Part shown: positions 1-64,000 of the stretch, piece by piece | Layout of the letters: every line of letters starts with the position of its first letter | Numbering within the stretch: position 1 is the stretch's first letter | Assembly (NCBI GenBank): GCA_963722305.1 | Contig: CAVRKE010000001.1 | Location: 181,529 to 245,528, forward strand | Length of the DNA stretch: 64,000 bases | Reading direction: 5' to 3' | Origin: Candidatus Levyibacteriota bacterium | GTDB lineage: Bacteria > Patescibacteriota > Microgenomatia > Levybacterales > UBA12049 | Made by a program: the position numbers and the translations under genes | Notes under the pieces: model-generated | The model's database searches: none | Seen by the model: only the letters and a program-made list of their open reading frames with translations | Told to the model about the DNA's origin: nothing

Positions 1-34
1 TGGAGACGCGAGTTCGATTCTCGTATCCCGCTCT
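1..34 (+). tRNA. 3' end of a tRNA gene truncated by the window edge (T-arm GCGAG-TTCGATT-CTCGT, acceptor 3' strand ATCCCGC plus discriminator)
   Basis: Canonical T-loop TTCGATT with a 5-bp stem followed by a 7-nt acceptor strand. The 5' half lies outside the window, so the identity is unknown. Confidence 0.45.
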
Positions 35-147
35 GAAGGTCGTCATGATTGGAATTCGGATTTCGTATTCACATTATTGACAAGTGTCTAACCATCACTA
101 TTGCATTTTCTTATTGACGATTTGTAAAACTTTTGATAATATAAGTC

Positions 148-1827
148 GTGCCCACTAATAAATCGAATACACAGTCTACGAAATACATCTTTGTCTCCGG
201 AGGAGTCATTTCAGGCATCGGTAAAGGCACCACATCGGCTTCTATCGCGTTTTTACTTCAATCTGCCGGGTATAACGTGGTCCCATTAAAATTTGAAAAT
301 TACCTCAATTTGGACGCCGGTACCATTAACCCAATCGAGCATGGCGATCCATTCCTTTGTGAAGATGGCACCGAAGCCGACATGGATATTGGGACTTACG
401 AAAAATTTTTAGATGAGAACATGGGCAAAGATAATTTTGTCACTATGGGAAACATCTATCAAACCGTTATTGACCGAGAAAGAAGATTTGAGTATAACGG
501 CGAAGACGTTGAGGCAATTCCTTATATTACCGATGAGATCATTTCCCGTGTCGAGGGTTTAGGCAGAAAAACCGGAGCCGATATTGTGATGATTGAGCTG
601 GGCGGAACAGCCGGGGAATACCAAAATGTATTTTATTATGAAGCCTCGCGCATGATGACATTAAAAAAACCGCACGACGTACTACATGTACATGTCAGCT
701 ACGTTCCGACCCCCGGACATTTGGGTGAACCAAAAACTAAACCGGCGCAGCTTTCGGTGAGAACCTTAAACTCGATGGGAATTCAACCCGATTTTGTCAT
801 TACCCGCGGTGAGAAATATTTGGACCAAAGAAGAAAAGACAGACTCGCCCTTTTCTGCAATATGCATAAAGAAGATATTATTTCCAGCCCGGATTTACCA
901 TCCGTTTACGAAATCCCTATGGTATTACATAAACAGGAATTAGAAAAGAAAATTATGGTTAAACTGGGACTGGAAGTAAGGGAACCAAATCTTAAGGACT
1001 GGGAGAAGTTTGTCGAAAGCACCAGGAGTACTGCAAAAACAGTCGAAATTGCTATTGTCGGTAAATACTTCGGAACGGGCGAATATCAATTGCGCGATTC
1101 CTACGCCGCTTTGTTTGATGCTATTGACCACGCCGCTTGGAAAATCGGTGTTAATGTTAAAACCAAATGGGTTGATGCCGAAAAAGTCGAAGCAGAAGGA
1201 GCGGAAAAAGTAATTGGAAAACCCTGCGGCATAATTGTGCCAATCGGGTGGGGCGAAAGGGGCGCCGAAGGGATGATTGCAGCTGCCTCTTATGCCAGAA
1301 AAAATAAAATTCCGTATCTAGGACTTTGCTATGGAATGCAGATGGCAACGATTGCTTTTGCCAGGGACGTTATCGGATTTAAAGATGCCAATACCGAAGA
1401 GAACGATAAGAATACCAAACATCCCGTTGTCCATCTTATCCCAAGTCAAAAAGCCTTAATCGAAAGAAGAGCCTATGGCGGCACAATGCGGCTTGGCAAC
1501 TGGGATGCTAAAGTCAAACCGGGGACAAGAGCTTATGAAATTTATAAAAAATACCACAGTTTTAAGAATGAAAAAGATGGCTTAACCGGCGAAAGACACA
1601 GGCATAGGTATGAATTTAATGACGACTATGCTAAGGATTTCGAAAAAAATGGAATGTCGATTTCCGCACGGTCGGTCATCGAAAATTTAGCGGAGATTGT
1701 TGAGCTGGGAAAAGATGTTCACCCCTTTTATCTGGGCACTCAGGGACATCCGGAATATAAAAGCAGGCCCTTACATCCCCACCCCATTTTCTTGGAATTT
1801 ATTAATGCCTGCAAAAGTAATTCTTGA
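148..1827 (+). CDS. pyrG: CTP synthase
   Basis: 559 aa. The N-terminal synthetase motif YIFVSGGVISGIGKG and the C-terminal glutamine amidotransferase domain (GLCYGMQ, HRHRYE) are both present. The ORF starts with GTG. Confidence 0.95.
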   Translation: MPTNKSNTQSTKYIFVSGGVISGIGKGTTSASIAFLLQSAGYNVVPLKFENYLNLDAGTINPIEHGDPFLCEDGTEADMDIGTYEKFLDENMGKDNFVTMGNIYQTVIDRERRFEYNGEDVEAIPYITDEIISRVEGLGRKTGADIVMIELGGTAGEYQNVFYYEASRMMTLKKPHDVLHVHVSYVPTPGHLGEPKTKPAQLSVRTLNSMGIQPDFVITRGEKYLDQRRKDRLALFCNMHKEDIISSPDLPSVYEIPMVLHKQELEKKIMVKLGLEVREPNLKDWEKFVESTRSTAKTVEIAIVGKYFGTGEYQLRDSYAALFDAIDHAAWKIGVNVKTKWVDAEKVEAEGAEKVIGKPCGIIVPIGWGERGAEGMIAAASYARKNKIPYLGLCYGMQMATIAFARDVIGFKDANTEENDKNTKHPVVHLIPSQKALIERRAYGGTMRLGNWDAKVKPGTRAYEIYKKYHSFKNEKDGLTGERHRHRYEFNDDYAKDFEKNGMSISARSVIENLAEIVELGKDVHPFYLGTQGHPEYKSRPLHPHPIFLEFINACKSNS

Positions 1828-1860
1828 GTAATTCTTACTGTTACGCTATAATAGTTAGCT

Positions 1861-2145
1861 ATGATTTCATTAATTGATTTTGTTCCTGGAGACGTGGTTA
1901 AGGTCTACCAAAAAATTCAAGAAGGAGAAAAAACCAGAACTCAAATTTATGAAGGGATTGTCCTCGGAATTAAAGGACGGGGAGAAAACAAAATGTTCAC
2001 CGTCAGAAAATTGGTTGGGGACGTGGCAGTCGAAAGAATCTTTCCGCTTAATTCTCCGAGTATCGAAAAAGTAGCAATAAAAACCCACTCAAAGAAAAAA
2101 ATCCGACAAGCAAAACTGTATTATCTTCGCAAAACCCAAAATTAG
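1861..2145 (+). CDS. rplS: 50S ribosomal protein L19
   Basis: 94 aa with the L19 signature FxxGDxVxV...EGxxxRxQxxEGxV...FTVRK...GVERxFPxxSP...AKLYYLR. Confidence 0.85.
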   Translation: MISLIDFVPGDVVKVYQKIQEGEKTRTQIYEGIVLGIKGRGENKMFTVRKLVGDVAVERIFPLNSPSIEKVAIKTHSKKKIRQAKLYYLRKTQN

Positions 2146-2148
2146 AGT

Positions 2149-2511
2149 ATGATAATTTCTAATCCGACTGCCAAATTCGGAGAGGATGTTGCTACAAATT
2201 ACCTCCAAAAAAAGGGCTATCAGATTATTGAAAGAAATTTTCGCAAAGGTTACGGCGAAATTGATATTGTATCGATATACGGAAACATTTTAGTGTTTAT
2301 TGAGGTCAAAACAAGGACGACCGCACTTTACGGCGGGGCAATTGAAGCCATCAGTTATGGGAAAATGCAAAAACTAATCAGAACCTGCCAGTACTACAGA
2401 ATGCTACATCCGAAACTACCTGCTGCAATGCGGATCGATGCAATTCTGATTGACCTAGAAAACAATGATGCCAAAAACATCGAACACATTGAAAATATCA
2501 GCGGATTTTAA
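2149..2511 (+). CDS. YraN-family (UPF0102) endonuclease
   Basis: 120 aa with GEDxAxxYLxxKGYxIxxRNxR...GEIDIV...FIEVKTR, typical of YraN-type PD-(D/E)xK proteins. It sits downstream of rplS, as is common. Confidence 0.7.
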   Translation: MIISNPTAKFGEDVATNYLQKKGYQIIERNFRKGYGEIDIVSIYGNILVFIEVKTRTTALYGGAIEAISYGKMQKLIRTCQYYRMLHPKLPAAMRIDAILIDLENNDAKNIEHIENISGF

Positions 2512-2524
2512 TAGAATTGACGTA

Positions 2525-3046
2525 ATGGAACTGATTGAGGTTTTAAAAAAAAGAAGATCTGTCAGAAAATATTTAGATAAGGATGTCCCTGCTGCATTGA
2601 TAAGGGAAATTATTGAACAAGCTAATTTGGCTCCATCGGCCGGCAACATTCAGGCGCGCAGTGTGGTAATTGTGAAAGACCAATTTATAATTGAAAAAAT
2701 AAGAAGTGTTGCGAAAGGTTTTAGTCGCTTTGAAGGGAAAATTCCCGTAATTTTAATTATTTTGGCAAAGCTTGATGAATCTGCCCAAAGGTACGCGGAA
2801 CGTGGCCGAAGTCTTTATGCATTACAAGACGCAACAATCTTTGCGGCCTATCTTCAGTTGGTCGCAACAGAAAAAGGTTTGTCAACAGGTTGGGTAGGCA
2901 ATCTCGATGAAAAAAAATTGGCAAAAATCGTAGATCTTTCAAAAGAGGTCTTACCAGTAGCGATAATTCCTTTGGGATATGCTACGCTTGAACCAAGCGT
3001 AAGAGAAAGAAAAAGCTTAAACGAAATTATCCTCAAACAGATATAA
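2525..3046 (+). CDS. nitroreductase-family protein
   Basis: The RRSVRKY motif opens a nitroreductase fold. The start is moved to an internal ATG (MELIEVLKKRRSVRKY) to avoid overlap with the upstream gene. Confidence 0.65.
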   Translation: MELIEVLKKRRSVRKYLDKDVPAALIREIIEQANLAPSAGNIQARSVVIVKDQFIIEKIRSVAKGFSRFEGKIPVILIILAKLDESAQRYAERGRSLYALQDATIFAAYLQLVATEKGLSTGWVGNLDEKKLAKIVDLSKEVLPVAIIPLGYATLEPSVRERKSLNEIILKQI

Positions 3047-5032
3047 TTAATGCTTCAACAGTTTGATTTGGTCGCGTAAAATTGTGGCTGTTTCAAAATC
3101 AAGTTCTTTGGCGGCTTCACGCATTTCCTTAGTTAATCTTTTGATTATTTTTTCCTTTTCATCCGGGAGAATAACCTCTTTTTTGCTTAAAGTCAAAAGA
3201 TAATTAATCTCCTCTGCCTTTTGTTGATTTGCAATCAGCTTTGCCCGGATGCTCTTTTCAATCGAGCGGGGTGTGATATCGTGTTTCTGATTGTAAGCGA
3301 GTTGAACTTCCCGGCGTCTTTCAACTTCGTCTATGGCTGCTTTCATTGAACCGGTAACAACATCTGCATACATTATCACCTCTGCATCAATATTTCTGGC
3401 GGCTCTTCCCATCGTCTGAATTAGCGATGTCCGGCTTCGCAAAAATCCCTCTTTATCCGCATCTAAAATTACCACTAAGGAGACTTCAGGCAAATCCAAT
3501 CCTTCTCGCAAAAGATTTATCCCGACCAAAACATCAAATTCTCCGCTCCTTAAACTATCCAAGACATCCTGCCTTTTCAAGGTTTCAATATCCGAATGCA
3601 AATAGGAAATTTTAATCTCTCTTTCTTCCAAATAGCTCGAAAGGTCCTCAGCCATTCTTTTGGTCAGTGTCGTCACCAAAACTCTTTGTTTTTTTGCAAC
3701 TCTTTTTTCAATTTCCTTAATTAAATCCTCTATTTGTCCCTGCGTTGGCCGCACAGAAACCCTTGGGTCAACCAATCCGGTCGGTCTGATTAGCTGTTCC
3801 GTGACCGCATTGTTTTGTTTGGCAAGGCTTATTTCATATTCATCCGGAGTCGCACTAACATAAACCGCCTGGTTTATCCGGCGCATAAACTCTGCAAACC
3901 TTAATGGACGATTATCCAAAGCGGAAGGCAATCGAAATCCGTAATCAATTAAAGTTTCCTTTCTGGCTCGGTCACCGTTATACATCCCCCGAATTTGCGG
4001 AATAGTGATGTGAGATTCATCAATAATGGTCAAAAAATCTGCAGAGCACTCCTTTAGGTAATTCACGAGTGTGTAGGGAGGCTGTCCCGGCTCTCTGCCG
4101 TCAAAATAGCGAGAATAATTTTCAATGCCGTTAACATAACCAATTTCCTGAATCATTTCCAAATCAAAATTGGTGCGTTGATTAAGCCGGTGTGCCTCCA
4201 GAACTTTTCCTTGTAGTTTTAACTCGTTGACCCGAATTGCCAGGTCTTTTCTAATTTGCGGAAAAACATCTTTGTAGGTTTGCGGATTAGTCATATAGTG
4301 CTTTGCCGGGTAAATGACAGTTGAAGGCAAAACTTTAATCACATCACCGGTGAGCGGGTCAAACTCCAGCAGTTTTTCCAGATAACCGTTTTTGACAATC
4401 ATTCTTATCCCCTGATCCAAATAAGCCGGAAATAAATCGATATCTTCGCCCCTGACCCGGAAGCTACCTCTGGTAAAGCCGTAGTCGTTTCTTTCGTACT
4501 GTAAATCGGTCAGTCTGGTTAGGATACTTCTTTGGTCAAGTTTGACTCCTTCGGCCAGCTCCATCACGAATTTGCCGTACTCGATAGGTGACCCAAGATT
4601 ATAAATACAGGAAACAGAAGCCACCACAATTACATCTTTTCTCGTCAAAAGGTTAGTGGTAGCCGCCAGCCTTAATTTGTCGATTTCTTCATTAATTTCC
4701 ACTTCTTTTTCAATATAAGTATCGCTTTGTGGAATATATGCTTCGGGTTGGTAGTAATCGTAATACGAAACAAAGTAGGAGACTGCGTTGTTTGGGAAAA
4801 AATCCCGAAATTCCTGATAAAGTTGAGCCGCTAAGGTTTTATTGTGGGAAATAATTAAAGTTGGCTTTTGGATTTTTTCAATCACGTTTGCCATGGTAAA
4901 AGTTTTTCCACTACCGGTTACGCCAACTAACACCTGGTGGTCATACTTTTTGAGAACCCCTTCTGTCAATTTCTCGATTGCCTGCGGTTGGTCTCCGGTT
5001 GGCTTAAAATCAGATTTAAGTTTAAATTTCAT
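3047..5032 (-). CDS. uvrB: excinuclease ABC subunit B
   Basis: 661 aa with the helicase motif GVTGSGKTF, the UvrB beta-hairpin region and a C-terminal UVR domain (ATILRDQIKLLK). Confidence 0.95.
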   Translation of the reverse strand: MKFKLKSDFKPTGDQPQAIEKLTEGVLKKYDHQVLVGVTGSGKTFTMANVIEKIQKPTLIISHNKTLAAQLYQEFRDFFPNNAVSYFVSYYDYYQPEAYIPQSDTYIEKEVEINEEIDKLRLAATTNLLTRKDVIVVASVSCIYNLGSPIEYGKFVMELAEGVKLDQRSILTRLTDLQYERNDYGFTRGSFRVRGEDIDLFPAYLDQGIRMIVKNGYLEKLLEFDPLTGDVIKVLPSTVIYPAKHYMTNPQTYKDVFPQIRKDLAIRVNELKLQGKVLEAHRLNQRTNFDLEMIQEIGYVNGIENYSRYFDGREPGQPPYTLVNYLKECSADFLTIIDESHITIPQIRGMYNGDRARKETLIDYGFRLPSALDNRPLRFAEFMRRINQAVYVSATPDEYEISLAKQNNAVTEQLIRPTGLVDPRVSVRPTQGQIEDLIKEIEKRVAKKQRVLVTTLTKRMAEDLSSYLEEREIKISYLHSDIETLKRQDVLDSLRSGEFDVLVGINLLREGLDLPEVSLVVILDADKEGFLRSRTSLIQTMGRAARNIDAEVIMYADVVTGSMKAAIDEVERRREVQLAYNQKHDITPRSIEKSIRAKLIANQQKAEEINYLLTLSKKEVILPDEKEKIIKRLTKEMREAAKELDFETATILRDQIKLLKH

Positions 5033-5077
5033 GTAAGTAATTTTACCACAATTCGGATTTTGATACAGTTTGTGGTC

Positions 5078-5119
5078 TTGACAAAGTTCTAATTTTTTTC
5101 GTATAAAATAATAGTATAC
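5078..5119 (+). promoter_or_regulatory. lexA promoter (TTGACA, 18-nt spacer, TATAAAAT) overlapped by the palindrome GTATA-N9-TATAC, a candidate LexA operator in the uvrB/lexA divergent region
   Basis: Read directly: sigma70-like -35 and -10 hexamers about 35 nt upstream of lexA. A perfect 5+5 inverted repeat (gtataaaataatagtatac) spans the -10 element. Confidence 0.35.
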
Positions 5120-5153
5120 CGATTTTTGTCAAAATGGCTGATCGGAGTGAATT

Positions 5154-5783
5154 ATGGCAGGAGTTTTATACCGAAAAGAAAGAGAAGTACTGGAGTTTTT
5201 AGCCCAATTTCAAAGGCAGTATGGTTACTCACCGACTTTGTCCGAAATTGCCCAGGGAACAGGACATAAAAGTAATTCTACCGTTCATACCTTAATTAGG
5301 TCTTTAGTTGAGAAAGGTTATGTCCAAAAAGTTGACGGCAACACCCGAGTGCTTAAAATCGTCGATGAAAAAGTAACTCTGTCCTTGATGGGGAGTAAAC
5401 CGGCCATTGAGCTACCCCTGATGGGCTTTATTGCTGCAGGGCAACCCTTAGAACCGTACACCGACCCAAACGCCACTTTCTTCGTCTCCGCCTCGCTGTT
5501 ATCGGGCAAAAATACTGCTTATGTTTTGCAGGTAAAAGGCCGCTCAATGATTGAGGATGGAATTTTGGACGGAGATTATGTGGTGATTGAAAAAATAGCC
5601 GAGCCGGTTAATGGCGACATTGTCGTGGCGATTGTTGATGATAACCTGGCAACGCTTAAAAAGTATTTTCATGAAAACGGTCGGGTAGTTTTAAAACCGG
5701 CCAATGCCGAAATGTCACCGATATACCCGGAGCATTTGGTGGTACAAGGAAAAGTGGTGGGACTAGTGCGCAAATTCCAGTAG
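5154..5783 (+). CDS. lexA: LexA repressor (S24 peptidase)
   Basis: 209 aa with an N-terminal winged HTH, an Ala-Gly cleavage region (FIAAGQP) and the S24 catalytic Ser/Lys region (VKGRSMIEDGILDGDYVV...LKKY). It is divergent from uvrB. Confidence 0.85.
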   Translation: MAGVLYRKEREVLEFLAQFQRQYGYSPTLSEIAQGTGHKSNSTVHTLIRSLVEKGYVQKVDGNTRVLKIVDEKVTLSLMGSKPAIELPLMGFIAAGQPLEPYTDPNATFFVSASLLSGKNTAYVLQVKGRSMIEDGILDGDYVVIEKIAEPVNGDIVVAIVDDNLATLKKYFHENGRVVLKPANAEMSPIYPEHLVVQGKVVGLVRKFQ

Positions 5784-5786
5784 CAG

Positions 5787-6410
5787 CTATTTTTTAAATT
5801 TAACAATCTTCAATTTGTAGTTAATATACAGCAAGCCCGCTAGAACAAGCAAAATAATAATTATCAGTTCGAATTTTCTAAAATAGCCACCAAGAACATT
5901 CCATTTGCTCCCCAAATAATAACCGACATAGGTAACAAATGAAACGTAAATAATTGCCGCTAAAACATTACTAATAATAAATTTTTTGAATTTTACCTCG
6001 GTGATTCCGGCGGCCACCGCCACAAACGATTTTACTCCCGGGAACATTTTTCCAACAAAAACAAACGGGATACCGTACTTTTTAATCAAGCCGGTTATCT
6101 TTTGGTAATCGTCTTCTGTGACTAAAATAAATTTTCCAAATTGTTTAATTAGACCCAGTAATAAATTCTCTTCAAGTAAAAATCCGATTGCGTAACCGAT
6201 TATAGAGCCGACAAAGTCGCCTAAAATTCCGGTGATAATTATCAGTATCAATGAAAGCAAACCCTGGCTGGCTAGAAACCCGGAGAACGGAAGCGTTACT
6301 TCTGAAGGAATTGGGATAGCCGTGGCGTTTAATATCATTAGTCCGAATATCCCTAAATATCCCGAAGATTGAATTAAATGAATGACTAATCCGGAAAGCT
6401 GTTCTAGCAT
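5787..6410 (-). CDS. DedA/SNARE-associated family membrane protein
   Basis: 207 aa polytopic membrane protein with the DedA core (YGIPFVFVGKMFPGVKSFVAVAAG). Confidence 0.7.
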   Translation of the reverse strand: MLEQLSGLVIHLIQSSGYLGIFGLMILNATAIPIPSEVTLPFSGFLASQGLLSLILIIITGILGDFVGSIIGYAIGFLLEENLLLGLIKQFGKFILVTEDDYQKITGLIKKYGIPFVFVGKMFPGVKSFVAVAAGITEVKFKKFIISNVLAAIIYVSFVTYVGYYLGSKWNVLGGYFRKFELIIIILLVLAGLLYINYKLKIVKFKK

Positions 6411-6441
6411 TTTTACATTGTAGCAGATATTAAATAATTAT

Positions 6442-7701
6442 TTAAAGAGATTTTATTTGCCTTTGGATCTGCGAAAGCCGATTGTATTTGGCCACTCTTT
6501 CACCTCTGGCCGGAGCACCGAATTTAACGTAATCAGCCGAAGCGGCCACGGCAAAGTCAGCAATAAAATCGTCATTGGTTTCACCGGAGCGGTGTGAAAC
6601 GGTAATTTTTAGTCCGGCATCCCTAGCCATTTCAACCACTGCCAACGCTTCCATCACCGTACCGATTTGGTTTGGCTTAATAATAATTCCGGTGATAGTT
6701 TTTTTGTCCAACGCCATCTGCAATCTGTAAGGATTTGTCACCGTTAAATCGTCTCCGATAATCAGGGTTTGCTGAGAAAGCTCGCTACAAAGATTTGTCC
6801 AGCCGTCCCAATCATCCTCGGAGAGCCCGTCTTCAAGATACAAAAAATGAAAATCATTGTTTAAAGTTTTATAAAAAGCAATTAAATCTTTCGACGATAA
6901 TCCGACTGCTTTATCATGAATATGATACTGCTGGTTGTTATAAAAATTACTGGCGGCGGCGTCCATGCCCAAAAATACGTCAAAACCAAGTCTTAAATTA
7001 ATTCCCTCGATTACTTCCTTTAGTATCAAAAGCGCATCTTGATTTGAGGACACTTTAGGCGAATACCCACCTTCGTCACCGATTAAAGTCGAAAGATTGT
7101 TTGTTTCCAAATGTTTTTTCAGCGCAGCATAAACGTTTGTACCGATTTGTAAATCTTCGTCGTATTTTTTGGATGTTGCCGGAATTACCAGAAACTCCTG
7201 AAAATCAAGTGAACCTTCCGCATGCAGACCGCCATTAATGAGGTTAAAAGCCGGGGTAGGCAGTTTAAGTGGTAGATTTTCCCTTTTGACAAACTCTCGC
7301 AGGTATAAAAATAGCGGCAAAACCGAACTTTTTGCGGCCGCTTTGGCAACGGCCATCGAAACCGAGAGAATCGCATTAGCACCAAGCCTGGATTTGTTGT
7401 TGGTTCCGTCAAGGGCAATCATTTTTTTATCAATATCCTGTTGTCTGCTTGCTTCCATTCCCAACAGGTTCGGGGCGATTATTTCTTCAATATTCATAAT
7501 CGCGTTTAATACTCCCAAACCCTGAAATCTTTTTTCGTCTTTATCTCTAACTTCAATTGCCTCATATTTTCCGGCAGAAGTGCCGGTTGGGCAGGAAGCA
7601 ATTCCCACCGCACCGTCGGTTAAGATAACAGCGGTTTCAATTGTCGGATGACCTTTGGAGTTTAAAATTTCTGTGGCTGAGATTTGTTTAATTTTTGCCA
7701 T
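6442..7701 (-). CDS. eno: enolase
   Basis: 419 aa with the enolase N-terminal (EILNSKGHPTIE) and C-terminal TIM-barrel signatures (SHRSGETNDDFIADFAVA). Confidence 0.95.
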   Translation of the reverse strand: MAKIKQISATEILNSKGHPTIETAVILTDGAVGIASCPTGTSAGKYEAIEVRDKDEKRFQGLGVLNAIMNIEEIIAPNLLGMEASRQQDIDKKMIALDGTNNKSRLGANAILSVSMAVAKAAAKSSVLPLFLYLREFVKRENLPLKLPTPAFNLINGGLHAEGSLDFQEFLVIPATSKKYDEDLQIGTNVYAALKKHLETNNLSTLIGDEGGYSPKVSSNQDALLILKEVIEGINLRLGFDVFLGMDAAASNFYNNQQYHIHDKAVGLSSKDLIAFYKTLNNDFHFLYLEDGLSEDDWDGWTNLCSELSQQTLIIGDDLTVTNPYRLQMALDKKTITGIIIKPNQIGTVMEALAVVEMARDAGLKITVSHRSGETNDDFIADFAVAASADYVKFGAPARGERVAKYNRLSQIQRQIKSL

Positions 7702-7706
7702 AGTAC

Positions 7707-9686
7707 TTATCTATTTAACAATTCTTTTTCCGATTGTGCAAGTAGTTTCCTTGTGCGTTCAATCAAAGCGGGTGGTACCGAAATACTCGATACCCCCCAG
7801 GATATTAAATTTCTTACCAGTTCGGGATAATCAGATACAGTTTGTCCAAAGATTGAGGAACTAATTCCGTGTTTATCCGCAGTTTTGACAACATGTTCAA
7901 ACGCCCACATAACCGGGGGGTACATCTCATTAAATTCACTGGTTACTTCGGGATTTTCCCGATCCGCACCCATAATTAAAGTCACTAATTCATCCGCAGC
8001 AATTGCTAATCCGTCAAGACCTGCCCCGATAAAGTTTTCCAGCATAATTAAGTTAGAAGGAATGCCTACGCTCATCCATAATTTAAAGTTTGGAGACTTT
8101 TCCAGTCCTATTTGCGCAAGGATTTGTTTTAGCTGAGTCAACTCCTCAACCGTTCTGACAAACGGTAGCATTAACGATAAATTCTGATAACCATAGTCGT
8201 TTCTGACAATTTTGATGGCTTCCAATTCTAAACGAAAAACTTCAGGGTCGTGAATGTGGCGTAAAGCCCCTCTAAAACCCAGTGCCGGATTTTGCTCCAA
8301 GGCTTCGAATTGTTTTCCACCGGCAAGTTTTCGGTACTCATCCGTTTTCAAATCCGAAATTCTGTAAACAACCGGCAGATCTTTAAAGTCTTTACTCACC
8401 TTAGCTAAATAGTAAACCAGTTTAGAAATATATTCGTTGGATTTTCGGTCATGGATTATTTGTTTCGGGTGAATTCCAATTCTTTCGATTATCAATTCCG
8501 AACGTAGTGGTAAAACTCCGTCGACATTTTGCTCAGCAATCTTTTCTGCCAACTCGGTCTCGGCAAAGTTAACATACAACTTAGTGGCGGTTTTTAAATT
8601 TGCTTTTGCATCCTGATTAATGTTTTCTTGAAGCGTAGTTTTGTAATATTGCTGCACAATATTTGTTTGGGAAATGTTCGCTGTGTTTATCCCCGAATTC
8701 TCGATAGAAAGCGGCTTTGTCTGAATAAGGTAAATTTGGCCGTCTGCTATGGACCATTCCGCGCCTTGCGGAAAATAATAATGTTTTTCTAAAGTGTTAG
8801 CCAGTTTAGCCAGTGCAATTATCTCTGCATCGCTTATTTTTTGTTTTTTTCCAAGACCATTTGGCAGCTTGACCGGTTTTTCACGGTAACCTGTTTTTTT
8901 AAACATTACCTTTTGCAAAGAAATTTTCTTGTTTAAGATTAAAAGGCTGCTTTTGCTAACTTCATAACGGTCCGGAATTTCCTTACCTTGGGCAATGACG
9001 CTGCTTAGTCCGTAAACTGCTTCAACCACTGTTTTGCCTTTATCATTGGTTAAGGTATCAAATGTCAATATGACCCCGGATTTTTCCGGTTCGAGGATTT
9101 TTTGGACAACCAAAGCTATTCTCGCCTTTGCGTGGTCAAATTTTCGCTGCTGCCGGTAAAGAATTGCCTCATGGTCAAAAAGAGACGCCCAGACCTGTTT
9201 GATTTTTTCCAAAAGGGCCGCATCGCCTTTGACGTTTAGAACGCTTTCTTTATTTCCGGCAAAAGCAGTAATCAAATCTTGAACAGTTACCGATGCTCTG
9301 ACTGCTACCAGCGGGTATTCAATTAAACCGCCCAGTTTGTTATAAGCAGTTGTAATTTCTTTAATCAACTTTTCGGACATTTGGCTTTCTTGAATGTGTT
9401 TCTGAATGTGTCTTGAAACATCCGAGACGGATTTTTCACTGTCAAAATTTACGGTCGAGAGTAAATGTTTAATTTTTATATCCAGCTTATTTTCCTTAAC
9501 AAAATCAAAGTAAGCATGGGAGGTAATTACAAATCCGTCGGGAATAGGAAAGCCGGCATTAGCCATTTCGCCAAGGTTTGCCGCTTTTTCGCCAACCAGC
9601 TGAATGTCATTTTTATCAATTTCCTCAAAACCAACAACAAATTTAGGCATTAAGCTTATTATGGAAGGATTTTCCCAAATTATCAA
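7707..9686 (-). CDS. PEP synthase / pyruvate,water dikinase-like protein that appears to lack the central phosphohistidine swivel domain
   Basis: 659 aa. An N-terminal PPDK_N-type ATP-grasp domain (GEKAANLGEMANAGFPIPDGF) and a C-terminal PEP-utilising TIM barrel are present. No GGxTSHAAI-like phosphohistidine motif occurs between them. Confidence 0.65.
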   Translation of the reverse strand: MIIWENPSIISLMPKFVVGFEEIDKNDIQLVGEKAANLGEMANAGFPIPDGFVITSHAYFDFVKENKLDIKIKHLLSTVNFDSEKSVSDVSRHIQKHIQESQMSEKLIKEITTAYNKLGGLIEYPLVAVRASVTVQDLITAFAGNKESVLNVKGDAALLEKIKQVWASLFDHEAILYRQQRKFDHAKARIALVVQKILEPEKSGVILTFDTLTNDKGKTVVEAVYGLSSVIAQGKEIPDRYEVSKSSLLILNKKISLQKVMFKKTGYREKPVKLPNGLGKKQKISDAEIIALAKLANTLEKHYYFPQGAEWSIADGQIYLIQTKPLSIENSGINTANISQTNIVQQYYKTTLQENINQDAKANLKTATKLYVNFAETELAEKIAEQNVDGVLPLRSELIIERIGIHPKQIIHDRKSNEYISKLVYYLAKVSKDFKDLPVVYRISDLKTDEYRKLAGGKQFEALEQNPALGFRGALRHIHDPEVFRLELEAIKIVRNDYGYQNLSLMLPFVRTVEELTQLKQILAQIGLEKSPNFKLWMSVGIPSNLIMLENFIGAGLDGLAIAADELVTLIMGADRENPEVTSEFNEMYPPVMWAFEHVVKTADKHGISSSIFGQTVSDYPELVRNLISWGVSSISVPPALIERTRKLLAQSEKELLNR

Positions 9687-9691
9687 GCAGA

Positions 9692-10735
9692 CTATTTTTT
9701 AAGTTCTTGTTTGAAGTAGTCGACCCAGGGGTTGACTGCCGGGTTTTGGCCATAAATGAGTCCAAGATAAAGAGTGAGATAGCTTCCAAAAACCATCACG
9801 TTTAGAAAATCTTCGTAAACATTTGCGCCGTTAGCCTCGTATTCAAAAACTTCGCGTTTATTCTGTTCGATAACTGTTTTTGTCAACACCATTCTTTTTT
9901 TAATCTTGTCCGAATAGTTAGCGGAGTTTAATAAAATAAAAATCAGGTTACTTTCGCTAGGGAATTGTAAGCCTTCCATCAAGTGGTGGTTTAAATCCGG
10001 TACGAGATAAAGCGCGGAAAACGTTTTGCTGGTTTCGTTAAACTGGTTTCTTAAAATCTGGGCATTGCCGGCCAAATGCTCGGCCGCAATCACAATCGGG
10101 ATTTTGTTTTCAAACTGTTTGACTGTGTCCAAGGCTTGTTTTTTAATGGTTGTTTTATTGTTGATGATATTTTCCAGCGCGGCTTTTAACTTCACTTCGT
10201 CAATATCAACGATTCCGGCTTTAAAAAGCAATCCTAATAATCCTAAGACCGAATAGCCATTGCCGAGTCTTGGTACTCCGGCCGGGTTTAACTTGGCATC
10301 AAAAATATAAGCAGGGATATTGTTTGTTTTGGCAAATTCGGCTAAGTCTCCGCCTTTAGTCAAGACTAACATCTTCGCGTTTTTTTCTTTAGCTTCTTTG
10401 GCGCACGATAGAACTTCTTCGGTTGTTCCGGAATAGCTAGTGAGAATAACTAATGTTTTCTCGTTAACATATTTTGGCAAATGGTAATCGCTGACCAGTT
10501 CAAACGGGTATTTCATTTCCGGGCCGACCAACGCACGCGTGACCAAAGCTCCGTAAATTGAAGCGCCCATGCCGCAGCAAACAATATTGGCAATTTGCTT
10601 ATAGTCGTTTGGGACATTTATAAGATTTACTTGCTTCCACGCTTCCTGACATTGTTTGGCTAAAAGTTCGGTTGAACCGAGGGTGTCACGGGGATCAAGC
10701 TTTTTAATCGCGTCAATATTGGTTAAATCAATCAT
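9692..10735 (-). CDS. bifunctional phosphoglucose/phosphomannose isomerase (archaeal-type SIS-domain PGI/PMI)
   Basis: 347 aa with two SIS-like halves (CCGMGASIYGA...SYSGTTEE) and a length typical of PGI/PMI. Confidence 0.65.
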   Translation of the reverse strand: MIDLTNIDAIKKLDPRDTLGSTELLAKQCQEAWKQVNLINVPNDYKQIANIVCCGMGASIYGALVTRALVGPEMKYPFELVSDYHLPKYVNEKTLVILTSYSGTTEEVLSCAKEAKEKNAKMLVLTKGGDLAEFAKTNNIPAYIFDAKLNPAGVPRLGNGYSVLGLLGLLFKAGIVDIDEVKLKAALENIINNKTTIKKQALDTVKQFENKIPIVIAAEHLAGNAQILRNQFNETSKTFSALYLVPDLNHHLMEGLQFPSESNLIFILLNSANYSDKIKKRMVLTKTVIEQNKREVFEYEANGANVYEDFLNVMVFGSYLTLYLGLIYGQNPAVNPWVDYFKQELKK

Positions 10736-11169
10736 TCTTCTCCTCTTTCGATTTTCCTTTGTTCGGGTGTTTCATCCGGACGTTTATAATCGTCTTCGAG
10801 CCGCAGTGTTGTTCCGGCTTCCGGACTGGAAACTTCCACAATATCGCAATCCGTAACCGCTTGATGGCGGTGCTTCTGCCCAACATGTGTCATATAGCCC
10901 AATCCTTTCTGCATCTGCACTGTTTCTATTTCACCATGCTTATTTTCGATAAGTAGATTACATTCACCGCTAAGTAACCAATAAGATTCTTGTTTTTGAT
11001 CATGAACTTGAAGCGAAAGTCTTTGTCCGGCATTGATATGTAAAATTTTGCCCATATATGACATCCCTTCAGGTACCCAATGTAATTCGTAACCCCAAGG
11101 TTTTTCAACTTTTTTAACGTAACCATCATTATTAAATTTTGACCTATCAATATTTTTTAAATCAATCAT
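10732..11169 (-). CDS. cupin-domain protein (mannose-6-phosphate isomerase type II C-terminal-like)
   Basis: Cupin motifs (KPWGYELHW...LHINAGQRLSLQVHDQKQESYWLL) are present. It overlaps the PGI/PMI stop by 4 nt (ATGA), consistent with an operon. The start is trimmed to an internal Met to remove overlap with pgm. Confidence 0.5.
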   Translation of the reverse strand: MIDLKNIDRSKFNNDGYVKKVEKPWGYELHWVPEGMSYMGKILHINAGQRLSLQVHDQKQESYWLLSGECNLLIENKHGEIETVQMQKGLGYMTHVGQKHRHQAVTDCDIVEVSSPEAGTTLRLEDDYKRPDETPEQRKIERGEE

Positions 11170-11173
11170 TTTA

Positions 11174-12568
11174 TTAACGGCCGGATGTGTCCCAGTCTTT
11201 GCTGACAACCTCGAATTTATTAAGCTTCTGTTTAAATAAAGCCTCTAATTTTTCCAGTCCTACTTGAGTTTTTGATTCAAATCTTAACACCAACGTAGGG
11301 GTGTTTGAAGAGGCACGTACAAGACCCCAACCGTCACCCGTATAAACACGAGCCCCATTGATGTCAATGACTTTGTAGCCTTCGTCTTTAAACTGCTTGG
11401 TAAGCGCGTCAACAACTTTATATTTGTCCTCGTCGGTTGTTTTGACCTGAATAGTCGGAGTTGAAATATAGTAAGGGGTGGTTGCGATGACTTGTGATAA
11501 AGTTTTATCCTGGGTTGAAAGGTATTCAAGCATTTTAAGCGCCGCAAATAATCCGTCATCAAATCCGTAAAAGTCGTCAACAAAAAAGATATGTCCGCTC
11601 ATTTCTCCGGCCATAGCCGCTTTCTCTTCTGCCAGCTTCGATTTTATGTATGAGTGTCCTGTTTTCCACATAATTGGAATTCCGCCATGTGCTTTAATAT
11701 CTTCGGGCAAAGCTTCAGAAACCTTGACATCAAAAACTATTTTGGCACCCGGGTGTTTTTGCAGAACCAATCTTGATAATAAGATTATGTATCTGTCCGG
11801 CCAAATCGTATTACCTTTCTCATCAACTAATCCCAGTCTATCGCCATCTCCATCAAAGGCAAATCCAAAATCACATTTGTTTAAAACTGTCTGTTTTCCG
11901 GTATCTTCCATCATTGCTGTCCCGTCGGGATTAGGCGTATAGTTTGGATACGAGGAATCAACGTTGGTAAAATGTTCAACAATCTCAGAACCGGTTTGTT
12001 TTAAAGCCTTAACGTAGACCGGACCAGCCGTTCCATTGCCTGAATTAACGAGAATTTTAAATTTCCGGGTTATTTTGGCCCGTGACAATAAATCTTTAAT
12101 GTAGGCATCTGTAATTTCTGCTTTTTTCACAGAACCGCTACCAACAGCAAATTCATCCTTGGCGATTAGGTCATACACTTCTTGCAGTTCAGCAGTTAAG
12201 AGTGTATAGGATAAATCGGAACCTAACTTAACACCGTTCCAACCGACCGGATTATGCGAAGCAGTTACGGTTAACAAACCTTTAACCTTTAGATAATATT
12301 GCGCCCAATAGCCCATCGGAGTTGTCACTGTCCCAATATCTACGACATTAATACCGCACTCGATAAGGCCTTTGATAGCGTTGGCATGAAAACTTTCTGA
12401 GGTGCGACGCGCGTCATGTCCGACGACTGCTGTATCAATTTTACGCTTGCGAAGAAATGTGCCAAATCCCCGGCCAATGTAATACATCGAAGTGTCATTG
12501 AGTTCGTCATCTGCTTCGCGACCGCGGAGATCATATTCACGAAACATGGTTTTTTTAAGAATTGGCAT
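11174..12568 (-). CDS. phosphoglucomutase/phosphomannomutase
   Basis: The active-site loop TASHNPVGWNGVK and the Mg-binding FDGDGDR are present. The start is taken at MPILKK.. because the upstream extension is low-complexity. Confidence 0.85.
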   Translation of the reverse strand: MPILKKTMFREYDLRGREADDELNDTSMYYIGRGFGTFLRKRKIDTAVVGHDARRTSESFHANAIKGLIECGINVVDIGTVTTPMGYWAQYYLKVKGLLTVTASHNPVGWNGVKLGSDLSYTLLTAELQEVYDLIAKDEFAVGSGSVKKAEITDAYIKDLLSRAKITRKFKILVNSGNGTAGPVYVKALKQTGSEIVEHFTNVDSSYPNYTPNPDGTAMMEDTGKQTVLNKCDFGFAFDGDGDRLGLVDEKGNTIWPDRYIILLSRLVLQKHPGAKIVFDVKVSEALPEDIKAHGGIPIMWKTGHSYIKSKLAEEKAAMAGEMSGHIFFVDDFYGFDDGLFAALKMLEYLSTQDKTLSQVIATTPYYISTPTIQVKTTDEDKYKVVDALTKQFKDEGYKVIDINGARVYTGDGWGLVRASSNTPTLVLRFESKTQVGLEKLEALFKQKLNKFEVVSKDWDTSGR

Positions 12569-12581
12569 AATACATTTAATC

Positions 12582-13271
12582 TTATAGACACAACAGAAAA
12601 AAGTCAATTGACTTTTCCATCGAGTAGGGAACCTTGCCTGTTTTTTGGTTGATTTCAATTTCGAACAACTGGTTATATGTCGCCAGTAGCTTTGCTTTGC
12701 CAAAAGCAGCCGCTTGGCTTCTAAATTTTGACAGCTGCCACGGAGCCAATCTTTTTACCTCGTCAATTTGCATCTCGCCGTTTCCCAGACTCAACATAAT
12801 CCGCAGCTGCCGGGTAATCATGAAAAAAACCAATTCCGGTGCCATGGTTTTTAAAAGTTGATGGAAAAGTTTAATCAAATTTTGTCCGTTTCTCGGCTTA
12901 ATGTTATCTAAAAAGGTAAACAAACCTTGTGGATAAGAAAAAACCTTGACTGTTGCATTTTTAAATGGATTTAGGGATGTTTTTGAAATTTCATCATCTT
13001 CCCAAAAAATAACGTCAATCGTTTTATTAGAATCCAAATATGAGATAATTTTTTTGAATTCAGCGTTATTGGTTTTATTTTTGGAAAAGAAATTTTCAAT
13101 CAGAATTACTATCTTTTCTTCAAAAAAAGTCTTATTTTCCGCTGTCTGAAAAATCTGGTCAAAGGTTATTCCGTCGCCACTAATAAAAACCGGATTCTGC
13201 AATTTATTCTTTTCGGCGAAGTAAAAATTTCGTGAAGACTCAATATCATTTCCGTGAATAATTGTAATCAT
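12582..13271 (-). CDS. DNA polymerase III delta subunit-like protein (short HolA)
   Basis: 229 aa. The N-terminus (MITIIHGND..S) and a C-terminal helical region resemble minimal HolA. Similarity is weak. Confidence 0.4.
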   Translation of the reverse strand: MITIIHGNDIESSRNFYFAEKNKLQNPVFISGDGITFDQIFQTAENKTFFEEKIVILIENFFSKNKTNNAEFKKIISYLDSNKTIDVIFWEDDEISKTSLNPFKNATVKVFSYPQGLFTFLDNIKPRNGQNLIKLFHQLLKTMAPELVFFMITRQLRIMLSLGNGEMQIDEVKRLAPWQLSKFRSQAAAFGKAKLLATYNQLFEIEINQKTGKVPYSMEKSIDFFLLCL

Positions 13272-13744
13272 AGTTTTTTCGTCAAACGTTTGTAATCGTT
13301 AAAAAGTACGTTGGCTGTTCTTCCCAAGTGCCTACTCCGTGTGACATGCGGAACCAAAGCTCCGGAAAAATTTTTGGGAATATGCAGTAGTTCGTGGATT
13401 AAGACTTTTATTTTTTCTTCATCATTTAATTTGTCATAGTGGCGGGATAAAACCTCGATTACATAGGCCGGTTCCAAACTCAGAGCGTCCTGAAAAATTT
13501 TAGGAAAAGACCAAATCCGGGCATATGACCTTGATTTTGAAGCTTGGGTACGGTAACAAAATATTCTTGCTGATTTTACATGTGGCATCTCCAAAACCCG
13601 AAGAATCTTATTAATATCTTTCTTGACATCCGGTGCCTTTTCCCAACCAAGTCCTGAGATTTGATTTTTAATTTTAGTTGTCTTTGGTCTTTGTTGCCTG
13701 TTTTTATAATTGTGAATTGTGAATTGTGAATTGTGAATTATCAT
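13268..13744 (-). CDS. hypothetical HExxH protein (putative metallopeptidase-like)
   Basis: HELLH motif in a 158-aa protein. The first 50 codons run through an (AATTGTG)n tandem repeat, so the real start is probably at MPHVKSARIF. Confidence 0.3.
   Translation of the reverse strand: MIIHNSQFTIHNYKNRQQRPKTTKIKNQISGLGWEKAPDVKKDINKILRVLEMPHVKSARIFCYRTQASKSRSYARIWSFPKIFQDALSLEPAYVIEVLSRHYDKLNDEEKIKVLIHELLHIPKNFSGALVPHVTRSRHLGRTANVLFNDYKRLTKKL
13708..13740. repeat. heptanucleotide tandem repeat (AATTGTG), about 4.5 copies
   Basis: Read directly: ataattgtgaattgtgaattgtgaattgtgaatta, between two minus-strand genes. Confidence 0.8.
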
Positions 13745-14271
13745 TAGGTGTGTTTATCCGCAACGTAAGAGGCAGCATAGGCATCAGGCTTGGTTTTAGC
13801 GACGAAGCCGTTTCCCGTCACCATACCGACCACTTCCTTAATCATCTCCCTGGTATCACCGTGCTCGCCGACATCAACATGGATTTCCAAATTATAATGA
13901 GGAGATTTACCGTTTAAATGTTTTTTAAACATCGGCACAAAACCGGTCGCGAAATTCAAGGAGGTCATCGTTTCAGCATAAATTTTTTCTCGCAGCGAAT
14001 GGATATTCCCAACGCTGACTCTTCGCCAAAAATATTTTCCGCCGAAACCTTTGCGGTGGATTAGAACCGCCGTCACCAAATTAATCTCCCTGGTGCCTTT
14101 TTTAATTTTGGTGCTGTCCGTCTTTTCGTGTGAATCCGTACCAATCACCAAACTATACTCGGCTTTGGAATCTTCTTCCAAAAATTCCTGAATCTTGACG
14201 ATTATTTCATCAACTTTCAGATTTCCGTGGGTTAGGCTATGGAATATTTCGTCCTCTAAGTCGCTATTCAT
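13744..14271 (-). CDS. DUF458/YkuK-like RNase-H-fold protein
   Basis: 175 aa with an IGTDS motif and overall YkuK-like pattern. Low certainty. Confidence 0.35.
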   Translation of the reverse strand: MNSDLEDEIFHSLTHGNLKVDEIIVKIQEFLEEDSKAEYSLVIGTDSHEKTDSTKIKKGTREINLVTAVLIHRKGFGGKYFWRRVSVGNIHSLREKIYAETMTSLNFATGFVPMFKKHLNGKSPHYNLEIHVDVGEHGDTREMIKEVVGMVTGNGFVAKTKPDAYAASYVADKHT

Positions 14272-14350
14272 AAACTGATACGCAGGTTTAGATTATACCA
14301 TAATTTGTCACGCTCTCAGCTTTTCGATCTCAAGCTTCAAATCTTGCTTC

Positions 14351-15523
14351 TCAAGCTTTGAGCAGCCACTTGAAAAAGCCGGTCGTTGATTTATTCAATT
14401 GCTCAAAAATTGTCTGAATCGCTTCATTGGCTTTAAATTTTTTGGTCGGAAGAGAGAGATTTTGATTTTGGATTGAAACGGCAAAGTCTTTAGCCAACAA
14501 CGGGGCTCCTTTAACTTTTGGAAAATTTTTATAACCGGTATAAAGCGGCGTCTGGTTGCCGTTTTGTAAAAAAGACAAATTGTTAAATGACCCCGTGCCG
14601 GCATTCAAAAGAAAAGGCGTAATCGCCACAATGTTTGCATCATTCCAGTAATTGTTGAGAGCCTGATTATAATAGCTGACCTGTAAATTATAGGGAACTT
14701 GGTCGGACGACCAGCCTGTTTCGGTAATAAACACCGGCAACTCCTTGCCCGTCAACTCGTAAACAAGATTATTCTGATAATAAAAACTGTCAATCCCTTC
14801 CCGAAAATCCGACGGGGGAGCGGAAAATCCCGGATTTGGATATGAGTGGCTGCCTAACCCGTCGATTTCGGAAAATATACCGGGCACCGCATCATTCATT
14901 TGTTGCATATAGGTAAATTCGTCGATTGCCAAGGCGTTTAGTTGGTTAATCGAAGCATTATCCAAGCCCGCCGAAATGATAAAAAAGTCAGGGTTCTCCT
15001 GCTTAAAACGGTGGACTGCGTAATCAAGAATTTGGGCATAAGAAGTAGCATCGGGTGTTCCGCCCCATTCGTCACCGCGGTTTGGTTCGTTGTAGACAAC
15101 AATGTAACGGTTTTGCGTTGGCCAGCTAAGCGAATCCAAAAAATTGGCAAAATCAACTATATCGTTGTCGGACGGCTCCGACCACGAAGCGGTGCTAAAA
15201 TAATCTCCGTCGGTTGCCAAGCGAATGATTGGAATAAGATGGTATCGTTTGCAATCGTCCATAAATTTTTGCCATTTATCAAGGTTTTTATCGGAAGCCT
15301 GAATCGGGATGGTCACATATCCCCAGTCGCCGCCTGAAGAATTAACCAAATCGGCCGCCTTACTTAACTCTTCCGGAAAGAGAATGTGGATGCCGAATTT
15401 GTTGTTGGCCACCGATAGCGGAGCGTAAGCGGCAAGTGCTTGTGCTGAAAGAACTTTTGGTGAAAACAACAGTAACGCCGTACTAATAATTACCGCGAAG
15501 CAAACAACTTTTACAATTTTCAT
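14351..15523 (-). CDS. secreted clan GH-A (GH5-like) glycoside hydrolase
   Basis: N-terminal signal peptide (MKIVKVVCFAVIISTALLLFSPKVLSAQA). Acid/base NEP (VVYNEPNRG) and nucleophile ITETGW are typical of (beta/alpha)8 clan GH-A enzymes. Confidence 0.5.
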   Translation of the reverse strand: MKIVKVVCFAVIISTALLLFSPKVLSAQALAAYAPLSVANNKFGIHILFPEELSKAADLVNSSGGDWGYVTIPIQASDKNLDKWQKFMDDCKRYHLIPIIRLATDGDYFSTASWSEPSDNDIVDFANFLDSLSWPTQNRYIVVYNEPNRGDEWGGTPDATSYAQILDYAVHRFKQENPDFFIISAGLDNASINQLNALAIDEFTYMQQMNDAVPGIFSEIDGLGSHSYPNPGFSAPPSDFREGIDSFYYQNNLVYELTGKELPVFITETGWSSDQVPYNLQVSYYNQALNNYWNDANIVAITPFLLNAGTGSFNNLSFLQNGNQTPLYTGYKNFPKVKGAPLLAKDFAVSIQNQNLSLPTKKFKANEAIQTIFEQLNKSTTGFFKWLLKA

Positions 15524-15552
15524 ATCTTTCTATTTTACACCAAACAGCAAAG

Positions 15553-16425
15553 CTAAATCGAGGAAAACCTGGCGAAGATACCGGTGGAGAGTAGTCTTGA
15601 ATTGGATTTTTCCTGTAAAGCCAATTCTCCGTATTCGATTTGTTCGCTATTGAAGTCCAAATAATCTTCCAGCACATTTTTGAGCATTAAGGCTGAAGCG
15701 GAAATTGCATAAGCATTGACAATCACAAACACCGGACGCGGGTTGAGGATTTTTCGGCAGTTTTCTAACAGCTGAGGAAAACTTTGGTTAAAATCCCAAA
15801 TTTCGCCGTTTGGCCCATGGCCGTAAACCGGCGGGTCCATAATAATGGCATCATAAACGTTGCCCCGCCTTGATTCACGGGCAGTGAATTCAACCGCATC
15901 ATCCAAAATCCAGCGAATTTGTTTGTCAGACAGTCCTGAAAGTTCTTGATTTTCTCTGGCCCAGGCAATTGCCGGTTTTGATCCATCCAAATGGGTAACT
16001 TTTGCCCCGTTTGCCGCACAGACAAGACTAGCAATACCTGTATAACCGAACAAATTGAGTACATTGATTTGTTTTTCGCCATCTTTTTTTTGTTTTTTGT
16101 TTATTGTCTTTTGAATAAATTCCCAATTTAACATCTGTTCGGGAAAAACTCCGGTATGTTTAAAAGGAGTCAGTTTGGCATAGAATTTAAGGTTTTGATA
16201 ACTTAACTGCCATTTATCCGGCATATTCGACTTTTTCTTCCAGGCTTCGTTCTCAAAAATTCCATCCGCCATTTGCCATTTGCTATCAACCAATGATGGT
16301 TTCCAGATGGCCTGCGGGTCGGGCCGTGAGATAACATATTTTCCGAATCTTTCCAAGCGCCGTCCGCTACCACTGTCCAGCAGTTCGTAATCTTCAAAAC
16401 CTGATGTTGATAAAATTATCATCAT
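15553..16425 (-). CDS. class I SAM-dependent methyltransferase (RlmI/RlmL-like RNA methyltransferase)
   Basis: GYTG SAM-binding motif (LNLFGYTGIASL) and IIMDPPVYG. Confidence 0.55.
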   Translation of the reverse strand: MMIILSTSGFEDYELLDSGSGRRLERFGKYVISRPDPQAIWKPSLVDSKWQMADGIFENEAWKKKSNMPDKWQLSYQNLKFYAKLTPFKHTGVFPEQMLNWEFIQKTINKKQKKDGEKQINVLNLFGYTGIASLVCAANGAKVTHLDGSKPAIAWARENQELSGLSDKQIRWILDDAVEFTARESRRGNVYDAIIMDPPVYGHGPNGEIWDFNQSFPQLLENCRKILNPRPVFVIVNAYAISASALMLKNVLEDYLDFNSEQIEYGELALQEKSNSRLLSTGIFARFSSI

Positions 16426-16433
16426 TGTCTTTT

Positions 16434-16470
16434 TGAATCATAAATCATAAATCATAAATCTTCAATCATT
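16434..16470. repeat. heptanucleotide tandem repeat (AAATCAT), 3 copies with degenerate flanks, in the divergent promoter region between the methyltransferase gene and obg
   Basis: Read directly: gaatcataaatcataaatcataaatcttcaatcatt. Confidence 0.75.
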
Positions 16471-16490
16471 AGATTTGATAGAATATAAAC

Positions 16491-17456
16491 ATGTTAATCG
16501 ACGAAGCCACAATTACGGTCAAGGCCGGCAACGGCGGAAAAGGTGCGGTCAGCTTTAAAAGGAATGCCCAAACCGCCAAAGGCGGTCCTGACGGAGGGAA
16601 CGCGGGTAATGGCGGAAATGTTTATGTCGTGGGAATTAATGATTTTACCACGCTGACTGAGTTTCGTTATAAAAAAAACGTCAGGGCGGAAGACGGAGTA
16701 AATGGCGGCAGACAAAACCTGTATGGCAGAAACGGCAAAGATTTGACGATACAAATTCCTGTTGGTACCCAAGTCACCAATCTGGATACTCATGAAAGTT
16801 TTGAGGTTACGGATACTGTTTCCAAGATTTTAATCGCCAGTGGCGGTAAAGGCGGAAGAGGCAACAACGAATTTAAATCTGCTACCAATCAAACGCCTTT
16901 TTACGCCGAAAAAGGCGAACCGGGGGAGCAAAAAAGATTTTTTCTTGAGTTGAAACTAATTGCCGACGTTGGCTTAATTGGCCTGCCAAACTCGGGAAAG
17001 AGTTCGCTGTTGAGTGTTTTGACCAACGCCCACCCTAAAATCGGTGATTATCCGTTTACTACTCTTGAACCCAATTTAGGAGTGCTCTCGGGATTGGTAA
17101 TTGCCGATATTCCGGGACTGATAGAGGGCGCATCACAGGGCAGGGGATTGGGAGACAAATTTTTAAAGCACGTTGAGAAAACCCGGATTCTCATCCACTG
17201 CCTTGACTGCCTATCAGATGATTTAAAAAAGGATTACCAAACTATCCGTAATGAATTAGGAGTTTACAACCCGGATTTACTGAATAAGCAAGAACTATTG
17301 GTTTTGACAAAATCCGATTTGGTTGATGAAAAAATTCTCAAAAAAAACATAAAGATTGCGGAAAAATTCAATCAAAATTATTTGACAGTTTCTATTTATG
17401 ACGACCAAAGTCTGGAAACACTCAAAACTAAAATCCTCGCACTGGCTGAAAAATAA
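16491..17456 (+). CDS. obg: GTPase Obg (short form without the C-terminal domain)
   Basis: 321 aa with a glycine-rich N-terminal Obg fold and G1-G4 motifs (GLPNSGKSS, DIPGLIEGA). Confidence 0.9.
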   Translation: MLIDEATITVKAGNGGKGAVSFKRNAQTAKGGPDGGNAGNGGNVYVVGINDFTTLTEFRYKKNVRAEDGVNGGRQNLYGRNGKDLTIQIPVGTQVTNLDTHESFEVTDTVSKILIASGGKGGRGNNEFKSATNQTPFYAEKGEPGEQKRFFLELKLIADVGLIGLPNSGKSSLLSVLTNAHPKIGDYPFTTLEPNLGVLSGLVIADIPGLIEGASQGRGLGDKFLKHVEKTRILIHCLDCLSDDLKKDYQTIRNELGVYNPDLLNKQELLVLTKSDLVDEKILKKNIKIAEKFNQNYLTVSIYDDQSLETLKTKILALAEK

Positions 17457-17460
17457 ACGC

Positions 17461-17486
17461 AAAAAAACCCCTTACGGGGTCTTTTC
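17461..17486 (+). terminator. rho-independent terminator after obg
   Basis: Hairpin CCCC-TTAC-GGGG followed by TCTTTT, immediately after the obg stop. Confidence 0.7.
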
Positions 17487-17649
17487 GGGGTGACTTTCTT
17501 ACGAAGGTCTCCTGCCTTTTTAATACTTGCGTATCTGAAGGTAAAAATTAGTATATACTCCTATACGGTCTATGTCAACTGGGACAATGTGGTACAAACT
17601 AGACCAATATTGGCATATATGTAGTTTGAGCACGTAACGAATGACTCAC

Positions 17650-17988
17650 TTACTCTCTTTCGGAAGAACGCATCATTTCTCCAAAGTCTAAGTCCATATG
17701 ATAGTCCGGATGTAATCTTTGTAGGATTTTCCCCGTTTCTATTCTTGCCAACATGCTATCAGGATCTCCTAAGACCGCGATAGCCTTATACTGTCTGTCA
17801 GCAACGAACCGTCCGTGATCAATAGTACTTGAAGCATGTATTCTCCCATATGTTTCCAGTGGGGGAATTAAGTCATGCTTTGTAGCAAGAGTCACATCGG
17901 TCACCTCATAATCGTCGTTCCTACCAATCGCTACCAGATCTCCGATTCTTACAAATGGAACATCATTGATAACATTTATTTGTCCCAC
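17650..17988 (-). CDS. hypothetical protein (orphan, GC-richer than its surroundings)
   Basis: 112-aa ORF with no recognised motif. It lies between the obg terminator and the IS30 left end, and its composition differs from flanking DNA. Confidence 0.25.
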   Translation of the reverse strand: MGQINVINDVPFVRIGDLVAIGRNDDYEVTDVTLATKHDLIPPLETYGRIHASSTIDHGRFVADRQYKAIAVLGDPDSMLARIETGKILQRLHPDYHMDLDFGEMMRSSERE

Positions 17989-18010
17989 ATAAATTGGGTA
18001 GGTTCTAAAA

Positions 18011-19087
18011 CGAAGTGCAACACTTGAGGTAAAATCAATTACCGAAAGGAGGTGTTGCGCTATGTATAATCATTTAACTCTTGTAGAGCGGGAAGAGCTT
18101 TATGCGCTTAAGCATGCAGGACTAAGTCTGGGAGATATTGCAGATAAATTAGGACGAAACAAAGGCACTCTGTCTCGTGAACTCAAAAGAAACAGAACAT
18201 ATACCAAGGGATTGGAGAAAACTTCAGCCGTATATATTCCCTGCCGTGCACAACAAAAAGCTGATAAGAGAGCAGCTATTCAACGCTCTCAAGCATCCTG
18301 GAAAGGACCGGAGGTCTACTCTTATGTTAAAAAGAAACTAATAGAGAAACAGTGGTCTCCTGAAACAATTGCCGGAAGATTGTCAAAAGATCATCCCGAT
18401 CTTTCAATTGTCCATGAAACTATTTATCAGGCAATCTACAAACCACAGAACAAGCAATTTAAGCTCTGGCAATATCTAACAGTAAAACGCAAGAAAAGAA
18501 TGAAAAAGCTGGGAAGAAGGGTTAATAGAGATAGCCGTATTCCTGAAGCTATTTCGATTGATAGTAGACCCAAATCGATTGACACAAGATTACAACTTGG
18601 CCATTGGGAGACAGATAATGTGATAGGCCGCCAAACTGACAAGACTGCCCTGTCAGTAACGGTTGAAAGAAAACTAAGGCTTACTGTTATGTCAAAGCTA
18701 GCTGCTAAAACAGCAGATGAAAAAACTAAGAAACTGTTTGCTAGAATGAGTCGTTTTCCTGACAAAATCAGAAAAACTCTGACTGCTGACAATGGAGCTG
18801 AAAATACCAAACATAAACAAATTACGGAGAGCTTAGACATGTCTGTATATTTCTGTCATGCATATCACTCCTGGGAAAAAGGAACGGTTGAAAATATGAA
18901 TGGAAGAATCAGGCGTTTTATTCCTAAAGGCATAAGCATGGATCTAATTACCGAAAGAGACGTTGCTTTAATTGAATGGGAACTGAATAATACGCCCAGA
19001 AAATGTTTGGATTGGAAAACACCACTTGAAGTTTTAGGAGAAATCATGCAGAATACAAAAACCTCAAATCGTTGCACTTCGAGCTAG
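18011..19087 (+). mobile_element. IS30-family insertion sequence (about 1.07 kb) with imperfect terminal inverted repeats
   Basis: IRL cgaagtgcaacacttgaggt (18011-18030) matches IRR acctcaaatcgttgcacttcg (19052-19072) in 18 of 20 positions with one indel. A single DDE transposase ORF lies between them. Confidence 0.8.
18062..19087 (+). CDS. IS30-family DDE transposase
   Basis: 341 aa with an N-terminal HTH (LSLGDIADKLGRNKGTLSRELKRN) and an IS30-type catalytic region (HWETD...ADNGAENT...YFCHAYHSWEKG). Confidence 0.85.
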   Translation: MYNHLTLVEREELYALKHAGLSLGDIADKLGRNKGTLSRELKRNRTYTKGLEKTSAVYIPCRAQQKADKRAAIQRSQASWKGPEVYSYVKKKLIEKQWSPETIAGRLSKDHPDLSIVHETIYQAIYKPQNKQFKLWQYLTVKRKKRMKKLGRRVNRDSRIPEAISIDSRPKSIDTRLQLGHWETDNVIGRQTDKTALSVTVERKLRLTVMSKLAAKTADEKTKKLFARMSRFPDKIRKTLTADNGAENTKHKQITESLDMSVYFCHAYHSWEKGTVENMNGRIRRFIPKGISMDLITERDVALIEWELNNTPRKCLDWKTPLEVLGEIMQNTKTSNRCTSS

Positions 19088-19223
19088 AATGTACCTTGAC
19101 ATATGTTGAAGCAAAGTATAATCTTATAGTGAATTAAAGTCAACCCATTACTTGCTTAAACTACATAAGAGCCACAATATTGCATCTTTCAAATTGATTG
19201 CAAATAATGCTATTATATTTTTT

Positions 19224-19760
19224 ATGACAGAAGATGTTTGTCCGAAGTGCGGATCACCACTGGCGCCGGTTACCGAAACATCCAGTGGACGAAAATTACA
19301 GCGTTGTTCAACCGGCAGTTGGGATCCTAAAACCAGAACTAATGAAGGCTGCGACTACGTTAAATGGCTTCCGTTTGAACCGCAGGAGTTGGACGAAAAA
19401 TGCCCCAAATGCGGCGCTCCTTTGGTAATGCAGATGACCCGTTTTGGCAAAAAAATGAAAAAGTGCAGCGCTGGCACCTGGAATAAGGAAACCAAAAAAG
19501 CCGAAGGCTGCGACTACGTCGAATGGATTAACGGCACTACCCAAGCCACCGACGAGCTATGCCCACAATGTAAAAGTCCGCTGGTTTTATTTACCACTAA
19601 TGCCGGAAAGCGGATGAAAAAGTGTTCAACTGCCGGCTGGGACAGGGAAAAAAGAGTCGCCACCGGTTGTACGTACATAGAATGGCTTAAACCGGAAGCA
19701 AAAGCCAAAGAAGACAGTGGCGGCGAAGAATTTTTACCCCCTGAACCACAAGGTGAATAA
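19224..19760 (+). CDS. stand-alone protein made of three tandem topoisomerase-type C4 zinc-ribbon repeats
   Basis: Three repeats of about 45 aa with the pattern CP(K/Q)C-x-PL-x8-12-K(K/R)MKKCS-x-W-x9-GC-Y(V/I)EW, resembling the Zn-ribbon repeats at the C-terminus of topoisomerase I. The start is moved to MTEDVCPKCG. Confidence 0.5.
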   Translation: MTEDVCPKCGSPLAPVTETSSGRKLQRCSTGSWDPKTRTNEGCDYVKWLPFEPQELDEKCPKCGAPLVMQMTRFGKKMKKCSAGTWNKETKKAEGCDYVEWINGTTQATDELCPQCKSPLVLFTTNAGKRMKKCSTAGWDREKRVATGCTYIEWLKPEAKAKEDSGGEEFLPPEPQGE

Positions 19761-19825
19761 AACCCTGATATTGATTTGTAAGTTAGCTCACCGATTATTA
19801 GTATTGGCTATTCGATAATTAATCT

Positions 19826-21565
19826 ATGTTTTTACTATTGGCGTTTGCTTTTTTATCCGGTTTTGTCACTATCTTAACCCCCTGCATTTGGCCGCTCCTG
19901 CCGATTGTCTTATCCTCAAGCGTTACCGGAACCAGCCATCAGCGACCGCTGGGGGTGACCCTCGGTATTATGCTGAGCTTTGGCATTTTTACCTTAGTTA
20001 TTTCTTCATTGGTCAAACTACTAAATTTCGACCCGAATATTTTGCGCTTAATCTCGGTGGTTGTCATCGCAGTTTTAGGCATTAGCTTAATTATTCCGGC
20101 CGCCGGTGCCAAATTGGAATTGCTTATCAGCCGCTTATCCGCCATGTTTGGCGTTAAAACTCAACAGCAGGGAAACGGTTTTTGGCCGGGATTTATCACC
20201 GGTGTGGCTTTGGGAATTGTCTGGTCTCCATGTGCCGGACCGATATTGGCTGCCATCGCCGCGCTGGCCGCTACCGGAAAAATTACTTTTGACGCCGTTT
20301 TGGTAATTATTTTTTATGTTTTCGGTATTGGCTTACCGTTGTTTGTTTTTGCCTACGGCGGCCAGCAATTATTTGTCAGAACCAGATTTATCTCCCGTTA
20401 TACCGGCCGTATTCAACAAGTTTTCGGCGTAATTATGCTGTTAACTGCCTTGGCAATTTATACCAACTATGATGTGGCTTTTGAAACAAAACTCCTTGAT
20501 GCTTTCCCGGGGCTAAATACGACCTTAAACAACTTTGAAAATAACTCAACTGTTACTAATCAGCTGAATGTTTTAAAAGGCACAAGCCAATCAACGCCGC
20601 AAGCGACAAATAACAATACAGACCTATTTAACAGTAACTTACCTGCTCCGGATTTTTCGGGAGGCACAAATTGGCTTAATTCAAAACCGCTCACTATCGC
20701 CGAATTAAAAGGGAAAGTAGTGCTGGTTGATTTTTGGACTTACACCTGTATTAATTGTATCCGCACTTTGCCGCACATTACAGCTTGGTACGAAAAATAT
20801 AAAAATTTAGGGTTTGTGGTCATCGGAGTGCATACTCCGGAATTTCAGTTTGAACACGACACCGGCAACGTCCAAAATGCCATAAAAATGTTTGGCATTA
20901 ACTATCCGGTTGTTCAGGACAACAATTACGCTATTTGGAACGCTTACAATAACCAGTACTGGCCGGCCGAATATTTAATTGATTCAAACGGCAACATTCG
21001 CCGGGAAAATTTTGGCGAAGGAGATTACGACCAGACCGAAACTGCAATCCAAACGCTATTACAACAAGCGGGGAAAACCGTTCCGAAATCGATACTGAAA
21101 ATTCCTGACCAGACGCCGCAGGAACAAATCTCGCCGGAAACATATCTAAATTCCCAGCGTATGCAATATTATTATCCCGGTGGCAACACCGGTAACACCA
21201 GTGCCAATTTTACCTTATCCAATAATTTGCCGGTTAATGCTTTTAGTTTCGGTGGGAAATGGACAATCGATGCTAATAGCGCTACTGCCGGGAATAATGC
21301 AAGTTTAAATTATAATTTTTATGCTAACAAAGTGTTTTTAGTCTTAAATCGGGGTTCAACAAACCAGGCTAAAATAAAAATATTTTTGGATGGCCATTTG
21401 GTCGATAAAACCTTTGCAGGAGGAGATGTCGTCAATGGGGAAGTTGTAATTGATTCGGATCGTCTTTATAATTTAATCGATTTAAAAGGCAATCCCGGCA
21501 ACCATATTTTAGAGATTCAATTTGAAACTCAGGGAATAAAAGCTTTTGCCTTTACTTTTGGCTAG
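19826..21565 (+). CDS. fused CcdA/DsbD-type membrane domain and TlpA/ResA-like thioredoxin domain, with a C-terminal extension of unknown function
   Basis: 579 aa. N-terminal polytopic region with paired Cys (LTPCIWP, WSPCAGP). Redoxin domain with CxxC (FWTYTCINCIRTLP). About 150 aa of unassigned C-terminus. Confidence 0.7.
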   Translation: MFLLLAFAFLSGFVTILTPCIWPLLPIVLSSSVTGTSHQRPLGVTLGIMLSFGIFTLVISSLVKLLNFDPNILRLISVVVIAVLGISLIIPAAGAKLELLISRLSAMFGVKTQQQGNGFWPGFITGVALGIVWSPCAGPILAAIAALAATGKITFDAVLVIIFYVFGIGLPLFVFAYGGQQLFVRTRFISRYTGRIQQVFGVIMLLTALAIYTNYDVAFETKLLDAFPGLNTTLNNFENNSTVTNQLNVLKGTSQSTPQATNNNTDLFNSNLPAPDFSGGTNWLNSKPLTIAELKGKVVLVDFWTYTCINCIRTLPHITAWYEKYKNLGFVVIGVHTPEFQFEHDTGNVQNAIKMFGINYPVVQDNNYAIWNAYNNQYWPAEYLIDSNGNIRRENFGEGDYDQTETAIQTLLQQAGKTVPKSILKIPDQTPQEQISPETYLNSQRMQYYYPGGNTGNTSANFTLSNNLPVNAFSFGGKWTIDANSATAGNNASLNYNFYANKVFLVLNRGSTNQAKIKIFLDGHLVDKTFAGGDVVNGEVVIDSDRLYNLIDLKGNPGNHILEIQFETQGIKAFAFTFG

Positions 21566-21646
21566 TACCGCAAACGTTTCCGCCTAGCCTTGGAACAGCT
21601 CTCCAGCTTAAATGCCATTGGAGAATAAAAAAACAATCAGTTCGAA

Positions 21647-21850
21647 TTACTTTTGTGCAATTTCATCAATAATCAAATAAAGATCATTGATTTTATCCGC
21701 TAACATTTTCTCTATAACTGCCCTTTTTGTATCGAGATCGGGATAACGTATACTTTCGTAGTCATCAAAAGAAATCTTAAAATTATTAAAATAACTATTG
21801 GCTGATTGTTTGGCTTTTGCTGATTTCGGTTTGAAATTTTTTATCTTCAA
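21647..21850 (-). CDS. hypothetical small protein
   Basis: 67-aa ORF with no motif, at the island boundary. Confidence 0.2.
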   Translation of the reverse strand: MKIKNFKPKSAKAKQSANSYFNNFKISFDDYESIRYPDLDTKRAVIEKMLADKINDLYLIIDEIAQK

Positions 21851-22004
21851 GTGTATACACCTCTTTTCGCAGATAAATTTAGTTAAATTTAATCTTGCCG
21901 ATTATTAGTGGGAAAGTATAGCAGAAATGTGCAAATTTGTCAACTATAGGTCTTTGCACTCGAGGTTTCAGATAATGATCCTTAGGTTAAACCAGTTTTT
22001 CAGC

Positions 22005-22256
22005 TTAATTGCTAGTAGGGAGTGGAGTTTCTTCCGTTAAGTCAGAGATTGCAATCTCCATCCTTGCCATTATTTCATCTGGTTCGTTAGGGTCACAAAA
22101 TCCATTATATTGAATTTCAACGGATGCTATACCATTATATCCATGAGTATGTCTTGTTGCTGGTCTTTTAAAAGTATCATAAAAGATATCACCATCAGGT
22201 TCTATGAAAGCATGGGATGGACCTATTTTGTAGGGACGTTTTTCGTATTCTGGCAT
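22005..22256 (-). CDS. hypothetical small protein (weak resemblance to the UPF0150/HicB-like antitoxin fold)
   Basis: 83 aa. FIEPDGDIFY...DPNEPDEIMARMEIAISDLTEE loosely resembles the HicB N-domain pattern. It is flanked by two copies of the motif TTGTCAACTATRGG. Confidence 0.25.
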   Translation of the reverse strand: MPEYEKRPYKIGPSHAFIEPDGDIFYDTFKRPATRHTHGYNGIASVEIQYNGFCDPNEPDEIMARMEIAISDLTEETPLPTSN

Positions 22257-22334
22257 AAGTGGATTATAATTACGAGTGTAAGAATTGTCAACTATGGGAC
22301 TTAGTACCGCGTGCGCACTTTATCAAGTACGTCG

Positions 22335-22380
22335 CTCCGATGAGCTCCGGGAGTCGAACCCACGATCTTCTCAGGATTCT
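22335..22380 (-). pseudogene. degenerate tRNA fragment (T-arm region identical over 18 nt to tRNA-Glu at 27582-27655)
   Basis: The minus strand reads ATCGTGGGTTCGACTCCC, identical to the tRNA-Glu T-arm. The T-stem 3' strand is mutated (CCCGG instead of CCCAC) and there is no intact acceptor or 5' half. Confidence 0.4.
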
Positions 22381-22434
22381 CCTACCATTCCGATAAGAAA
22401 CTTTTTCAAAGCAAAAAGCCAATGGGATTTTTCA

Positions 22435-22545
22435 GTGAGCTATATGGTTCCAGCCTGGAACCCCTGTTTAAAAGTCTCACAAAAATATACTTTAAATTAC
22501 TTGAACTAGGCTTAGTATATCATGAAAAGGAGGTAAAATGAACCC
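22435..22545 (+). repeat. 111-bp repeat, copy 1: promoter/RBS/start-codon cassette with the internal palindrome GGTTCCAG-N-CTGGAACC; an inverted copy lies at 45691-45802
   Basis: About 95% identical to the reverse complement of 45691-45802. Contains TTTAAA-16nt-TAGTAT, GGAGG and ATGAACCC, the start of the PLD-like gene. Confidence 0.85.
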
Positions 22546-22987
22546 TTTCCCCTCATCAAGGTTATATGACGAAAAGACGTTTTACCAAGCCTTCTTAAGA
22601 GACCTAGAGGGTTGTAGGAGTGAGGTAATCATCGAAAGCCCGTATATTACCAGTAAAAGAGCTGAAATGTTAATTCCTATATTCGACGACCTTTTAACTA
22701 AAGGTGTCAAAATCTATGTCATTACCAGGGATCCTCAAGAACATGAGGAAAATATGGAATATCAGTCCGAAGAGGCTATATCGTTATTTGAACATATGGG
22801 AATACAAGTCTTACTTTGTATTGGCAATCATCACCGAAAACTGGCCATATTAGACAGAAAAATACTTTGGGAAGGAAGTTTAAATATTCTTTCGCAGAAT
22901 CACAGTCGGGAAATAATGAGAAGGATTGAGAGCAAACAGTTGGCAATAGAGATGTTTGAGTTTTTGAGACTTTATAGATTTATATAG
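22538..22987 (+). CDS. phospholipase D (HKD) superfamily nuclease-like protein
   Basis: 149 aa with a single HxK(x)4D motif (NHHRKLAILD) plus the downstream GSxN (EGSLNI), typical of small Nuc-type PLD nucleases that act as dimers. Confidence 0.65.
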   Translation: MNPFPSSRLYDEKTFYQAFLRDLEGCRSEVIIESPYITSKRAEMLIPIFDDLLTKGVKIYVITRDPQEHEENMEYQSEEAISLFEHMGIQVLLCIGNHHRKLAILDRKILWEGSLNILSQNHSREIMRRIESKQLAIEMFEFLRLYRFI

Positions 22988-23003
22988 GAACTCAAGATGT
23001 ACG

Positions 23004-23477
23004 CTACCTGAGAGGTAGTTCATGTGGTAGTTTCAGTTCCTTAGCAATTACGCTAGCTTGTTTTTTTGTTTCCTCAATCCGTTGTTTGTTATCTGACGCA
23101 ATTGCTTTCCAGTAAGCAATTTTTATGTCAACATATCTTTGTCGAAGCTCTTCATAGTGTACCTTTTCAACGAGGTGTATTTTTTGCTTTTCAAGTAATT
23201 TTATTTGTTCATCTGCAGCATCTGGACCTATGCTGCGATTCTTGAGGTATGTTCGCATATCTTCAATTGATAATCCTGTCGCATTAAGGCAGGCGACAGA
23301 AATTACAAGGTTAACATCGTCTTCCGTGTATGTTCTGTGTTTGCTGCTTTCGTCACGATGGATTGGGTGAATTAATCCTATTGTTTCGTAATAACGAAGA
23401 GTGCTTTCAGGAAGCCCACTTAACTTGGCAGCTTCTCTAATTGTATATGTTTGTGAATTATTTCTTTGCATGTTCAC
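23004..23477 (-). CDS. MerR-family transcriptional regulator
   Basis: N-terminal MerR HTH (YTIREAAKLSGLPESTLRYYETIGLI) and a C-terminal coiled-coil dimerisation helix. Confidence 0.8.
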   Translation of the reverse strand: MNMQRNNSQTYTIREAAKLSGLPESTLRYYETIGLIHPIHRDESSKHRTYTEDDVNLVISVACLNATGLSIEDMRTYLKNRSIGPDAADEQIKLLEKQKIHLVEKVHYEELRQRYVDIKIAYWKAIASDNKQRIEETKKQASVIAKELKLPHELPLR

Positions 23478-23480
23478 TTA

Positions 23481-24137
23481 TTATACATCCGCTTTAAGTT
23501 TCTCAAATGCTTCGCTCCAATTATCAATTTGATTATCTCCGCTATACAGTTCGAAAGTTTTTCCTAGTGATTGTGGGTTTTCTAATGCGGCCACAATGAC
23601 TTTACCAAGTGTAACCCCGGATATATCATTTCTTCTGCCGGTATACTGATCACCCTGTTCTAAAGATATACCTTCCCCATTTTCTTCATCTCCAATAACC
23701 CATGCAGGACGGATAATAGTGTATAAGAATCCTGATTGCCGTATTAGTTCTTCTGCTTTAAGTTTTGCCTTGTTATAATCTGGCATTCTTTCAATTTCTG
23801 TAATTCCAATATGACCCATAAAAATAATATGAGCATTTCGCGGTGCTACCTTTAGGACATTTTTTACACCTTCAACGTAAACTTCATTAAGCTGTTCTGG
23901 ATCCCGGCTTGATTCGACGCTAATTACGATTCCCATTGCGTTTTGAAGTGCTGGTTTTAAAGATTCAATATTAGTAATACTTCCTATAACATACGAAATA
24001 TTACCTTCATCCGGTTGAGTATGTCTTGCCAATACTGTAACAAGTGCTCCTTTTTTAGCTGCCTGCCTAACTGAATTATGTCCAAGCCATCCGGTACCTC
24101 CTATGACGACGATTTTTTCGCCTTTAATAGATTTCAT
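23481..24137 (-). CDS. NAD(P)H-binding oxidoreductase (NmrA/atypical SDR-like)
   Basis: Rossmann motif IVVIGGTGWLGHN at the N-terminus. 218 aa. Confidence 0.6.
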   Translation of the reverse strand: MKSIKGEKIVVIGGTGWLGHNSVRQAAKKGALVTVLARHTQPDEGNISYVIGSITNIESLKPALQNAMGIVISVESSRDPEQLNEVYVEGVKNVLKVAPRNAHIIFMGHIGITEIERMPDYNKAKLKAEELIRQSGFLYTIIRPAWVIGDEENGEGISLEQGDQYTGRRNDISGVTLGKVIVAALENPQSLGKTFELYSGDNQIDNWSEAFEKLKADV

Positions 24138-24155
24138 ATTTATAAATGATTTGAG

Positions 24156-25001
24156 TTATTTTTTAGGATTAAGTTCTCCAAACCAATATGAAGCTGTAAC
24201 ACCGCCATCAATTAAAAAGTCGCTTCCTGTAATAAATCCTCCCTCAGGCCCCATGATAAAAGCTGCAAGACTAGCTACTTCTTCCGGAGTGCCACTTCGT
24301 TTTGCGGATGATAATTCAATCATTCTTCGGTATCCTTCTCCCCTTGGCCCTTTTAGTTCATCATTAGCAAGTGGCGTCATAATGATTCCCGGGCTAATAG
24401 TATTTACTCTGGCTCCACGCTTTCCCCAGAGGACCGCTTCTGCCATTACTCTAAGCGAGTTTCCTCGTTTTGAGATTTGATAAGCATGAAGTGAGTCAGT
24501 AATTTTATCTAACTGAAGAAAGGGAAGCGAAAGTAATTCTTCAATTGGGGTTGTTGCCAAGGCCTTATCCTCTTCTGGTGTTAGTGCGGGAAGACGATGT
24601 CCTGACATTGAAGAGATAACAACACCACTACCACCATTTGCTATAATTTTTCCAAATTCTTCAAGAACAACAGCGGTTCCATACAAATCAACATGTAATA
24701 TTGCTTCGGGTGATGCTTGAGACGGAGAAACTCCAGCAGCATGGATAACATGAGTAATTTCACCAATTTTTTTTGCGGTTTCAACAAGTTGGCGTACTGA
24801 GTCACGGGAAGAGACATCTACTGTTGCTGTGCTTACTTCAAATCCTGTATCACTAAATTCCTTTGCTGCCTTTTCAACACTTTCCTGACGTCTGCTAGCC
24901 AGTAATACATGTTTACCCGCACCAACTCTTCTTGCAATTGCTTGCCCAATTACTCCTGCTCCAACAACAACTACTACATTTTTTAAATCTGGATTTTTCA
25001 T
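24156..25001 (-). CDS. short-chain dehydrogenase/reductase (SDR) family oxidoreductase
   Basis: Glycine-rich cofactor site (VVVVGAGVIGQAIA) and a YxxxK catalytic motif (YQISKRG). Confidence 0.75.
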   Translation of the reverse strand: MKNPDLKNVVVVVGAGVIGQAIARRVGAGKHVLLASRRQESVEKAAKEFSDTGFEVSTATVDVSSRDSVRQLVETAKKIGEITHVIHAAGVSPSQASPEAILHVDLYGTAVVLEEFGKIIANGGSGVVISSMSGHRLPALTPEEDKALATTPIEELLSLPFLQLDKITDSLHAYQISKRGNSLRVMAEAVLWGKRGARVNTISPGIIMTPLANDELKGPRGEGYRRMIELSSAKRSGTPEEVASLAAFIMGPEGGFITGSDFLIDGGVTASYWFGELNPKK

Positions 25002-25005
25002 ACAC

Positions 25006-26037
25006 CTAATTTTTAATTTGTACTTTTATAGCTTTACGTTTGTCCATTGCCTCATATCCTTTTGCCAAATCAGAAAGCGGCAGCGTCAAATCAAATATTG
25101 GAGATGGGTCAAGTTTGCCTGAAAGAACATCTTTCAATAATTCTGGCGTATACGATGCGGTTGGTGCAATGCCGCCTCCGATTGTAACGTTTCTCCAAAA
25201 TATATCATTTACTTTTATATCAGGTACATCTTCAGGGATTCCTACGCATCCGATTCTTCCACCGGGTCTTACCATGCCCATTGCCATACTTCGAGCATCT
25301 TTTCCTCCCACACATTCCAAAACACAATCAGCACCAACCTCTGTTAGCTCTTTGACTTTGTCTATGCCTTCTTGTCCACGTAATGCGACAATATCTGTTG
25401 CGCCGAAGAGTTTTCCTACCTTTTGACGATCTTTGTGTCTACTCATCAAAATTATCTTTTTGGCGCCAAGTCTTTTACTCGCAAGTACTCCACAAAGACC
25501 AACCGCTCCATCTCCAACAACTGCAACAGTTTTTCCTTTTGAAACTCCTGCTGAAACAGCTGCATGATGACCGGTTCCCATCACATCAGATAACGCGAGA
25601 ATTGCCGGTATTAGTTTTTTATTTGTTTTTTTGGGAAAAGTGAAGAGATTAGCATCTGCAAAGGGAACCCTTAGTTTTTCTGCTTGGCAACCGGTTGTGC
25701 CTTTATTACCCCAATTACTTCCGTTGATACATTGACTGCTCATCCCTTTTTGACACAAAATGCATTTTCCGTCACACCATGAGAATGGACCAACAGCTAA
25801 ATCTCCAACCTTAACATTTTTAACGTCTTTTCCAACTTCAATAACCTCTCCCATGAACTCATGACCGATTCTCGTACCTGCTTCTCTTTTGAGAATGCCA
25901 CGATACCACCATAGATCAGACCCGCAAATGCAGGTATTAGTTATCTTAATAACCGCATCAGTTGAATTTTCAATTTTTGGGTCCGGTACCTCTTCTACTC
26001 GAATGTCATGGGGTCCGTAAAATATCCCTGCTTTCAT
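25006..26037 (-). CDS. zinc-dependent alcohol dehydrogenase (MDR superfamily)
   Basis: GHEFMGEVIEVG zinc-binding signature, a structural-Zn Cys cluster (CDGKCILCQKG...C) and the GxGxxG motif (VVGDGAVGL). Confidence 0.8.
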   Translation of the reverse strand: MKAGIFYGPHDIRVEEVPDPKIENSTDAVIKITNTCICGSDLWWYRGILKREAGTRIGHEFMGEVIEVGKDVKNVKVGDLAVGPFSWCDGKCILCQKGMSSQCINGSNWGNKGTTGCQAEKLRVPFADANLFTFPKKTNKKLIPAILALSDVMGTGHHAAVSAGVSKGKTVAVVGDGAVGLCGVLASKRLGAKKIILMSRHKDRQKVGKLFGATDIVALRGQEGIDKVKELTEVGADCVLECVGGKDARSMAMGMVRPGGRIGCVGIPEDVPDIKVNDIFWRNVTIGGGIAPTASYTPELLKDVLSGKLDPSPIFDLTLPLSDLAKGYEAMDKRKAIKVQIKN

Positions 26038-26423
26038 GATCGGTATACCTCCTCAGATACTGGTTCTAGCCAGGTAACATCTCCATAAGTAATTGCTAAG
26101 TGACACATTTTATTTTGCTCGTCGGGATGTGCTCCATGCCAGTGTTCTGTGTTAGCGGGAATATATACGACATCACCCGGATCAGCATTGACTATTTCTT
26201 GCCCCTTTAATTGAACTCGTCCTAGCCCCTCAAGAAAATAGAGTACTTGCTCTCCACTATGTTTATGCCATACCGTACGTGCGCCCTTTTCAAAAGTTAC
26301 CCGTCCTACCATTGATGATCCGGAATCTGCTTTAGTAACGTATTGAATATGAGTTGTACCGGTAAAATTTTCCAGCGCTCCTTGTTGTTCTGGAATATCT
26401 GTAGCGTGAATATGTTTTGTCAT
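26034..26423 (-). CDS. cupin-domain protein
   Basis: 129 aa with two cupin motifs (HKHSGEQVLYFLEG ... GDVVYIPANTEHWHGA). It overlaps the ADH gene by 4 nt, suggesting an operon. Confidence 0.65.
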   Translation of the reverse strand: MTKHIHATDIPEQQGALENFTGTTHIQYVTKADSGSSMVGRVTFEKGARTVWHKHSGEQVLYFLEGLGRVQLKGQEIVNADPGDVVYIPANTEHWHGAHPDEQNKMCHLAITYGDVTWLEPVSEEVYRS

Positions 26424-26496
26424 AAGGTTATACTAACAACTTAAAGTACTTTAAGTCAAGTACTCAATACACTCTAACTTTTTTATAATGTCTCAT

Positions 26497-26540
26497 TATT
26501 GGGTTCGAATCCCAAACGGCGTGAGGCTAGAAATATAGGA
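26497..26540 (+). repeat. tRNA-3'-end-like fragment (TTGGG-TTCGAAT-CCCAA-ACGGCGTG plus 18 nt); an inverted near-identical copy lies at 43171-43211
   Basis: About 39 of 41 nt identical to the reverse complement of 43171-43211. It contains a perfect T-arm but has no tRNA 5' half upstream. Confidence 0.8.
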
Positions 26541-26617
26541 TGCGATAGGATTTTAAGGCAATATCTGGAACTTGTTTTAGCTTCAATTCTGAGGATAATA
26601 CCAAGATGCGTAAAAAG

Positions 26618-26689
26618 TGAGCCGGGTGGGATTCGAACCCACGACCAAGAGCTTAAAAGGCTCCTGCTCTACCGCTGAGCTACCGGCCC
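26618..26689 (-). tRNA. tRNA-Lys (anticodon TTT)
   Basis: Hand-folded cloverleaf: acceptor GGGCCGG/CCGGCTC with one G-U pair, D-arm GCTC-AGCGGTA-GAGC, anticodon loop CTTTTAA, T-arm GTGGG-TTCGAAT-CCCAC, discriminator A. Confidence 0.8.
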
Positions 26690-26864
26690 CAAATGGGATA
26701 AACCTCACGGTTTTTCCCAACGATTTCCCTCTAGGGATAGCAAAATCGGCACTCACAATCCAACAATTTTGCTCGTCTTATTATAGCAACCCATGTTCTC
26801 CTTGACAAGCGAAAGGTAGCGGGTATAGACTGACGTTAGTTTAAAAAAAGAGGGGAGGTGAAAA

Positions 26865-27527
26865 ATGCCTAACATTGGAGTTACTCTAACTGCCTCCTTT
26901 AACAGCGCTTTCTACGCGGTTGTAAATTTTATCCCCAAATTCCTGGCCGGTGCAATTATCTTAATTGTTGGAATAATAATTGCTTCGATATTAAGACAAC
27001 TGATTGTCACTTTATTTAAAGTGTTAAAAGTTGAAAAATATCTGAAAAAATATGGCGTGCCGGAAGCAGGGGAAGCATTTACCTGGACAAACATTCTGGC
27101 GGAATTAGTGAGGTGGTTTGTCATTATTCTTTTCTTAATTCCGACAGCAGATGTTTGGGGTTTGCCGCAAATAATCGCTGTTTTAAATGAATTCCTGACC
27201 TATCTGCCAAATGTTTTTGTCGCTGCGGTGATTGCGATGGTCGGTTTTGCTTTTGCCAGGCTCGCCCATGACATAATTTTGGCGTCGGCAAAAGGAGTTG
27301 ATAATCAAACGGCCGGAACAATTGCAAACGTTACCCGCTGGGCAATCAGCGTTTTTGTCGTTTTGGCAGTTTTAAGCCAACTCGGAGTAGCAACAGACCT
27401 GATTAGAATCTTATTCACAGGATTAGTTGCGATGTTGGCGATTGCCGGAGGAATCGCGTTTGGCTTTGGCGGTCAAAAAACCGCTCAGGATATTGTTGAA
27501 GGAATCAGAAAAAGACTGACCAAATAA
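26865..27527 (+). CDS. membrane protein with repeated conserved TM-helix modules (MscS-N-terminal-like)
   Basis: 220 aa made of two similar halves, each with paired TM helices. A GGAGG ribosome-binding site lies upstream. Confidence 0.4.
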   Translation: MPNIGVTLTASFNSAFYAVVNFIPKFLAGAIILIVGIIIASILRQLIVTLFKVLKVEKYLKKYGVPEAGEAFTWTNILAELVRWFVIILFLIPTADVWGLPQIIAVLNEFLTYLPNVFVAAVIAMVGFAFARLAHDIILASAKGVDNQTAGTIANVTRWAISVFVVLAVLSQLGVATDLIRILFTGLVAMLAIAGGIAFGFGGQKTAQDIVEGIRKRLTK

Positions 27528-27581
27528 GGTTTGCCCTAAGAATGGGTTTAAGGTATAATATTGGTGCTGTTACTAACTAAT

Positions 27582-27655
27582 GGCGCCATCGTCTAGTGGT
27601 CTAGGACACAGGGTTTTCATCCCTGGAATCGTGGGTTCGACTCCCACTGGCGTCA
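27582..27655 (+). tRNA. tRNA-Glu (anticodon TTC)
   Basis: Hand-folded: acceptor GGCGCCA/TGGCGTC with one G-U pair, anticodon stem CAGGG/CCCTG with loop TTTTCAT, T-arm GTGGG-TTCGACT-CCCAC, discriminator A. Confidence 0.8.
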
Positions 27656-27705
27656 CATAATCCTATAGTTGAACTTCTCCCAATTTTCTGCTAGACTCTC
27701 CAATT

Positions 27706-28578
27706 ATGAATTACGAAAATACTCCCACACCTGCTTCCACATGTGAACATACTGAACGTAACTTCCGACATTTTACGCTTTATAAGGATAAACCGCTAGA
27801 TTCAATAAGACATCCTATTCCAGTATTGATTGTGCCCGGCTTTGCCAGCAGCGCAGAATCTTTCGCATTACTGGCTAAAACACTCAATGAGCACGGTTTT
27901 ACAACAATCCGGATTGAGTATGAATTTGGGAGACCCGGTGAACCTAAGAAATGGTTAGTGCTTCCTGATGTTGATAGATTAAAACGAGAGTCAATTATTG
28001 CCGCAATTCAGGCCGAGGGAAAATCTCTTAATGAAGACGGACCAAAACAAGTGATTACGCTTACCCATTCCAAGGGGGCCATGGATGTAGCTCAAGTAGC
28101 AGCTGATAATCCTGAGTTTTTCCAAGGTCAAATCATTTTTATGGATGCTCCCAGTAATTTACGCCCGAGACCTAGTCTAGTAGACGCAATAAGAATGTTA
28201 AGAAACAGTAACTGTCAAGACAAATTAGATAAAGCGAAATTAGCGGCCGAGCGCGGCGAAATAGTCGCCGAGCTGGTACGAGCAAACGATGCTTACGCGC
28301 ACCGGTACGGAGGAATACACCGTCTAATGGACATCGCATCTTCGGCTTGGGGATCAGTGTATGATATTCTTCCCAAACTAACTGAAAAGCGTATTGGGAC
28401 TATCGTTATTGCCCATACGGAAGATGCCTTCAATTCTGTAAAATCTTTTACAGTTGTGCAGAAGCGCGTGGGTGGAATCATTGCGTATCCGGGTATCCAT
28501 AGTGCAATAAAATTTTCACCTGAAGAATGCGAAAGAATTGCCCAATTATTGGAACAACACGAGCCAGTGGCGGCTTAA
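27706..28578 (+). CDS. alpha/beta-hydrolase (lipase-like) protein
   Basis: PVLIVPGFASS is typical of lipase class 2 or PGAP1-like alpha/beta hydrolases. The candidate nucleophile is in LTHSKGA. Confidence 0.45.
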   Translation: MNYENTPTPASTCEHTERNFRHFTLYKDKPLDSIRHPIPVLIVPGFASSAESFALLAKTLNEHGFTTIRIEYEFGRPGEPKKWLVLPDVDRLKRESIIAAIQAEGKSLNEDGPKQVITLTHSKGAMDVAQVAADNPEFFQGQIIFMDAPSNLRPRPSLVDAIRMLRNSNCQDKLDKAKLAAERGEIVAELVRANDAYAHRYGGIHRLMDIASSAWGSVYDILPKLTEKRIGTIVIAHTEDAFNSVKSFTVVQKRVGGIIAYPGIHSAIKFSPEECERIAQLLEQHEPVAA

Positions 28579-28623
28579 TTGATGGTAAAACGTTGGATAT
28601 TCCAGTATAATTAGAATTACCTT

Positions 28624-30381
28624 ATGTGCGGAATTTTTGGTTACATCGGGGAAAAACAAAATGCGGCGGAAATTGTTTTTGAGGGACTAAAGCTTCTTGA
28701 CTATAGAGGTTACGATTCTTGGGGAGTAGCAGTTAAAGTCGGCAGTAAAATTGCCATTGAGAAAAAGACCGGCAAAATCGGAGACAATCAGATTTCCTTG
28801 CCATCAAGTTCACTTGGCATCGGACATACCCGCTGGGCAACCCACGGAGGTGTCACTACCACTAATGCCCACCCGCATTTGGATTGCAGCGGAGAAATTG
28901 CGGTCCTGCATAACGGCATTATTGAAAACTTTCAGGAACTTAAAGATAAACTATCAAAAAACGGTCATAAATTTATATCAGAAACCGATACGGAAGTTGT
29001 AGCCCACTTGGTAGAAGATTTCCTCAAGAAAGAAGACTTCGTCAATTCCGTTAAGGACGCCTTCGGCCTTCTTAAAGGTTTAAGTGCAATTGTGGTTATT
29101 CATACACAGTCTAACCAAATAGTGGTGGCCAAAAATGGCTCGCCGATTGTGATTGGAAAAGGAGAGAACGAATTTTTTGTCGCCTCGGACACCGCCGGAA
29201 TACTGCCTTATACAAAAGACATTCTGTTTCTAAAAGATAACGAGCTGGCCAGTCTTTCCAGCGTTATTGAACTTTATTCTCTGCCTGATTTTAGAAAGAT
29301 TTCTCCGATTTTTGAAAAAATTAACTGGAAAATCGAACAGGCGCAAAAAGGAAATTATCAGCACTTTATGCTTAAGGAAATTCATGAACAGCCAACGGTC
29401 CTCAGAAACCTGGCGACTACTTATGCCGACCAGATTAGCGATCTGGCCGACGCCATTAAACAATCCAAAGGCGTATTTCTGATCGGCAGCGGCAGTGCTT
29501 CGTATGCTTGTCTGGCCGGCACATATTTATTCTCTAAAATTGCCAAAAGACATGTTAACACCGCTGTTGCTTCCGAATTTAATTATCTTGAAGATTTCTT
29601 AAACAAGGATAGTCTGATTATTCCGCTTTCGCAATCCGGAGAGACAATTGATGTTATCGAACCCTTAACCCGCGCCAAGAAAAAGGGAAGTAAGATTATG
29701 GCCTTGGTCAACGTTTTGGGCTCAACTATTTATCGCATGGCAGACTACAAATTGCTGCTGGGTGCCGGGCCGGAAAAAGCAGTCGCCTCGACCAAGGCTT
29801 ACCTCGCCAAAATCGGCATTTTGGTGATGCTCGCTTTTGCTCTGGACGAAAAAATAGAAATCGCCCGCGACATTTTACTCAAAAGCGCGGATGAAATCGA
29901 TAGGTTATTGACGTCTGATAATTTACAAACAATTCAAACCATCGCCCAAAAATTGTCTCAACAAGAACATATCTATCTGATTGGTAGGGGAATGTCTTAT
30001 CCGACCGCTTTAGAAGGAGCAATGAAAATAAAGGAAGTCAGTTACATGCACGCCGAAGGCCTGGCCGGAGGGGAAATCAAGCATGGTCCGATTGCCCTGA
30101 TTGACAAGGGGACTCCCTGTATTGTGTTGGCGCCCAGCGATGAGACCTTTGACGCAATTATGTCTAACGCCATCGAAATTAAATCACGCGGAGGTTATAT
30201 TATCGGCATTTCCTCAAAAGAATCTGCGGTTTTTGATGCATGGATAGAGGTTAAAGAAACCGGCTTACCGCTTTTAACTCATGTTGTACCGATGCAACTT
30301 TTGGGCTACTATCTGGCACTGGTCAAAAATTTTGACCCGGATAAACCCCGCAACCTGGCCAAAAGCGTCACGGTAAAATAA
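28624..30381 (+). CDS. glmS: glutamine--fructose-6-phosphate aminotransferase
   Basis: 585 aa starting MCGIFGY, with an N-terminal Ntn amidotransferase domain and two SIS domains. Confidence 0.95.
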   Translation: MCGIFGYIGEKQNAAEIVFEGLKLLDYRGYDSWGVAVKVGSKIAIEKKTGKIGDNQISLPSSSLGIGHTRWATHGGVTTTNAHPHLDCSGEIAVLHNGIIENFQELKDKLSKNGHKFISETDTEVVAHLVEDFLKKEDFVNSVKDAFGLLKGLSAIVVIHTQSNQIVVAKNGSPIVIGKGENEFFVASDTAGILPYTKDILFLKDNELASLSSVIELYSLPDFRKISPIFEKINWKIEQAQKGNYQHFMLKEIHEQPTVLRNLATTYADQISDLADAIKQSKGVFLIGSGSASYACLAGTYLFSKIAKRHVNTAVASEFNYLEDFLNKDSLIIPLSQSGETIDVIEPLTRAKKKGSKIMALVNVLGSTIYRMADYKLLLGAGPEKAVASTKAYLAKIGILVMLAFALDEKIEIARDILLKSADEIDRLLTSDNLQTIQTIAQKLSQQEHIYLIGRGMSYPTALEGAMKIKEVSYMHAEGLAGGEIKHGPIALIDKGTPCIVLAPSDETFDAIMSNAIEIKSRGGYIIGISSKESAVFDAWIEVKETGLPLLTHVVPMQLLGYYLALVKNFDPDKPRNLAKSVTVK

Positions 30382-30382
30382 A

Positions 30383-31078
30383 TCAGATTTGAGTTAAACC
30401 AGTCAGTATCCCATCTAGCTTAGGAGGTAAGGGTCCAGGACTTCTTGTAAAGATCGTCCTTAAACCAGTTTCTCGCATTACATCTTGAATCATTAGTTCT
30501 CTTGCTGGGTCTAGCAAAAGCCAGTAGGCGTTTACTAGCTCAGGATCCGATTCAGGGTGCTCTCTTAATTGTTGTAGATGTTCAAGATGATGTTTAAGCC
30601 CAATAACTAGTCCTTCTGCGTTTAGATATGAATAAGGTGACTGTATTCGCAGGATGTCATAAAAGTACGCTGGCTTTGATTCAAATGGAACTCCATGAGG
30701 ATTTTGAACCGTATAAGAGGCAGGGGCAACTAGTTTTCCGGTTTCACAATCTACCCATACACTATATGCACCTTGGTGATTTTGAACAGCTGTGATTTCT
30801 ACTGGATAGTAACCGAAAATATATGGAGGAAGTCTGTAGCCTACGGCTTTATCTTCCTCGGTTAGTGGTCTAACTCTATCGTCTGTTAGTAATTTTAAGT
30901 AAGGATATTGTCGCCAATAGTCAACTCTACTTACCGAATACTCCTCAACCATTCTGGCATAGACTATAGCTGGTTCATGCCAGTCTAAAAATGCGTGGTC
31001 TAATCCGATTTCAACAGGGCTTCTCACCATATTTGTAGGCAGTTTTGCTATTCTACTTTTGCTAGGCTTAATTGTCAA
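30383..31078 (-). CDS. hypothetical protein
   Basis: 231-aa ORF with no recognisable motif. It abuts the glmS stop on the opposite strand. Confidence 0.3.
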   Translation of the reverse strand: MTIKPSKSRIAKLPTNMVRSPVEIGLDHAFLDWHEPAIVYARMVEEYSVSRVDYWRQYPYLKLLTDDRVRPLTEEDKAVGYRLPPYIFGYYPVEITAVQNHQGAYSVWVDCETGKLVAPASYTVQNPHGVPFESKPAYFYDILRIQSPYSYLNAEGLVIGLKHHLEHLQQLREHPESDPELVNAYWLLLDPARELMIQDVMRETGLRTIFTRSPGPLPPKLDGILTGLTQI

Positions 31079-31145
31079 ACTAACTCTCTTCCTAACGGTT
31101 GCTATCTCTTGAAAATCGAACTATAATATATTGCTAAAAAAATCT

Positions 31146-34049
31146 ATGGATAAGATTATTATTAAAGGTGCCAGGGAAAATAACCTGAAAAATATTGATA
31201 TTGAGATACCTAAAAATAAACTGGTAGTTTTTACCGGACTGTCCGGCAGCGGTAAATCATCGCTGGCTTTTGACACCATTTACGCCGAAGGACAGCGCAG
31301 GTATGTGGAAAGTTTGTCTTCTTACGCCCGGCAATTTTTGGGGATTATGAAAAAGCCGGATGTCGACTTAATCGAGGGATTGTCGCCGGCAATTTCGATT
31401 GACCAAAAATCGGCCTCGCATAATCCGCGCTCAACTGTCGGCACGGTGACGGAAATTTATGACTATCTCCGACTGCTTTTTGCCAGAATCGGCCATCCGC
31501 ATTGTCCGAAATGCGGCCGGGAAATAAGCAGGATGACCAAAGAGCAGATTACCAATTCCGTCTTCGAGCTTTTGGACAGACAAACTGCCAAAAACCTAAA
31601 AATTCTAATCTTAGCGCCGATTGTTAAAGACCGAAAAGGCGAATACAGCGAACTGTTTGTGGACCTAAAAAAGCGCGGCTACAAAAAAGCCAGGATTGAC
31701 GGCCAGGTTTTTGATTTTGACGATAATTTTGTTTTGATTAAAACCAACAAACATACCATCGAAACCATTATTGACCAAGTAGTCTTAACTAAAGACACCG
31801 ACAGGGGAAGAATTGCCGCGGATATTGAACAAGGATTGAAATTAGGCAGCGGCGAAATAATTATTTCTATCATTAAAGATAGCGGCTTTACCATTCCCGA
31901 CAAACCGAAAAAAATGGAGGACGAGTTTTTTTCCGAAAAGTTTGCCTGTCCGGTCTGCAATATATTTTTACCGGAAGTAGAACCGCGTATTTTTTCGTTT
32001 AACACACCCCACGGCGCTTGCCCCACCTGCGACGGTTTGGGCACCATCTTAACGGTTGACAGGGATTTGGTGTTTAATAAAAATTTGACAATTAATGAAG
32101 GCGGGATTATGCCGTTGGAAACCGCTTTATCCCACGAAACCTGGTTTTCGCGAACTTTTAAGACTTTTTGCGAAGAAAACGGCATTTCCCTGCAACAGAG
32201 GTTTTCCGACATGCCCGAAGAAAAAAAGGAACTGCTCTTAAACGGAACTGGGGAACAACTCTATTATGTCGAAGGTCAAAACAGGTGGGGCAGAGACACC
32301 GCCATCCAAGAACCATTCAAAGGCGTCCTCTCTTACCTTAAAGAAAAGTATCAGTCAACCGACTCGATGTTTTTAAGATCACAAATTGAAAAATACATGC
32401 GCTACGAAACCTGCAGTGAATGTAAGGGCGCAAGACTTAAAAAAGAAGCCTTGTCGATCACTATTAACAACCAATCGATTGTCGGAGTTTCGGATATGTC
32501 TATTACTGATACCTATCAGTTTTTTAATAACTTAACAAAATTTATCTCCGAGCGGGAAACTAAAATCGGCAATTTAATTTTGAAAGAAATTAAACAAAGG
32601 CTGTCGTTTTTACTGGATGTCGGATTGGATTATCTGACCCTTTCCAGAGGAGCACAAACGCTGGCCGGCGGGGAAGCACAAAGAATACGCTTAGCTTCAC
32701 AAATCGGCAGCGGTTTGACCGGTGTGTTATACGTTTTGGATGAACCCTCAATCGGACTGCACCAAAGAGATAACCAAAAACTAATCGACACTTTAAAAAA
32801 GTTAAGGGATTTGGGTAACACGGTTTTAGTGGTCGAACATGACGAGGAGACCATGAAACAAGCAGACTATATTATCGATTTCGGACCGGGAGCCGGAGAA
32901 AACGGCGGAAAAATAGTTTTTAAGGGAGAGCTTAATGAAATTAAGCATGACTCTTCGTCTCTTACCGGACAATATTTGTCCGGCAAAAAACAGATCAGAT
33001 TAATCGGCAGCGGTCAGGAGAAAATTACTGCCGCCAGTGCCAACGGTAGGGTGTTAAGAATTGAAGGGGCAAGACAACATAACCTTAAAAACATTAATGT
33101 CAACTTTCCCCTTAATAATTTAATCGTTGTGACCGGCGTCTCCGGTTCGGGCAAATCGACCCTCGTCAACGATATTTTATATCACGCGTTGATGCAAAAA
33201 AATAATCCGTACCACCGGCAAAAACCCGGTAAATATACCAACCTCAACGGCTTTGAACACATTAAAAACATTTTTATGATTGACCAATCACCGATTGGCA
33301 GAACTCCACGCAGTAATCCGGCCACCTACATCGGCGCCTTCAGCTATATTCGGGACTTATTTGCCAATACCAAAGATGCCAAAATAAAAGGCTACGGACC
33401 GGGAAGGTTTTCGTTTAACGTCAAGGGCGGGCGGTGTGAAGCCTGTGAAGGAGAAGGCAGAATTAAAATCGAAATGCAATTTCTACCGGACGTTTATATC
33501 ACTTGCGAGGTTTGTAACGGGCTGCAGTATAACCACGAAGCTTTGGAGGTTGAATTTAACCATAAAAATATCGCCGACGTTTTAGACATGAGCGTTTCGG
33601 AAGCGGTTAATTTTTTTGAGTTTGTTCCCGGACTTTCGCATAAGCTCCAAACTTTAAATGACGTCGGGCTTTCCTATATCAAACTTGGCCAGCCCGCACC
33701 GACCCTCTCCGGTGGGGAAGCACAACGCGTCAAACTGGCTGCCGAACTTTCCAAAAAAGGCTCCAATGCCTTATACCTTTTGGACGAGCCGACCACCGGG
33801 CTGCACTTTGCGGACCTGGAGAAACTACTGCATGTGTTAAGAAGACTGGTAGACCTAGGTAATACCGTCATTGTGATTGAGCATAATTTGGATGTGATTA
33901 AAAATGCCGATTACATTATTGACCTAGGCCCTGAAGGCGGAGAAAAAGGCGGAGAGCTGGTGGCCACCGGAACACCAACTGAAATTTCCAAATATGCCAA
34001 TTCTTACACCGGGCAGTTTTTGAAAAAAAGGCTTTACCCTGTTAAATAA
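31146..34049 (+). CDS. uvrA: excinuclease ABC subunit A
   Basis: Two ABC ATPase modules ([18 protein letters not shown]) and Zn-finger Cys clusters. The start is taken at [12 protein letters not shown]. Confidence 0.95.
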
Positions 34050-34111
34050 CCGAGGGTCAATCCCGCTAAACGGGATTATTTAACAGAGTTAAAATACGCT
34101 ATAATGTTTTA

Positions 34112-35956
34112 ATGAGAAAGACATTACTTGCACTTTTCGTCTTTGTCTTATTTTACTTATTTCCTAAACAAACAACTTTTGCTGACTCAAGTTTTTCCAC
34201 CGCTTACAACGTTACTTATACGGTTAACAGCAATGCTGTCACCCGCGTCAACATTGACGCCACCCTGACAAACCTTACCACCAATTATTACGCCTCTTCC
34301 TACAGTATTGAAGTTGGCTTTACCGACCTTAAAAACATCTCCGCTCACGATTCAGATGGCTCGATTACTCCAACCATTACGAGAACAGCTAAGGGCAGTG
34401 ACATTACGCTTAAATTTAATGAACAATCGGTTGGGTTGAACAATAAATTACAGTTCAGTGTGGCTTTTGATACCAGCCAAGTAGCGGAAAACCTTAACAG
34501 TACTTGGAATATTAATATTCCCGGCATTTCCAACCAACAAGATTTTTCGGTGTTTAACAGTACAGTTATCTATCCTTCGTTTTTAGGTAAACCGACTTAC
34601 ATCAAACCGACGCTTTTAAACAAGACTATTTCGACCAACGGGAACAGTTTGTTATTTACCAAAGATGACATGGGCGGTTCGGGTATCTCCATCGCCTTCG
34701 GAAATTTTCAAATTTATAATCTTAATCTGACCTACCATCTGGAAAATAATAATCTTTTTCCGATTTCAACCGAAATAGCCCTTCCGCCGTCAACTAATTA
34801 TCAGGATGTGGAAATTAATAATATTAACCCAAAACCAACCAATGTCACAATGGACGGTGACGGTAACTGGTTAGCGCAATATATTCTGACTGCCCACCAA
34901 AAAATGGACATCACGGTTTTAGGTAAAATAAAAGTTTATTTAAGCCCCAAACAAGATAACCTCGATAATAATTCCCTCCAAACCTACTTAAAGCCCCAAA
35001 CCTATTGGGAATCGAATAATCCAAAAATAATTAGTCTGGCCCAAGATTTAAAAACTCCTTACGCTATTTACCAGTATGTTGTCAAAACTTTAAGTTATGA
35101 TTTTAGCCGGGTGGAATCGGATAGTCCGAGATTAGGTGCATTAAAAGCCTTAAGTGACCCCAATTCCGCCGTCTGCCTTGAATTTACGGATTTATTTATC
35201 GCCCTATCCAGAGCCGCCGGAATTCCCGCCAGGGAAATTGACGGTTACGGGTATACCAATAACACTAACCAAAGGCCGCTATCATTAACCGAAGACGTTT
35301 TGCACGCCTGGCCCGAATATTATGATTTTGACAAGCAGGCCTGGATAATGGTCGACCCGACTTGGGGCAATACTACCGATGGCATTGATTATTTCAATGC
35401 TTTGGATTTTGATCATATAGCTTTTGTCGTAAAAGGCTTAAGCAGTACTTACCCTGTTCCGGCCGGCGGATATAAATTATCCAAAGACCAGAAAACAAAA
35501 GACGTCGATGTAACCATGGGCACAGCCTTTGGTGAAACTGCGGATAAACTCACCACGACTGTTTCTCTTCCAAATGAAATTATTGCCGGGCTGCCAATCG
35601 ATGGTCAAATTAAACTGTCTAACCTTGGTCCGTCACTTTCGGGAAAACAGGCAATCACCGTTTCAACCAATTCTCTTGCGCCGAATAACCAATCCCTTGT
35701 GGACCAGGACATACCTCCTTACGGTTTTGTACTTGTTCCTGTTTCATTTAATAAAACTTCGCTTTTGACAAATGAACAGGATACAATTAAAATTACCGTT
35801 GGCAATAACACTGTTTACAAAAACATTAAGCTAATGCCGTTTTTTATAAACAGGTTTTTTGTCTTTGGAGGAATAACAATTGTTAGTTTCGGTATCATCC
35901 TATCGCTTACTGCCTACTTATTCAGGCGTCTATCTCTTTCTAAACAAGAAGAGTGA
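34112..35956 (+). CDS. secreted/membrane-anchored transglutaminase-like domain protein
   Basis: Signal peptide and a C-terminal TM helix. The transglutaminase-like core has a Cys-His-Asp arrangement (AVCLEFTDLF ... HAWPEYYD ... MVDPTW). Confidence 0.6.
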   Translation: MRKTLLALFVFVLFYLFPKQTTFADSSFSTAYNVTYTVNSNAVTRVNIDATLTNLTTNYYASSYSIEVGFTDLKNISAHDSDGSITPTITRTAKGSDITLKFNEQSVGLNNKLQFSVAFDTSQVAENLNSTWNINIPGISNQQDFSVFNSTVIYPSFLGKPTYIKPTLLNKTISTNGNSLLFTKDDMGGSGISIAFGNFQIYNLNLTYHLENNNLFPISTEIALPPSTNYQDVEINNINPKPTNVTMDGDGNWLAQYILTAHQKMDITVLGKIKVYLSPKQDNLDNNSLQTYLKPQTYWESNNPKIISLAQDLKTPYAIYQYVVKTLSYDFSRVESDSPRLGALKALSDPNSAVCLEFTDLFIALSRAAGIPAREIDGYGYTNNTNQRPLSLTEDVLHAWPEYYDFDKQAWIMVDPTWGNTTDGIDYFNALDFDHIAFVVKGLSSTYPVPAGGYKLSKDQKTKDVDVTMGTAFGETADKLTTTVSLPNEIIAGLPIDGQIKLSNLGPSLSGKQAITVSTNSLAPNNQSLVDQDIPPYGFVLVPVSFNKTSLLTNEQDTIKITVGNNTVYKNIKLMPFFINRFFVFGGITIVSFGIILSLTAYLFRRLSLSKQEE

Positions 35957-37151
35957 CGTCATTTATGTTGGCAAAGCCAAGAACCTTCGAAGCCGTGTTT
36001 CCTCATATTTTTCCAACAAAGATTTGGGTGAAAAAACCCGGATTCTTGTTTCCCAAATTGCCAAAATCAAAACCCTCGGTGTTACTTCGGAAATTGAGGC
36101 ATTTTTGTTGGAAGAAAGATTAATTAAAAAGTATAAGCCCCATTACAACCTGAAATTAATTGACGATAAGCGTTACCCGAGCTTAAAAATTACCGTCAAA
36201 GATGAATATCCAAAAGTGCTTTTGATAAGAAAACAGTCCGAAGGCGACGGGTCCTTGTATTTTGGCCCGTTCACCAGCACGCAATCACTCAGAAGTGTTT
36301 TAAAAATACTGAGGAGAATTTTTCCTTATCAGGCAGTTGCAAATCATCCTCACAAGCTTTGTTTGTATTATCATTTGGGCCTTTGTCCGTGTCCTTCGGT
36401 GACAAAAGACAAAACTTACAAACAAACAATTAGCCACATTATTGATTTTCTAAACGGCAATACCAAAAAAGTTATCAAAGACTTGGAAAAAGAAAGAAAT
36501 GCCTTTAGTAAAGAGGAGCTCTACGAAGAAGCAAAGGGCAGACAAAGAAAAATCGATGCCATCAAATTAATTACCAGTACTGTTTATCAGCCGTTTGAAT
36601 ACGAGTTAAATCCAAATTTGCGTTTCGACGTTATTCAAAAGAACTTAAATGAACTCAAAGATATTTTAAATAATCATGGCGTTGGAGTTAAGGACTTAAA
36701 ACGGATTGAATGCTACGATATTTCAAATACCTCCGGGCTAAACGCCACCGGCTCGATGGTAGTGTTTAGTAACGGCGAAAAAGATTCTTCCGCTTACCGC
36801 AGATTTAAAATCCGCAAGGACTATGCTAAAAAACCAAACGATTTTGCCATGCTACAGGAAGTGCTGCAAAGAAGGTTAAAACACGCCGAGTGGCCAACCC
36901 CTTCCTTAATTATCGTTGACGGCGGAAAAGGACAAGTTTCATCGGCCAGAGAGGTGATTGCCCAAAACGGAAAAATTCCTTTAATCGGCCTGGCCAAAAG
37001 AGAAGAAACGATTATCACCGAAGATTTACAGGAAATAAGCATCCCGAAAAGTTCAAAGGCTCTGCGCTTAATCATGCAGCTTCGGGATGAGGCGCACCGT
37101 TTCGCCATTACTTACCACAAGAAATTAAGAGCCAGTTTCATTTTCTCGTAA
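35880..37151 (+). CDS. uvrC: excinuclease ABC subunit C (short form)
   Basis: 423 aa with the GIY-YIG domain (GVYLFLNKKSDVIYVGKAKNLRSR), a Cys-rich region and an RNase-H-like endonuclease domain (GLAKREE...DEAHRFA). The C-terminal (HhH)2 domain is absent. It uses an alternative TTG/GTG start and overlaps the preceding gene. Confidence 0.8.
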   Translation: MLVSVSSYRLLPTYSGVYLFLNKKSDVIYVGKAKNLRSRVSSYFSNKDLGEKTRILVSQIAKIKTLGVTSEIEAFLLEERLIKKYKPHYNLKLIDDKRYPSLKITVKDEYPKVLLIRKQSEGDGSLYFGPFTSTQSLRSVLKILRRIFPYQAVANHPHKLCLYYHLGLCPCPSVTKDKTYKQTISHIIDFLNGNTKKVIKDLEKERNAFSKEELYEEAKGRQRKIDAIKLITSTVYQPFEYELNPNLRFDVIQKNLNELKDILNNHGVGVKDLKRIECYDISNTSGLNATGSMVVFSNGEKDSSAYRRFKIRKDYAKKPNDFAMLQEVLQRRLKHAEWPTPSLIIVDGGKGQVSSAREVIAQNGKIPLIGLAKREETIITEDLQEISIPKSSKALRLIMQLRDEAHRFAITYHKKLRASFIFS

Positions 37152-38505
37152 CGTCATATTCGTAAGGAAAGTAGAGGAAAGTGGCAGGTGAATCATCAAG
37201 CAAGTATTTTTGAAAATCCGCATAGATTTGCTTTCGTTCACCAATATCAGTCGTTTGTCTGCCGTCCTCTAGCAATTTATCGATCCTTAAATTTTTGTAA
37301 TTGGTGATATTGTTCATGTTTATCTGCGAAGAGTGCCAAAGAGTATACTGGTCGGGATCGTTGGCCACATTAAATTCCCCCAAATAAACTTGAAAATTAG
37401 CAGGAAAAGAATCAACTATCTTGACGTTGGTTTCTATCCCGACTTTTTTCCATAAAGCTTTTATTTGGTAAGCAAGATTTCGATATTTTCGCAAAGCTTT
37501 CATTTCCAAGACGATTCCGCCGCTTTGTGTAGAACTTTCCGACTCACTAAGTAACAGCTTTGCATGATCAAAATCCTGCTGGTAAGTAGTTAGACCATCT
37601 TCAGAGACCCAAGATAGAGGCGAAAACGGACCGTAATTCCGTTGACCGCTTACAAAGCTATCCGGCATGGTATACGACATTGCTTCCCTTAAGCGCTTAT
37701 CGGACAACATTTTGTCTTGGATGTTATAGAAAATAGTTACTAAATCAGAGTAATTAGTATTTTTAGTAATGCCTGCATTGGCAAAAGAAGCTAAATTACT
37801 ATTCATTACTTTTAAGTCTTTTACTCCGACAATTTTATCAACTTCACCCAGAGCAAAGGCCGTTTTTAAAGACTCTTCCGTCGGGTAGAACTGATAAACA
37901 ATTTCGTTACTTTTTCCCTTGACTGAAACGAGGCTGATTGACTGAACAAAATTGCCGTTAAGATTAACCGACTGTACGCGGTAATCGCCAATTCCGACAA
38001 AACCGTTTTTAAATATCGGCCTCGAAACGGTTACTAAAAAAGGCGAGTAAGCTTCTTTTAAGTTAAAAACGATGGTATAAGCGTTGGGTTTTTCTACCGA
38101 AACATCTAAGAAATTATACCTGACCTGATCGGAATTAAAAGCAGTACCGTCGCTAAACACCACACCCTTTTTCAAGTGGAACACGTAAGTTTTGCCATTG
38201 TTCTCTATTTCCCAGGACGAAGCCAGATCGGGCTTAACAGTATCATCCTTGGCAATAGAAGTTAACCCTTGAGAAACTTCGCTCAGAATTGATGAGGGTA
38301 AAGTATCAATGGTATAGGCGCCGGTCATCCCAACCGTTCTTTGCTGCGTAAACGGAATTAGGGGAATAAAGTAATTTACCCCAAATCTCAAAATAAAAAA
38401 AACCGCCAGTCCCAAGACAAAAGAAATGAAAATGGTTTTTCGCCATTTCTTTAAATATGCTTTTAAAAGCCACGTTATTAAACGCCTTCTTTTCAGAAAA
38501 ATCAT
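37138..38505 (-). CDS. solute-binding protein family 5-like (peptide/nickel ABC-type SBP), membrane-anchored
   Basis: 455 aa with an N-terminal TM anchor and SBP_bac_5-like pattern. No cognate permease or ATPase lies adjacent. Confidence 0.45.
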   Translation of the reverse strand: MIFLKRRRLITWLLKAYLKKWRKTIFISFVLGLAVFFILRFGVNYFIPLIPFTQQRTVGMTGAYTIDTLPSSILSEVSQGLTSIAKDDTVKPDLASSWEIENNGKTYVFHLKKGVVFSDGTAFNSDQVRYNFLDVSVEKPNAYTIVFNLKEAYSPFLVTVSRPIFKNGFVGIGDYRVQSVNLNGNFVQSISLVSVKGKSNEIVYQFYPTEESLKTAFALGEVDKIVGVKDLKVMNSNLASFANAGITKNTNYSDLVTIFYNIQDKMLSDKRLREAMSYTMPDSFVSGQRNYGPFSPLSWVSEDGLTTYQQDFDHAKLLLSESESSTQSGGIVLEMKALRKYRNLAYQIKALWKKVGIETNVKIVDSFPANFQVYLGEFNVANDPDQYTLWHSSQINMNNITNYKNLRIDKLLEDGRQTTDIGERKQIYADFQKYLLDDSPATFLYFPYEYDVTRK

Positions 38506-38508
38506 AAT

Positions 38509-38727
38509 CTACTTTAAGGGGAGAAGAAGAAGCAGAGAAATCAAGGCAAAAATTACAGCCGTTGCAACCGTTGCCCACATCAGTAATTTCTCTAAACTTC
38601 TTTTGCTTCGGTAAAACTCGCCTGTTCCGCCAAAAGCACCGGACAATCCGCTTCCCTGCATTTGCAATAAAATAAGAGTGATAAGTATAACTGCGGCAAC
38701 AATTTCAAGAATATTGAGAATTATCAT
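38509..38727 (-). CDS. secG: preprotein translocase subunit SecG
   Basis: 72 aa with two TM helices flanking the Gly-rich loop LLQMQGSGLSGAFGG. Confidence 0.6.
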   Translation of the reverse strand: MIILNILEIVAAVILITLILLQMQGSGLSGAFGGTGEFYRSKRSLEKLLMWATVATAVIFALISLLLLLPLK

Positions 38728-38869
38728 TAAGCTTAATTATAACTTTTTTAGCACGGCTTTTGCAAGTTGAGCGAGCTTAAAGCGAAGCGAAATGGTTTGG
38801 CGAAGCCAAATCCATATTTAATAAAGTTTTTAGAAGAGTAAATAATAAGCCAAAGAGTTTCGAAATGTC

Positions 38870-39271
38870 TTATTTAATTAGCCAACCAAGTAGCGTTACA
38901 ATCAGCGACTGGAGAAGTGATACCAAGACAAAAGCAAAAAAAGTATTAAAGTAAATTTTGGGTACTACAAATCCGGCAAAAGAAATTCCGGAAAAAGTGA
39001 ATGAAGAAATCACTATCCCGACCACCAAAACAGTCAAAACGTAAAAAATTATGACATTAATCACAAAAGAAAATAAACCCAAAGTAATAATATTCAAAGG
39101 TAAAGAAAGAAGACTTAAAACCGGCTTTAGGATTTTTAGAAGCAGGGTCAAGACAAAACCGGCAACCAGCAATGTGATTAAACCACCATAAATCTTCATG
39201 CCGGAAATGAACTGTGAGATTAAAAATATCGAAAAAGCATTGAACAGGGTATTCCTTAAAAGTCCTTTCAC
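38870..39271 (-). CDS. DUF360 / phage-holin-4-like small membrane protein
   Basis: 133 aa with four predicted TM helices and a size and topology typical of the family. Low certainty. Confidence 0.35.
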   Translation of the reverse strand: MKGLLRNTLFNAFSIFLISQFISGMKIYGGLITLLVAGFVLTLLLKILKPVLSLLSLPLNIITLGLFSFVINVIIFYVLTVLVVGIVISSFTFSGISFAGFVVPKIYFNTFFAFVLVSLLQSLIVTLLGWLIK

Positions 39272-39357
39272 TCTAAATTCATGCTAGCAGATGAAGAAAA
39301 TAGTGTCAATTATTTGTGGGTTGCATTGAATCGCTTTTGAGCGTATATTATTGTCTT

Positions 39358-40464
39358 ATGAACGATATCAAATGCCCTTATTGTCACAAAACTTTTGAAT
39401 TGTCTGCGGCGTTAAAGCACGCATTTGAAGAAAAAGCGAGAAATGAAGAAAAAGCAAAAGCAAAAGAAGAAATTGAAAAAATTAGAATTCAAACGCAACA
39501 AGATTTAGAGAAAAAGCTACGTGTAGAATTCGAAAATAGAAATAAATCATCAAAGTTACTTCTCGAAGAGGCAGAAAAAAAGCGCAAAGCAGCCGAGGAA
39601 AAACTAATAGAAAGCGAAAAGGAAAGATTAGGAAGAGAAGAAAAAATAAAACTAGAAGCTGAAAAAAATGTATCTGATAAGGCTAGGTTGGAAAAGCTTG
39701 AGTATGAAAAGAAACTTAACGACATGCAAAAAGCTTTAGAGGTTGCTCAAAGCAAGGGTAAGCAAGGATCACAACAACTTCAAGGAGATGTGTTAGAAAA
39801 AGACCTCGAAGAACGATTGAGAACTGCGTTTCCAAATGATGATTTCAGGCCTGTTCCTACCGGAATAAGAGGAGGAGATATTATCCAAGAAGTAAAGAAT
39901 AAACACGGTAACAGCGCAGGCCTTATTCTTTGGGAGGCAAAAAGAACTAAAGCCTGGCAAAAAGATTGGTTAGCAAAACTTAAGGAAGATATGAGGAATA
40001 TAAATGCCAGTGATTGCATTCTAGTATCTGATGTCTTACCAACGGGCGTTAAAATTTACGATAGAATAGAAAATGCTTGGGTAACATCTTATGAATATGC
40101 AATAAAACTTGCCTCAGTTGTTCGTTTCGGTTTGTTGAACGTTGCAATCGCAAAATCATCTGCTTCCCACACGGATGAACAGCTAAAAGAACTTTATGAC
40201 GTCATCACCAGTGACTCTTTCAGGCAGATGTTTGAGGCAAGAGACGAGATCATTGATGCTTTAAAGCAAGAGCTCGATGCAGACAAAAGAAGCGCGGAAA
40301 AACGTTGGAAAAGACAGGGAGCATATATAGAGAAACTTGCAAGAAATAATAGTCAACTATATGGAGAGCTAGAAGCTCACATACCATCTCTTAAACCCCT
40401 GAAAGAACCTAACAATCTAAGAATCGAAAGCGGAAATGAAGAAGAACAGGAAACCCTCGTATAA
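39358..40464 (+). CDS. DUF2130-like protein: N-terminal zinc ribbon, long coiled coil and a C-terminal PD-(D/E)xK-like module
   Basis: CPYCHKTF opens a Zn ribbon. Residues 30-170 form an E/K-rich coiled coil. The C-terminus has GGDIIQEV...ILWEAKRTK, compatible with a D...ExK nuclease core (inference). The start is taken at MNDIKCPYC. Confidence 0.45.
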   Translation: MNDIKCPYCHKTFELSAALKHAFEEKARNEEKAKAKEEIEKIRIQTQQDLEKKLRVEFENRNKSSKLLLEEAEKKRKAAEEKLIESEKERLGREEKIKLEAEKNVSDKARLEKLEYEKKLNDMQKALEVAQSKGKQGSQQLQGDVLEKDLEERLRTAFPNDDFRPVPTGIRGGDIIQEVKNKHGNSAGLILWEAKRTKAWQKDWLAKLKEDMRNINASDCILVSDVLPTGVKIYDRIENAWVTSYEYAIKLASVVRFGLLNVAIAKSSASHTDEQLKELYDVITSDSFRQMFEARDEIIDALKQELDADKRSAEKRWKRQGAYIEKLARNNSQLYGELEAHIPSLKPLKEPNNLRIESGNEEEQETLV

Positions 40465-41065
40465 GTTTGAACGCGAACTTCTGGAAAGCGGTTATGATTT
40501 GGTTTTTGGTCTGGATGAAGTGGGCAGGGGCAGTTTTGCCGGACCGTTGGTGGCTTCGGCTGTTGCTTTTGAAAAGGAGTTTCGAACAACATGGTTTAAA
40601 GAATTGAATGACTCAAAACTTTTGACAGCCAAAAAGCGCGAGCATTTGTCAAAATTGATCTTGAACAACGCCAAATGCTTTACGGAAATTATTGAGGTTG
40701 AAACAATTAATAAAATCGGAGTAGGGGAGTGTAATCGGTTAATTTTTGAAAGACTGATAAAAAGGGTATTAAGTGAACATAAAGGGAATATTCACTTTTT
40801 AATTGACGGTAATCGAAAAAAAATCAGCAGAAAGAATTTACATTTTATTGTCAAAGGGGACCGAAAAATTATTTCCATTGCCGCTGCTTCAATCGTTGCC
40901 AAAGTTCATCGGGATAAATTGATGAGAAAGTTAGGTAAAGAATTTCCGGGCTACAATTTTGCCAAAAATAAGGGCTACGGCACCAAATTCCACCGTGAAG
41001 CAATCAAAAAACTGGGGTTATGCGAAATGCATAGGAAGTCGTTTAACCTCACAAAATTTACCTAA
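40436..41065 (+). CDS. rnhB: ribonuclease HII
   Basis: The DLVFGLDEVGRGSFAGPLVASAV catalytic N-terminus is present. 209 aa. Confidence 0.9.
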   Translation: MKKNRKPSYKFERELLESGYDLVFGLDEVGRGSFAGPLVASAVAFEKEFRTTWFKELNDSKLLTAKKREHLSKLILNNAKCFTEIIEVETINKIGVGECNRLIFERLIKRVLSEHKGNIHFLIDGNRKKISRKNLHFIVKGDRKIISIAAASIVAKVHRDKLMRKLGKEFPGYNFAKNKGYGTKFHREAIKKLGLCEMHRKSFNLTKFT

Positions 41066-41071
41066 AATTAA

Positions 41072-42670
41072 TTACCTAACGTTCGGACTTTCAAACTTTA
41101 CCCTAGGAATAACAAGATGTATTGTTTCTTTGGTTTTGGGATTTGTGTACTCAACTATTTCAAGTATCTTCTTTGCATCTTTTGCGTAGCCGTTAATGAG
41201 CGCGTCCATATCCCAAATTCTAATTAGAACCTTTCCACTGGATGGCATAGTATCCAAAGCCTGCTGTAATCCATATTGAAAATTATGAATTCCAAAATTT
41301 GGATTTTTCCATCCCTTGCCCTGAAGCTCCGTGTACTCAACCCCGATACCATATTTCTTTCTAAATTCATCAACTTTTGCAAATTTTCCACCAATGGGAG
41401 CAAACATTCCGAACGGGCTAAGTATTTCATCCCAGGTCTCCGGCCCCATTTGCCCAACTACGGGAGCATTCAACAAATCAGCTTTACCAACCAGTGTATT
41501 TACTGAAGCAATGTCCGTATAAATGTCCCAACCAAAAATAAGTTTCTTTGGATCTACGCCTTCGTTTATCAACTCTTCAAACAAATTCAAAACTGCATCA
41601 ACGTTAAGAGGACCGGCGGAATTTACTAATACCTTTGCGTTAGGGAATGTTTCCATTCCTTGGTATATCAATTCTTTCATATACTCCTTATCTATTGTCC
41701 AACCACGGTTCCCAAAGCTTTGGAACGGTTCGTTTTCTGGCTGGATAATTTTTATTGCGTTTAATTGTTCCTGAGTATAATTTTGCTTCAAATAACTAAA
41801 TAGTTTTTTAGTGTAATCGATTCCGGCTTTTGCTAATGCACTGTCTTTTGTAATAACACCGCCGTCAGGCGGAACATCAACGCTTTCCAGTACTTCATCC
41901 GGTTGAAAAGTCTCGGGATTATTCGGATTTTTATCTGGACCGTAAGCTAAAGCAATATTAATATTATTGGCAATCATGTAATCGAAAAACGGTTTGTAAT
42001 AACCGAAGTCTATATTTCCGTTTGCATCAACTGCATTTTGCCAACGAATTCCAATACGAATATCGTTGAAGTTATATTGCTCATGCATTTTCCGCAGCAT
42101 TACCATTGCTTTTTCCGGAGTTGCGAATATTTCCGGAATGAAGGTCGTACCGAAATCTACTCTAGAAAGAGCTTCCTGGTTTTCCTTTATGAAATCCTGC
42201 GTAAAAAGTTGCGATGTCCTCAGCTCCTGACTGTTCTTATCTAAGGCCGGTTTTACAATACCAAATGTATAAGTAAGCGCCAAGCCGACGCTGGCAAGTG
42301 TCGCAATAACTTTTTTCGTTTTTAACTTATTTTTAAGGAATTCGACTACTGTGTTTACTTTTGTTTCAAAAACGTTATTATCGATGCTTTTGTCTGCAAC
42401 ATATAGAACTTCTTCTCCCGCCTCCCAGGGTATCGGTTTTTCCCGTAGATCTTGTTGGGGATTAGATGGCAATTCCACAATAACAACTTCCGAAAAATCG
42501 CCTGCTATCCGCGCCAAAGCTGCTTCTCCAGTTTGGCCAAAAGAAACGTCCGAACTGTTACGCCAACGAAAAGGAAATATTCTTGCGGATGGCGTTTCCG
42601 AAACGTTTTTTCTCGGCCCAGCATACAGATGGTGTTGGTTAAACCGGGGTAGACGAATTATGTTTGGCAA
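41072..42670 (-). CDS. clan GH-A glycoside-hydrolase-like protein with an N-terminal membrane anchor (paralogue-like to the gene at 14351-15523)
   Basis: ENEP acid/base-like motif (IIQPENEPFQSFGNRGW) and an N-terminal hydrophobic anchor (KKVIATLASVGLALTYTF). The annotated N-terminus is probably over-extended. Confidence 0.4.
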   Translation of the reverse strand: MPNIIRLPRFNQHHLYAGPRKNVSETPSARIFPFRWRNSSDVSFGQTGEAALARIAGDFSEVVIVELPSNPQQDLREKPIPWEAGEEVLYVADKSIDNNVFETKVNTVVEFLKNKLKTKKVIATLASVGLALTYTFGIVKPALDKNSQELRTSQLFTQDFIKENQEALSRVDFGTTFIPEIFATPEKAMVMLRKMHEQYNFNDIRIGIRWQNAVDANGNIDFGYYKPFFDYMIANNINIALAYGPDKNPNNPETFQPDEVLESVDVPPDGGVITKDSALAKAGIDYTKKLFSYLKQNYTQEQLNAIKIIQPENEPFQSFGNRGWTIDKEYMKELIYQGMETFPNAKVLVNSAGPLNVDAVLNLFEELINEGVDPKKLIFGWDIYTDIASVNTLVGKADLLNAPVVGQMGPETWDEILSPFGMFAPIGGKFAKVDEFRKKYGIGVEYTELQGKGWKNPNFGIHNFQYGLQQALDTMPSSGKVLIRIWDMDALINGYAKDAKKILEIVEYTNPKTKETIHLVIPRVKFESPNVR

Positions 42671-42829
42671 TTCTCCTTTTCCATGTACCCAGGGGACTTG
42701 TCTTCCTGCCCGTCTTTCCGCTGCTACTAGATTATTCCTCCCCGCAAAACCAATAAGTTCTTATGTTTACACATAACGTTTTGGGCAAGATAATTCGATT
42801 GGGGCAACAAATATAACCATTGGCTTTTG

Positions 42830-42903
42830 CACGCCTGAGAGGACTCGAACCCCCAACCCCTTCGTCCGAAGCGAAGTGCTCTATCCAATTGAGCTACAGG
42901 CGC
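42830..42903 (-). tRNA. tRNA-Arg (anticodon TCG)
   Basis: Hand-folded: acceptor GCGCCTG/CAGGCGT, D-arm GCTC-AATTGGATA-GAGC, anticodon stem CTTCG/CGAAG with loop CTTCGGA, T-loop TTCGAGT. The T-stem uses G-U pairs. Confidence 0.7.
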
Positions 42904-43058
42904 ATGCTGTTAGTATACTAAATTTATAATTGTTTATAAAGTTCGGTAGAAGATTTTTAAAAAGTAGGATATAATATGGTATCAATGATTTTGCAATTGC
43001 AAAGCTTGTGTGCGGGCCCGCCCGACACGCAAGACGAGCTTGTGAAGTCGTTGCGGGC

Positions 43059-43131
43059 GGGCCGCTAGCTCAACTGGCAGAGCAATTCCCTCTTAAGGAA
43101 TAGGTTCAGGGTTCGACTCCCTGGCGGCTCA
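43059..43131 (+). tRNA. tRNA-Lys (anticodon CTT)
   Basis: Hand-folded: acceptor GGGCCGC/GCGGCTC, D-arm GCTC-AACTGGCA-GAGC, anticodon stem ATTCC/GGAAT with loop CTCTTAA, T-arm CAGGG-TTCGACT-CCCTG. Confidence 0.8.
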
Positions 43132-43170
43132 CTAATTTTACCATCGTTAATTTAGCCTCGAATTGTAGCA

Positions 43171-43211
43171 AATTTATCCTATATTTCTAGCCTCACGCCG
43201 TCTGGGATTCG
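43171..43211 (-). repeat. inverted copy of the tRNA-3'-end-like repeat found at 26497-26540
   Basis: The reverse complement reads GTTCGAATCCCAGACGGCGTGAGGCTAGAAATATAGGAT, about 39 of 41 identical to the copy at 26.5 kb. It lies 40 bp downstream of tRNA-Lys-CTT. Confidence 0.8.
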
Positions 43212-43274
43212 AACACACCAAAGATATGCCCTATAGTTTGACAATACTGCACATTATGTGATAAAATTTGTCAT

Positions 43275-44228
43275 ATGTTAAATCAATCACCTGAAGGATA
43301 TAGACAAGGAATTCCAATAGAAACACCTGGTTTTAGCGGAGATGCTTCTTCGCATACAGATGGTGTTGTAACCAGAATTAATCGTAGAGATTATATGCCT
43401 GGATTTTTAGAAACTACCCCAGTCACAATAATTCAACATAATCCTAATGGACAACTTGTTTTTAGCACAGAATATGATAAACGGCAGCTTACGCCCGAAG
43501 AAAATATGGCAATTGATGAACAACTTAAAGGTCCTGATACCATAGTTGAGATACTTCCTGACGGTGAAATTAGCATAGATCGCGGTTCAGCTCTTGAAAA
43601 TGGGTCACCAGCTTGGTTCACTCAGTGTAAAGAATTAGGTGTTAAAAGAGCCTTAAAAGAAGCAGCAGTTTTAGAAGCATTAACTGGATTCCAGAACGTA
43701 TTTTGGGGACCACATATTGGAAAAATAACTCCAATTATGGTCGTAGATCCTGATTCTGGTATTGAATATCAGACAGGCATCAGATTAAGTCATGATTTTC
43801 CTTGGACTACTACTGAAAAAAGAAAATTTAGAAGACCGAAAGCTATTCCGATTGTGGGCAAAAATGTTGTAGACATTACCTATAAAGCAACTGAAGCTAC
43901 TAAAGATTCAGGAGTTTTAGATACTGGTAACATATATTATCGTGAGAAATCAGCTGTAATAAGTATTCTTGCATTTCTTGATCCAAATGAACTTGAAGGT
44001 ATAGAAAATCCAACCACTTATAACCCTGATGATTTAAGATTTTTAAGTAAATTAGGAATTGGTTTAAATTTAGCTTTTGATCCGCAGCGTTTTAAACCGG
44101 ATAAAGATTTGACCTTAAAAATAGATGGAATTTTACAACGATTCGGAGATTTTACCGTATCACTGGGAACAAATGCTCCGCAACTAATCGAAAGGGGAAC
44201 AGAAAGAGCTAAAACATCTGTTAAGTAA
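43275..44228 (+). CDS. hypothetical protein
   Basis: 317-aa ORF with no recognisable motif, immediately upstream of the Fic gene. Confidence 0.3.
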   Translation: MLNQSPEGYRQGIPIETPGFSGDASSHTDGVVTRINRRDYMPGFLETTPVTIIQHNPNGQLVFSTEYDKRQLTPEENMAIDEQLKGPDTIVEILPDGEISIDRGSALENGSPAWFTQCKELGVKRALKEAAVLEALTGFQNVFWGPHIGKITPIMVVDPDSGIEYQTGIRLSHDFPWTTTEKRKFRRPKAIPIVGKNVVDITYKATEATKDSGVLDTGNIYYREKSAVISILAFLDPNELEGIENPTTYNPDDLRFLSKLGIGLNLAFDPQRFKPDKDLTLKIDGILQRFGDFTVSLGTNAPQLIERGTERAKTSVK

Positions 44229-44455
44229 TTAAAATTTTTGTAACTAACCTATAAAAAGCTTTTTAATTTAAGAAAATCAAACATTTCCAGAGCCACTGTT
44301 TCGTTTTCAATCCTTCTCATAATCTCCCGGCTTTTGTTTTGAGAGAAGATATTTAAACTTCCTTCCCAAAGGAATTGACTTTCTCATAGCTTTTTGCTAA
44401 ACTAGATTTAGACTAATTATTAGACCAATAGCTAGACTAATAATAGACTGATTTT

Positions 44456-45664
44456 ATGAACAAAATAGCTTCAAAACCATTCGCACACACTTTTTTATCA
44501 CAGTTTGTTCTTATACAAAAGCTGCTGCCTTTTTCTGATGATGAAATCAAAAATATAGATGCAGAACTGGCAGAGTATGAACAAGTATTCTTAAATCCGG
44601 ATATAGAGAAGAACTTGATTAGCAGAAATGAGCTTTTAGCTTCTTTTGCTATCTCTAAAGCGGAAAACTCAACCCTAACGCTTCAAGAGGCGCAAGATGT
44701 TTATAACTTACTGCTTACAAATGAAGAGTACACTTTTATTTCGGATAAACTTAAAAAAAAAGAAAAATTAACGCAGAAAGATTATGACAAGCTGGAGTTT
44801 TATAATATCGCCAAAACTTTTCGTAGTCTTAATGAAACACCGTTTAGTATCGATAATATCACGGCTGACGACATACGCAGACTCCACCAAAGCTTAAGCC
44901 TTGGATTAGATGTGTTTGAAAAGTATTTACTTGATTTTACTGTTTATAAATCCGGTAAGTTTCGCGATAATGATACGATTAGAGTTGGCAGCTATATACC
45001 GGCTCCTTTTGAAGCGATAGAGAAAGGAGTTGAAGAGCTTCTTTTGTATCTTAAAACCAACAAAACCATTACCGGAGTGGCTGTTTTTCATACTGGTCTT
45101 TATGCTCTTCATCCATTTAACAATGGGAATAAGCGAGTTTGTCGAATCTTAGAACACATTTTCTTTCGGGATCTTGGTTTAAATCAGAAAAATCTTTACA
45201 GTACTTCATATTATTACCATAAGCAAAAACAAAGGTATTATAAATACTTACTCTATTCCCTTGAGCGAAGAAATCTAAACCATTTTGTTTCCTTTGTCCA
45301 AGAAGCGCTTGTATTGTCTATGATTGGAGTTTTAAAATTAAGTCTTTCAGCAAAACGAAGTGAATTTTTAAGTAATCAAACAAGCGATGAGCAAATACGT
45401 CTTGTTTTAAAATCTTTGATTAAAAGACGTGAATTACAGTTTAAAAACCTGTTTGTAGCAGTCAGGGGTAAAATGGCCAGACAAACTTTTGTAAATCAGT
45501 TACAAAAAGCCACAGATGAAAAGATTATTCTAAAACGTGAAGCAGGACGAACTACCTATTATTGTCTTAATTTTAATACGCCCGAGGAAGAAGCACTGAA
45601 TAGATGGCTTACTTTTGCCAAGAAGAAACTATCCTACATACCCGATGAGATAAAATTGTTATAG
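44456..45664 (+). CDS. Fic/Doc-family protein with a variant active-site motif
   Basis: HPFNNGNKRVCR matches the Fic core HPFx(D/E)GNGRxxR except for N at the D/E position and K at the second G. The C-terminus looks like a winged helix. Confidence 0.7.
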   Translation: MNKIASKPFAHTFLSQFVLIQKLLPFSDDEIKNIDAELAEYEQVFLNPDIEKNLISRNELLASFAISKAENSTLTLQEAQDVYNLLLTNEEYTFISDKLKKKEKLTQKDYDKLEFYNIAKTFRSLNETPFSIDNITADDIRRLHQSLSLGLDVFEKYLLDFTVYKSGKFRDNDTIRVGSYIPAPFEAIEKGVEELLLYLKTNKTITGVAVFHTGLYALHPFNNGNKRVCRILEHIFFRDLGLNQKNLYSTSYYYHKQKQRYYKYLLYSLERRNLNHFVSFVQEALVLSMIGVLKLSLSAKRSEFLSNQTSDEQIRLVLKSLIKRRELQFKNLFVAVRGKMARQTFVNQLQKATDEKIILKREAGRTTYYCLNFNTPEEEALNRWLTFAKKKLSYIPDEIKLL

Positions 45665-45690
45665 TATATATCTCATATTCGTATTTTTTA

Positions 45691-45802
45691 GGGTTCATTT
45701 TGCCTCCTTTTCATGATATACTAAGCCTAGTTCAAGTAATTTAAGATACGTTTTTGTGAGACTTTCAAATAGGGGTTCCAGGCTGGAACCATATAGCTCA
45801 CT
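45691..45802 (-). repeat. 111-bp repeat, copy 2 (inverted copy of 22435-22545), oriented to fire antisense into the 3' end of the Fic gene
   Basis: The reverse complement is about 95% identical to copy 1 and includes the palindrome GGTTCCAGNCTGGAACC, the promoter hexamers, GGAGG and ATGAACCC. The downstream minus-strand ORF is only 13 codons. Confidence 0.85.
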
Positions 45803-45807
45803 ATTTT

Positions 45808-46050
45808 ATGAAGCAAAAGTTTGACAAGGCAACACAAGTTCTACTTCCAACCCTAACTGCCACCGGATTTTTAATCACCAGTCTCAAACGGCCGGACATT
45901 GGGTTGACTGTTAGTCTTGTTTCACAAATATTCTGGATGTATACCAGTTGGCAAGCCTGGAAAAAAGCCGGACAAATTGGAATATTTATCTCCTCCATAA
46001 TCGTTACGGTCATTTTACTCTTCGGGGTTATTAACTACTGGTTCCTCTAA
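45808..46050 (+). CDS. hypothetical small membrane protein
   Basis: 80 aa with two predicted TM helices. It starts 6 nt after repeat copy 2. Confidence 0.25.
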   Translation: MKQKFDKATQVLLPTLTATGFLITSLKRPDIGLTVSLVSQIFWMYTSWQAWKKAGQIGIFISSIIVTVILLFGVINYWFL

Positions 46051-46062
46051 AAATCACTAAGG

Positions 46063-46917
46063 TTAGGCAATTTTATTTAGGTCAATTTTAATATCCGTAG
46101 CGGGATAAAATAAACATTGCCTTGCCACAGCGTTTGCAAACTTTCCTGCCTCTTTTAAATTTCCAGTTTTCTTATATTTATAAATGAATGCGGCGCTAAA
46201 AATCTCCCCTGAACCAACCGAATCAATTACCTTATTCTCCGGAACCGGAATTGTCGGCAACATAATTTCTTTGCCACCCTTAAAAGCCATTGCTCCTTTT
46301 TCTCCAAGCGTTACAATCGGAATTACATCTGTATCCAGTGACCATTTTTTTGCCTGGGCAAGCATTGTTGAAGAATCACGCTGAGAAACAATTACAATAT
46401 CCAACAAAGGCAGTATTCCTTTTGCTTCTACAAATTTCCTGACTAAAACATTATTCTTGGAATCAAATTTTCTGTAAAACCCTTGCGGAAGAATAACTGT
46501 TAAAGCTCCCTTCTTTAAATTTGCAACAACTGATTTAATATATTCTTTATTATAAATCGGTAGCAGGGGAGCAAAAAAAACAATGTCAGTCTGGCGTAAA
46601 ATAGCTATCATAGAGCTGTCTAGCTCGACTGAGAAAGCTTTGTCCCGGTTGTAAGCTTTCTGTGTCCTAACGCCGGGCTTGGAAACATTTTCGTAAACTA
46701 ACGTTTTTTCGGTATTTGGTTGAGGAGGAAAAATATTAAAGTCTGCTACGTATTGAACAAAATCCGCTCCGTAAGAGGAAATGACATTTACATCGCAATC
46801 ACTAAATTGTTTAAAAACTTTATTTAAAAATATAGCCGGACTTCCAGCCGAAATGTAAGCGGAATGTTCCGAAACGTTCTTATCGATACAAACCGTGGTA
46901 ATAATGCAAATATTCAC
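46063..46917 (-). CDS. PfkB-family carbohydrate kinase
   Basis: C-terminal anion-hole/ATP motif (VGSGEIFSAAF) in a ribokinase-like fold. 284 aa. Confidence 0.55.
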   Translation of the reverse strand: MNICIITTVCIDKNVSEHSAYISAGSPAIFLNKVFKQFSDCDVNVISSYGADFVQYVADFNIFPPQPNTEKTLVYENVSKPGVRTQKAYNRDKAFSVELDSSMIAILRQTDIVFFAPLLPIYNKEYIKSVVANLKKGALTVILPQGFYRKFDSKNNVLVRKFVEAKGILPLLDIVIVSQRDSSTMLAQAKKWSLDTDVIPIVTLGEKGAMAFKGGKEIMLPTIPVPENKVIDSVGSGEIFSAAFIYKYKKTGNLKEAGKFANAVARQCLFYPATDIKIDLNKIA

Positions 46918-47027
46918 TTAAACATTATAACAAACTAATTATTATCCTACATCGAACATCTCGACACCCCAAAACGTTCGGACTTCCCCTATTTACATCG
47001 ATTACATTATTTTAGTAGTATAGTTAT

Positions 47028-48092
47028 GTGGGGAAAATAAAAAACTTTTCTTCCAGGCTGAAAAAAATAATCCTCGAACATAAAAGGATTTCAATCGTTG
47101 TCTTTATAGTTTTACTGCTAATCGGATTCGTTGTTTGGCCAAAGGGGTCAAAACAAGTCCTCACGGAAGTAGCGAGCAAGCAGGACGTGATTAAAATGGT
47201 CTCCGTAACGGGGAACGTCGACGCTCAAAAATCTGTCAATCTAACCTTCCAAACTCCCGGAACTTTGGCGTATTTGGGGGTTAAAACCGGAGACAGCGTC
47301 AAAGCTTACCAAACTATTGCCACGCTTGACCAAAGAACTGTGCAAAAAAACCTACAAATTGCTTTAGCTAATTATGCCGAACAAAGAAATAGTTTTGACA
47401 CAACCGAAGATACTTACGGAGACGCGACCTCTCAACAGGCCACCAGCAATCAAATGCGCAGGATTTTAGAGGATAATCAGTACGACCTAAATAAAGCTGT
47501 TGCATCGGTTGAGCTCCAGGACCTGGTCAGACAACAATCTATCTTAACCACTCCGATTGCCGGAATCGTCACCCGGGCAGATGCCGTAGCCGCCGGAGTA
47601 AATGTTACACCGGCCACCACTTTTACAATCACCGATCCCAGTTCCTTGGATTTTAAAATGGAGGTTGACGAGTCGGACATCGGCCAGGTAAAAGTAGGTC
47701 AGAATGTTAACGTCTCGCTTGACTCCTTTCCCAACCACACACTTAAATTAAAAGTCAACCAAATAGACTTTGTCAGCCATGTAACCTCTTCGGGAGGAAA
47801 TGCTTTTTACGTTGAGGCGATGCTTCCTCAACCAAACAACTACAGAGTGGGAATGTCAGGCAACGCCGATATTATTATTGACGCAAGACATAATGTGTTA
47901 AGTATACAATCTACCGATATCTTTGATGATAATTATGTCTATGTCAAAACGCCTAAGGGTTTTGACAAAAGAAAACTAAGCTTGGGACTGCAAAGTGACA
48001 CGCAAGCACAAGTTCTGTCAGGTCTGTCCGCAGGAGATATTGTGGCAATTGATCCAACTTCAGTTCCTCAAAACTTAGTAGCCAAAAATTAA
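47028..48092 (+). CDS. efflux transporter periplasmic adaptor subunit (HlyD/MacA-like)
   Basis: N-terminal TM anchor, biotin-lipoyl-like and beta-barrel segments, and coiled-coil hairpin. Sits in an operon with the ABC ATPase and permease. Confidence 0.65.
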   Translation: MGKIKNFSSRLKKIILEHKRISIVVFIVLLLIGFVVWPKGSKQVLTEVASKQDVIKMVSVTGNVDAQKSVNLTFQTPGTLAYLGVKTGDSVKAYQTIATLDQRTVQKNLQIALANYAEQRNSFDTTEDTYGDATSQQATSNQMRRILEDNQYDLNKAVASVELQDLVRQQSILTTPIAGIVTRADAVAAGVNVTPATTFTITDPSSLDFKMEVDESDIGQVKVGQNVNVSLDSFPNHTLKLKVNQIDFVSHVTSSGGNAFYVEAMLPQPNNYRVGMSGNADIIIDARHNVLSIQSTDIFDDNYVYVKTPKGFDKRKLSLGLQSDTQAQVLSGLSAGDIVAIDPTSVPQNLVAKN

Positions 48093-48097
48093 CCTGG

Positions 48098-48805
48098 ATG
48101 AAAACAACAGACAACATTATAAAAATGTCCAACATCACCAAAGTTTATCGCACCGAAGAGGTGGAAACCGTTGTTTTAAGGGATATTGATTTAGTCGTTA
48201 AAAAGGGCGATTTCTTGGGAATTACCGGAAGATCCGGCTCCGGTAAATCAACTCTGATGCACATTATCGGACTTTTGGATACGCCGACATCCGGAGAATA
48301 TATTTTAAACGGAACCGATGTCTCAAAATTGAATGAGGACGAACAGGCTTTTCAAAGAAATAAAGAAATCGGTTTTGTTTTTCAACAATTTAATTTGCTG
48401 CCAAAAATTAGTGCACTTGAAAATGTCATACTACCGGCAATTTATGCGGGAACCAATAATAAAGAAAGGACCGAAAAAGCCGATATGCTGTTAACAATGT
48501 TGGGCCTGGAAGAGCACATCCACAAAAGGCCAAACCAAATGTCCGGTGGACAACAGCAAAGAGTGGCCATTGCCAGAGCCTTAATGAATGACCCCGAACT
48601 CATCCTTGCGGATGAGCCCACCGGAAATTTGGATACAAAATCCGGTGACGATGTAATGAGAACCTTAAAACAATTAAATAAAGAGGGTAAAACAATTGTC
48701 CTAATTACCCACGAACACGATATTGCGGTTCAGGCAAAAAAATTAATTCAGCTTGAAGACGGACGATTAGTCCATACCGAAAAAAAGGAGGTGGGCAACG
48801 TCTAA
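48098..48805 (+). CDS. ABC transporter ATP-binding protein (MacB/LolD-like)
   Basis: Walker [10 protein letters not shown], signature [15 protein letters not shown] and Walker [12 protein letters not shown]. Confidence 0.85.
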
Positions 48806-49993
48806 ATGAACCTTGAGGAATTAATTACTCTGGCTATTAGAGCCATCTTTGCCAACAAGCTCAGAAGCTTTCTCACTACACTCGGGATCACCATCGGTGT
48901 TTTCGCGATTATCGTTTTGGTTTCGATCGGTTCGGGTTTACAAAGTTACATCACTAACGAAATCTCCTCGCTTGGGTCAAACGTTATTTTTGTTTTACCC
49001 GGCGGATCTGGCGGTTTGGGTGCGCTTTTAAGCAATAAACTTAACCTTCAGGATTGGAAAAATATTCAAAGAAAAACAGTATTAACGGCCAAATCTACAC
49101 CTGAAATAAGACAGCTCGATACTCTAAAATATAAAAACCTAAAATCAAAAGGTGCTTTTGTGTTTGGCGTTTCTTCAAGCTATCCGGAAGTTGTAGGAAC
49201 TACCAGTAAAATAGCCGAGGGTAATTTTTTTACCGCCGGGCAAGAACAATCGGGTTCGAATGTCGTAGTTATCGGACAGACGGTTTCCACCAAGCTTTTT
49301 AAAGGCCAAAATGCGATTGGGAAAAGAATTTTTGTCGGAAATAAACTTTATACAATTGTCGGCGTTTTTGCTAAGATCGGCTCTTTTGCCGGAGTGGATG
49401 CGGATAATATTGCCGCAATCCCGGTTGAAACGGCAAGTGTGCAATATGGCACAACTTCCGTGTCAAGAATTGACGTTGCCGCAGACAACCCCGATCTGGT
49501 CCAGATTGTGCTTCGGCAGATAAACCAAACACTATTAAAAAGGCTTACCTCGGATGACTATTCCATCCAAACCGCCGACTCTCTGGAATCTACCATCTCC
49601 AGTATTACCGGTATGCTGTCTCTTGCATTGGGAGGAATTGCGGCGATCTCTCTTCTGGTTGGAGGGATTGGTGTTGCCAACATAATGCTGGTTTCTGTTA
49701 CCGAAAGAACTAAGGAAATCGGTTTGAGAAAAGCCCTAGGCGCAAAGAGAAATGACATTTTGAAACAATTTTTGTTGGAAGCGGTAATGCTTTCGGTCAC
49801 CGGCGGAATTGTCGGAATAATTTTGGGGATGGGAGTATCAATTATTATTGCCATTTTGTTAGTTTCGACTGTCACATTATGGTCGGTGGTTTTAGCCTTT
49901 GGATTTTCGGTAGCAGTTGGTATAATATTCGGCATGGCACCGGCGATTAGGGCTTCCAAACTTAGCCCCATCGACGCCTTGAGATACGAGTGA
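48806..49993 (+). CDS. ABC transporter permease (MacB_PCD plus FtsX domain)
   Basis: 395 aa with one N-terminal TM helix, a periplasmic domain and a C-terminal FtsX-like three-TM bundle. Confidence 0.8.
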   Translation: MNLEELITLAIRAIFANKLRSFLTTLGITIGVFAIIVLVSIGSGLQSYITNEISSLGSNVIFVLPGGSGGLGALLSNKLNLQDWKNIQRKTVLTAKSTPEIRQLDTLKYKNLKSKGAFVFGVSSSYPEVVGTTSKIAEGNFFTAGQEQSGSNVVVIGQTVSTKLFKGQNAIGKRIFVGNKLYTIVGVFAKIGSFAGVDADNIAAIPVETASVQYGTTSVSRIDVAADNPDLVQIVLRQINQTLLKRLTSDDYSIQTADSLESTISSITGMLSLALGGIAAISLLVGGIGVANIMLVSVTERTKEIGLRKALGAKRNDILKQFLLEAVMLSVTGGIVGIILGMGVSIIIAILLVSTVTLWSVVLAFGFSVAVGIIFGMAPAIRASKLSPIDALRYE

Positions 49994-50044
49994 CAACGAA
50001 GTCCTGAGCGAAGTCGAAGGACGAATAGTATCGAAATACTGAGC

Positions 50045-53000
50045 ATGTCGAGGTACTTCGTTATGAGTAACAAATTTTTTTCAACCTTGAAATTTTTAAT
50101 CGGCTGGCCTTTGTCGATTATTGCCCTTCTATTTATTCTGAGAATTATTACTCCGAATATAAAAGTTGTTTTTGAAAATTTATCAAGAATCAATTTTGCA
50201 TATCTATGTTTTGCTTTATTGAGTTTTTTTACGTATTTTTTACTGCGCAGTTTTTTATGGAAGAGCATCGTTGACCGGAAAGGCAATAAACTAAACTTTA
50301 AAAAAATTTCTTACCTTTGGGCGTTTTCCGAATTAAAAAGGTATATTCCCGGAAATGTTTGGTCAATATTGGCCAGAGGGACGTCGTCTTTAGAAGCCGG
50401 CTTAGACAAAAAAGCGATTGCCAATGCATTAATTATTGAGGTTGAACTAATAATCATTGCCGGTTATATCCTTTCTCTTCCGTTTATGCTTTATTTCTCT
50501 TGGGGAACTGTTTTTAACATCCTTTTTTTGCTGCTTGGAATCATTCTAATTTTATTGTTTATTTTTGGCAGCATGATTAAGATCGGTAAGCTGTCTATTC
50601 TTTTTCCCGGAATCAATTACTCCGAAAATGCAAAAATATTCCTAATTTCACTGGTAACTTTTTTTATGTTTGGTCTCGGCACATTTTTTGCCATCGTTTC
50701 TTTATTCTACTTCGACCCGAATCTTATCTGGATTATTGTCAGTCTTTCCGTTTTCTCCCTTTTGGCCGGATACGTATCATTAATAACGCCGATGGGGCTG
50801 GGCGTTAGGGAAGGAGTAATGACTTTTTATCTTTCGCGGTTTATTCTAACATCCTCAGCCGGTCTGGTTTCAATTTTTTCCAGAATAGTACTAATTATTT
50901 CCGAAATTATTTTTTTGCTGTTCGTTTTTTGCTGGAATCAAATTAAAAACAAGCTTCTAACCAACATTGAAGATTTTATCTCAACACACAAGTACGCACT
51001 TTGTTTGGGATTATTTATTCTTGCTTATATCCTTTACTTTACTGCAGCCAGCTTTTTAAGATATGACAATTTTTTTACCGGACGGTTTGACCTTGGAAAC
51101 ATGGACCAAACTGTCTGGAATACAATTCACGGAAGAATTTTTCAAACAACAGACGCAAACGGTACTGCGATTATTTCAAGACTCGCTTATCACGCCGATT
51201 TTATTTTAATTCTTATCGCACCACTATACCTTATTTGGTCAAACCCGGGAATGCTACTGCTATTACAAACCGTCGTCTTGGGATTGGGCGCGGTGTTTAT
51301 TTATTTTATTGCCACTAATCTCTTGAAGAACAAAAATCTGGCTTTGGTTTTCTCCGCCATTTATCTTTTAAATCCGTCTCTACAGTTTACCAATCTTTAT
51401 GATTTTCATGCGGTAGTTTTGGGCACAACATTGCTACTTGGAACTTTTTATTTTTTTCTCAAAAAAAACTATCTATTTTTTATTTTGTTTGCCGTTTTAT
51501 CAGGATTAACTAAAGAAGATATTTGGGCAATAATTGCAATCTTCGGTTTGGCAATAATTACACGCGCAATCATAGAAAATAAATTAAGCATAAACTTATC
51601 TAAAAAACGATTGTTGGAAGTTCTGCTTGGACTAACTGTTTTTCTATTATCAAGTTTTATTTTTTACCTTTTAATCTGGATTATAATCCCTTATTTTAAC
51701 GGCGCACAACACTTTGCAATTTCTTATTTTTCAGATTACGGTGGTACCGCTTCCGATATTTCTAAAAATATCGTTTTTATGCCTCTAAAAACTCTCTCTC
51801 TATTATTCACTGTACAAAATATTCATTATCTCTTTCAATTGTTTTTGCCATTTGGATTTATTTCTCTTATTTCTCCGCTTTACTTGATTTTTGCCGTACC
51901 GGATTTACTGATTAATCTACTGGGCACAAATTTGGGATTTCACGAAATTTATTACCAATATACTGCCGCGATAACACCGTTTATCGCAATCTCTTCTATT
52001 TATGCTGCCTTTTTTTTGAAAAAACATTTTTCGCTAATCAACAATCGGATAATAATTACTTACCTTATTATTGCGGCTTTAATTTCTGTCTATCTTTATG
52101 GGCCGCTGCCGGGAACTTTGCATGCAAATGTAGACATGTTTAAAAAGCAACTGGTTAACAGTAAGATTATTGATAATTTTATTTCAACTATTCCAACCAG
52201 GTTTAGCATTGCGGCTACCAATAATTTGGGCTCTCATCTTTCCCGAAGACAAAAAATTTATACCATTCCTGTCGGCATTGACCAAGCCGACGTGGTGCTG
52301 TTTTTGCTAAACGACCCATTCGCCCAGCCATCGCTTCAGGCTCAAAAAAACATGGCTATGCAAATGAAGAATGATAAAAGATATATCCAGGTTTTTAAAG
52401 ACGGTGATTTCATTGCTTTCGAAAAAAGAACTCTTTACACCCAGGCCAATGCAAAGCCCAAAAAAGGACTGGTTAATCTTTTCCCGTATTCCATCACTGC
52501 TCTTTCCAACCGCAGCTACCAAAAAAGTGACATTACCGTTGAACGACAGGCCCATGGTGACGGAAATTTCCAGAGTTTTGTAATTTCTTTTATTTCCGAC
52601 GGCTTAAAAGAATATGCTTTAATGAATATACCGAATTCTCCAATGCCGGCAGGCGGATTTCCGGTGTTAATTCTTGACCACGGCTATATTCAGCCCAGTG
52701 CTTATGACACCGTCAATTCTTATAAATCCGAATCCGATTACTTTGCCAATCAAGGCTTTTTAGTTTTGAAGCCTGACTACAGAGGCAACGGTAATTCGGA
52801 AAACACCGACCAAGCCCTGATGCGTTTTGCTTATCCGATAGATGTCTTAAACTTATTGTCATCTGTCGCAAATATTTCAGCTGCCAATCCTAATCAAATT
52901 TTCTTCTGGAGTCATTCCATGGGTGGGGAAGTAACACTTGAGGTTTTGGAAGCCGCAGCCAAAAATAAAGATCTGGCTGGAAAAATAAAAGGCGCAATCT

Positions 53001-53380
53001 TTTGGGCACCGGTTACGGACCCGGTAAAATGGTTTTCGAAAAGCCATCTGCCGGCTCTCCCCGAAGCAATTATCACACCCTATCCTTATACGCAAACTTT
53101 TCAAATCTTAGGTACTCCAGACAAAAACCCGCAGCTTTGGCAATCACTTTCGCCCTTAAACTATCTAAATAGTATTAACGTTCCAATCCTTCTGCAACAC
53201 GGAACCGGGGATACAACCGTTCCTTATTCATGGTCGGTTGAGTTAAACCAAGATTTACTGACACTAAAGAAAACAATCACTTTTATCTCTTATCCTAACG
53301 ACACGCATAACCTACCGCTGTTTTGGTCTAAAGCGGTTAACGACGACTTAAATTTTTTAAATCACCTTTTAGGTAAATAA
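50045..53380 (+). CDS. 1111-aa fusion: flippase-like (UPF0104/LPG-synthase TM-like) membrane domain, DUF2079 membrane domain and a C-terminal alpha/beta-hydrolase (S9/esterase-like)
   Basis: The N-terminal ~300 aa are polytopic. The middle has the DUF2079 hallmark RYDNFFTGRFDLGNMDQTVWN. The C-terminus has the nucleophile elbow SHSMGG and the LLQHGTGDTTVP acid/His region. Confidence 0.55.
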   Translation: MSRYFVMSNKFFSTLKFLIGWPLSIIALLFILRIITPNIKVVFENLSRINFAYLCFALLSFFTYFLLRSFLWKSIVDRKGNKLNFKKISYLWAFSELKRYIPGNVWSILARGTSSLEAGLDKKAIANALIIEVELIIIAGYILSLPFMLYFSWGTVFNILFLLLGIILILLFIFGSMIKIGKLSILFPGINYSENAKIFLISLVTFFMFGLGTFFAIVSLFYFDPNLIWIIVSLSVFSLLAGYVSLITPMGLGVREGVMTFYLSRFILTSSAGLVSIFSRIVLIISEIIFLLFVFCWNQIKNKLLTNIEDFISTHKYALCLGLFILAYILYFTAASFLRYDNFFTGRFDLGNMDQTVWNTIHGRIFQTTDANGTAIISRLAYHADFILILIAPLYLIWSNPGMLLLLQTVVLGLGAVFIYFIATNLLKNKNLALVFSAIYLLNPSLQFTNLYDFHAVVLGTTLLLGTFYFFLKKNYLFFILFAVLSGLTKEDIWAIIAIFGLAIITRAIIENKLSINLSKKRLLEVLLGLTVFLLSSFIFYLLIWIIIPYFNGAQHFAISYFSDYGGTASDISKNIVFMPLKTLSLLFTVQNIHYLFQLFLPFGFISLISPLYLIFAVPDLLINLLGTNLGFHEIYYQYTAAITPFIAISSIYAAFFLKKHFSLINNRIIITYLIIAALISVYLYGPLPGTLHANVDMFKKQLVNSKIIDNFISTIPTRFSIAATNNLGSHLSRRQKIYTIPVGIDQADVVLFLLNDPFAQPSLQAQKNMAMQMKNDKRYIQVFKDGDFIAFEKRTLYTQANAKPKKGLVNLFPYSITALSNRSYQKSDITVERQAHGDGNFQSFVISFISDGLKEYALMNIPNSPMPAGGFPVLILDHGYIQPSAYDTVNSYKSESDYFANQGFLVLKPDYRGNGNSENTDQALMRFAYPIDVLNLLSSVANISAANPNQIFFWSHSMGGEVTLEVLEAAAKNKDLAGKIKGAIFWAPVTDPVKWFSKSHLPALPEAIITPYPYTQTFQILGTPDKNPQLWQSLSPLNYLNSINVPILLQHGTGDTTVPYSWSVELNQDLLTLKKTITFISYPNDTHNLPLFWSKAVNDDLNFLNHLLGK

Positions 53381-53427
53381 ACTGAACATTCATTGCAAAA
53401 ACCATTGTTAAGTTTTAACATTAAATT

Positions 53428-54234
53428 ATGGTTAACGTATTAAAGGCTAACGGCAGTGTCGAACCATTCAGCGAGGAAAAACTGCGGGATTCTATCGGGC
53501 GTGCCGGCATTCCGACTAGCGTCCAAGAACAAGTTGTTTCCCAGGTCAAAGCAAAAGTTTACGAAAATATTCCCACTTCCGAAGTTTATGAGCATGTCAC
53601 TAAATCTTTGGAAAGCGAACCTCACCTGACAAAATTTCGCTACTTTTTAAAGCGGGCGCTGATGGAACTTGGTCCAACCGGCTATCCATTTGAAGATTTA
53701 GTTGCCGAAATTTTGCAGTCAAAAAGCTATACTACACAAGTCCGCTCTACTCTGATGGGCAAATGTGTCAACCATGAAATTGACGTTATCGCCCAAAAAG
53801 AGACTGAAAAACTGCTGGTCGAAGCAAAATTTCATAACGCCCCGGGCATCCACACCGATTTACACGTTTCTTTATATACCAACGCCAGATTTGAGGACCT
53901 TCGGGAAAAACATGCGTTCACTAAAGCCTGGCTCTTTACCAATACAAAAATTACCCCGGACGCACTTTCCTATGCACTTTGCGTCGGCATGCAGGTGACC
54001 GGCTGGAACTACCCGCAAAACGAAGGACTCAGAGATTTAATTGGAAAGGAGAGACTCTATCCAATCACTATTTTGGCCTCGCTTTCCCAAAGCGAAAAGC
54101 AGACGCTTTTGGAAAACCACATTGTTTTGGTAAACCAAGTTTTGAAAAACGAACAGATGCTTGATGTCTTGGGAATTCCGCCCGATAAAAAAACAAAAAT
54201 AGCTGAAGAAGCTAAGCTAATTCTAAATGAATAA
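53428..54234 (+). CDS. ATP-cone domain fused to an Mrr-like (PD-(D/E)xK) restriction-endonuclease-fold domain
   Basis: N-terminal ATP-cone (VLKANGSVEPFSEEKLRDSI). Mrr_cat-like core FEDLVAEIL...GKCVNHEIDVIA...LLVEAKFH (D...E-x-K). Confidence 0.45.
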   Translation: MVNVLKANGSVEPFSEEKLRDSIGRAGIPTSVQEQVVSQVKAKVYENIPTSEVYEHVTKSLESEPHLTKFRYFLKRALMELGPTGYPFEDLVAEILQSKSYTTQVRSTLMGKCVNHEIDVIAQKETEKLLVEAKFHNAPGIHTDLHVSLYTNARFEDLREKHAFTKAWLFTNTKITPDALSYALCVGMQVTGWNYPQNEGLRDLIGKERLYPITILASLSQSEKQTLLENHIVLVNQVLKNEQMLDVLGIPPDKKTKIAEEAKLILNE

Positions 54235-54535
54235 AAAAATTATACTTGCCCTAATTATACCTCCACTCGTTGTACTTATTTGGAATATTATTTACTTTAG
54301 CCTACAAGATCAACCAGCTATAAATGGATATTTACCTTCGATTAGCAATCATGTAGGTTTAATAATCATAATACTTTCACTTTTGTTTGACTCTCTTGCA
54401 TGCTTAAATAGTAAAAATGCAGTTAGTAATTTCTTTAAATTAGCGTTCGCATCAATGGCTGGTTTTGTAATAACGATGTTTATTTTTTTATTTCTTTTGC
54501 TACTTTATTATCCTAAGGGACAAGCTCTTTTTTAA
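54227..54535 (+). CDS. hypothetical small membrane protein
   Basis: 102 aa with three hydrophobic helices and no motif. Confidence 0.25.
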   Translation: MNKKIILALIIPPLVVLIWNIIYFSLQDQPAINGYLPSISNHVGLIIIILSLLFDSLACLNSKNAVSNFFKLAFASMAGFVITMFIFLFLLLLYYPKGQALF

Positions 54536-55782
54536 GCAAATTTTGCAGTAGTTTCTTTGGCTAATTTTGACCGTTCGAATTTGTCCGCCATAAAACCGTT
54601 CGGGACAGTCTTGAGGCTTGGGGCATTGAGCAAAAATCCGTTTCTAATAGTGTGGTCGCCGAACTTTTCGTTAATTTTATCCCTGACTTTTTTAAGCTTC
54701 TCCTGTTTATCGTCTTGTTCAAATAAAGACATGGTCAGATTTTTATTATCGTTAAGATTTCCGACGGAAATCGAAATTTGCCTAACCATTGAATGCCAGT
54801 TCCACTCATCCATCAACTGCTTACAAAGTTTGAATATCTCTGCACCGCTGTCAAAGTATTCTTGAACAGTTTTCCTGCCGTGTCCCAACCTTTCCCCACC
54901 AAGATAGAGATGAACGGTTCTGCCTTTCTTGTTTAATCTTCTAAGCTTGATTGAGATTTCCTCACAAAGCTCATAAATGTTTTGCAAGATCAAACGTTGG
55001 TCGTAAGTATTGGCAGGTAAACAATAACTCCGGCCGACCGATTTTGTTTCAGAGAGAAAATAGTAGGGGATAACCGGTGAATCATCCTGTCCCTGACCGA
55101 GATTGTAAAGAAAGTGACCTTCAACGTCCTTAAATTCACGCATGAGAACGCTTAACGAGGCTTTATGCAGCTCCATCGGCGTATGAATTCTTAAATTGTT
55201 TAATCTATTTTCAATCCTTCTGCCGATACCGCAAAAATCCGTCAGTTTGGTTTTGGCGTAAATCTCTAAAATATTTTCCGGCGTTATCTCAAGTATTCCA
55301 TTGGGTTTATTGATGCCGGATCCCAATTTGGCTAAGAGCTTGTTATACGAAATCCCAACCGAGACAGTGATGTATTCGCCGATTTCGTTTTTAATACGCT
55401 CTCTTATTTTTTCTATTAATGAATATTTTCCGCCGAATAGTCCCTCAGTTACAGTAATATCCATAAACACTTCGTCCAAAGAAAATAATTCGACATACGG
55501 TGAATAATCTTTGCAAATATCCAAAAACTTTTGGGTAATTTCCCAATACTGCTCAAAATGCGCCGGCACAAAAATCATGTTGGGAACAATTTTTAAGGCA
55601 TCAAAAGTCCGGCTCGGGGATTTTACTCCCAAGCGCTTTGCTTCACGACTGGCGGCAATAACCGCTGTCCGGCCGTTTTGCGCGGTTACACCGATCGGTT
55701 TACCACGCAGTTTAGGATTGAATTGTTGCTCGCAGGAAGCAAAATATGAGTCAAAATCGATGTGAAGAATTACCTTTTTCAT
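54532..55782 (-). CDS. dinB: Y-family DNA polymerase IV
   Basis: IMPB/MucB/SamB N-terminus (VILHIDFDSYFASCEQ) with palm, fingers and little-finger layout. The start is taken at MKKVILHID. Confidence 0.85.
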   Translation of the reverse strand: MKKVILHIDFDSYFASCEQQFNPKLRGKPIGVTAQNGRTAVIAASREAKRLGVKSPSRTFDALKIVPNMIFVPAHFEQYWEITQKFLDICKDYSPYVELFSLDEVFMDITVTEGLFGGKYSLIEKIRERIKNEIGEYITVSVGISYNKLLAKLGSGINKPNGILEITPENILEIYAKTKLTDFCGIGRRIENRLNNLRIHTPMELHKASLSVLMREFKDVEGHFLYNLGQGQDDSPVIPYYFLSETKSVGRSYCLPANTYDQRLILQNIYELCEEISIKLRRLNKKGRTVHLYLGGERLGHGRKTVQEYFDSGAEIFKLCKQLMDEWNWHSMVRQISISVGNLNDNKNLTMSLFEQDDKQEKLKKVRDKINEKFGDHTIRNGFLLNAPSLKTVPNGFMADKFERSKLAKETTAKFA

Positions 55783-55861
55783 AGGCATTATCTCTAGAAT
55801 AGTAGAAAAATAGTCGTAAATCAATAGAACAAAATACGACAATCGATGTCAGTTTTACAGC

Positions 55862-56809
55862 CTATAGTCCATAATAGGCCAAAGAAGTATTACCAACGCG
55901 GGTACGATGCAAAGTCATAATAAAACTGTCACACTGCCATTGACCGGGAATTTCGGTAAATGCCCCCAGGTAACCTTTTCGTTGCAAAGTTTGAATGGCG
56001 TTGCTATTAAATGAACCGTAAGGGTAGGTAAAAATGTTCACCGTTTGTCCTGTGTATTGTTGGATTTGGTTTTGCGCCGTAACGATTTCGCTTTCTATTT
56101 TAGCCTGAGAGCCATTCGTGATTGGCCAGTGGGACCAGGTATGGTTAGTGAGATAAACTCCGTTATTCTTTAGATCATTGACCTGCCCCCAGGTAAGCAT
56201 GTCGGAATTTGCGCCGACCAAACCCGAAGCCAGCATTAAATTTGCCTTAAAACCATACTTTTTTAATATGGGCAAGGCGTAAATATCATTATCGGCATAT
56301 CCGTCATCCATGGTAATTACAATCGGTTTTCCCGGCAGTCCCGAATGAGTAAGCAGTGCATTAACTAATTCGTTCGCCCAAACCGGAGTATAGCCGTGGG
56401 AAACCAGGTAGGCCATTTGCTGGTCAAAAATTCCGTTGTCCACCGTTAATGATGTCTGACCTAAGCTTTTAGCCGCTGCTTCCGGCTGGATATGGTGATA
56501 CATTAAAACCGGCACATGCAAGCAATAACCGACTAAAGGAGCAGGGGTTGGAGTATTGGTAATTGTCTGGTAAGGCGTAATCAAATTGACATTTTTTATC
56601 GCATCTTTTTTTAAGGAAACGTCCGCAGGCAATTGATAAGTTACTTCCTCGCTGTTGCCTTTTCCCCAAAAAAAATATCCCAAACAAATCAGAAGCAAAA
56701 CTCCAATTAGGAATATCAATGTCAAAAGTCCGCTGGGTTGTTGCTTAACATGCCGTTTTTTGATCACTTTTGACCGGCGACTTACTGTTTTACGCTTAAC
56801 TTTTACCAT
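55862..56809 (-). CDS. polysaccharide deacetylase (NodB homology domain), membrane-anchored
   Basis: N-terminal TM helix followed by the NodB motifs ITMDDGY and YGFKANL. Confidence 0.7.
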   Translation of the reverse strand: MVKVKRKTVSRRSKVIKKRHVKQQPSGLLTLIFLIGVLLLICLGYFFWGKGNSEEVTYQLPADVSLKKDAIKNVNLITPYQTITNTPTPAPLVGYCLHVPVLMYHHIQPEAAAKSLGQTSLTVDNGIFDQQMAYLVSHGYTPVWANELVNALLTHSGLPGKPIVITMDDGYADNDIYALPILKKYGFKANLMLASGLVGANSDMLTWGQVNDLKNNGVYLTNHTWSHWPITNGSQAKIESEIVTAQNQIQQYTGQTVNIFTYPYGSFNSNAIQTLQRKGYLGAFTEIPGQWQCDSFIMTLHRTRVGNTSLAYYGL

Positions 56810-56893
56810 TTTTTAAGTATACCATTAAAAATAAATTTAATGCAATTGTGCTATAATTCATAAACAGCTTCCAAAACAGGGCTGTTTTTTATT

Positions 56894-58723
56894 ATGGACC
56901 AATTCACGTCCGAAAAAATCAGGAACATTGCGGTAATTGCCCATGTTGATCATGGCAAAACTACTTTAGTTGATTTTATGCTCAAACAATCGCACACCTT
57001 TCGGGAAAATGAAGCCGAAATGCAACAAACTACTATTTTGGACTCCAATCCTCTGGAGCGGGAAAGAGGCATCACCATTTTGGCCAAAAATACCGCCATT
57101 TATTATAAAAATTATAAAATCAATATTATTGATACTCCGGGACACGCCGATTTCTCCGGTGAGGTGGAAAGAACCTTAAACATGGCCGACGGTGCACTCT
57201 TAATAATTGACGCCCAGGAAGGACCGATGCCGCAAACCAAATTTGTTTTAAAAAAAGCCTTGGAACTGGGACTGAAAATAATTGTCGTCATTAATAAAAT
57301 CGACAAACAACTGGCTAACGTCAAAACCACTCTTGAAAGGACAAACGACTTATTTTTAGAATTGGCAACGCATCATGAGCAACTGGAATTTCCTATTTTT
57401 TATGCTATCGGCAGAGAGGGGAAAGCGGCTCTCTCACTGGAAGAATTACAGCAAAGCCAAAATCTGGAACCGATTCTAAACTCCATCATTGAATTTATCC
57501 CGGCACCCAAAGTGGAGAAGGGAAGTTTTCAAATGCTGGTTTCCAATCTTGACTACGACGTCCATAAAGGCAAACATGCCATTGGCAGAATCAGAAGGGG
57601 CAATATTAAAAAAGGGCAGAACTTAATTTTAATTGACGCTTTCGGTAAAAAAATTGCGGGTAAAGCGGAAAGTATCCGTTTAAGCCACGGGTTAAAAAAG
57701 ATTGAAGTTGATGAGGCTTTTGCCGGAGACATTGTTGACATCACCGGTTTACCAAACGTTGCCATTGGCGACACCATTACGGACTCACAAAGTCCTGAAC
57801 CACTGCCAAGGATAATGCTTGAAGAACCAACTATTAAAATTGCCATCTCGGCCAACACCTCACCCTTTGCCGGTAGGGAAGGAAGATTTACCAACTCTCG
57901 GCAAATACTGGAAAGACTGACACATGAATTGGAAACAAACATCAGTTTGAAACTGGCCAAAGAAGGAGAAAAAATGGTTGTCTCGGGCAGAGGCGAGCTG
58001 CATTTATCAATTCTGATTGAAACTTTAAGGCGCGAAGGATACGAATTTCAGGTTGAAAAACCGGAAGTGATTACAAAGTCCGTAGATGGAGTCGTAATGG
58101 AACCGGTGGAAATTGCCATGATTGATGTTTCCGATCAGTTTTTGGGGATAATTACCGCCGAAATGGGCGCCAGAAAGGGAAAAATGCTTAACATGCAATC
58201 CGACGGCAAAGGCAATACCCGGTTTGAATTTAAGATTCCTTCCAAAAATTTGTTTGGCATCAGAAACGATTTACTAACCAACACCAAAGGTACGGCCATC
58301 GTCAATACTATTTTTTTCGATTACGAACCGATGAGCCCAACCATTCCGCAAATTAGGAACGGTGTTTTAATCGCTTCGGAGGCGGGTTCGGCATTAAAAT
58401 ATGGCTTGAACAACGCCCAAGGCCGGGGAATTACTTTTATTGAGCCGGGAACCATGGTTTACGAAGGGATGATTGTCGGCGAAAATACCCGGCAGGACGA
58501 CATTGAAATTAACGTCACCAAAGAAAAAAAACAAACCAATATGCGCGCCTCAACGTCAGATGTCACGCTTGGCGCTTTAACTCCGGCCACTGTTTTGAGC
58601 CTTGAGGAATGTATCGACTTTCTGGAAGATGATGAATTACTGGAAGTGACACCCAAAAGTTTAAGGCTGCGCAAAAAATTGTTAACCCATCTTGATCGAG
58701 TAAGGAAAACGCGAAGTTTATAA
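56894..58723 (+). CDS. typA: translational GTPase TypA/BipA
   Basis: 609 aa with G-domain motifs AHVDHGKTT and DTPGHADF, an EF-G-like domain layout and a BipA C-terminus. Confidence 0.95.
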   Translation: MDQFTSEKIRNIAVIAHVDHGKTTLVDFMLKQSHTFRENEAEMQQTTILDSNPLERERGITILAKNTAIYYKNYKINIIDTPGHADFSGEVERTLNMADGALLIIDAQEGPMPQTKFVLKKALELGLKIIVVINKIDKQLANVKTTLERTNDLFLELATHHEQLEFPIFYAIGREGKAALSLEELQQSQNLEPILNSIIEFIPAPKVEKGSFQMLVSNLDYDVHKGKHAIGRIRRGNIKKGQNLILIDAFGKKIAGKAESIRLSHGLKKIEVDEAFAGDIVDITGLPNVAIGDTITDSQSPEPLPRIMLEEPTIKIAISANTSPFAGREGRFTNSRQILERLTHELETNISLKLAKEGEKMVVSGRGELHLSILIETLRREGYEFQVEKPEVITKSVDGVVMEPVEIAMIDVSDQFLGIITAEMGARKGKMLNMQSDGKGNTRFEFKIPSKNLFGIRNDLLTNTKGTAIVNTIFFDYEPMSPTIPQIRNGVLIASEAGSALKYGLNNAQGRGITFIEPGTMVYEGMIVGENTRQDDIEINVTKEKKQTNMRASTSDVTLGALTPATVLSLEECIDFLEDDELLEVTPKSLRLRKKLLTHLDRVRKTRSL

Positions 58724-59395
58724 TCCCTTGAGAATTTCCCGAAGGCTTGTTAAATCCGGTATTACAAACTTTGCTCCGGCAGCAATTAATTTTTTCTTTG
58801 ACAGCGACCCGATTCTGATAATATTTACCACACTACATTCATTTGTAATTCTGATATCTTCAGGGGTATCTCCTACAAACACTAGCTCTTGAAGAAACGT
58901 TTTATAATTTACCCCAAAGTGCCCTGCCGCTGTTTTAAAATGCGTAGGACCTTTTTTAAATTCCGGCTGACCGGGACGTATACCCATAAATAGATCCAGG
59001 TATTTAATTAGGCCCGTTCTTTCTAAATCGTTTTTAACTACTGTTTCTTGGTGATTGGAGGAAACAAATATTAAATATCCTTGTTCTTTTAATTGTTTTA
59101 TAACCCCCAATACTTCCGGAAATAATTCTCCCTTAATCGCCTTGCCTAAGCGGCTGGCGATTTCATTTCCTTTCTTAAATAACTCTGCTTTTGAAAAAGA
59201 AATATTATGTCGCTTAAGCGTCAAGGCAGGTTGCAAATAAGTTGGTTGGCCCGGAGCGACTACGGCAAAAATTTTCCTCGCTTCGTTTGCATCAATGCCG
59301 AAATCTTCGTGAATAATTTTTCCCCACCATCTTCTTTTGGCCGGTTCGACATCAAATAATGTTCCATCTTTATCAAAACCAATATACTTAATCAT
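58718..59395 (-). CDS. HAD-superfamily hydrolase
   Basis: Motif I FDKDGTLFD near the N-terminus and a C-terminal GD motif (FVGDTPEDI). Confidence 0.55.
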   Translation of the reverse strand: MIKYIGFDKDGTLFDVEPAKRRWWGKIIHEDFGIDANEARKIFAVVAPGQPTYLQPALTLKRHNISFSKAELFKKGNEIASRLGKAIKGELFPEVLGVIKQLKEQGYLIFVSSNHQETVVKNDLERTGLIKYLDLFMGIRPGQPEFKKGPTHFKTAAGHFGVNYKTFLQELVFVGDTPEDIRITNECSVVNIIRIGSLSKKKLIAAGAKFVIPDLTSLREILKGL

Positions 59396-59473
59396 CGCGA
59401 TAATGATACCAAACAATTTACTTATTGCCAATCTCGCCTTGCTGTATAACGTCGACTTGTTTATAATTAAATC

Positions 59474-60292
59474 ATGACCGCTTACATCTTCGATATTGAC
59501 GGAGTAATCACCGACCCGCAGAAAAGAACAATTACACGGCCAGAATTAGTCTTACGCATTATTAAAATTCTTCAAGACCAAAGTCCGATCGCGTTTATAA
59601 GCGGGAGAGCTCTGTCTTGGCTTAAAGAACGGGTAGTGAACGAATTTTATGAATATATCAAAAATAATAATTTAGACACCGGCATTCTTGACAATGTTTT
59701 TATTTCCGGTGAGTTTGGTGGAAGCTCACTTATTTTTGACCACGGACAGGAAAAACAAACGGTTAATCCCGATATACACTTGAGCGAAGAGCTTATACAA
59801 CAATTAACGGAAGCTAGCAAAAATTATTTGGATATAGTTTTTATTGATAAACATAAACAAACACAGTTCACTGTTGAAATGCAACCGAATTTAACCGTAG
59901 ATGAATTCGTGAAAAAAGAACGAGAAATTGCTGACATTTATAGAGACCTTGTCAAAAGATTAAGCCTCGAAAATTTAATTGAAGTACATGAAGACAGAAT
60001 CGCCATCAATGTTAAATATAAAACTTCCAACAAAATGTTTGCTACCAAAGAGTTTTTAAATTTGCTTAACAAAAGAGACATTAATCCGGATAGCTTTAAA
60101 GTTTTTGGAGATAGCGCATCGGATCTTGAGATTTGCGAGCAGTTAAAACAAACCAAATCAAAATTCGATTTGATTTATGTGGGAAATCCCAACGATATAA
60201 AAAATAAAACAGATTTTCCGATTATTTTTACACTGGAAAAATTTAGCAAAGAAACCGACGAGGGAACGTTAGAGTATTTAAAAGCCGAGTAA
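59474..60292 (+). CDS. HAD-IIB-like hydrolase
   Basis: Motif I IFDIDGVITD and a C-terminal FGDSASD. Confidence 0.5.
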   Translation: MTAYIFDIDGVITDPQKRTITRPELVLRIIKILQDQSPIAFISGRALSWLKERVVNEFYEYIKNNNLDTGILDNVFISGEFGGSSLIFDHGQEKQTVNPDIHLSEELIQQLTEASKNYLDIVFIDKHKQTQFTVEMQPNLTVDEFVKKEREIADIYRDLVKRLSLENLIEVHEDRIAINVKYKTSNKMFATKEFLNLLNKRDINPDSFKVFGDSASDLEICEQLKQTKSKFDLIYVGNPNDIKNKTDFPIIFTLEKFSKETDEGTLEYLKAE

Positions 60293-60406
60293 AAGTGCTA
60301 CAATAGCTCCTGCCCGCCAGGCAATTGCTCCATGAGCCGTATTCGAATCGAGTCTGACTCGACGAATAGAATTGAAAAGGCAAATGGCAGAATGCGGCGG
60401 GACGCA

Positions 60407-61609
60407 ATGAATTTGGCATTTCGTTTAAGGCCGCAAAATTTTTCGGAGTTTGTCGGACAAGAACACTTGGCCGGAGAACAGGCTATTCTTCGCCGGATTA
60501 TTCAGTCACAAACTCCGTTTTCCTTGATTCTTTGGGGGCCGCCGGGCAGTGGCAAGACTACTCTGGCCTACATTATTGCCAATGAACTGAATGCCGATTT
60601 TCACGCCATGTCGGCAGTCGAAGCCGGTAAAGCAGACCTGCATAAAATAATTGAGCAAGCAAAAGAAAATTTGCAGAAAGATATCCGAACCATTCTATTT
60701 ATTGACGAAATCCACCGCTGGAACAAAGCCCAGCAAGACGCGCTTTTACCTTATGTGGAAAACGGCACTTTGAATTTAATCGGAGCCACCACCGAAAACC
60801 CCTCATTTGAAGTGATTTCCGCACTTTTATCGCGTTCGAAAGTGTTGATTTTGAAGAGCTTAAGTTTTGAGCAGCTGGAAATAATTTTAGATAGGGCATT
60901 AAAAGACAAAACCAACGGTTTGGGAAAGTTAAAAAAGACACTTGATAAGGATGCCAGAGAACTCTTAATTAGACTTTCCGGCGGAGATGCCAGAATTATG
61001 CTTAATGCCTTGGAAATTGCCGCCAATACTTTTAAAACCCAAAAAATTACCACTGAAATTGTTAAGGAAGTTTTTCAAACCAAGTCAGCCGGGCTTTACG
61101 ATAAGAAAGCCGACGAACATTACAACATTATTTCCGCTTTTATCAAATCGATGCGGGGCAGTGACGTTGACGCCGCGCTTTATTACATGATGCGGATGTT
61201 GGAAAACGGCGAAGACCCCAAATTTATTGCCAGAAGAATGATAATTTTTGCCGCCGAAGATATTGGCATGGCAGATAGGGGAGCCCTAATTCAGGCCGAT
61301 GAAGCTTTCGAGGCGGTCAATAAAGTCGGCATGCCGGAAGCGCAATTGATTTTAACTTATGTTGTCATTTATCTTGCCAAAGCGCCAAAGTCACGGGCAG
61401 TGCCAAATGCCATGGCTAAAGCCAGGGAAGCAGTTTATGAATTTCCTAATGAAGCGGTCCCGTTGCACCTTCGCAATGCACCGACAAAATTGATGAAGAA
61501 AATTGGTTATGCTCGTGATTATTCGTGGGGCGAAAAATACGTCGGTCCAAAATCCAATCTGCCATTCTTACCAAAAAAGCTTGCCGGCCGCAAATTCTAC
61601 GATAAATAA
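60407..61609 (+). CDS. rarA: replication-associated recombination protein A (AAA+ ATPase)
   Basis: Walker A WGPPGSGKTTLA and the MgsA/RarA C-terminal helical domains. The start is taken at MNLAFRLRPQNF. Confidence 0.85.
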   Translation: MNLAFRLRPQNFSEFVGQEHLAGEQAILRRIIQSQTPFSLILWGPPGSGKTTLAYIIANELNADFHAMSAVEAGKADLHKIIEQAKENLQKDIRTILFIDEIHRWNKAQQDALLPYVENGTLNLIGATTENPSFEVISALLSRSKVLILKSLSFEQLEIILDRALKDKTNGLGKLKKTLDKDARELLIRLSGGDARIMLNALEIAANTFKTQKITTEIVKEVFQTKSAGLYDKKADEHYNIISAFIKSMRGSDVDAALYYMMRMLENGEDPKFIARRMIIFAAEDIGMADRGALIQADEAFEAVNKVGMPEAQLILTYVVIYLAKAPKSRAVPNAMAKAREAVYEFPNEAVPLHLRNAPTKLMKKIGYARDYSWGEKYVGPKSNLPFLPKKLAGRKFYDK

Positions 61610-61624
61610 ACCATCATTTTCTTC

Positions 61625-62020
61625 TTGAAAAGCAAAAAAATGTGGAGTAATATGAATAACATGGATGATACAAAATTGTTGGGAAAAATTGGCATATTAA
61701 TTGACGAAAAGCTTCTACCCCTTAAGAAACAACTTGATACTGTAGAAACAAAAGTGGGGGCTCTAGATGAAAAAGTGGGGGCTCTAGATGAAAAAGTGGG
61801 GGCTCTAGATGAAAAAGTGGGGGCTCTAGATGAAAAAGTGGGGGCTCTAGATGAAAAAGTTGAGTCATTGGATAGAAAAATTGAAATTGTAAACAACAAA
61901 ATTGATAAAGCGCAAGAAGAAACGATTGATACCCTTTCCGAACTAATTGCATCCGGATATAATAACCATGAACGAAGAATTAAAAGAATAGAAAATCACT
62001 TAGAACTTCCCCAAATTTAA
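61625..62020 (+). CDS. small coiled-coil protein containing a perfect heptad (VGALDEK) tandem repeat
   Basis: 131 aa with heptad periodicity throughout (LDTVETK, VGALDEK x5, VESLDRK, IEIVNNK). Confidence 0.4.
   Translation: MKSKKMWSNMNNMDDTKLLGKIGILIDEKLLPLKKQLDTVETKVGALDEKVGALDEKVGALDEKVGALDEKVGALDEKVESLDRKIEIVNNKIDKAQEETIDTLSELIASGYNNHERRIKRIENHLELPQI
61751..61876 (+). repeat. 21-bp tandem repeat (AAAGTGGGGGCTCTAGATGAA): 5 perfect copies plus 1 degenerate, in-frame within a coding region
   Basis: Read directly. Each unit carries an XbaI-like TCTAGA. Confidence 0.9.
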
Positions 62021-62093
62021 TAAGTAAAATTAGCGGGCCGTAAATTTTACGAAAAATAGGCTATAATTCCATGTCATGTTAAAATGAACTATT

Positions 62094-62432
62094 TTATCCA
62101 AGAATTCGTCCATGTAACCGAAGGCCTAATAATGCTCTTAATTCTACTGCTCTTAAAACTTTTGCTCCTAGTAATGTTCTGTATGCTACTCTTGCTGCCA
62201 GCGGATTGTTTATCGCTAATATAGCAAATGCTTCCGTAACTCCCGTTAGTTCGTGCTGTGGCGCATTAAGTATTTCAACTGCTAATTTTACAGACTCTCT
62301 TTGTACTTCTCTTCTCTGTCCTAAATCCTGTAAGCGTTCTGCTTTGGACATCATTCGTAACATATCATAAAAATTACCCTCCGCAATTGGATCATGATGT
62401 TCGGCTTTTATCCAACGTTCATTTCTGTACAT
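62094..62432 (-). CDS. hypothetical protein (GC-richer, Arg/Leu-rich)
   Basis: 112-aa ORF with composition atypical for this genome and no firm motif. Confidence 0.25.
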   Translation of the reverse strand: MYRNERWIKAEHHDPIAEGNFYDMLRMMSKAERLQDLGQRREVQRESVKLAVEILNAPQHELTGVTEAFAILAINNPLAARVAYRTLLGAKVLRAVELRALLGLRLHGRILG

Positions 62433-62568
62433 ATGGGTTGTATTATATATCCTTGAGGCAAGTTTTGTGGGTATTTTGGGTAGTTTAGCACACGATGTCA
62501 GGAGTTACTATAGCTCGCTCCAACTTCAGGAATTAGTATTTTACAGAACGGCGTTTGCGACTTTATAG

Positions 62569-63072
62569 TTACTCAGAAATCGCATTTACATAATTAACAC
62601 ATTTTTTCATTATTGGAAGAACATTTAATGCGTCATATTTCTTCTTTCCAGCAAACCACATATGTGGATTTTCTGTAACTGGAAACTTTTCTATTCTTTT
62701 AACTTCTTCCTTAAGAATATTTACAGATGTTACATCCAATGTCATGCCCTTCGTTAATTCATAAATATTTATATGCATATAGGGATTGCGAATGTTTTCA
62801 TTAAATTCAATAATATCTTCTTTCTGCGTTTTAGTTATAACCTTAGATTTTTCAAGTGCCCCAGCGAGAGGTCTGATTAGTAGTCCGGCAATGGGCTCCC
62901 ATTTTGCGTTTGGATCTGTTTTTTTACGCTCCTTATATACCCTTATTCTCATTGCATATTCTAAAAGCAGGATCGAGTGCATTATCGCGGATGAAAATAT
63001 TCCAAGCGTTAAACTATCTCTCATTTCTTCGTAAATTGACTGAAGTATAGCGCTACCTAAATCGTCCCTCAT
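62569..63072 (-). CDS. hypothetical protein with a HEPN-like R-x4-H motif
   Basis: 167 aa. IRNPYMH fits the HEPN Rx4-6H RNase motif inside a predicted all-helical protein. It lies downstream of an ImmA/IrrE-like gene. Confidence 0.3.
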   Translation of the reverse strand: MRDDLGSAILQSIYEEMRDSLTLGIFSSAIMHSILLLEYAMRIRVYKERKKTDPNAKWEPIAGLLIRPLAGALEKSKVITKTQKEDIIEFNENIRNPYMHINIYELTKGMTLDVTSVNILKEEVKRIEKFPVTENPHMWFAGKKKYDALNVLPIMKKCVNYVNAISE

Positions 63073-63086
63073 TTTTGGGATTGGTG

Positions 63087-63281
63087 TTACAGTTGAAGCG
63101 CGACTGCTCTTTTCCTTTTAAACAAATCCTCAATATATTCTTCATAGGTAATAAATCTTTCCTTTACCTTTTCTCCTTTATCATTCATTGTCTTAATCAT
63201 ATTTGGGTTTGCAACTATTACAGTCGCAATTTTTGTGGCTTCCGCAAGGTCTTTTTTAAATTTTATCGATTTGTTGTTCAT
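63087..63281 (-). CDS. hypothetical small protein
   Basis: 64-aa charged ORF between the ImmA-like gene and the HEPN-like gene. Confidence 0.2.
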   Translation of the reverse strand: MNNKSIKFKKDLAEATKIATVIVANPNMIKTMNDKGEKVKERFITYEEYIEDLFKRKRAVALQL

Positions 63282-63314
63282 TTTACTATTGAACGAGCCT
63301 CACAACTTTATAAA

Positions 63315-64000
63315 TTATCGCGAATACTTTTCATAAAATCTGAGCGTTTTAAGCCTTATATCCATTGCCTGCTCGCTCACTTGATATAGTTCTACAAGTT
63401 TTTGAATATTCAACCCAATCGTTGATAAATCTCTCTTTAAAAAATCTGCGGGCATTAATAATTCCGCAGAAAAAGCATCTGCCTCTCTTTCTTGTTGAAA
63501 GTGATGATTATAATATCTTGACTCGTCTTCAATGAATAGATTGTCTTCGTGTTGGTGTCCGTTAACAAAATGTCCAAATTCGTGTCCAATAGTATAACGC
63601 TGCAAGGCTAATGGATGATTTCTCATTGATACCAATTGCTCTTACTCCGGCTTCTATAAACACCATGCCTTTACGCTTATCTGGGAAGGGATAAGGGATT
63701 ATTGTAAAACCTAATAGTTTCGCGATTTTATTTAAGTCTACCGGGGCTTGCTTTATGGCTGTTGCTTTAAGGAGACTTTGAGCTTTTTCCCTGGTTCTGA
63801 AGCTGACATTTTCATTTGTCTTTTTGTTCTTTAGCAAGGTTGCGGGCAAGTGTTATAAAATCATTTGCAACTTTATCAGCTGCTTCTTTTTCTTTTGGAG
63901 TAATATCTTTTGCGTCTCTGCTCTGAACAAAGTAAGGCACATTTTTCGTTTCCGAATTTAGAAATTCCGTGATAGGCACACTAAAAAAAGCTGCAATAAC
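63315..64000 (-). pseudogene. XRE-linker plus ImmA/IrrE (DUF955) zinc-metallopeptidase gene disrupted by at least two frameshifts, continuing past the window edge
   Basis: Three consecutive minus-strand frames carry an XRE-type linker (...ITPKEKEAADKVANDFITLARNLAKEQKDK*), the ImmA N-part (VDLNKIAKLLGFTIIPYPFPDKRKGMVFIE) and the ImmA C-part with HExxH (YTIGHEFGHFVNGH). The frames overlap at 63562-63635 and around 63840. Confidence 0.55.

Follow-up and report, generated by a model that had tools for sequence, protein, structure and literature searches.

What does a gene encode when it occupies the place of phosphoenolpyruvate (PEP) synthase beside enolase and its product has no domain to carry the phosphate? 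The question is raised by an uninterrupted open reading frame (ORF) on the minus strand (7707..9686) of the window, that is, the whole 64-kb stretch of DNA analyzed here. The initial annotation described a 659-aa homolog that keeps the two terminal domains of PEP synthase, and proposed either a non-canonical PEP-metabolizing enzyme or a degenerate paralog. Here, gene model, domain content, catalytic residues, relatives and selective constraint are considered in turn.

Gene Model and Genomic Context

The gene, designated pps*, is a degenerate ppsA ortholog at 7707..9650 (minus strand), encoding 647 aa plus the stop codon. Its start is almost certainly the ATG at 9650 (MPKF...), judging from the homologs, every one of which begins in this way. 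The alternative TTG at 9686 would add 12 residues and overlaps the -35-like hexamer of a promoter-like site (TTGATA-17-CATAAT, 9658..9686, minus strand), which lies in the 41-nt gap 5' of the ATG and is recognized by consensus match only. The ORF behind the 659-aa length is therefore real, but the TTG start is replaced by the ATG. Gene calls in public assemblies include the identical protein (P0001).

Enolase (eno, 6442..7701, minus strand) lies downstream of pps* in the same orientation, as first described, with 5 nt between the pps* stop and the eno ATG, and no minus-strand terminator-like site was found between them. Upstream, on the same strand, lie the sugar-phosphate genes of a conserved block (9692..12703), for a SIS-type PGI/PMI (9692-10735), a cupin (10732-11208), and a PMM (11174-12703). 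The gene order holA-PMM-cupin-PGI-ppsA-eno-DedA-LexA-UvrB is identical to that of genomes carrying a canonical 751-aa ppsA. Since pps* fills the slot of the canonical gene in these sister genomes, it is the positional ortholog of ppsA; degeneracy, the first half of "degenerate paralog", is borne out by its residues (see below), whereas paralogy is not. Canonical PEP synthase (PpsA; pyruvate, water dikinase, EC 2.7.9.2; NF005057, TIGR01418), which takes the same slot beside eno, is thus its direct evolutionary source. Apart from pps*, the 20 largest ORFs of the window include neither pyruvate kinase nor PPDK as judged by Pfam; the genome is about 608 kb.

Loss of the Swivel Domain

Pfam detected PPDK_N (PF01326; residues 29-333 of the translated ORF, E 1.8e-79) and PEP-utilizers_C (PF02896; residues 354-653, E 4.1e-45), and no match to the swivel domain (PF00391) was found in the ORF. 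When canonical relatives were used to build an HMM of the swivel domain, a search with it at maximum sensitivity gave zero matches in the six frames of the window, this ORF included. The canonical full-length profile matched the ORF over its positions 2-325 and 434-756, as two separate blocks, leaving about 108 profile positions absent. In the 647-aa numbering, the ATP-grasp (PPDK_N) domain covers residues 1-316 (8703..9650, minus strand), as supported by Pfam, alignments, codon check, AlphaFold and Foldseek, and the PEP/pyruvate-binding TIM barrel (PEP-utilizers_C) covers residues 353-647 (7710..8594, minus strand), as supported by Pfam, alignments, codon check and Foldseek. Between them, a linker (residues 317-352; 8595..8702, minus strand) stands in place of the phosphohistidine swivel domain of about 105 residues. 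This linker of about 35 residues, shorter than the roughly 55 first proposed, is the fastest-evolving section of the protein (omega ~0.35), and residues 311-352 contain no histidine. A divergent but intact His domain was looked for and is absent, so that the original observation, two retained domains with no phosphocarrier His motif between them, stands.

The AlphaFold model (mean pLDDT 84) supports both folds. The ATP-grasp domain is mostly above 80, and the linker (pLDDT <50) is predicted to be disordered except for one short helix; at a pTM of 0.50, the inter-domain geometry is too unreliable to judge contact between the two domains. In Foldseek, the PEP domain superposed on the C-domains of PpsA 9dae and 8a8e with an rmsd of 1.2-1.6 Å, and the ATP-grasp domain matched those of RPH and HpeI (5hv6, 9goj). 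Solved PpsA proteins (2OLS from N. meningitidis; archaeal 8A8E and 9DAE) have the same ATP-grasp and TIM-barrel folds, and across the two domains that remain the protein is 57-62% identical to PpsA of Patescibacteria. Nevertheless, the protein scores below both equivalog cut-offs for PEP synthase (547.2 against 598 for NF005057; 522.1 against 739.75 for TIGR01418). [quoted passage not shown]

A chimeric or collapsed contig, or a gene-calling error, might have dropped a central domain, since the assemblies are metagenome-derived and truncated or split ppsA genes occur on other surveyed contigs (L046, L050). Against this, an independent Logan assembly yielded the identical protein, and the same junction occurs in P0002, a 73%-identical ortholog, and in a third protein, P0127. 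The deletion is also in frame, and its flanks show correlated active-site decay. An assembly artifact was ruled out as the source of the deletion by the independent assembly and the common junction, and this explanation as a whole is practically negligible.

Degradation of the Catalytic Sites

Residue conservation was judged against 211 columns in which at least 97% of 166 canonical PpsA sequences agree. The window protein departs from 80 of them, whereas canonical sequences depart from a median of 0 and a maximum of 13, and 10 of 17 named catalytic positions are altered. The PEP-domain catalytic set, which we take to be the Mg ligands Glu/Asp, the Asn and the proton-donor Cys, corresponds to PPDK E745/N768/D769/C831 and Enzyme I E431/N454/D455/C502; the ATP-grasp set presumably comprises the equivalents of PPDK K22, R92, D321, E323, Q335 and R337. 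In canonical numbering, the replacements include D297G, R313K, E124Q, E218S, E633G, N657D, D658E and C705F. In the ATP-grasp domain, GGKGANLGE has become GEKAANLGE and GLGE has become GLSS, in addition to E124Q, and the codon check placed the D to G change at residue 296 (8763-8765) and the R to K change at residue 312 (8715-8717). In the PEP domain, MVEIP reads SVGIP (G529, 8064-8066), GSNDL reads AADEL (D553 and E554, 7989-7994), and CGQ reads FGQ (F601, 7848-7850), the catalytic Cys being replaced by Phe. Aligning the protein with PpsA and Enzyme I chains of known structure backs the motif mapping. Compared with canonical PpsA, the protein therefore differs not only in the missing swivel and phosphohistidine but also in the PEP-domain Cys, Asn-Asp and Mg-ligand Glu and the ATP-grasp Asp and Arg.

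As far as sequence can tell, the proton-donor Cys of the PEP domain and intact Mg ligands at both active sites are clearly missing. By analogy with the swivelling-His mechanism of PpsA, PPDK and Enzyme I, we infer that the reaction ATP + pyruvate <-> PEP + AMP + Pi would be impossible for this protein. At the same time, K22, R118, E298 and Q310 are still present in the ATP-grasp domain, and so are the PEP-phosphate-binding arginines R383, R430, R460 and R564; ligand binding or residual chemistry through these arginines, Lys22 and Arg118 is possible. Pseudoenzymes have sometimes proved active through relocated residues.

As an alternative, the protein could be an active enzyme, served by a His carrier in trans or catalyzing a new reaction. 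PpsAB (phenylphosphate synthase), CreHI, HpeHI and rifampin phosphotransferase belong to the same dikinase superfamily, have similar ATP-grasp domains, and demonstrate that its three modules are separable or recombinable (PMC12167813). Split dikinases such as PpsAB, CreHI and HpeHI are known to work through transient complexes (PMC12167813), and 9goj was among the Foldseek matches. The persistence of the ligand-binding residues K22, R118, R383, R430, R460 and R564 and the purifying selection on both domains (see below) would also fit. However, the two-component enzymes carry the His swivel on a partner protein and keep all catalytic residues, and in HpeHI an H to Q replacement abolishes activity (PMC12167813); the fold of their second substrate domain is, moreover, unlike the PEP-binding TIM barrel. 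In contrast, the active sites of pps* are degraded, with Mg ligands and catalytic residues replaced at both, and no swivel-domain ORF that could serve as a partner occurs in the 64-kb window, the neighbors being PGI and eno.

Degenerate Relatives and the Order of Events

The relatives bear directly on this alternative. At least seven related lineages carry the ORF uninterrupted. In the enolase tree, the genomes of P0121, P0122, P0123 and P0128 group with the window, and canonical L024 is their sister. These four proteins still have the swivel domain, yet they are already degenerate, and the phosphohistidine has become Tyr in P0122, P0123 and P0128. Since such close relatives bear the swivel domain with the His to Tyr change, catalysis was probably lost before the domain itself. 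R313K and N657D are common to all members of the clade, while other substitutions vary by lineage (D658, for example, has become E, N, H, S or C or is still D), so that no new conserved active site is seen among the sister lineages. A few other swivel-less representatives (P0181, P0166) retain most catalytic residues, which would suit an active short form. Nevertheless, because the catalytic residues are replaced and lineage-variable, and because the His is lost even where the swivel domain persists, phosphotransfer in trans or by another route is unlikely; we regard an active enzyme of either kind as quite improbable, and a non-canonical PEP-metabolizing enzyme finds no support here.

The degenerate genes encode 598-704 aa, compared with about 750 in canonical ppsA, through deletions that are all in frame and differ by lineage. 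Using a degenerate profile, at least five of the 17 catalytic positions were found altered in 106 of 148 representatives, which corresponds to at least 106 further degenerate clusters at 50% identity, several with apparently separate losses of the swivel; NCBI names the proteins of some of these clusters "phosphoenolpyruvate synthase". Among 96 degenerate representatives, 63 columns are at least 85% conserved. The survey for the short form, as initially proposed, recovered the window's junction in P0002 and P0127 and at least eight more swivel-less forms whose junctions are unlike it. In a scan of genome contigs from genomes other than the window's own, all 20 matches were full-length canonical genes.

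The host enolase tree suggests that degeneracy arose at least twice, although long-branch effects or allele transfer at a recombination-prone locus are alternatives to independent degenerate lineages. When 277 sequences were placed in a neighbor-joining tree, 69 degenerate forms fell together, and their monophyly was distrusted on account of long-branch attraction. In best-hit analysis, each degenerate form was nearest a different canonical sequence, as is expected under one or several origins. A sliding-window comparison of P0127 and L107 gave a weak recombination signal.

Selective Constraint and Retention of the Protein

Compared with L001, its 73%-identical sister, pps* has a dN of 0.156, a dS of about 1.1 and an omega of 0.135 (bootstrap interval 0.10-0.17); dS is near saturation, which makes omega approximate, and the bias from saturation is upwards, not downwards. 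By domain, omega is 0.13 for the ATP-grasp domain and 0.11 for the PEP domain. With the highly conserved eno (omega ~0.02) as clock, pps* changes its amino acids about 5-10 times faster than canonical ppsA does; comparisons within the degenerate clade gave rates of 4.3-6.8 relative to enolase, and canonical pairs about 0.7. Of 2000 neutral simulations at 0.1 substitutions per site, one left the ORF open; at 0.2 or more, none of 2000 did. The substitution pattern in the sequences thus demonstrates relaxed but clear purifying selection on both retained domains. An ordinary pseudogene, with a disrupted frame and/or an omega of about 1, was rejected given the intact frame, the omega of 0.135 and the loss of the ORF in neutral simulations.

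A subtler possibility is that pps* is a decaying pseudogene whose frame is kept indirectly, because nonsense or frameshift mutations would lower enolase expression by polarity or by breaking translational coupling to eno, the protein itself having no role. The pps-eno junctions are tight or overlapping at all loci, a promoter-like site lies 5' of pps* with no terminator-like site ahead of eno, the gene is shrinking through in-frame deletions that differ by lineage (598-704 aa against about 750), and the amino-acid rate is strongly raised. However, polarity opposes stops and frameshifts, not missense changes, yet omega is 0.135 over both domains; the 63 columns at least 85% conserved in 96 degenerate representatives and the confidently predicted fold also argue against it. 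Over a dS of more than 1, moreover, easy escapes were available (a ribosome-binding site for eno, deletion of the ORF), and deletion pressure is strong in a genome of 608 kb. This explanation is rather unlikely.

A pseudoenzyme lacks the conserved catalytic motifs of its homologs and is retained as an expressed protein under purifying selection; the missing motifs and the selection are found here, and expression is presumed. Taking the sequence evidence and the analogy with the canonical mechanism together, we consider it likely that pps* encodes a pseudoenzyme derived from PpsA, without catalytic activity and subject to relaxed purifying selection. The dikinase reaction would have been lost in a small group of Patescibacteria (Microgenomates/Levybacteria-like). 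Catalytic-site substitutions (R313K, N657D) would have come first, in the three-domain protein of the clade ancestor, followed by the loss of more catalytic residues lineage by lineage and by in-frame deletions; through these, the window's lineage would have lost the entire swivel domain, and other lineages sections of the ATP-grasp domain. The protein is presumably still made and kept, the frame being intact in every lineage, and may serve a non-catalytic role, most likely structural or in binding a ligand or partner by way of its two conserved folds, TIM barrel and ATP-grasp. In PpsA and Enzyme I, the TIM barrel is the site of dimerization. Keeping translation running into the abutting, co-transcribed eno may be an additional force of retention. 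Similar decay appears to have taken place in many other Patescibacteria PpsA lineages.

Comparison With Known Pseudoenzymes and Implications

In the literature searched, neither a pseudoenzyme derived from PpsA nor a PpsA without the phosphohistidine domain came up. Other pseudoenzymes, e.g., bacterial pseudokinases, are likewise enzyme homologs without catalytic motifs that are retained under purifying selection. Most described pseudoenzymes derive from duplicated paralogs, which makes the present case unusual: pps* is a single positional ortholog, and it has lost a whole catalytic domain as well. A single-copy enzyme of central metabolism would have become a pseudoenzyme and been retained, domain loss being both stepwise and recurrent, and living intermediates allow the order of events to be read.

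Pyruvate kinase is found in only about a third of Patescibacteria/CPR genomes, and because it is so patchy, lower glycolysis is often closed on paper with a "PEP synthase" (PMC7304191). Annotation pipelines would still label pps* as PEP synthase; with at least 106 PpsA-like clusters lacking the catalytic apparatus, presence/absence calls based on HMMs can therefore be wrong.

It may tentatively be proposed, though as clearly less likely than not, that PpsA of Patescibacteria has a second, non-catalytic job, either in partnering enolase or lower glycolysis in a structural or regulatory capacity, or as a sensor of PEP or nucleotides, and that this job is the target of the selection. If true, this would explain why many lineages with genomes of about 0.6 Mb independently let the chemistry and even whole domains decay yet keep the protein. 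The retention of a 2-kb "dead" gene in an ultra-reduced genome suggests that the PpsA scaffold has an unrecognized function or that operon-level constraints on eno expression are strong.

Gene structure and domain content

The degenerate ppsA lies in an uninterrupted minus-strand ORF at 7707..9686, and its translation start was reconsidered. The initial annotation had used the TTG at 9686. Judging from homologues, the ATG at 9650 is almost certainly the true start of the gene, because all homologues begin with MPKF; the TTG belongs to the first hexamer of a promoter-like site, TTGATA-17-CATAAT (10/12 matches), located in the 41-nt gap ahead of this ATG (window 9651-9691, minus strand). No obvious Shine-Dalgarno sequence was found ahead of ATG 9650.

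Two Pfam domains were detected in the protein, PPDK_N (residues 29-333, E 1.8e-79) and PEP-utilizers_C (residues 354-653, E 4.1e-45), and the PEP-utilizers mobile domain had no Pfam match in it. The NCBIfam PEP synthase models align as two separate stretches and score below their curated cut-offs (NF005057, 547 vs 598; TIGR01418, 522 vs 739.75), and the full-length canonical profile matches the ORF at positions 2-325 and 434-756. A 105-residue HMM of the swivel domain, built from canonical relatives and run with all filters off, gave zero matches in all frames of the whole 64-kb window, and the linker of the protein contains no His. The earlier proposal that both terminal domains are kept and the phosphohistidine swivel domain is lost therefore stands, and the divergent but intact His-containing domain that it had left room for was not found by the HMM or in the linker.

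An artefactual origin of the missing domain is excluded. A 608-kb contig and an independent Logan assembly both carry the identical protein, and the survey of relatives for the same short form, which had been recommended, recovered the same junction in P0002 (73% identical) and P0127. Both retained folds are predicted to be intact. The AlphaFold model has a mean pLDDT of 84, with values below 50 only at residues 128-133 and in the linker, 311-348 (residue numbering of the window protein is that of the 647-aa form); its C-domain can be superposed on archaeal PpsA with an rmsd of 1.2-1.6 A, and structural matches of the N-domain are the ATP-grasp domains of rifampin phosphotransferase and HpeI.

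Genomic context

The gene order in the window is holA - PMM - cupin - PGI - [degenerate ppsA] - eno - DedA - LexA - UvrB. The same order was found in two Patescibacteria contigs (L002 and L003) with the slot filled by a canonical 751-aa, three-domain ppsA, and, with other short or degenerate forms, in L001, L105, L106, L107, L108, and L110. Since it shares its slot with canonical ppsA in related contigs, the window gene is a positional orthologue of ppsA, and not the paralogue that had been considered.

The region just upstream of ppsA is a gene-replacement hot spot (window 9692-12703; L001, L002, L024, L025, L105, L106, L108). A 347-aa SIS-type PGI/PMI occupies it in the window, L105, L106, and L108, and a 205-aa cupin-type GPI in L001, L002, L024, and L025. 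The PMMs of the window and L001 are only ~28-30% identical, though the flanking cupin and eno are 80-96% identical. Elsewhere in the window, a 341-aa ORF at 18062-19087 (+) with HTH_38 and rve integrase-core domains resembles an IS30-family transposase, which is notable for a genome of ~0.6 Mb. A 1111-aa fusion at 50045-53380 (+) joins an LPG_synthase_TM-like region, DUF2079 (a predicted membrane protein), and a C-terminal S9/alpha-beta-hydrolase, and a 402-aa Fic/DOC-domain protein is encoded at 44456-45664 (+). Three ORFs had no Pfam match at E <= 1e-5: 41072-42670 (-), 14351-15523 (-), and 43275-44228 (+), of 532, 390, and 317 aa. Judged solely by size and position, the 390-aa ORF may be the counterpart of an unannotated 382-391-aa gene just upstream of RNaseH_like in L002, L105, and L108.

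Loss of catalytic residues

Conservation was scored in 166 canonical relatives, whose alignment contains 211 columns with an invariance of 97% or more. Of these, 80 are violated by the window protein, against a median of 0 and a maximum of 13 in canonical sequences. Beyond the deleted domain, the aligned sequences indicate that the changes fall on residues that carry the chemistry of the superfamily. In the ATP-grasp domain, GGKGANLGE became GEKAANLGE, ATAEDL became VTVQDL, GLGE became GLSS, PQD.EW became PQGAEW (Asp to Gly, equivalent to PPDK D321), and VQTR became IQTK (equivalent to PPDK R337). In the PEP domain, the Mg-ligand Glu of MVEIP is Gly (SVGIP), the Asn-Asp of GSNDL is Asp-Glu (AADEL), and the proton-donor Cys of CGQ is Phe (FGQ). 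The motif mapping was verified by alignment to solved PpsA and Enzyme I chains, and the roles given to the altered residues are those established in PPDK and Enzyme I enzymology.

Close relatives and the order of events

A search seeded with an intermediate form, P0121, from a peat metagenome contig (L032), yielded seven closely related degenerate proteins. The swivel domain is kept in P0128 (748 aa, no deletions) and in P0122 and P0123 (both 701 aa, with two ATP-grasp deletions), all with Tyr at the phospho-His position; P0121 (704 aa) has a degenerate swivel domain that retains the His and has lost the ATP-grasp Lys. The swivel domain and its phospho-His are absent from P0127 (598 aa, ATP-grasp deletions too), the window protein (647 aa), and P0002 (645 aa), the last two with complete ATP-grasp segments. 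In the enolase tree, the host genomes of the seven form one tight clade, with L024, which carries a canonical ppsA, as sister.

R313K and N657D (canonical numbering) are common to all seven proteins. The remaining catalytic positions vary by lineage: at the position of the Mg-ligand Asp, E, N, H, S, D, or C is found, and at that of the ATP-grasp Asp, G, G, S, E, E, and E. The simplest reading of these sequences is that a full-length three-domain ancestor would have lost catalysis, after which the active sites would have drifted and in-frame deletions would have trimmed the domains; the window's swivel deletion would then be late and secondary. P0127 (on L107) has the ATP-grasp deletions seen in the L032 group together with a swivel deletion whose junction sequence is that of the group formed by the window and L001. 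It clusters overall with L032, the recombination signal in a sliding-window comparison is weak, and the mosaic suggests either that degenerate alleles recombined or that deletions arose in parallel.

The swivelling-histidine dikinase reaction should be impossible for the window protein, because the His domain is absent and the active sites are mutated; in the related HpeHI enzyme, an H to Q change is enough to abolish activity (PMC12167813). That the protein is instead an active non-canonical or split enzyme is very improbable, since the active-site replacements differ lineage by lineage, the His is lost even in swivel-containing relatives (P0121 excepted), and no swivel ORF was found within the 64-kb window.

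Breadth of degenerate PpsA

Six degenerate proteins were combined into a profile for a search of 1.84 billion cluster representatives, and the best 150 were examined; the profile was meant to favour degenerate forms, so the counts are lower bounds, not prevalence. At least 5 of 17 scored catalytic positions were changed in 106 of these best 150 (motif alignments checked by eye). Most degenerate representatives are full-length with three domains and carry Y, P, Q, F, or another residue instead of the His. At least eight further swivel-less forms have different junctions and therefore represent independent deletions. Among them, P0148 sits in the same syntenic slot and falls, by enolase, outside the canonical L024, L002, and L025 genomes, a placement that points to two or more independent degenerations or to allele transfer; independence of degenerate lineages is thus suggested. 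In 96 strongly degenerate representatives, conservation of at least 85% persists in 63 columns, most of them Gly, Pro, or aromatic residues that determine the fold, with the catalytic positions scrambled. Members of two degenerate clusters are called "phosphoenolpyruvate synthase" by NCBI.

Several other forms were encountered. P0181 (661 aa, ATP-grasp set intact) and P0166 (545 aa, PEP-domain set intact) are swivel-less yet keep most or all scored catalytic residues, and may be true split or non-canonical enzymes, products of recent deletion, or artefacts of the gene models. In two otherwise canonical relatives on metagenome contigs, ppsA breaks off at profile position ~526 (L046) or is divided between two ORFs near residue 389 (L050), which could reflect frameshifts, pseudogenes, or assembly errors. 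A 902-aa ORF with weak, fragmentary PpsA similarity adjoins canonical ppsA on the opposite strand (L098, minus strand 7335-10040; L101, minus strand 8394-11099), and is possibly a paralogous dikinase of the PPDK or RPH-like kind.

Selection and proposed function

Judged by its substitution pattern, the degenerate ppsA is not a neutral pseudogene. Between the window and its close relative L001, the enolase fragment is 96% identical (dN 0.016, omega 0.02) and the degenerate ppsA 74% identical (dN 0.156), with an omega of 0.135 (bootstrap interval 0.10-0.17) at a dS of about 1.1, near saturation. Omega is 0.13 and 0.11 in the two domains and about 0.35 in the linker. These values describe the degenerate state, because the inactivating changes are older than the whole window-L001 branch. 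In canonical ppsA pairs, omega is 0.02-0.07 and evolution is slightly slower than that of enolase (distance ratio about 0.7). The ratio is 4.3-6.8 in the degenerate clade, and constraint is therefore relaxed roughly 5-10-fold, far from absent. In neutral simulations with substitutions only, a single ORF out of 2000 stayed open at 0.1 substitutions per site, and none did at 0.2 or above; reading frames are open in all seven degenerate lineages.

The frame might be kept only for the sake of eno, which, as the initial annotation noted, lies directly downstream. Its start is 5 nt beyond the ppsA stop, a promoter-like site precedes ppsA, and no terminator-like site separates the two genes. Part of the upkeep of the frame is probably due to selection against polar or uncoupling mutations, but the missense constraint is not explicable by polarity, and this is unlikely to be the sole explanation.

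PEP synthase is the ancestor of the window protein, which departs from that family in its swivel domain, catalytic residues, and curated scores. Its likeness to the split dikinases (PpsAB, CreHI, HpeHI) is one of modularity only. It would count as a pseudoenzyme in the operational sense, although an atypical one, being the only orthologue and not a duplicate, and having lost a whole catalytic domain; no description of PpsA pseudoenzymes was found in the searchable literature. Pyruvate kinase occurs in only about one third of CPR genomes, and PEP synthetase has been invoked to close glycolysis (PMC7304191); ultra-reduced DPANN archaea retain PEP synthase without obvious pathway context (2026 preprint, 10.64898/2026.05.13.725050). 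The window protein is probably a PpsA-derived pseudoenzyme, a folded two-domain protein that selection would keep for a non-catalytic purpose.

Follow-up and report, generated by a model that had tools for sequence, protein, structure and literature searches.

A putative integrative cassette at the 3′ end of tRNA-Lys-TTT

Does the oxidoreductase operon that lies against tRNA-Lys-TTT in this ultra-small Patescibacteria bacterium (genome ~0.6 Mb) belong to an acquired island, and if so, where does that island begin and end? The window (the whole 64,000-nucleotide stretch of DNA analysed) was compared with related loci and contigs from related Microgenomates and metagenomes, designated by L and a number. 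The best explanation, to which we give a probability of roughly 60%, is that positions 22435–26622 form a 4.2-kb integrative unit without a recombinase (cassette A, or unit A), sitting exactly at the 3′ end of tRNA-Lys-TTT (26617–26689, minus strand) and belonging to a family of tRNA-end cassettes whose units open with a core, GTGAGC(C), that is the antisense of a tRNA 3′ end. In these units the core is followed by a short tRNA-like left arm, in which a small 'tail' ORF is also encoded; this ORF is coupled to a PLD gene, the product of which is a highly conserved single-HKD nuclease. Next comes cargo that varies between units, and two kinds of right end exist: in one, the ORF of a large serine recombinase gene extends into the tRNA, and in the other, found in unit A, there is a conserved non-coding arm of ~130 nt. 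The family is widespread, common in Microgenomates (Patescibacteria) and apparently undescribed so far. It is this family, as a variant among tRNA-associated islands, that is novel; the cargo of unit A is ordinary.

Cassette A is bracketed by two GTGAGC cores. The left core (22435–22440, plus strand) provides the opening bases of the cassette and of a 113-nt repeat, the left arm (22434–22546, plus strand), and the right core coincides with the final six bases of tRNA-Lys-TTT (26617–26622, GTGAGC on the plus strand). Beyond 6 nt, the likeness of the left arm to the tRNA-Lys 3′ end is weak. The arm codes for a remnant of the tail ORF (..LEPLFKSLTKIYFKLLELGLVYHEKEVK*), which carries a frameshift in each of the two window copies and whose TGA stop (22539–22541) overlaps the ATG of the PLD gene. 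The right arm (26493–26616, plus strand) comprises the relic of a tRNA-Arg-like T-arm and acceptor, together with GAGGCTAGAAATATAGGAT. Its first part, 26493–26541, contains a perfect T-arm, TTGGGttcgaatCCCAA, and is followed by ~75 nt more, ending in AAAAA right before the core. Perfect orphan T-arms are scarce, with 2 found in 1.14 Mb of related loci.

An island had been predicted at 21600–26560. Its nature as an island with accessory cargo is borne out by the entirely different cargo of a syntenic relative (L008), an atypical tetranucleotide signature and GC3, and SDR relatives in other phyla, but its borders shift to 22435 and 26622, leaving 21600–22434 outside. The tetranucleotide distance of 22435–26622 is greater than that of every same-size window, and the distance found for 21600–26560 was reached by 0.7% of same-size windows. 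GC3 is low in the cargo (0.22–0.30) compared with the four core neighbours for which it was determined (u220, c77, glmS and c45; 0.39–0.48). The visibly higher GC attributed to the segment was mistaken, as its GC content is 0.389 against 0.400 for the window (27th percentile among same-size windows).

A second, inverted unit in the window

An inverted copy with ends as in unit A (unit B, 45801–43127) abuts tRNA-Lys-CTT (43059–43132, plus strand), whose 3′ end GCTCAC (43127–43132) is the right core of that unit. Both units are bracketed by GTGAGC, and in each the right copy is a tRNA-Lys 3′ terminus. This copy (43127–45801) and the conserved element ends were missing from the original prediction. 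The left arm of unit B (45690–45802, minus strand; core at 45801–45796) is 94% identical to that of unit A (45802–45690 against 22434–22546) and retains only ATGAACCC of PLD. Its right arm (43133–43224, minus strand) is a type-2 variant; right-arm identity between the units is 90% over 49 nt and 95% over 42 nt (26493–26541 against 43224–43176). The 3′ part of PLD is just 75% identical (44248–44388, minus strand, against 22848–22988), and the cargo is different. In unit B, a cassette encoding a SoFic-like Fic-domain protein of 402 aa (44456–45664, plus strand) stands in place of the middle part of the PLD gene, alongside an ORF of 317 aa (43275–44228, plus strand) for which no family match was found. 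A Fic cassette of 87% identity adjoins tRNA-Lys-CTT in L094. Mutual exchange between units A and B, lying inverted at two tRNA-Lys genes, has probably rearranged the chromosome.

Cassette ends and recombinases in relatives

The right arm was found preceding tRNA-Arg-TCT (L005, L011), tRNA-Lys-CTT (L094) and tRNA-Arg-TCG (L086, L095). In L091 and L096 it is fused through GTGAGC straight to a PLD-type left arm, with a PLD of 91% identity beyond the joined ends in L091, and in L083/L088 a variant left arm is attached to a right arm that matches that of the window except at 2 of 81 nt. The contigs with joined ends in L091 and L096 are short, and could represent junctions of tandem units instead of circles. 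An empty site is seen in L007, where 18 nt separate tRNA-His from tRNA-Arg-TCT; in L005, which is syntenic with L007, a 3.0-kb PLD unit lies exactly between these two tRNAs. A minus-strand tRNA occurs within 450 nt upstream of PLD at 8 of 77 loci (~1.8 expected), and tRNAs near PLD are mostly antisense to it (59/70).

These findings bear on a reading in which PLD and the tRNA are old chromosomal neighbours flanking a recombination hot spot, its cargo swapped by homologous recombination with PLD, the right arm and the tRNA as homology arms and with no dedicated site-specific integration. In the syntenic L008, PLD follows the same c77 block and faces the same tRNA-Glu/tRNA-Lys pair, the cargo being a methyltransferase and an ORF without known function. 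Since PLD follows the same upstream block in L008 and part of it in L003, the clade may have inherited an old scaffold vertically. Moreover, PLD is 74% identical to its L008 counterpart, a value comparable to those of core neighbours (62–88%), and the units lack a recombinase. Against this stand the near-identical right arms beside five tRNA species, also found joined to left arms, the precise insertion between two tRNAs in L005 relative to L007, the presence of two copies in several small genomes and the use of the same core as the end point of serine recombinase ORFs. We consider an ancestral scaffold unlikely, and favour the integrative unit.

Recombinases of any kind are absent from units A and B, and no member of the serine recombinase family was found within the 64-kb window, so present-day mobility can only be inferred. 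Cassette A has an IS30 transposase 3.3 kb to its left. In L006, L046, L017 and L018, large serine recombinase ORFs with Resolvase, Recombinase and Zn_ribbon_recom domains stop inside tRNA 3′ ends. Three of these junctions are at tRNA-Lys-CTT, reading GTGAGC in L006 and L046 and GTGATC in L017. Overall, the recombinase ORFs of relatives end at the same core in three of the four cases, with L017 reading GTGATC. Units would be inserted when a joined-end form and a tRNA 3′ end recombine site-specifically at the core. Copies without a recombinase, such as unit A, would have been moved or exchanged in trans, or through recombination between the conserved ends; alternatively, they may be mere decaying relics.

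The PLD nuclease and the tRNA-like fragments

The PLD gene (PLDc_2; 22538–22987, plus strand) encodes a PLD-superfamily, Nuc/NucT/Zucchini-like protein of 149 aa with a single, intact HKD motif (H99-x-K101-x4-D106-x6-G113-S114-x-N116). Its best structural matches are Nuc (pKM101), NucT (H. pylori) and Zucchini/PLD6 (Foldseek, E = 3e-7 to 1e-5; TM-scores 0.5–0.6), which it resembles in size (~150 aa) and in having one HKD motif, at no more than 11–24% sequence identity. Nuc is carried by the conjugative plasmid pKM101, and NucT functions in T4SS-dependent DNA uptake. Nuc and NucT are exported, whereas inspection by eye reveals no N-terminal signal sequence in the window PLD, which also differs from all three proteins in its placement at the end of a tRNA-end cassette.

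The HKD protein and tail ORF could themselves be the engine of mobility or maintenance, acting as a nuclease/transesterase upon the tRNA-end core, or else serving as a nuclease in addiction or defence, with the serine recombinases belonging to separate elements at the same tRNAs. Small units of 1.5–4 kb (L084, L092, L093 and window A) have no conserved protein gene other than PLD, whose distance to the core is always ~100 nt and which shows strong conservation (4732 homologs, best matches 72–89% identical, HKD motif invariant). HKD enzymes such as BfiI and Tdp1 form a covalent phospho-histidine intermediate, which also counts in favour of this role. However, PLD does not follow a left arm of the same kind in some units (L088, L092, L093), and the ends of unit B are well preserved although its PLD is destroyed. 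Moreover, PLD adjoins a T4SS-like cluster in most relatives, recalling nuc on pKM101, which suggests an accessory, Nuc/NucT-like role. A PLD-driven element seems distinctly improbable.

To the left of the cassette lies a degenerate tRNA-like relic (22339–22416, minus strand), called by ARAGORN as a pseudo-tRNA only at the 80% threshold and given no call by Rfam. Its 5′ end is 18 nt from the left core, and relatives have an intact minus-strand tRNA at this position. The relaxed ARAGORN search called it tRNA-Phe, despite the 18-nt match to the T-arm of tRNA-Glu (27582–27656, plus strand), which we recovered in full (18/18 nt). The 41-nt tRNA-3′-like repeat taken as the right edge, which corresponds to 26493–26541 of the right arm, is likewise real and tRNA-derived, but is internal to the unit. 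That these two fragments (22335–22380, Glu-like, and 26500–26541) are the att direct repeats of a classical tRNA island is very hard to sustain: both are truly tRNA-derived and the island is atypical in composition, but they lie on opposite strands with no detectable mutual similarity, resemble different tRNAs (left Glu or Phe, right Arg-like) and, since conservation with the second copy and other genomes spans 22434 to 26622, fall outside (left) and inside (right) the unit, so that strand and extent already contradict such a role.

Comparison with known integrative elements

Cis-mobilisable elements (CIMEs) are defined by att-like ends without a recombinase, and cassette A likewise has att-like ends and no recombinase. 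Like tRNA-gene-associated genomic islands, whose general features are outlined in PMC4383910, and like CIMEs, their integrase-less derivatives, it is inserted at a tRNA 3′ end and leaves the gene intact, its far end is marked by a short tRNA-like repeat, and its accessory cargo varies among relatives. Unlike tRNA islands, the recombinases of relatives are of the large serine type instead of the usual tyrosine integrases, and the identical repeat of the family is merely 6–7 nt. One cassette end is a coding tail ORF plus PLD gene, and the other a 130-nt non-coding arm with an inverted tRNA-Arg-like relic. The units are also very small and occur in tandem and between neighbouring tRNA genes, in a Patescibacteria host of ~0.6 Mb.

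In some integrative elements, such as myxophage Mx8, attP lies inside the integrase gene and integration alters the integrase C-terminus. Similarly, the recombinase ORF of integrated relatives ends inside the tRNA, and in L052 a partial recombinase ORF reads across the core into the tail ORF, which elsewhere is at the far end of the unit. This in-frame continuity is seen in L052, consistent in L006 and absent in L046. The differences from Mx8-type elements are that the recombinases are serine and not tyrosine enzymes, that the link consists of one partial ORF (L052) and the frame consistency of L006, and that the window has no recombinase.

Cargo operon and its regulation

The predicted gene content (single-HKD PLD nuclease, MerR, NmrA-like, SDR, Zn-ADH and cupin) is all present. 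The operon is on the minus strand in the order cupin-ADH-SDR-NmrA-MerR, and encodes a Cupin_2 protein (26034–26423), a Zn-dependent medium-chain alcohol dehydrogenase (Zn-ADH; 25006–26037), a classical SDR oxidoreductase (24156–25001), a NAD_binding_10/NmrA-like NAD(P)H-binding protein (an atypical SDR; 23481–24137) and, last, a MerR-family, NmlR/AdhR-like regulator (23004–23477). The MerR gene had been described as divergent; it is co-directional with the oxidoreductase genes, follows the NmrA-like gene after 3 nt and converges with PLD. The interval 22990–23004, proposed as a promoter region, is the 16-nt gap between two convergent stop codons, with no promoter.

A MerR-controlled carbonyl/electrophile module nevertheless remains a good description of the operon. 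NmlR is the best NCBIfam match of the regulator, but at 62 bits against an equivalog cutoff of 175. Its sole cysteine, Cys63, aligns with NmlR Cys54, which is conserved throughout the NmlR subfamily (PMC5001606); a further hallmark is an inverted repeat in which the −35 element is embedded (PMC5001606). Upstream of 26423, where a palindrome had been anticipated, a promoter-like site (26430–26459, minus strand) reads TTGACT, an 18-nt spacer and TG-n-TAGTAT, and a perfect 18-bp palindrome, ACTTAAAGTACTTTAAGT (26439–26456), overlaps the −35 element. The palindrome occurs once in the window and is unlikely to have arisen by chance. An identical TTGACTTAAAGTACTTTAAGT is found ahead of AKR-MerR in L004 and of MerR-ADH-cupin-SDR in L105–107, and the regulators in those operons are homologous to the window MerR. 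That the palindrome recurs beside homologous regulators in two further contexts agrees with a carbonyl-stress switch of the NmlR/AdhR type. The promoter-like site ends 6 nt before the cupin ATG, so the predicted mRNA is leaderless or nearly so; a Shine-Dalgarno sequence is absent. The 18-nt spacer counts against this model of the regulator, as 19–20 nt is typical of MerR promoters.

The single-cysteine regulator would bind the palindrome over the −35 element, and carbonyl or electrophile stress would switch on the operon, including the regulator's own gene, whose enzymes would then convert or reduce reactive ketones or aldehydes. The regulons of H. influenzae NmlR (with adhC-estD) and B. subtilis AdhR (with adhA-yraA) share with this locus a short MerR-family regulator with the subfamily's conserved cysteine, an inverted-repeat operator around −35 and, as predicted here, alcohol-dehydrogenase-type carbonyl detoxification genes as targets. 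They differ in that the window regulator is last in its operon and not divergent, scores far under the NmlR equivalog cutoff, has a spacer of 18 nt and a first gene predicted to be leaderless, and would control cupin, MDR-ADH, SDR and NmrA-like genes as opposed to a class III ADH and an esterase.

Best hits outside the host lineage had been expected. This held for the SDR (PRK06940 subfamily in NCBIfam, 445 bits against a cutoff of 280), whose closest named relatives are from Geomonas and Bacteroidota, both of other phyla (74–77% identity), but not for the ADH, whose nearest named relative is a Patescibacteria protein (77%) among unnamed matches of 75–81%. The top NCBIfam match of the cupin was the mandelonitrile-lyase family, under cutoff. 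A Bacteroidota contig carries the same four gene types, arranged identically (cupin..ADH-SDR-NmrA); matches to the window proteins were limited to its SDR (76%) and a weak one for its cupin (39%).

Gene content and composition of the unit

All six genes named in the original prediction were borne out. Domain searches identified a PLDc_2 protein of 149 aa whose HKD motif is complete (PLD; 22538-22987, plus strand) and, on the minus strand, a MerR regulator (23004-23477), an NAD(P)H-binding NmrA-like protein (23481-24137), an SDR (24156-25001), a Zn-ADH (25006-26037) and a cupin (26034-26423). Both ARAGORN and Rfam place a tRNA-Lys(TTT) at 26617-26689 on the minus strand (74 bits to the Rfam tRNA model) and a tRNA-Glu at 27582-27656 on the plus strand. 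The proposed island is a real locus, but it had been wrongly delimited and in part misdescribed. The MerR gene, taken to be divergent, lies on the same strand as the NmrA-like gene, 3 nt behind it, and is convergent with PLD. A MerR promoter/operator had been expected at 22990-23004; however, 22988-23003 is a 16-nt gap that parts two convergent stop codons, and there is therefore no room for a promoter.

The compositional argument stood in part. The GC content, said to be elevated, is 0.389 against 0.400 for the whole window (27th percentile among windows of the same size), which rules out raised GC as an island signal. The tetranucleotide signature is nevertheless atypical: by strand-symmetrised distance, 22435-26622 departs further from the remaining sequence of the window than any other window of the same size. 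The GC3 of the five operon genes is likewise low (0.22-0.30) compared with that of the four core neighbours measured, u220, c77, glmS and c45 (0.39-0.48).

Delimitation of two inverted units at tRNA-Lys genes

A repeat search revealed an inverted partner (unit B) of this unit (unit A) 17-23 kb away. Positions 22434-22546 match 45802-45690 at 94% identity, the last 141 nt of PLD match 44388-44248 at 75%, and the tRNA-like repeat reported at the right edge (26493-26541) matches 43224-43176 at 90-95%. Both units start with the hexamer GTGAGC (22435-22440 and 45801-45796), here called the core, and both end with it (26617-26622 and 43132-43127), where it forms the last six bases of the respective tRNA-Lys on the other strand. 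Unit A sits directly at the 3′ end of an intact tRNA-Lys(TTT) and unit B likewise at tRNA-Lys(CTT) (43059-43132). Since the ends are shared by both units and bracketed by GTGAGC, unit A extends from 22435 to 26622. The two tRNA-like fragments proposed as island bounds do not coincide with these limits, the right one lying inside the unit and the left one outside; their strand, sequence and extent of conservation also rule them out as att repeats. The distal boundary in the window consists of six identical nucleotides (GTGAGC), beyond which there is only weak tRNA-like similarity. This likeness is clearer in relatives, for example in L006, a related locus at tRNA-Lys(CTT) that reads GTGAGCCGTAGCGGGGTCAGGTGGAAC against GTGAGCCGCCTGAGAGTCGAAC in the tRNA.

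At the left fragment, a relaxed ARAGORN search calls a pseudo-tRNA (22339-22416, minus strand), whilst Rfam gave nothing above chance. This tRNA-Glu-like fragment occupies the same spot upstream of the left core as minus-strand tRNAs do in relatives, and represents either a neighbouring tRNA that has decayed or the left, tRNA-like end of an earlier unit. Close by, a perfect consensus sigma-70 promoter (TTGACA, 17 nt, TATAAT; 12/12) at 22263-22291 on the minus strand lies directly upstream of an 83-aa ORF (22005-22256, minus strand), which is followed by a 67-aa ORF (21647-21850, minus strand). Neither has a family match; together they might form a small module of two genes, for instance a toxin-antitoxin system.

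In unit B, PLD survives only as ATGAACCC and its last 141 nt. Its middle is replaced by a Fic gene (44456-45664), recognised by both Pfam (Fic, E 1.2e-14) and PADLOC (SoFic, 90.7 bits, E 3e-26), with the motif HPFNNGNKR where HPFxxGNxR is expected. The product is thus a putative defence protein of the SoFic type. The gene is followed by a 317-aa ORF with no family match. A Fic cassette with 87% nucleotide identity to that of unit B over 1.3 kb also lies beside tRNA-Lys(CTT) in the metagenome contig L094, where PLD is interrupted at another point. Fic genes directly upstream of PLD were also seen in three other related loci (L039, L061, L065).

Conserved arms of the cassette

The left arm of the window can be recognised by the sequence GTGAGCTATATGGTTCCAGCCTGGAACC. 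Its 113-nt repeat is the local version of a short coding tail, and carries the same frameshift in both window copies; the stop codon of the tail overlaps the PLD start (ATGA) in the window. Using a strict pattern, the tail-type peptide ..RWKQIFDSLIQTYHKLTKLGFTYYNGK.. is encoded immediately upstream of PLD in 22/77 loci, and more diverged versions are visible in others.

On the right, the 41-nt repeat reported previously opens a conserved non-coding arm of approximately 130 nt, recognisable in the window by GGCGTGAGGCTAGAAATATAGGAT. The T-arm/acceptor part of this arm is most like tRNA-Arg 3′ ends, and the tRNA relic points towards the tRNA-Lys gene; therefore it is not a displaced copy of that tRNA. 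The right arm precedes tRNA-Arg(TCT) in the related loci L005 and L011. A metagenome scan with GAGGCTAGAANTATAGGAT returned 16 contigs, 11 of them with the right arm, which stands ahead of tRNA-Lys(CTT) in L094 and ahead of tRNA-Arg(TCG) in L086 and L095. In two contigs (L091 and L096) the right arm is joined through GTGAGC straight to a PLD-type left arm, and in L091 the joined ends continue into a PLD that is 91% identical. Elsewhere (L083/L088, L092 and L093) it is joined to a variant left arm with no PLD behind. For unit A, the expected joined-end junction is ..GCGTAAAAAGTGAGCTATATGGTTCC.. and the expected empty site ..GGGATTTTTCAGTGAGCCGGGTGGGATTCG.., giving concrete att-like sequences to seek in reads.

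A by-eye likeness to ..SGTxxLAP.. raised the idea that the right arm is a decayed serine recombinase 3′ end, which was dismissed when an nhmmer profile of eight arms matched no recombinase 3′ end. A structured RNA was also considered and rejected: RNAalifold gave -9.9 kcal/mol with invariant stems only and essentially no covariation, and Rfam found no match in the arm. The simplest reading is that it is a recombination arm.

Insertion between tRNA genes and the class of island

The related loci L007 and L005 are syntenic around a tRNA-His/Arg/Gly/Pro cluster. In L007 the gap between tRNA-His and tRNA-Arg(TCT) is 18 nt, whereas in L005 the two genes are separated by precisely one unit of 3.0 kb, made up of left arm, PLD, three ORFs and right arm. 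This contrast of an empty with an occupied site holds at the level of the cassette family; at the window's own locus, the closest syntenic genome (L008, also Levyibacteriota) carries other cargo. Insertion of units between adjacent tRNAs accounts for the excess of minus-strand tRNAs at most 450 nt upstream of PLD (8/77 loci, against approximately 1.8 expected from the tRNA density of the same loci) and for the antisense orientation to PLD of 59 of the 70 tRNAs near it.

Domain and profile searches of all ORFs in units A and B detected no recombinase domain, and tblastn of the window with the serine recombinases of the family returned nothing beyond tRNA-antisense and tail matches. Unit A resembles tRNA-integrated islands in sitting at an intact tRNA 3′ end, but unlike them has no integrase or recombinase inside. 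Both units possess both att-type ends and lack recombination genes, and related recombinase-bearing units occur at the same site (serine-recombinase units at tRNA-Lys(CTT) in L006, L046 and L017), so that they would be classed as CIME-like. Taken together, the operon sits in a modular cassette, present here in two copies, that appears to dock at the 3′ ends of tRNA genes; it has no recombinase in the window and is best regarded as a variant of tRNA-associated integrative islands from a family that we did not find described. Current mobility, the recombinase, the inducer of the operon and the function of PLD are what we infer.

Comparison with the closest syntenic genome

The window is collinear with L008 from 7538 to 17559. 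In L008, PLD lies approximately 340 nt past the c77 gene and approximately 160 nt past the end of collinearity, and the unit carries a methyltransferase and an ORF of no known family before ending at tRNA-Glu. In the window, 4.9 kb (17560-22434) separate the collinear block from unit A. The position of the PLD scaffold therefore seems conserved in this clade, whilst the cargo is not. This keeps alive an alternative in which the scaffold is a fixed feature and only the cargo is swapped, the conserved place of PLD relative to L008 beside different cargo being the observation in its favour.

The 17560-22434 segment, missing from L008, contains an IS30-family transposase (18062-19087), a 202-aa protein with three Zn-ribbon repeats (19152-19760), a CcdA/DsbD-thioredoxin fusion (19826-21565), two small ORFs without family match and a tRNA relic; its tetranucleotide signature is not atypical. 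A CcdA-Trx homolog also occurs in another related locus (L013), inside the variable region downstream of PLD. Right behind c77, a non-coding stretch of approximately 105 nt (17454-17559) is 82% identical to L008 9719-9827. It opens with a GC-rich hairpin and a T-run, and has no significant Rfam match.

The tRNA-Glu/tRNA-Lys(TTT) pair of the window is flipped relative to L008, where tRNA-Glu (minus strand), tRNA-Lys(TTT) (plus strand) and c78 (minus strand) are all adjacent at 13080-14173. In the window, c78 (46063-46917) lies beside the outer end of unit B, whereas in L008 it touches tRNA-Lys(TTT). This pattern suggests that inversion or exchange between the inverted units A and B lies behind the tRNA flip and the position of c78. 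A single A/B inversion would account for both of these features but not for the orientation of the c45 block. More generally, such repeated units offer a possible explanation of local rearrangements.

The cassette family and its recombinases

The PLD protein has 4732 homologs, the top ones 72-89% identical and the named ones from Patescibacteria. Eighty PLD loci were taken from GTDB species representatives, including Levy-, Davies-, Roizman-, Gottesman-, Woese- and Collierbacteria among others; several of these genomes contain two PLD copies. Clustering of neighbouring ORFs showed the usual order to be PLD, a small ORF, an XRE-type HTH gene, variable genes and then a T4SS-like cluster (M23 peptidase, VirB4/TraG-like ATPase, an ORF of approximately 205 aa without family match, PrgI-family, TrbL-like and VirB2-type pilin). 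The smallest units, of approximately 1.5 kb, consist of PLD, one ORF and the right arm (L084 and L093). None of these neighbours of PLD, the T4SS and HTH (c4) genes among them, and no recombinase gene of the cassette family was found in the 64-kb window. The T4SS-like cluster is of the Gram-positive type and lies beside PLD in most relatives (L002-L081), with a variable insertion zone between PLD plus the HTH gene and the M23 peptidase.

In L006, L046 and L017 a large serine recombinase ORF stops within the 3′ end of tRNA-Lys(CTT), the junction reading GTGAGC in the first two and GTGATC in the third; in L018 such an ORF stops within tRNA-Val. In a further relative (L052) a partial recombinase ORF passes through GTGAGC into a tail-type peptide ..RWKQIFDSLIQTYHKLTKLGFTYYNGK.. 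In both L006 and L046 a truncated T4SS-like cluster was observed between PLD and the serine recombinase at tRNA-Lys(CTT), and therefore PLD, the T4SS-like cluster and the recombinase may together form an ICE-like element.

No PLD relatives were found in IMG/VR viral contigs, and PHROGs gave a marginal match only. The literature searched on Patescibacteria, mobile elements, serine recombinases and PLD proteins contained no description of the cassette family, although with incomplete coverage this argues only weakly for novelty. The genomes of Patescibacteria are tiny and streamlined, and the route by which they gain accessory genes is poorly understood. The locus points to a modular system in which the ends are defined and the cargo (a carbonyl-stress operon or a putative Fic defence gene) can be exchanged; it is docked at the 3′ ends of tRNA genes and occurs across many lineages of Microgenomates. 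It also supplies a candidate recombinase family and a candidate site at which genetic tools might be integrated in these hard-to-cultivate bacteria.

The PLD protein

The catalytic region of PLD reads H99 R K101 LAIL D106 RKILWE G113 S114 L N116, which fits HxK(x)4D(x)6GSxN, and H99, K101, D106, G113, S114 and N116 are invariant in 40-sequence alignments. The protein matches PLDc_2 (E 2e-11) and the PLD nuclease domains of the defence proteins MkoC and DrmC; NCBIfam provides no name for it. Its AF2 model (pLDDT 74) found Zucchini (4ggk, E 2.9e-7), H. pylori NucT (6ehi, 1.5e-6) and pKM101 Nuc (1byr, 1.2e-5) as best Foldseek matches, with TM-scores of 0.52-0.60, and the protein is thus a predicted nuclease. 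Its usual place beside a T4SS-like cluster suggests, by analogy with Nuc and NucT, an accessory role in DNA transfer or uptake. The fixed position of PLD at the end of the cassette would also be compatible with a part in maintaining the cassette. It would be a long shot that the cassettes are an unrecognised class of very small, Patescibacteria-specific mobile units in post-tRNA spacers, with PLD and the mini-ORF as their own DNA-processing enzyme, cutting or transesterifying at the core, or enforcing retention. Were that so, PLD would be the first mobility or maintenance protein of the PLD family.

Regulation and origin of the operon

The regulator has a MerR HTH at its N terminus (MerR_1, E 1.9e-15; MerR, E 2.5e-12) and its best NCBIfam model is NmlR, with a score of 62.2 bits that falls short of the equivalog cutoff (175). 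In the alignment to the NmlR profile, residues 13-125 correspond to positions 3-114 (offset 10), which puts the sole cysteine, Cys63 in ..VACLNATGLS.., at position 53-54. Judged from this position only, Cys63 would be the equivalent of HiNmlR Cys54, a residue shared across the NmlR subfamily and required for activation (PMC5001606).

Ahead of the cupin gene, the order on the minus strand is TTGACT, 18 nt, TG-n-TAGTAT, 6 nt, ATG. As there is no Shine-Dalgarno sequence and the promoter ends 6 nt before the ATG, the cupin mRNA is expected to be leaderless or nearly so. The palindrome anticipated upstream of 26423 was found here: a perfect 18-bp palindrome (ACTTAAAGTACTTTAAGT, 26439-26456), unique in the window, overlaps the ACT of the TTGACT -35 element. 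A -35 element embedded in the operator is special to NmlR-type regulons (PMC5001606), and the palindrome, overlapping its -35 element likewise, is a predicted operator of a regulator that scores far under the NmlR cutoff. An identical TTGACTTAAAGTACTTTAAGT occurs in the related locus L004, ahead of an aldo-keto reductase and then a regulator fragment of 78% identity, and in L105-L107, ahead of a MerR(63%)-ADH-cupin-SDR-flavodoxin operon that adjoins tRNA-Asp and a different large serine recombinase. This indicates that these bacteria share a circulating NmlR-type switch whose operator can be recognised. In L105-L107 (2955-8019), the operon has tRNA-Met/Met/Asp directly ahead of it and a 441-aa large serine recombinase plus a restriction-modification-like pair behind it; this locus looks to be another tRNA-adjacent island with a related cassette, without PLD.

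The SDR belongs to the PRK06940 subfamily and the cupin is best matched, below cutoff, by the mandelonitrile-lyase family. On sequence grounds, the cargo enzymes would be generic carbonyl/alcohol oxidoreductases, and the cargo an apparently ordinary NmlR-type detoxification module that would respond to aldehyde or nitrosative stress. Whether the closest relatives lie outside the host lineage was a check proposed with the original prediction; among named relatives, this was so for the SDR but not for the ADH-cupin pair. The best SDR matches are 74-79% identical, the named ones being Geomonas, a Geobacteraceae MAG and a Bacteroidota MAG (74-77%), such that at least one operon gene has its closest named relatives in other phyla. 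In a Bacteroidota contig, genes of these types follow one another as in the window (cupin..ADH-SDR-NmrA), but only its SDR (76%) and, weakly, its cupin (39%) match the proteins of the window. Relatives of the ADH-cupin pair (75-81%) are found in other contigs in unrelated contexts, the one named hit being from Patescibacteria, followed by actinomycete proteins at 53-58%. With the named relatives of the SDR in other phyla and those of the ADH-cupin pair in unrelated contexts, the operon is probably a mosaic drawn from a widely shared pool.

Lastly, two further features were observed in the window. At least six head-to-tail copies of a 21-nt unit (CTCTAGATGAAAAAGTGGGGG) occur at 61719-61886, presumably a 7-aa repeat in a coding region, and a perfect orphan T-arm (GCGAGttcgattCTCGT) at 8-24 is probably part of a tRNA gene cut by the window edge.

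Follow-up and report, generated by a model that had tools for sequence, protein, structure and literature searches.

A 113-nt inverted repeat pair as the probable conserved front of two small nuclease gene modules

Inverted repeats that flank a long stretch of chromosome raise the question of whether the intervening segment can be flipped, and, when the repeat looks regulatory, whether it is a promoter that travels on its own. Both possibilities were raised by the initial annotation for a pair of blocks 23 kb apart in the 64 kb stretch of DNA analysed here (hereafter the window). The pair itself was borne out by blastn (E 6e-45): its arms share 113 nt at 94% identity with 7 mismatches, and their longest perfect run is 42 nt (22492-22533). 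We report that the repeat belongs to a small nuclease gene module, present twice, of which it forms the conserved front end. The arms are very probably the front ends of modules that lie beside oppositely oriented tRNA-Lys genes, the second of them gutted by a Fic gene.

Two nuclease modules, one intact and one broken

Three further inverted matches are nested inside the arm pair in collinear order (Table 1), a nesting that had been missed at first reading. At the protein level, the minus strand at 44383-44252 matches residues 106-149 of the PLD nuclease with 64% identity (tblastn, E 8e-15). The block is present in two copies in the window, both at PLD genes, and its 5' edge was set against 12 related loci (designated L plus a number where individually named) with mutually unrelated upstream flanks. 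The degenerate tRNA-like fragment outside this edge was not called as a tRNA by ARAGORN and has no Rfam match; the flank that carries it is also present in L011.

Table 1. Coordinates of the repeat arms, the genes behind them and the associated tRNA-linked features in the window
Feature	Position	Strand	Remarks
tRNA-like T-arm fragment GGGTTCGACTCCC	22335..22375	-	~60 nt outside leader edge; degenerate
Short upstream ORF, 39 codons + stop (MGFFSELYGSSLEPLFKSLTKIYFKLLELGLVYHEKEVK, then stop)	22422..22541	+	TGA overlaps PLD ATG (ATGA)
Repeat arm 1, conserved leader of PLD module 1	22434..22546	+	sharp 5' edge GTGAGC to PLD codon 3
Perfect palindrome GGTTCCAG-C-CTGGAACC	22446..22462		inside upstream ORF
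Shine-Dalgarno GGAGG of PLD gene	22529..22533	+	4 nt before ATG 22538
PLD1, intact 149-aa single-HKD nuclease	22538..22987	+	HxK-x4-D-x6-GSxN at residues 99-116
Region 1 cargo	23004..26423	-	MerR regulator, NAD(P)-binding protein, short-chain dehydrogenase, Zn-dependent alcohol dehydrogenase, cupin
Right-end element, copy 1, GGGTTCGAATCCCAAACGGCGTGAGGCTAGAAATATAGGAT	26500..26541	+	75 nt from tRNA-Lys(ttt) 3' end
tRNA-Lys(ttt)	26617..26689	-	convergent with PLD1; last 7 nt GGCTCAC
tRNA-Lys(ctt), anchor of region 2	43059..43132	+	ends in GGCTCAC
Right-end element, copy 2	43176..43217	-	95% identical to copy 1; 44 nt from tRNA-Lys(ctt) 3' end
Region 2 cargo, 317-aa protein	43275..44228	+	no family match
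3' stump of PLD2, 44 codons + stop (ESQFLWEGSLNIFSQNKSREIMRRIENETVALEMFDFLKLKSFL, then stop)	44249..44383	-	in-frame stop precedes
Fic-domain gene, 402 aa, SoFic-like	44456..45664	+	Pfam Fic E 1e-14; PADLOC SoFic E 3e-26
Repeat arm 2, leader + first three codons of broken PLD2	45690..45802	-	
Nested inverted match	22865-22964 with 44371-44273		81% nt
Nested inverted match	26500-26541 with 43217-43176		95%
Nested inverted match	tRNA-Lys(ttt) 26617-26689 with tRNA-Lys(ctt) 43059-43132	- with +	

In the intact copy, PLD1 matches Pfam PLDc_2 (E 2e-11, 44.3 bits against a cut-off of 27), and its residues 99-116 read HRKLAILDRKILWEGSLN, with H99, K101, D106, G113, S114 and N116 invariant in 40 homologs. 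The AlphaFold model (pLDDT 84.9) recovered Zucchini (E 1e-9), NucT (E 1e-8) and Nuc (1byr, TM 0.71/0.69) in Foldseek, with BfiI also among the best PDB matches. PLD1 matches the DrmC and MkoC profiles of PADLOC and no NCBIfam family. By Pfam, HKD motif and modelled fold, it is assigned to the PLD superfamily as a predicted single-HKD nuclease of the Nuc/NucT/Zucchini type, for which a further criterion is metal-independent nuclease activity via a phosphohistidine intermediate.

Copy 2 is a relic, in which PLD codons 4 to ~105, including the catalytic H, K and D, have been replaced by ~1.3 kb with Fic, the latter sitting on the opposite strand between the two PLD2 stumps. The 3' stump is in frame and its stop position equals that of PLD1; of the HKD motif it has kept only WEGSLN. 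The upstream-ORF frame of arm 2 is open but lacks ATG, GTG and TTG, and a TAA lies immediately before it. It had been stated that copy 2 faces the 3' end of Fic in antisense orientation and has no intact gene behind it, and this is correct; its ATG, described as opening 13 codons, in fact opens 29 (ATG 45698, -), antisense to the Fic end.

Identity comparisons indicate that the two window copies are different alleles and not a recent duplication. The copy 2 leader is 98% identical to the leader of L003 as against 94% to copy 1, and the PLD2 stump shares 92% nucleotide identity with the L003 allele as against 81% with PLD1. A recent inverted duplication in this genome, perhaps kept alike by gene conversion until one copy decayed, would fit the fact that the nested matches take in two tRNA-Lys genes and a 42-nt element 95% identical between copies. 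Such an origin is nonetheless highly improbable: copy 2 is nearer to the foreign allele than to its partner in both leader and 3' end, the two tRNA-Lys genes are different isoacceptors with only 74% identity, and the cargo genes of the two regions are unrelated.

The leader block and its coupling to the nuclease gene

Approximately 100 of the 113 nt of the block belong to a short upstream ORF that is ATGA-coupled to PLD, and the block also carries the ribosome-binding site and ATG of the nuclease gene. At ~140 of the 159 PLD loci examined (Microgenomates, CPR bacteria), an upstream frame runs 4 or 8 nt into PLD before it ends. Codon-position entropy is highest at position 3, lower at position 1 and lowest at position 2 in the upstream frame only, and this holds in three leader types. 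Across the family, the substitution pattern of this frame is that of translated sequence. Its product has few database protein matches, all of them hypotheticals of 38-75 aa, and the peptide has no Pfam match and no recognisable DNA-binding domain or family. The putative start at ATG 22422 has no clear Shine-Dalgarno sequence, start codons and Shine-Dalgarno sequences are inconsistent between family members, and a 1-nt deletion in the window's clade has put the GTG at the leader edge out of frame. Because of these inconsistent start signals and the frame of the edge GTG, translation of the copy 1 peptide is not certain.

Several elements that the initial annotation read into the block are indeed there. 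GGAGG, which is invariant in 14 aligned leaders, and ATGAACCC with its ATG at 22538 in copy 1, were found in both copies, and the block does supply the PLD/HKD nuclease gene with its Shine-Dalgarno sequence and ATG. The description of the block as a discrete unit, better conserved than the gene behind it, also held. In the closest loci the leader is 85-98% identical upstream of PLD; its 5' edge is sharp, the flanks are unrelated, and homology of the module runs as far as the PLD stop codon and ends there. Leader identity stands at 92-94% where that of PLD third codon positions is only 55-60%, and leader conservation exceeds that of the PLD coding sequence also at synonymous sites of the small ORF. 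The palindrome GGTTCCAGCCTGGAACC is likewise present, its sites within the 64 kb window being limited to 22446-22462 and 45774-45790 (shuffled mean 0.07).

These features could be taken to favour a portable promoter/operator cassette, that is, a mobile block whose operator palindrome and sigma-70 promoter drive any downstream gene: the block is discrete and sharp-edged, it is conserved above PLD even at small-ORF synonymous sites, and the palindrome is confined in the window to the two copies. We nevertheless consider the cassette unlikely. Family-wide, the block evolves as coding sequence. The palindrome did not stand as an operator, since only the closest clade has it in perfect form and other members carry degenerate versions; its 5' arm is not conserved past that clade, while the 3' arm, TGGAACC, corresponds to family-wide W-N-P / L-E-P codons. 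The proposed TTTAAA-16-TAGTAT promoter agrees with 8 of 12 sigma-70 consensus positions, falls below the scan threshold and lies inside the upstream ORF, and scanning of the + strand from 22200 to 23100 returned no promoter-like site. As for portability, among 168 related loci the block occurs solely directly upstream of PLD, with the single exception of broken copy 2.

A second reading of the block as a control element is a structured RNA leader, a riboswitch or attenuator in which a GUGAG...CUCAC stem and an enclosed hairpin would regulate PLD translation. All 14 aligned leaders are able to form the stem, and the only changes in it are from G-C to G-U. We regard such a leader as extremely improbable, given that the consensus fold reaches only -3.4 kcal/mol with a covariation term of 0.04 and compensatory change in a single pair, that copy 1 folds no better than shuffled sequence (z = -0.35), and that the stem is missing from the other leader types. 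Rfam searches with both copies gave nothing at E < 1, the best match being a sub-threshold eukaryotic snoRNA model (E 1.7).

A MITE or REP-type repeat with terminal inverted repeats and a target-site duplication around a short non-coding unit does not describe the block well, the unit being a coding leader continuous with its gene. As to dispersed copies, there are two in the 64 kb window and more may lie elsewhere in the genome; across the 168 related loci, PLD was the only gene that the block preceded.

The preferred reading, in which the block is the front end of a gene module, can be put in terms of two genes: an upstream ORF of ~35-46 codons, whose stop overlaps the start of a Nuc/NucT/Zucchini-like single-HKD PLD gene. 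In intact copy 1, judging from this anatomy, the upstream frame most likely hands ribosomes to the nuclease start. The small peptide may partner the nuclease as an inhibitor/immunity factor or as a co-factor.

Variable regions at tRNA genes and the question of inversion

Both variable regions start at a tRNA-Lys 3' end and have a module at the far end, in the order leader, PLD, cargo, conserved 42-nt element and tRNA. The cargo position of region 1 is filled by different genes in relatives, and in L007, L009, L013, L085 and L091 the right-end element follows PLD in the same orientation. The order PLD(+), differing cargo, tRNA-Lys(ttt)(-) and tRNA-Glu(+) is repeated in L035, L053 and L085, and variable cargo at a tRNA 3' end was observed in both window regions as well as in these three loci and L091. 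Some regions are only ~1.2-1.3 kb long (L007, L162). More generally, tRNA genes are opposite in strand to PLD in 46 of 49 cases upstream and 16 of 21 downstream, a convergent downstream tRNA being present within the fetched flanks of a minority of loci only. A tRNA lies no more than 400 nt upstream of PLD at 16 of 130 loci, always on the opposite strand; in 11 of the 16 its 5' end is 83-130 nt from the PLD start, i.e., ~50 nt or less from the leader edge, and in L079, L091, L093 and L097 the 5' end is 1-4 nt from that edge.

Occupied and empty sites can be compared at related loci, not at the window's own sites: tRNA-His and tRNA-Arg are 5-18 nt apart in L093 and L145 and have a leader, PLD, 2.4 kb and a right-end element between them in L091, and tRNA-Phe and tRNA-Val are adjacent in L148 and separated in L117. 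The terminal GGCTCAC of tRNA-Lys(ttt) is the reverse complement of the consensus leader start GTGAGCC, to which the window's leader start, GTGAGCT, corresponds at 6 of 7 positions. In six of seven pairs, the leader start agrees with the reverse complement of the convergent tRNA 3' end at 6-8 of 8 nt, compared with a mean of 3.5 in mismatched controls; the match is short (6-8 nt), the pairs number seven, and tRNA 3' ends share composition. The likeness of the leader edge to the tRNA 3' end, together with the modules between adjacent tRNA genes in relatives, suggests possible integration at tRNA genes. No tyrosine integrase domain and only one resolvase fragment were found in 26 cargo proteins, drawn from region 2 of the window and from 11 related loci, and the region 1 cargo contains no integrase domain; the proposed integration is therefore without an enzyme to explain it. 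We infer that the regions arose by site-specific insertion at tRNA 3' ends, in which case the tRNA 3' terminus would recur, as a distal copy, in the first 6-8 nt of the leader. A DNA-level role at this junction, besides the coding role, may explain why the leader is so unusually well conserved.

This arrangement bears directly on the 23 kb spacing. The leaders form an inverted pair because the tRNA-Lys genes are divergently transcribed and the regions extend outward from them, and both PLD genes read back toward their tRNAs. The inversion-like symmetry is very probably a by-product of the arrangement and not a switch.

The opposing claim was that the arms serve programmed or frequent recombination, flipping the 23 kb segment and moving PLD and Fic to the other flank. 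There is material that speaks for it, namely the length and identity of the arms with their 42-nt perfect run, and the gene order around PLD modules, which differs between relatives with breakpoints at the leader edge; in L085 the PLD-tRNA-Lys-tRNA-Glu block is inverted relative to Obg and UvrA when compared with the window. An invertible segment is, however, very unlikely. The 22 ORFs scanned between the arms, which take in all but a few short or overlapping ones of at least 80 aa, showed no recombinase or invertase domain, nor did their neighbours, and the sole nearby transposase, an IS30-like DDE gene at 18062-19087, is outside the segment. The interior is housekeeping in character, with GlmS, UvrA, UvrC, RNase HII and four tRNA genes. 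The arms differ at seven positions and derive from different alleles, so they are not being homogenised, and a flip would keep PLD behind an equivalent leader, so that no on/off effect is apparent. No alternative junction was found; the sample has one other assembly, which breaks off inside the repeat and has no bearing on orientation. Occasional RecA-mediated inversion across the 42-bp perfect run may occur.

Relation to known systems

Single-HKD nucleases such as Nuc of pKM101 (1byr), NucT of H. pylori (6ehi), Zucchini/MitoPLD (4ggj), the catalytic domain of BfiI (2c1l) and DrmC of DISARM resemble PLD1 in having ~150 aa and one HxK-x4-D-x6-GSxN motif, and their structures align with the PLD1 model at TM 0.61-0.72, with sequence identity of only 14-27%. 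Unlike them, the PLD family described here has an overlapping short ORF in front, and it resides in chromosomal tRNA-linked variable regions of CPR bacteria, not on a plasmid, beside a restriction partner or within a DISARM operon.

Invertible promoter switches (fimS, the hin and cin systems, Bacteroides invertons) likewise have inverted repeats flanking a segment and a promoter-like block that faces outward or inward, but their segments span 0.2-5 kb as against 23 kb of housekeeping genes here, their repeats are short recombinase sites as against 113 nt of gene sequence, and the present locus has no adjacent invertase and a flip without expression consequence. Type II toxin-antitoxin and nuclease-immunity pairs share the two small genes with stop/start overlap (4 or 8 nt at most of the 159 loci), as well as the patchy distribution, the several copies per genome and the location in variable regions near Fic and RelB/ParE genes; on the other hand, the upstream product here is only ~35-46 aa, without a recognisable DNA-binding domain, and its start signals are inconsistent. 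Compared with tRNA 3'-end islands (P4-type integrase islands and many ICEs), the regions examined here yielded no integrase, their repeated core is only 6-8 nt, and the conserved genes, the small ORF and PLD, are placed at the end away from the tRNA. They share with those islands variable cargo at a tRNA 3' end, conservation of both ends, and occupied and empty sites that can be compared in tRNA arrays; the short sequence at the distal boundary may likewise be a copy of the tRNA 3' terminus.

The repeat as the head of a small-ORF/PLD module

The inverted pair proposed in the initial annotation is present in the window, with arms of 113 nt that are 94% complementary in a repeat search of the window and align by blastn with 93.9% identity over 115 columns (E 6e-45). 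The copies differ at seven positions, and their longest perfect run spans 42 nt (22492-22533). The palindrome GGTTCCAGCCTGGAACC was likewise found in both copies and nowhere else in the 64 kb (chance expectation 0.07 matches); both copies also carry GGAGG and ATGAACCC. A perfect palindrome is confined to the closest clade; other members keep just its 3' arm, TGGAACC, as W-N-P or L-E-P codons. The TTTAAA-16-TAGTAT sequence read as a promoter matches 8 of 12 consensus positions, the minimum in our scan being 9, and no plus-strand site was returned in 22200-23100. In copy 2, the ATG at 45698 on the minus strand, said to open 13 codons, actually begins a frame of 29. The block forms the conserved and largely coding head of a module made of a short upstream frame (the small ORF) and a PLD nuclease gene; it occurs twice, once intact (PLD1, behind copy 1) and once gutted by a Fic gene (PLD2, behind copy 2). 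The reading as a portable promoter does not hold up. Of the initial interpretation, the statement that the block holds the nuclease translation start stands; a free regulatory cassette or a demonstrated inversion substrate it is not.

The PLD family comprises 4732 database proteins at E <= 1e-3 and belongs to Microgenomates, a branch of Patescibacteria, with members in MAGs of Levyi-, Davies-, Gottesman-, Roizman- and Woesebacteria; we retrieved 80 metagenomic and 80 genomic loci for comparison. Viral contigs yielded no PLD relatives and 0 matches to the leader pattern, and a full-text literature search found nothing on the PLD/small-ORF module in Patescibacteria. Directly 3' of PLD, a conserved ORF encoding about 65 aa (..FLKQTDPxNATRExAIxML..) occurs in L008, L011, L026, L117, L132 and L162 (L-numbers denote related loci from other contigs or genomes); it may be a third module gene, and is absent from the window.

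In the closest relatives, about 105 nt 5' of PLD, the leader, are 85-98% identical to the window block. The 5' edge of the leader is sharp at GTGAGC, beyond which the sequence differs unrelatedly from locus to locus, and the PLD stop codon marks the other limit of homology. More distant PLD subfamilies possess their own leaders of 80-135 nt with equally sharp edges. Frame +2 of the window leader reads MGFFSELYGSSLEPLFKSLTKIYFKLLELGLVYHEKEVK up to a TGA that overlaps the PLD start as ATGA, and an upstream frame terminating 4 or 8 nt into PLD occurs in about 140 of 159 loci. Its peptides are conserved; examples are ..WN.IF.SL...Y.KLK.LGFTYYNGKV.II..EED, ..YFEPLLAHF..LMEAYQ..EEE and ..IW.EVRTYLASIDP.EK... 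Across three leader types, variability is ordered position 3 > position 1 > position 2 in the small-ORF frame only: the leader is coding. The peptide has no Pfam family, and database matches number 5 proteins (38-75 aa) in one database and 2 in another, which means that gene callers almost never predict it. A lone 1208-aa match lacked an aligned stretch and was discounted. The small ORF was also considered as the C-terminus of a larger protein and rejected, as upstream frames close a few codons from the edge and the matches are so short.

Coding does not exhaust the constraint on the leader. The small ORF lacks a uniform start. In some members a GTG lies in frame precisely at the edge; in the window's clade a 1-nt deletion shifts this GTG out of the frame, and the putative start is instead an ATG in the flank, a few codons from the edge (22422 in copy 1; likewise L003, L005 and L006). 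The first 25-30 nt are read in two frames among members, so that conservation must act at the nucleotide level. Within this clade the leader is 92-94% identical, against 55-60% for third codon positions of PLD (first and second, 90-92%), which indicates constraint beyond coding, synonymous sites of the small ORF included; the synonymous sites of PLD are saturated, the leader being far better conserved. An RNA structure for the leader finds no support: its consensus fold reached -3.4 kcal/mol with essentially no covariation, and copy 1 folds like shuffled sequence (z = -0.35). Rfam, run on the entire window at gathering threshold and on the two copies with E values allowed up to 10, returned only four tRNAs, the best match for the leader being a sub-threshold eukaryotic snoRNA model that is not credible (E 1.7). 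The leader DNA pattern had 0 matches in 185,579 species-representative genomes, a set outside which the source genome falls, and inspection by eye gave no convincing -35/-10 of a minus-strand promoter for abutting tRNA genes. Nearby, the window carries a perfect sigma-70 consensus (TTGACA-17-TATAAT) upstream of an 83-aa ORF without family match, and, farther away, about eight copies of a 21-nt tandem repeat, CTCTAGATGAAAAAGTGGGGG, inside an ORF.

Coordinates of features in the window and in related loci
Feature	Location	Strand	Remarks
Leader copy 1	window 22434-22546	+	heads PLD1
Leader copy 2	window 45690-45802	-	heads PLD2
PLD1	window 22538-22987		149 aa, single-HKD; Pfam PLDc_2 E 2e-11
PLD 3' end, both copies	window 22865-22964 vs 44371-44273	inverted	81% nt
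PLD residues 106-149, counterpart	window 44383-44252	-	64% protein identity, E 8e-15
42-nt right-end element, both copies	window 26500-26541 vs 43217-43176	inverted	95%
tRNA-Lys(ttt)	window 26617-26689	-	mirrored by tRNA-Lys(ctt)
tRNA-Lys(ctt)	window 43059-43132	+
Fic gene	window 44456-45664	opposite to PLD2	Pfam Fic E 1e-14; PADLOC SoFic E 3e-26
Repeated motifs upstream of Fic	window 44389-44455		67 nt
IS30-like transposase	window 18062-19087	+	HTH_38 + rve
Degenerate T-arm	window 22335-22375	-	GGGTTCGACTCCC
Sigma-70 consensus	window 22263-22291	-
83-aa ORF	window 22256-22005
21-nt tandem repeat	window 61719-61886		within ORF 61625-62020
Right-end element	L007 1155-1239
Right-end element	L009 1660-1712
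Right-end element	L013 2236-2274
Right-end element	L085 7798-7914
Right-end element	L091 8800-8885
Leader-like stretch without PLD	L007 1244-1320
Fic, RelB/ParE pair and module	L087 3886-6450
Occupied tRNA-His/tRNA-Arg site	L091 5806-8959
Empty tRNA-His/tRNA-Arg site	L093 4127-4291
Empty tRNA-His/tRNA-Arg site	L145 2001-2156
~65-aa downstream ORF	L117 7067-7270
~65-aa downstream ORF	L132 734-943
~65-aa downstream ORF	L162 6472-6660

Mirrored variable regions and the question of inversion

The repeat pair is only the outermost layer of a mirror arrangement, inside which three more inverted matches are nested with their order kept. Region 1 runs from the leader through PLD1, a MerR gene with four oxidoreductase-type genes and the 42-nt element to tRNA-Lys(ttt), which lies on the opposite strand; region 2, its mirror, starts at tRNA-Lys(ctt) and continues with the 42-nt element, an unknown gene of 317 aa, the stump of PLD2 and Fic, ending with leader 2. 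Each variable region is anchored on a tRNA-Lys gene and has its module at the opposite, outer end. Since the two tRNA-Lys genes are transcribed away from each other, the leaders form an inverted pair. The order PLD(+), different cargo, tRNA-Lys(ttt)(-), tRNA-Glu(+) is shared by L035, L053 and L085.

Behind copy 2, a PLD tail of 44 in-frame codons persists, with its stop at the same position as in PLD1; copy 2 is therefore not an orphan cassette, the head and tail of a second PLD gene being still in place. About 300 nt between them, the codons for the catalytic H, K and D included, have given way to about 1300 nt containing the opposite-strand Fic gene. A TAA just outside the edge and the lack of a start codon for the small ORF are consistent with a dead copy. 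Copy 2 offers a natural case in which one defence-type gene, Fic, takes the place of another, PLD, in a fixed frame. Immediately upstream of Fic, repeated TAGTCTA / GGTCTAA motifs may constitute an operator for this gene. In another genome (L087), the 2 kb upstream of a small-ORF/PLD module contain a Fic gene and a RelB/ParE pair, so the association of Fic with PLD modules is not confined to the window.

Judged by sequence identity, the two copies represent different alleles. Compared with the L003 module of another genome, leader 2 is 98% identical and the PLD2 stump 92%; compared with copy 1, the values are 94% and 81%, which argues against recent internal duplication and homogenisation by gene conversion.

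The 23-kb segment between the arms had been proposed as an inversion switch, a reading that does not hold up. Scanning 22 ORFs between the arms revealed no recombinase; the interior encodes GlmS, UvrA, UvrC, a transglutaminase-like protein, a solute-binding protein, DUF2130, RNase HII and four tRNAs. A flip would leave PLD1 attached to the same kind of sequence, since the two arms are equivalent leaders. In favour of rearrangement, gene order near the modules varies among relatives with breakpoints at the leader edge, which marks the neighbourhood as rearrangement-prone on evolutionary time scales, and rare RecA-mediated inversion between the arms may occur. The sole other assembly of the same sample is uninformative on orientation, its unitigs ending within the 42-nt perfect run owing to the effect of the repeat on the de Bruijn graph. 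Other assemblies provided no alternative junctions: the PLD and Fic proteins match only short same-sample unitigs that end inside the repeat, and the 80-aa flank ORF has no record there. Among 80 contigs from the metagenome search, 24 stop 68-245 nt upstream of a PLD start, which fits a leader shared by strains with differing flanks. An IS30-like transposase lies outside the 23-kb segment, and the stretch holding it (about 17.6-22.4 kb) is missing between Obg and the PLD module in L082 and L094.

Linkage to tRNA genes and a possible role in mobility

Across the loci, tRNA genes near PLD lie predominantly on the opposite strand (46 of 49 upstream, 16 of 21 downstream). A tRNA gene is found less than 400 nt upstream of PLD in 16 of 130 loci, opposite every time; in 11 of these its 5' end and the PLD start are 83-130 nt apart, which places it no more than about 50 nt from the leader edge, and in L079, L091, L093 and L097 only 1-4 nt from that edge. 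In the conserved array His-Arg(tct)-Gly-Pro-Leu, the His/Arg gap measures 5-18 nt in L093 and L145; L091 has a leader, PLD, cargo of 2.4 kb and the right-end element placed exactly between these two genes, its leader edge 4 nt from the tRNA-His 5' end. The Phe/Val gap is similarly 25 nt in L148, and PLD plus 4 kb intervene in L117.

Leader starts also look like the 3' end of the convergent tRNA in reverse complement: GTGAGC(C/T) corresponds to GGCTCAC of tRNA-Lys, GTGGACAA to TTGTCCAC of tRNA-Val, GTACCCC to ..GGTAC of tRNA-Glu, and GTGAGCC to GGGTCAC of tRNA-Arg. Agreement is 6-8 of 8 nt in six of seven pairs (mean of mismatched controls, 3.5). Together, the linkage data look like site-specific insertion at tRNA 3' ends, a picture we partly infer. 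A tyrosine integrase domain was, however, absent from all 26 cargo proteins, among which a single resolvase fragment was seen. A search for plus-strand tRNA fragments fused to the leader edge gave only five T-loop-like motifs, none beside the edge. About 60 nt outside the edge, the window has a degenerate tRNA-like T-arm that neither ARAGORN nor Rfam calls, in a flank shared with L011.

The right-end element, GTTCGAATCC..GGCGTGAGGCTAGAAATATAGGAT, recurs 3' of PLD in constant orientation in seven regions, near their tRNA end. It combines a hairpin resembling a tRNA T-arm with GGCGTGAGGCTAGAAATATAGGAT, and a second motif, GAGGCTAAA, occupies the spacer adjoining the tRNA. Its GAGGCTA motif is also present just outside the leaders of L007, L013, L017, L022 and L150. 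The right-end element may serve as an element end or as a binding site for a recombinase. At the position of the window's tRNA-Lys(ctt), with an almost identical spacer, L007 carries GTGAGCC and a leader-like coding stretch that no PLD follows, with a further, complete leader 550 nt beyond, a layout that points to modules repeated in tandem or decayed at a single site.

One speculative reading, which we regard as improbable, is that the small-ORF/PLD pair is the mobility machinery, not the cargo, of a previously undescribed kind of CPR mobile element. The single-HKD nuclease would cut and join DNA at tRNA gene 3' ends via a covalent phosphohistidine intermediate, assisted by the small peptide, and the leader edge and the GAGGCTA-containing 42-nt element would be the two ends. 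Such an element would account for the small ORF, PLD and these ends being the only conserved parts of the regions, for the missing integrase, for leader types starting with the termini of different tRNAs, and for leader conservation at the nucleotide level.

If the relation to tRNA ends is true, it provides a handle on gene-content turnover in small, integrase-poor CPR genomes. Further work is warranted on the module, on the excess conservation of its leader and on its consistent place bordering integrase-free variable regions within tRNA arrays, as well as on the widespread small ORF ahead of PLD in Microgenomates, largely unannotated in view of those few matches against the thousands for PLD. 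The HxK-x4-D-x6-GSxN motif of the nuclease is invariant among 40 homologs, and its alignment-based model (pLDDT 85), used in place of a poor single-sequence AlphaFold model (pLDDT 58, discarded), best matches Zucchini, NucT, Nuc (1byr, TM 0.71/0.69) and BfiI.
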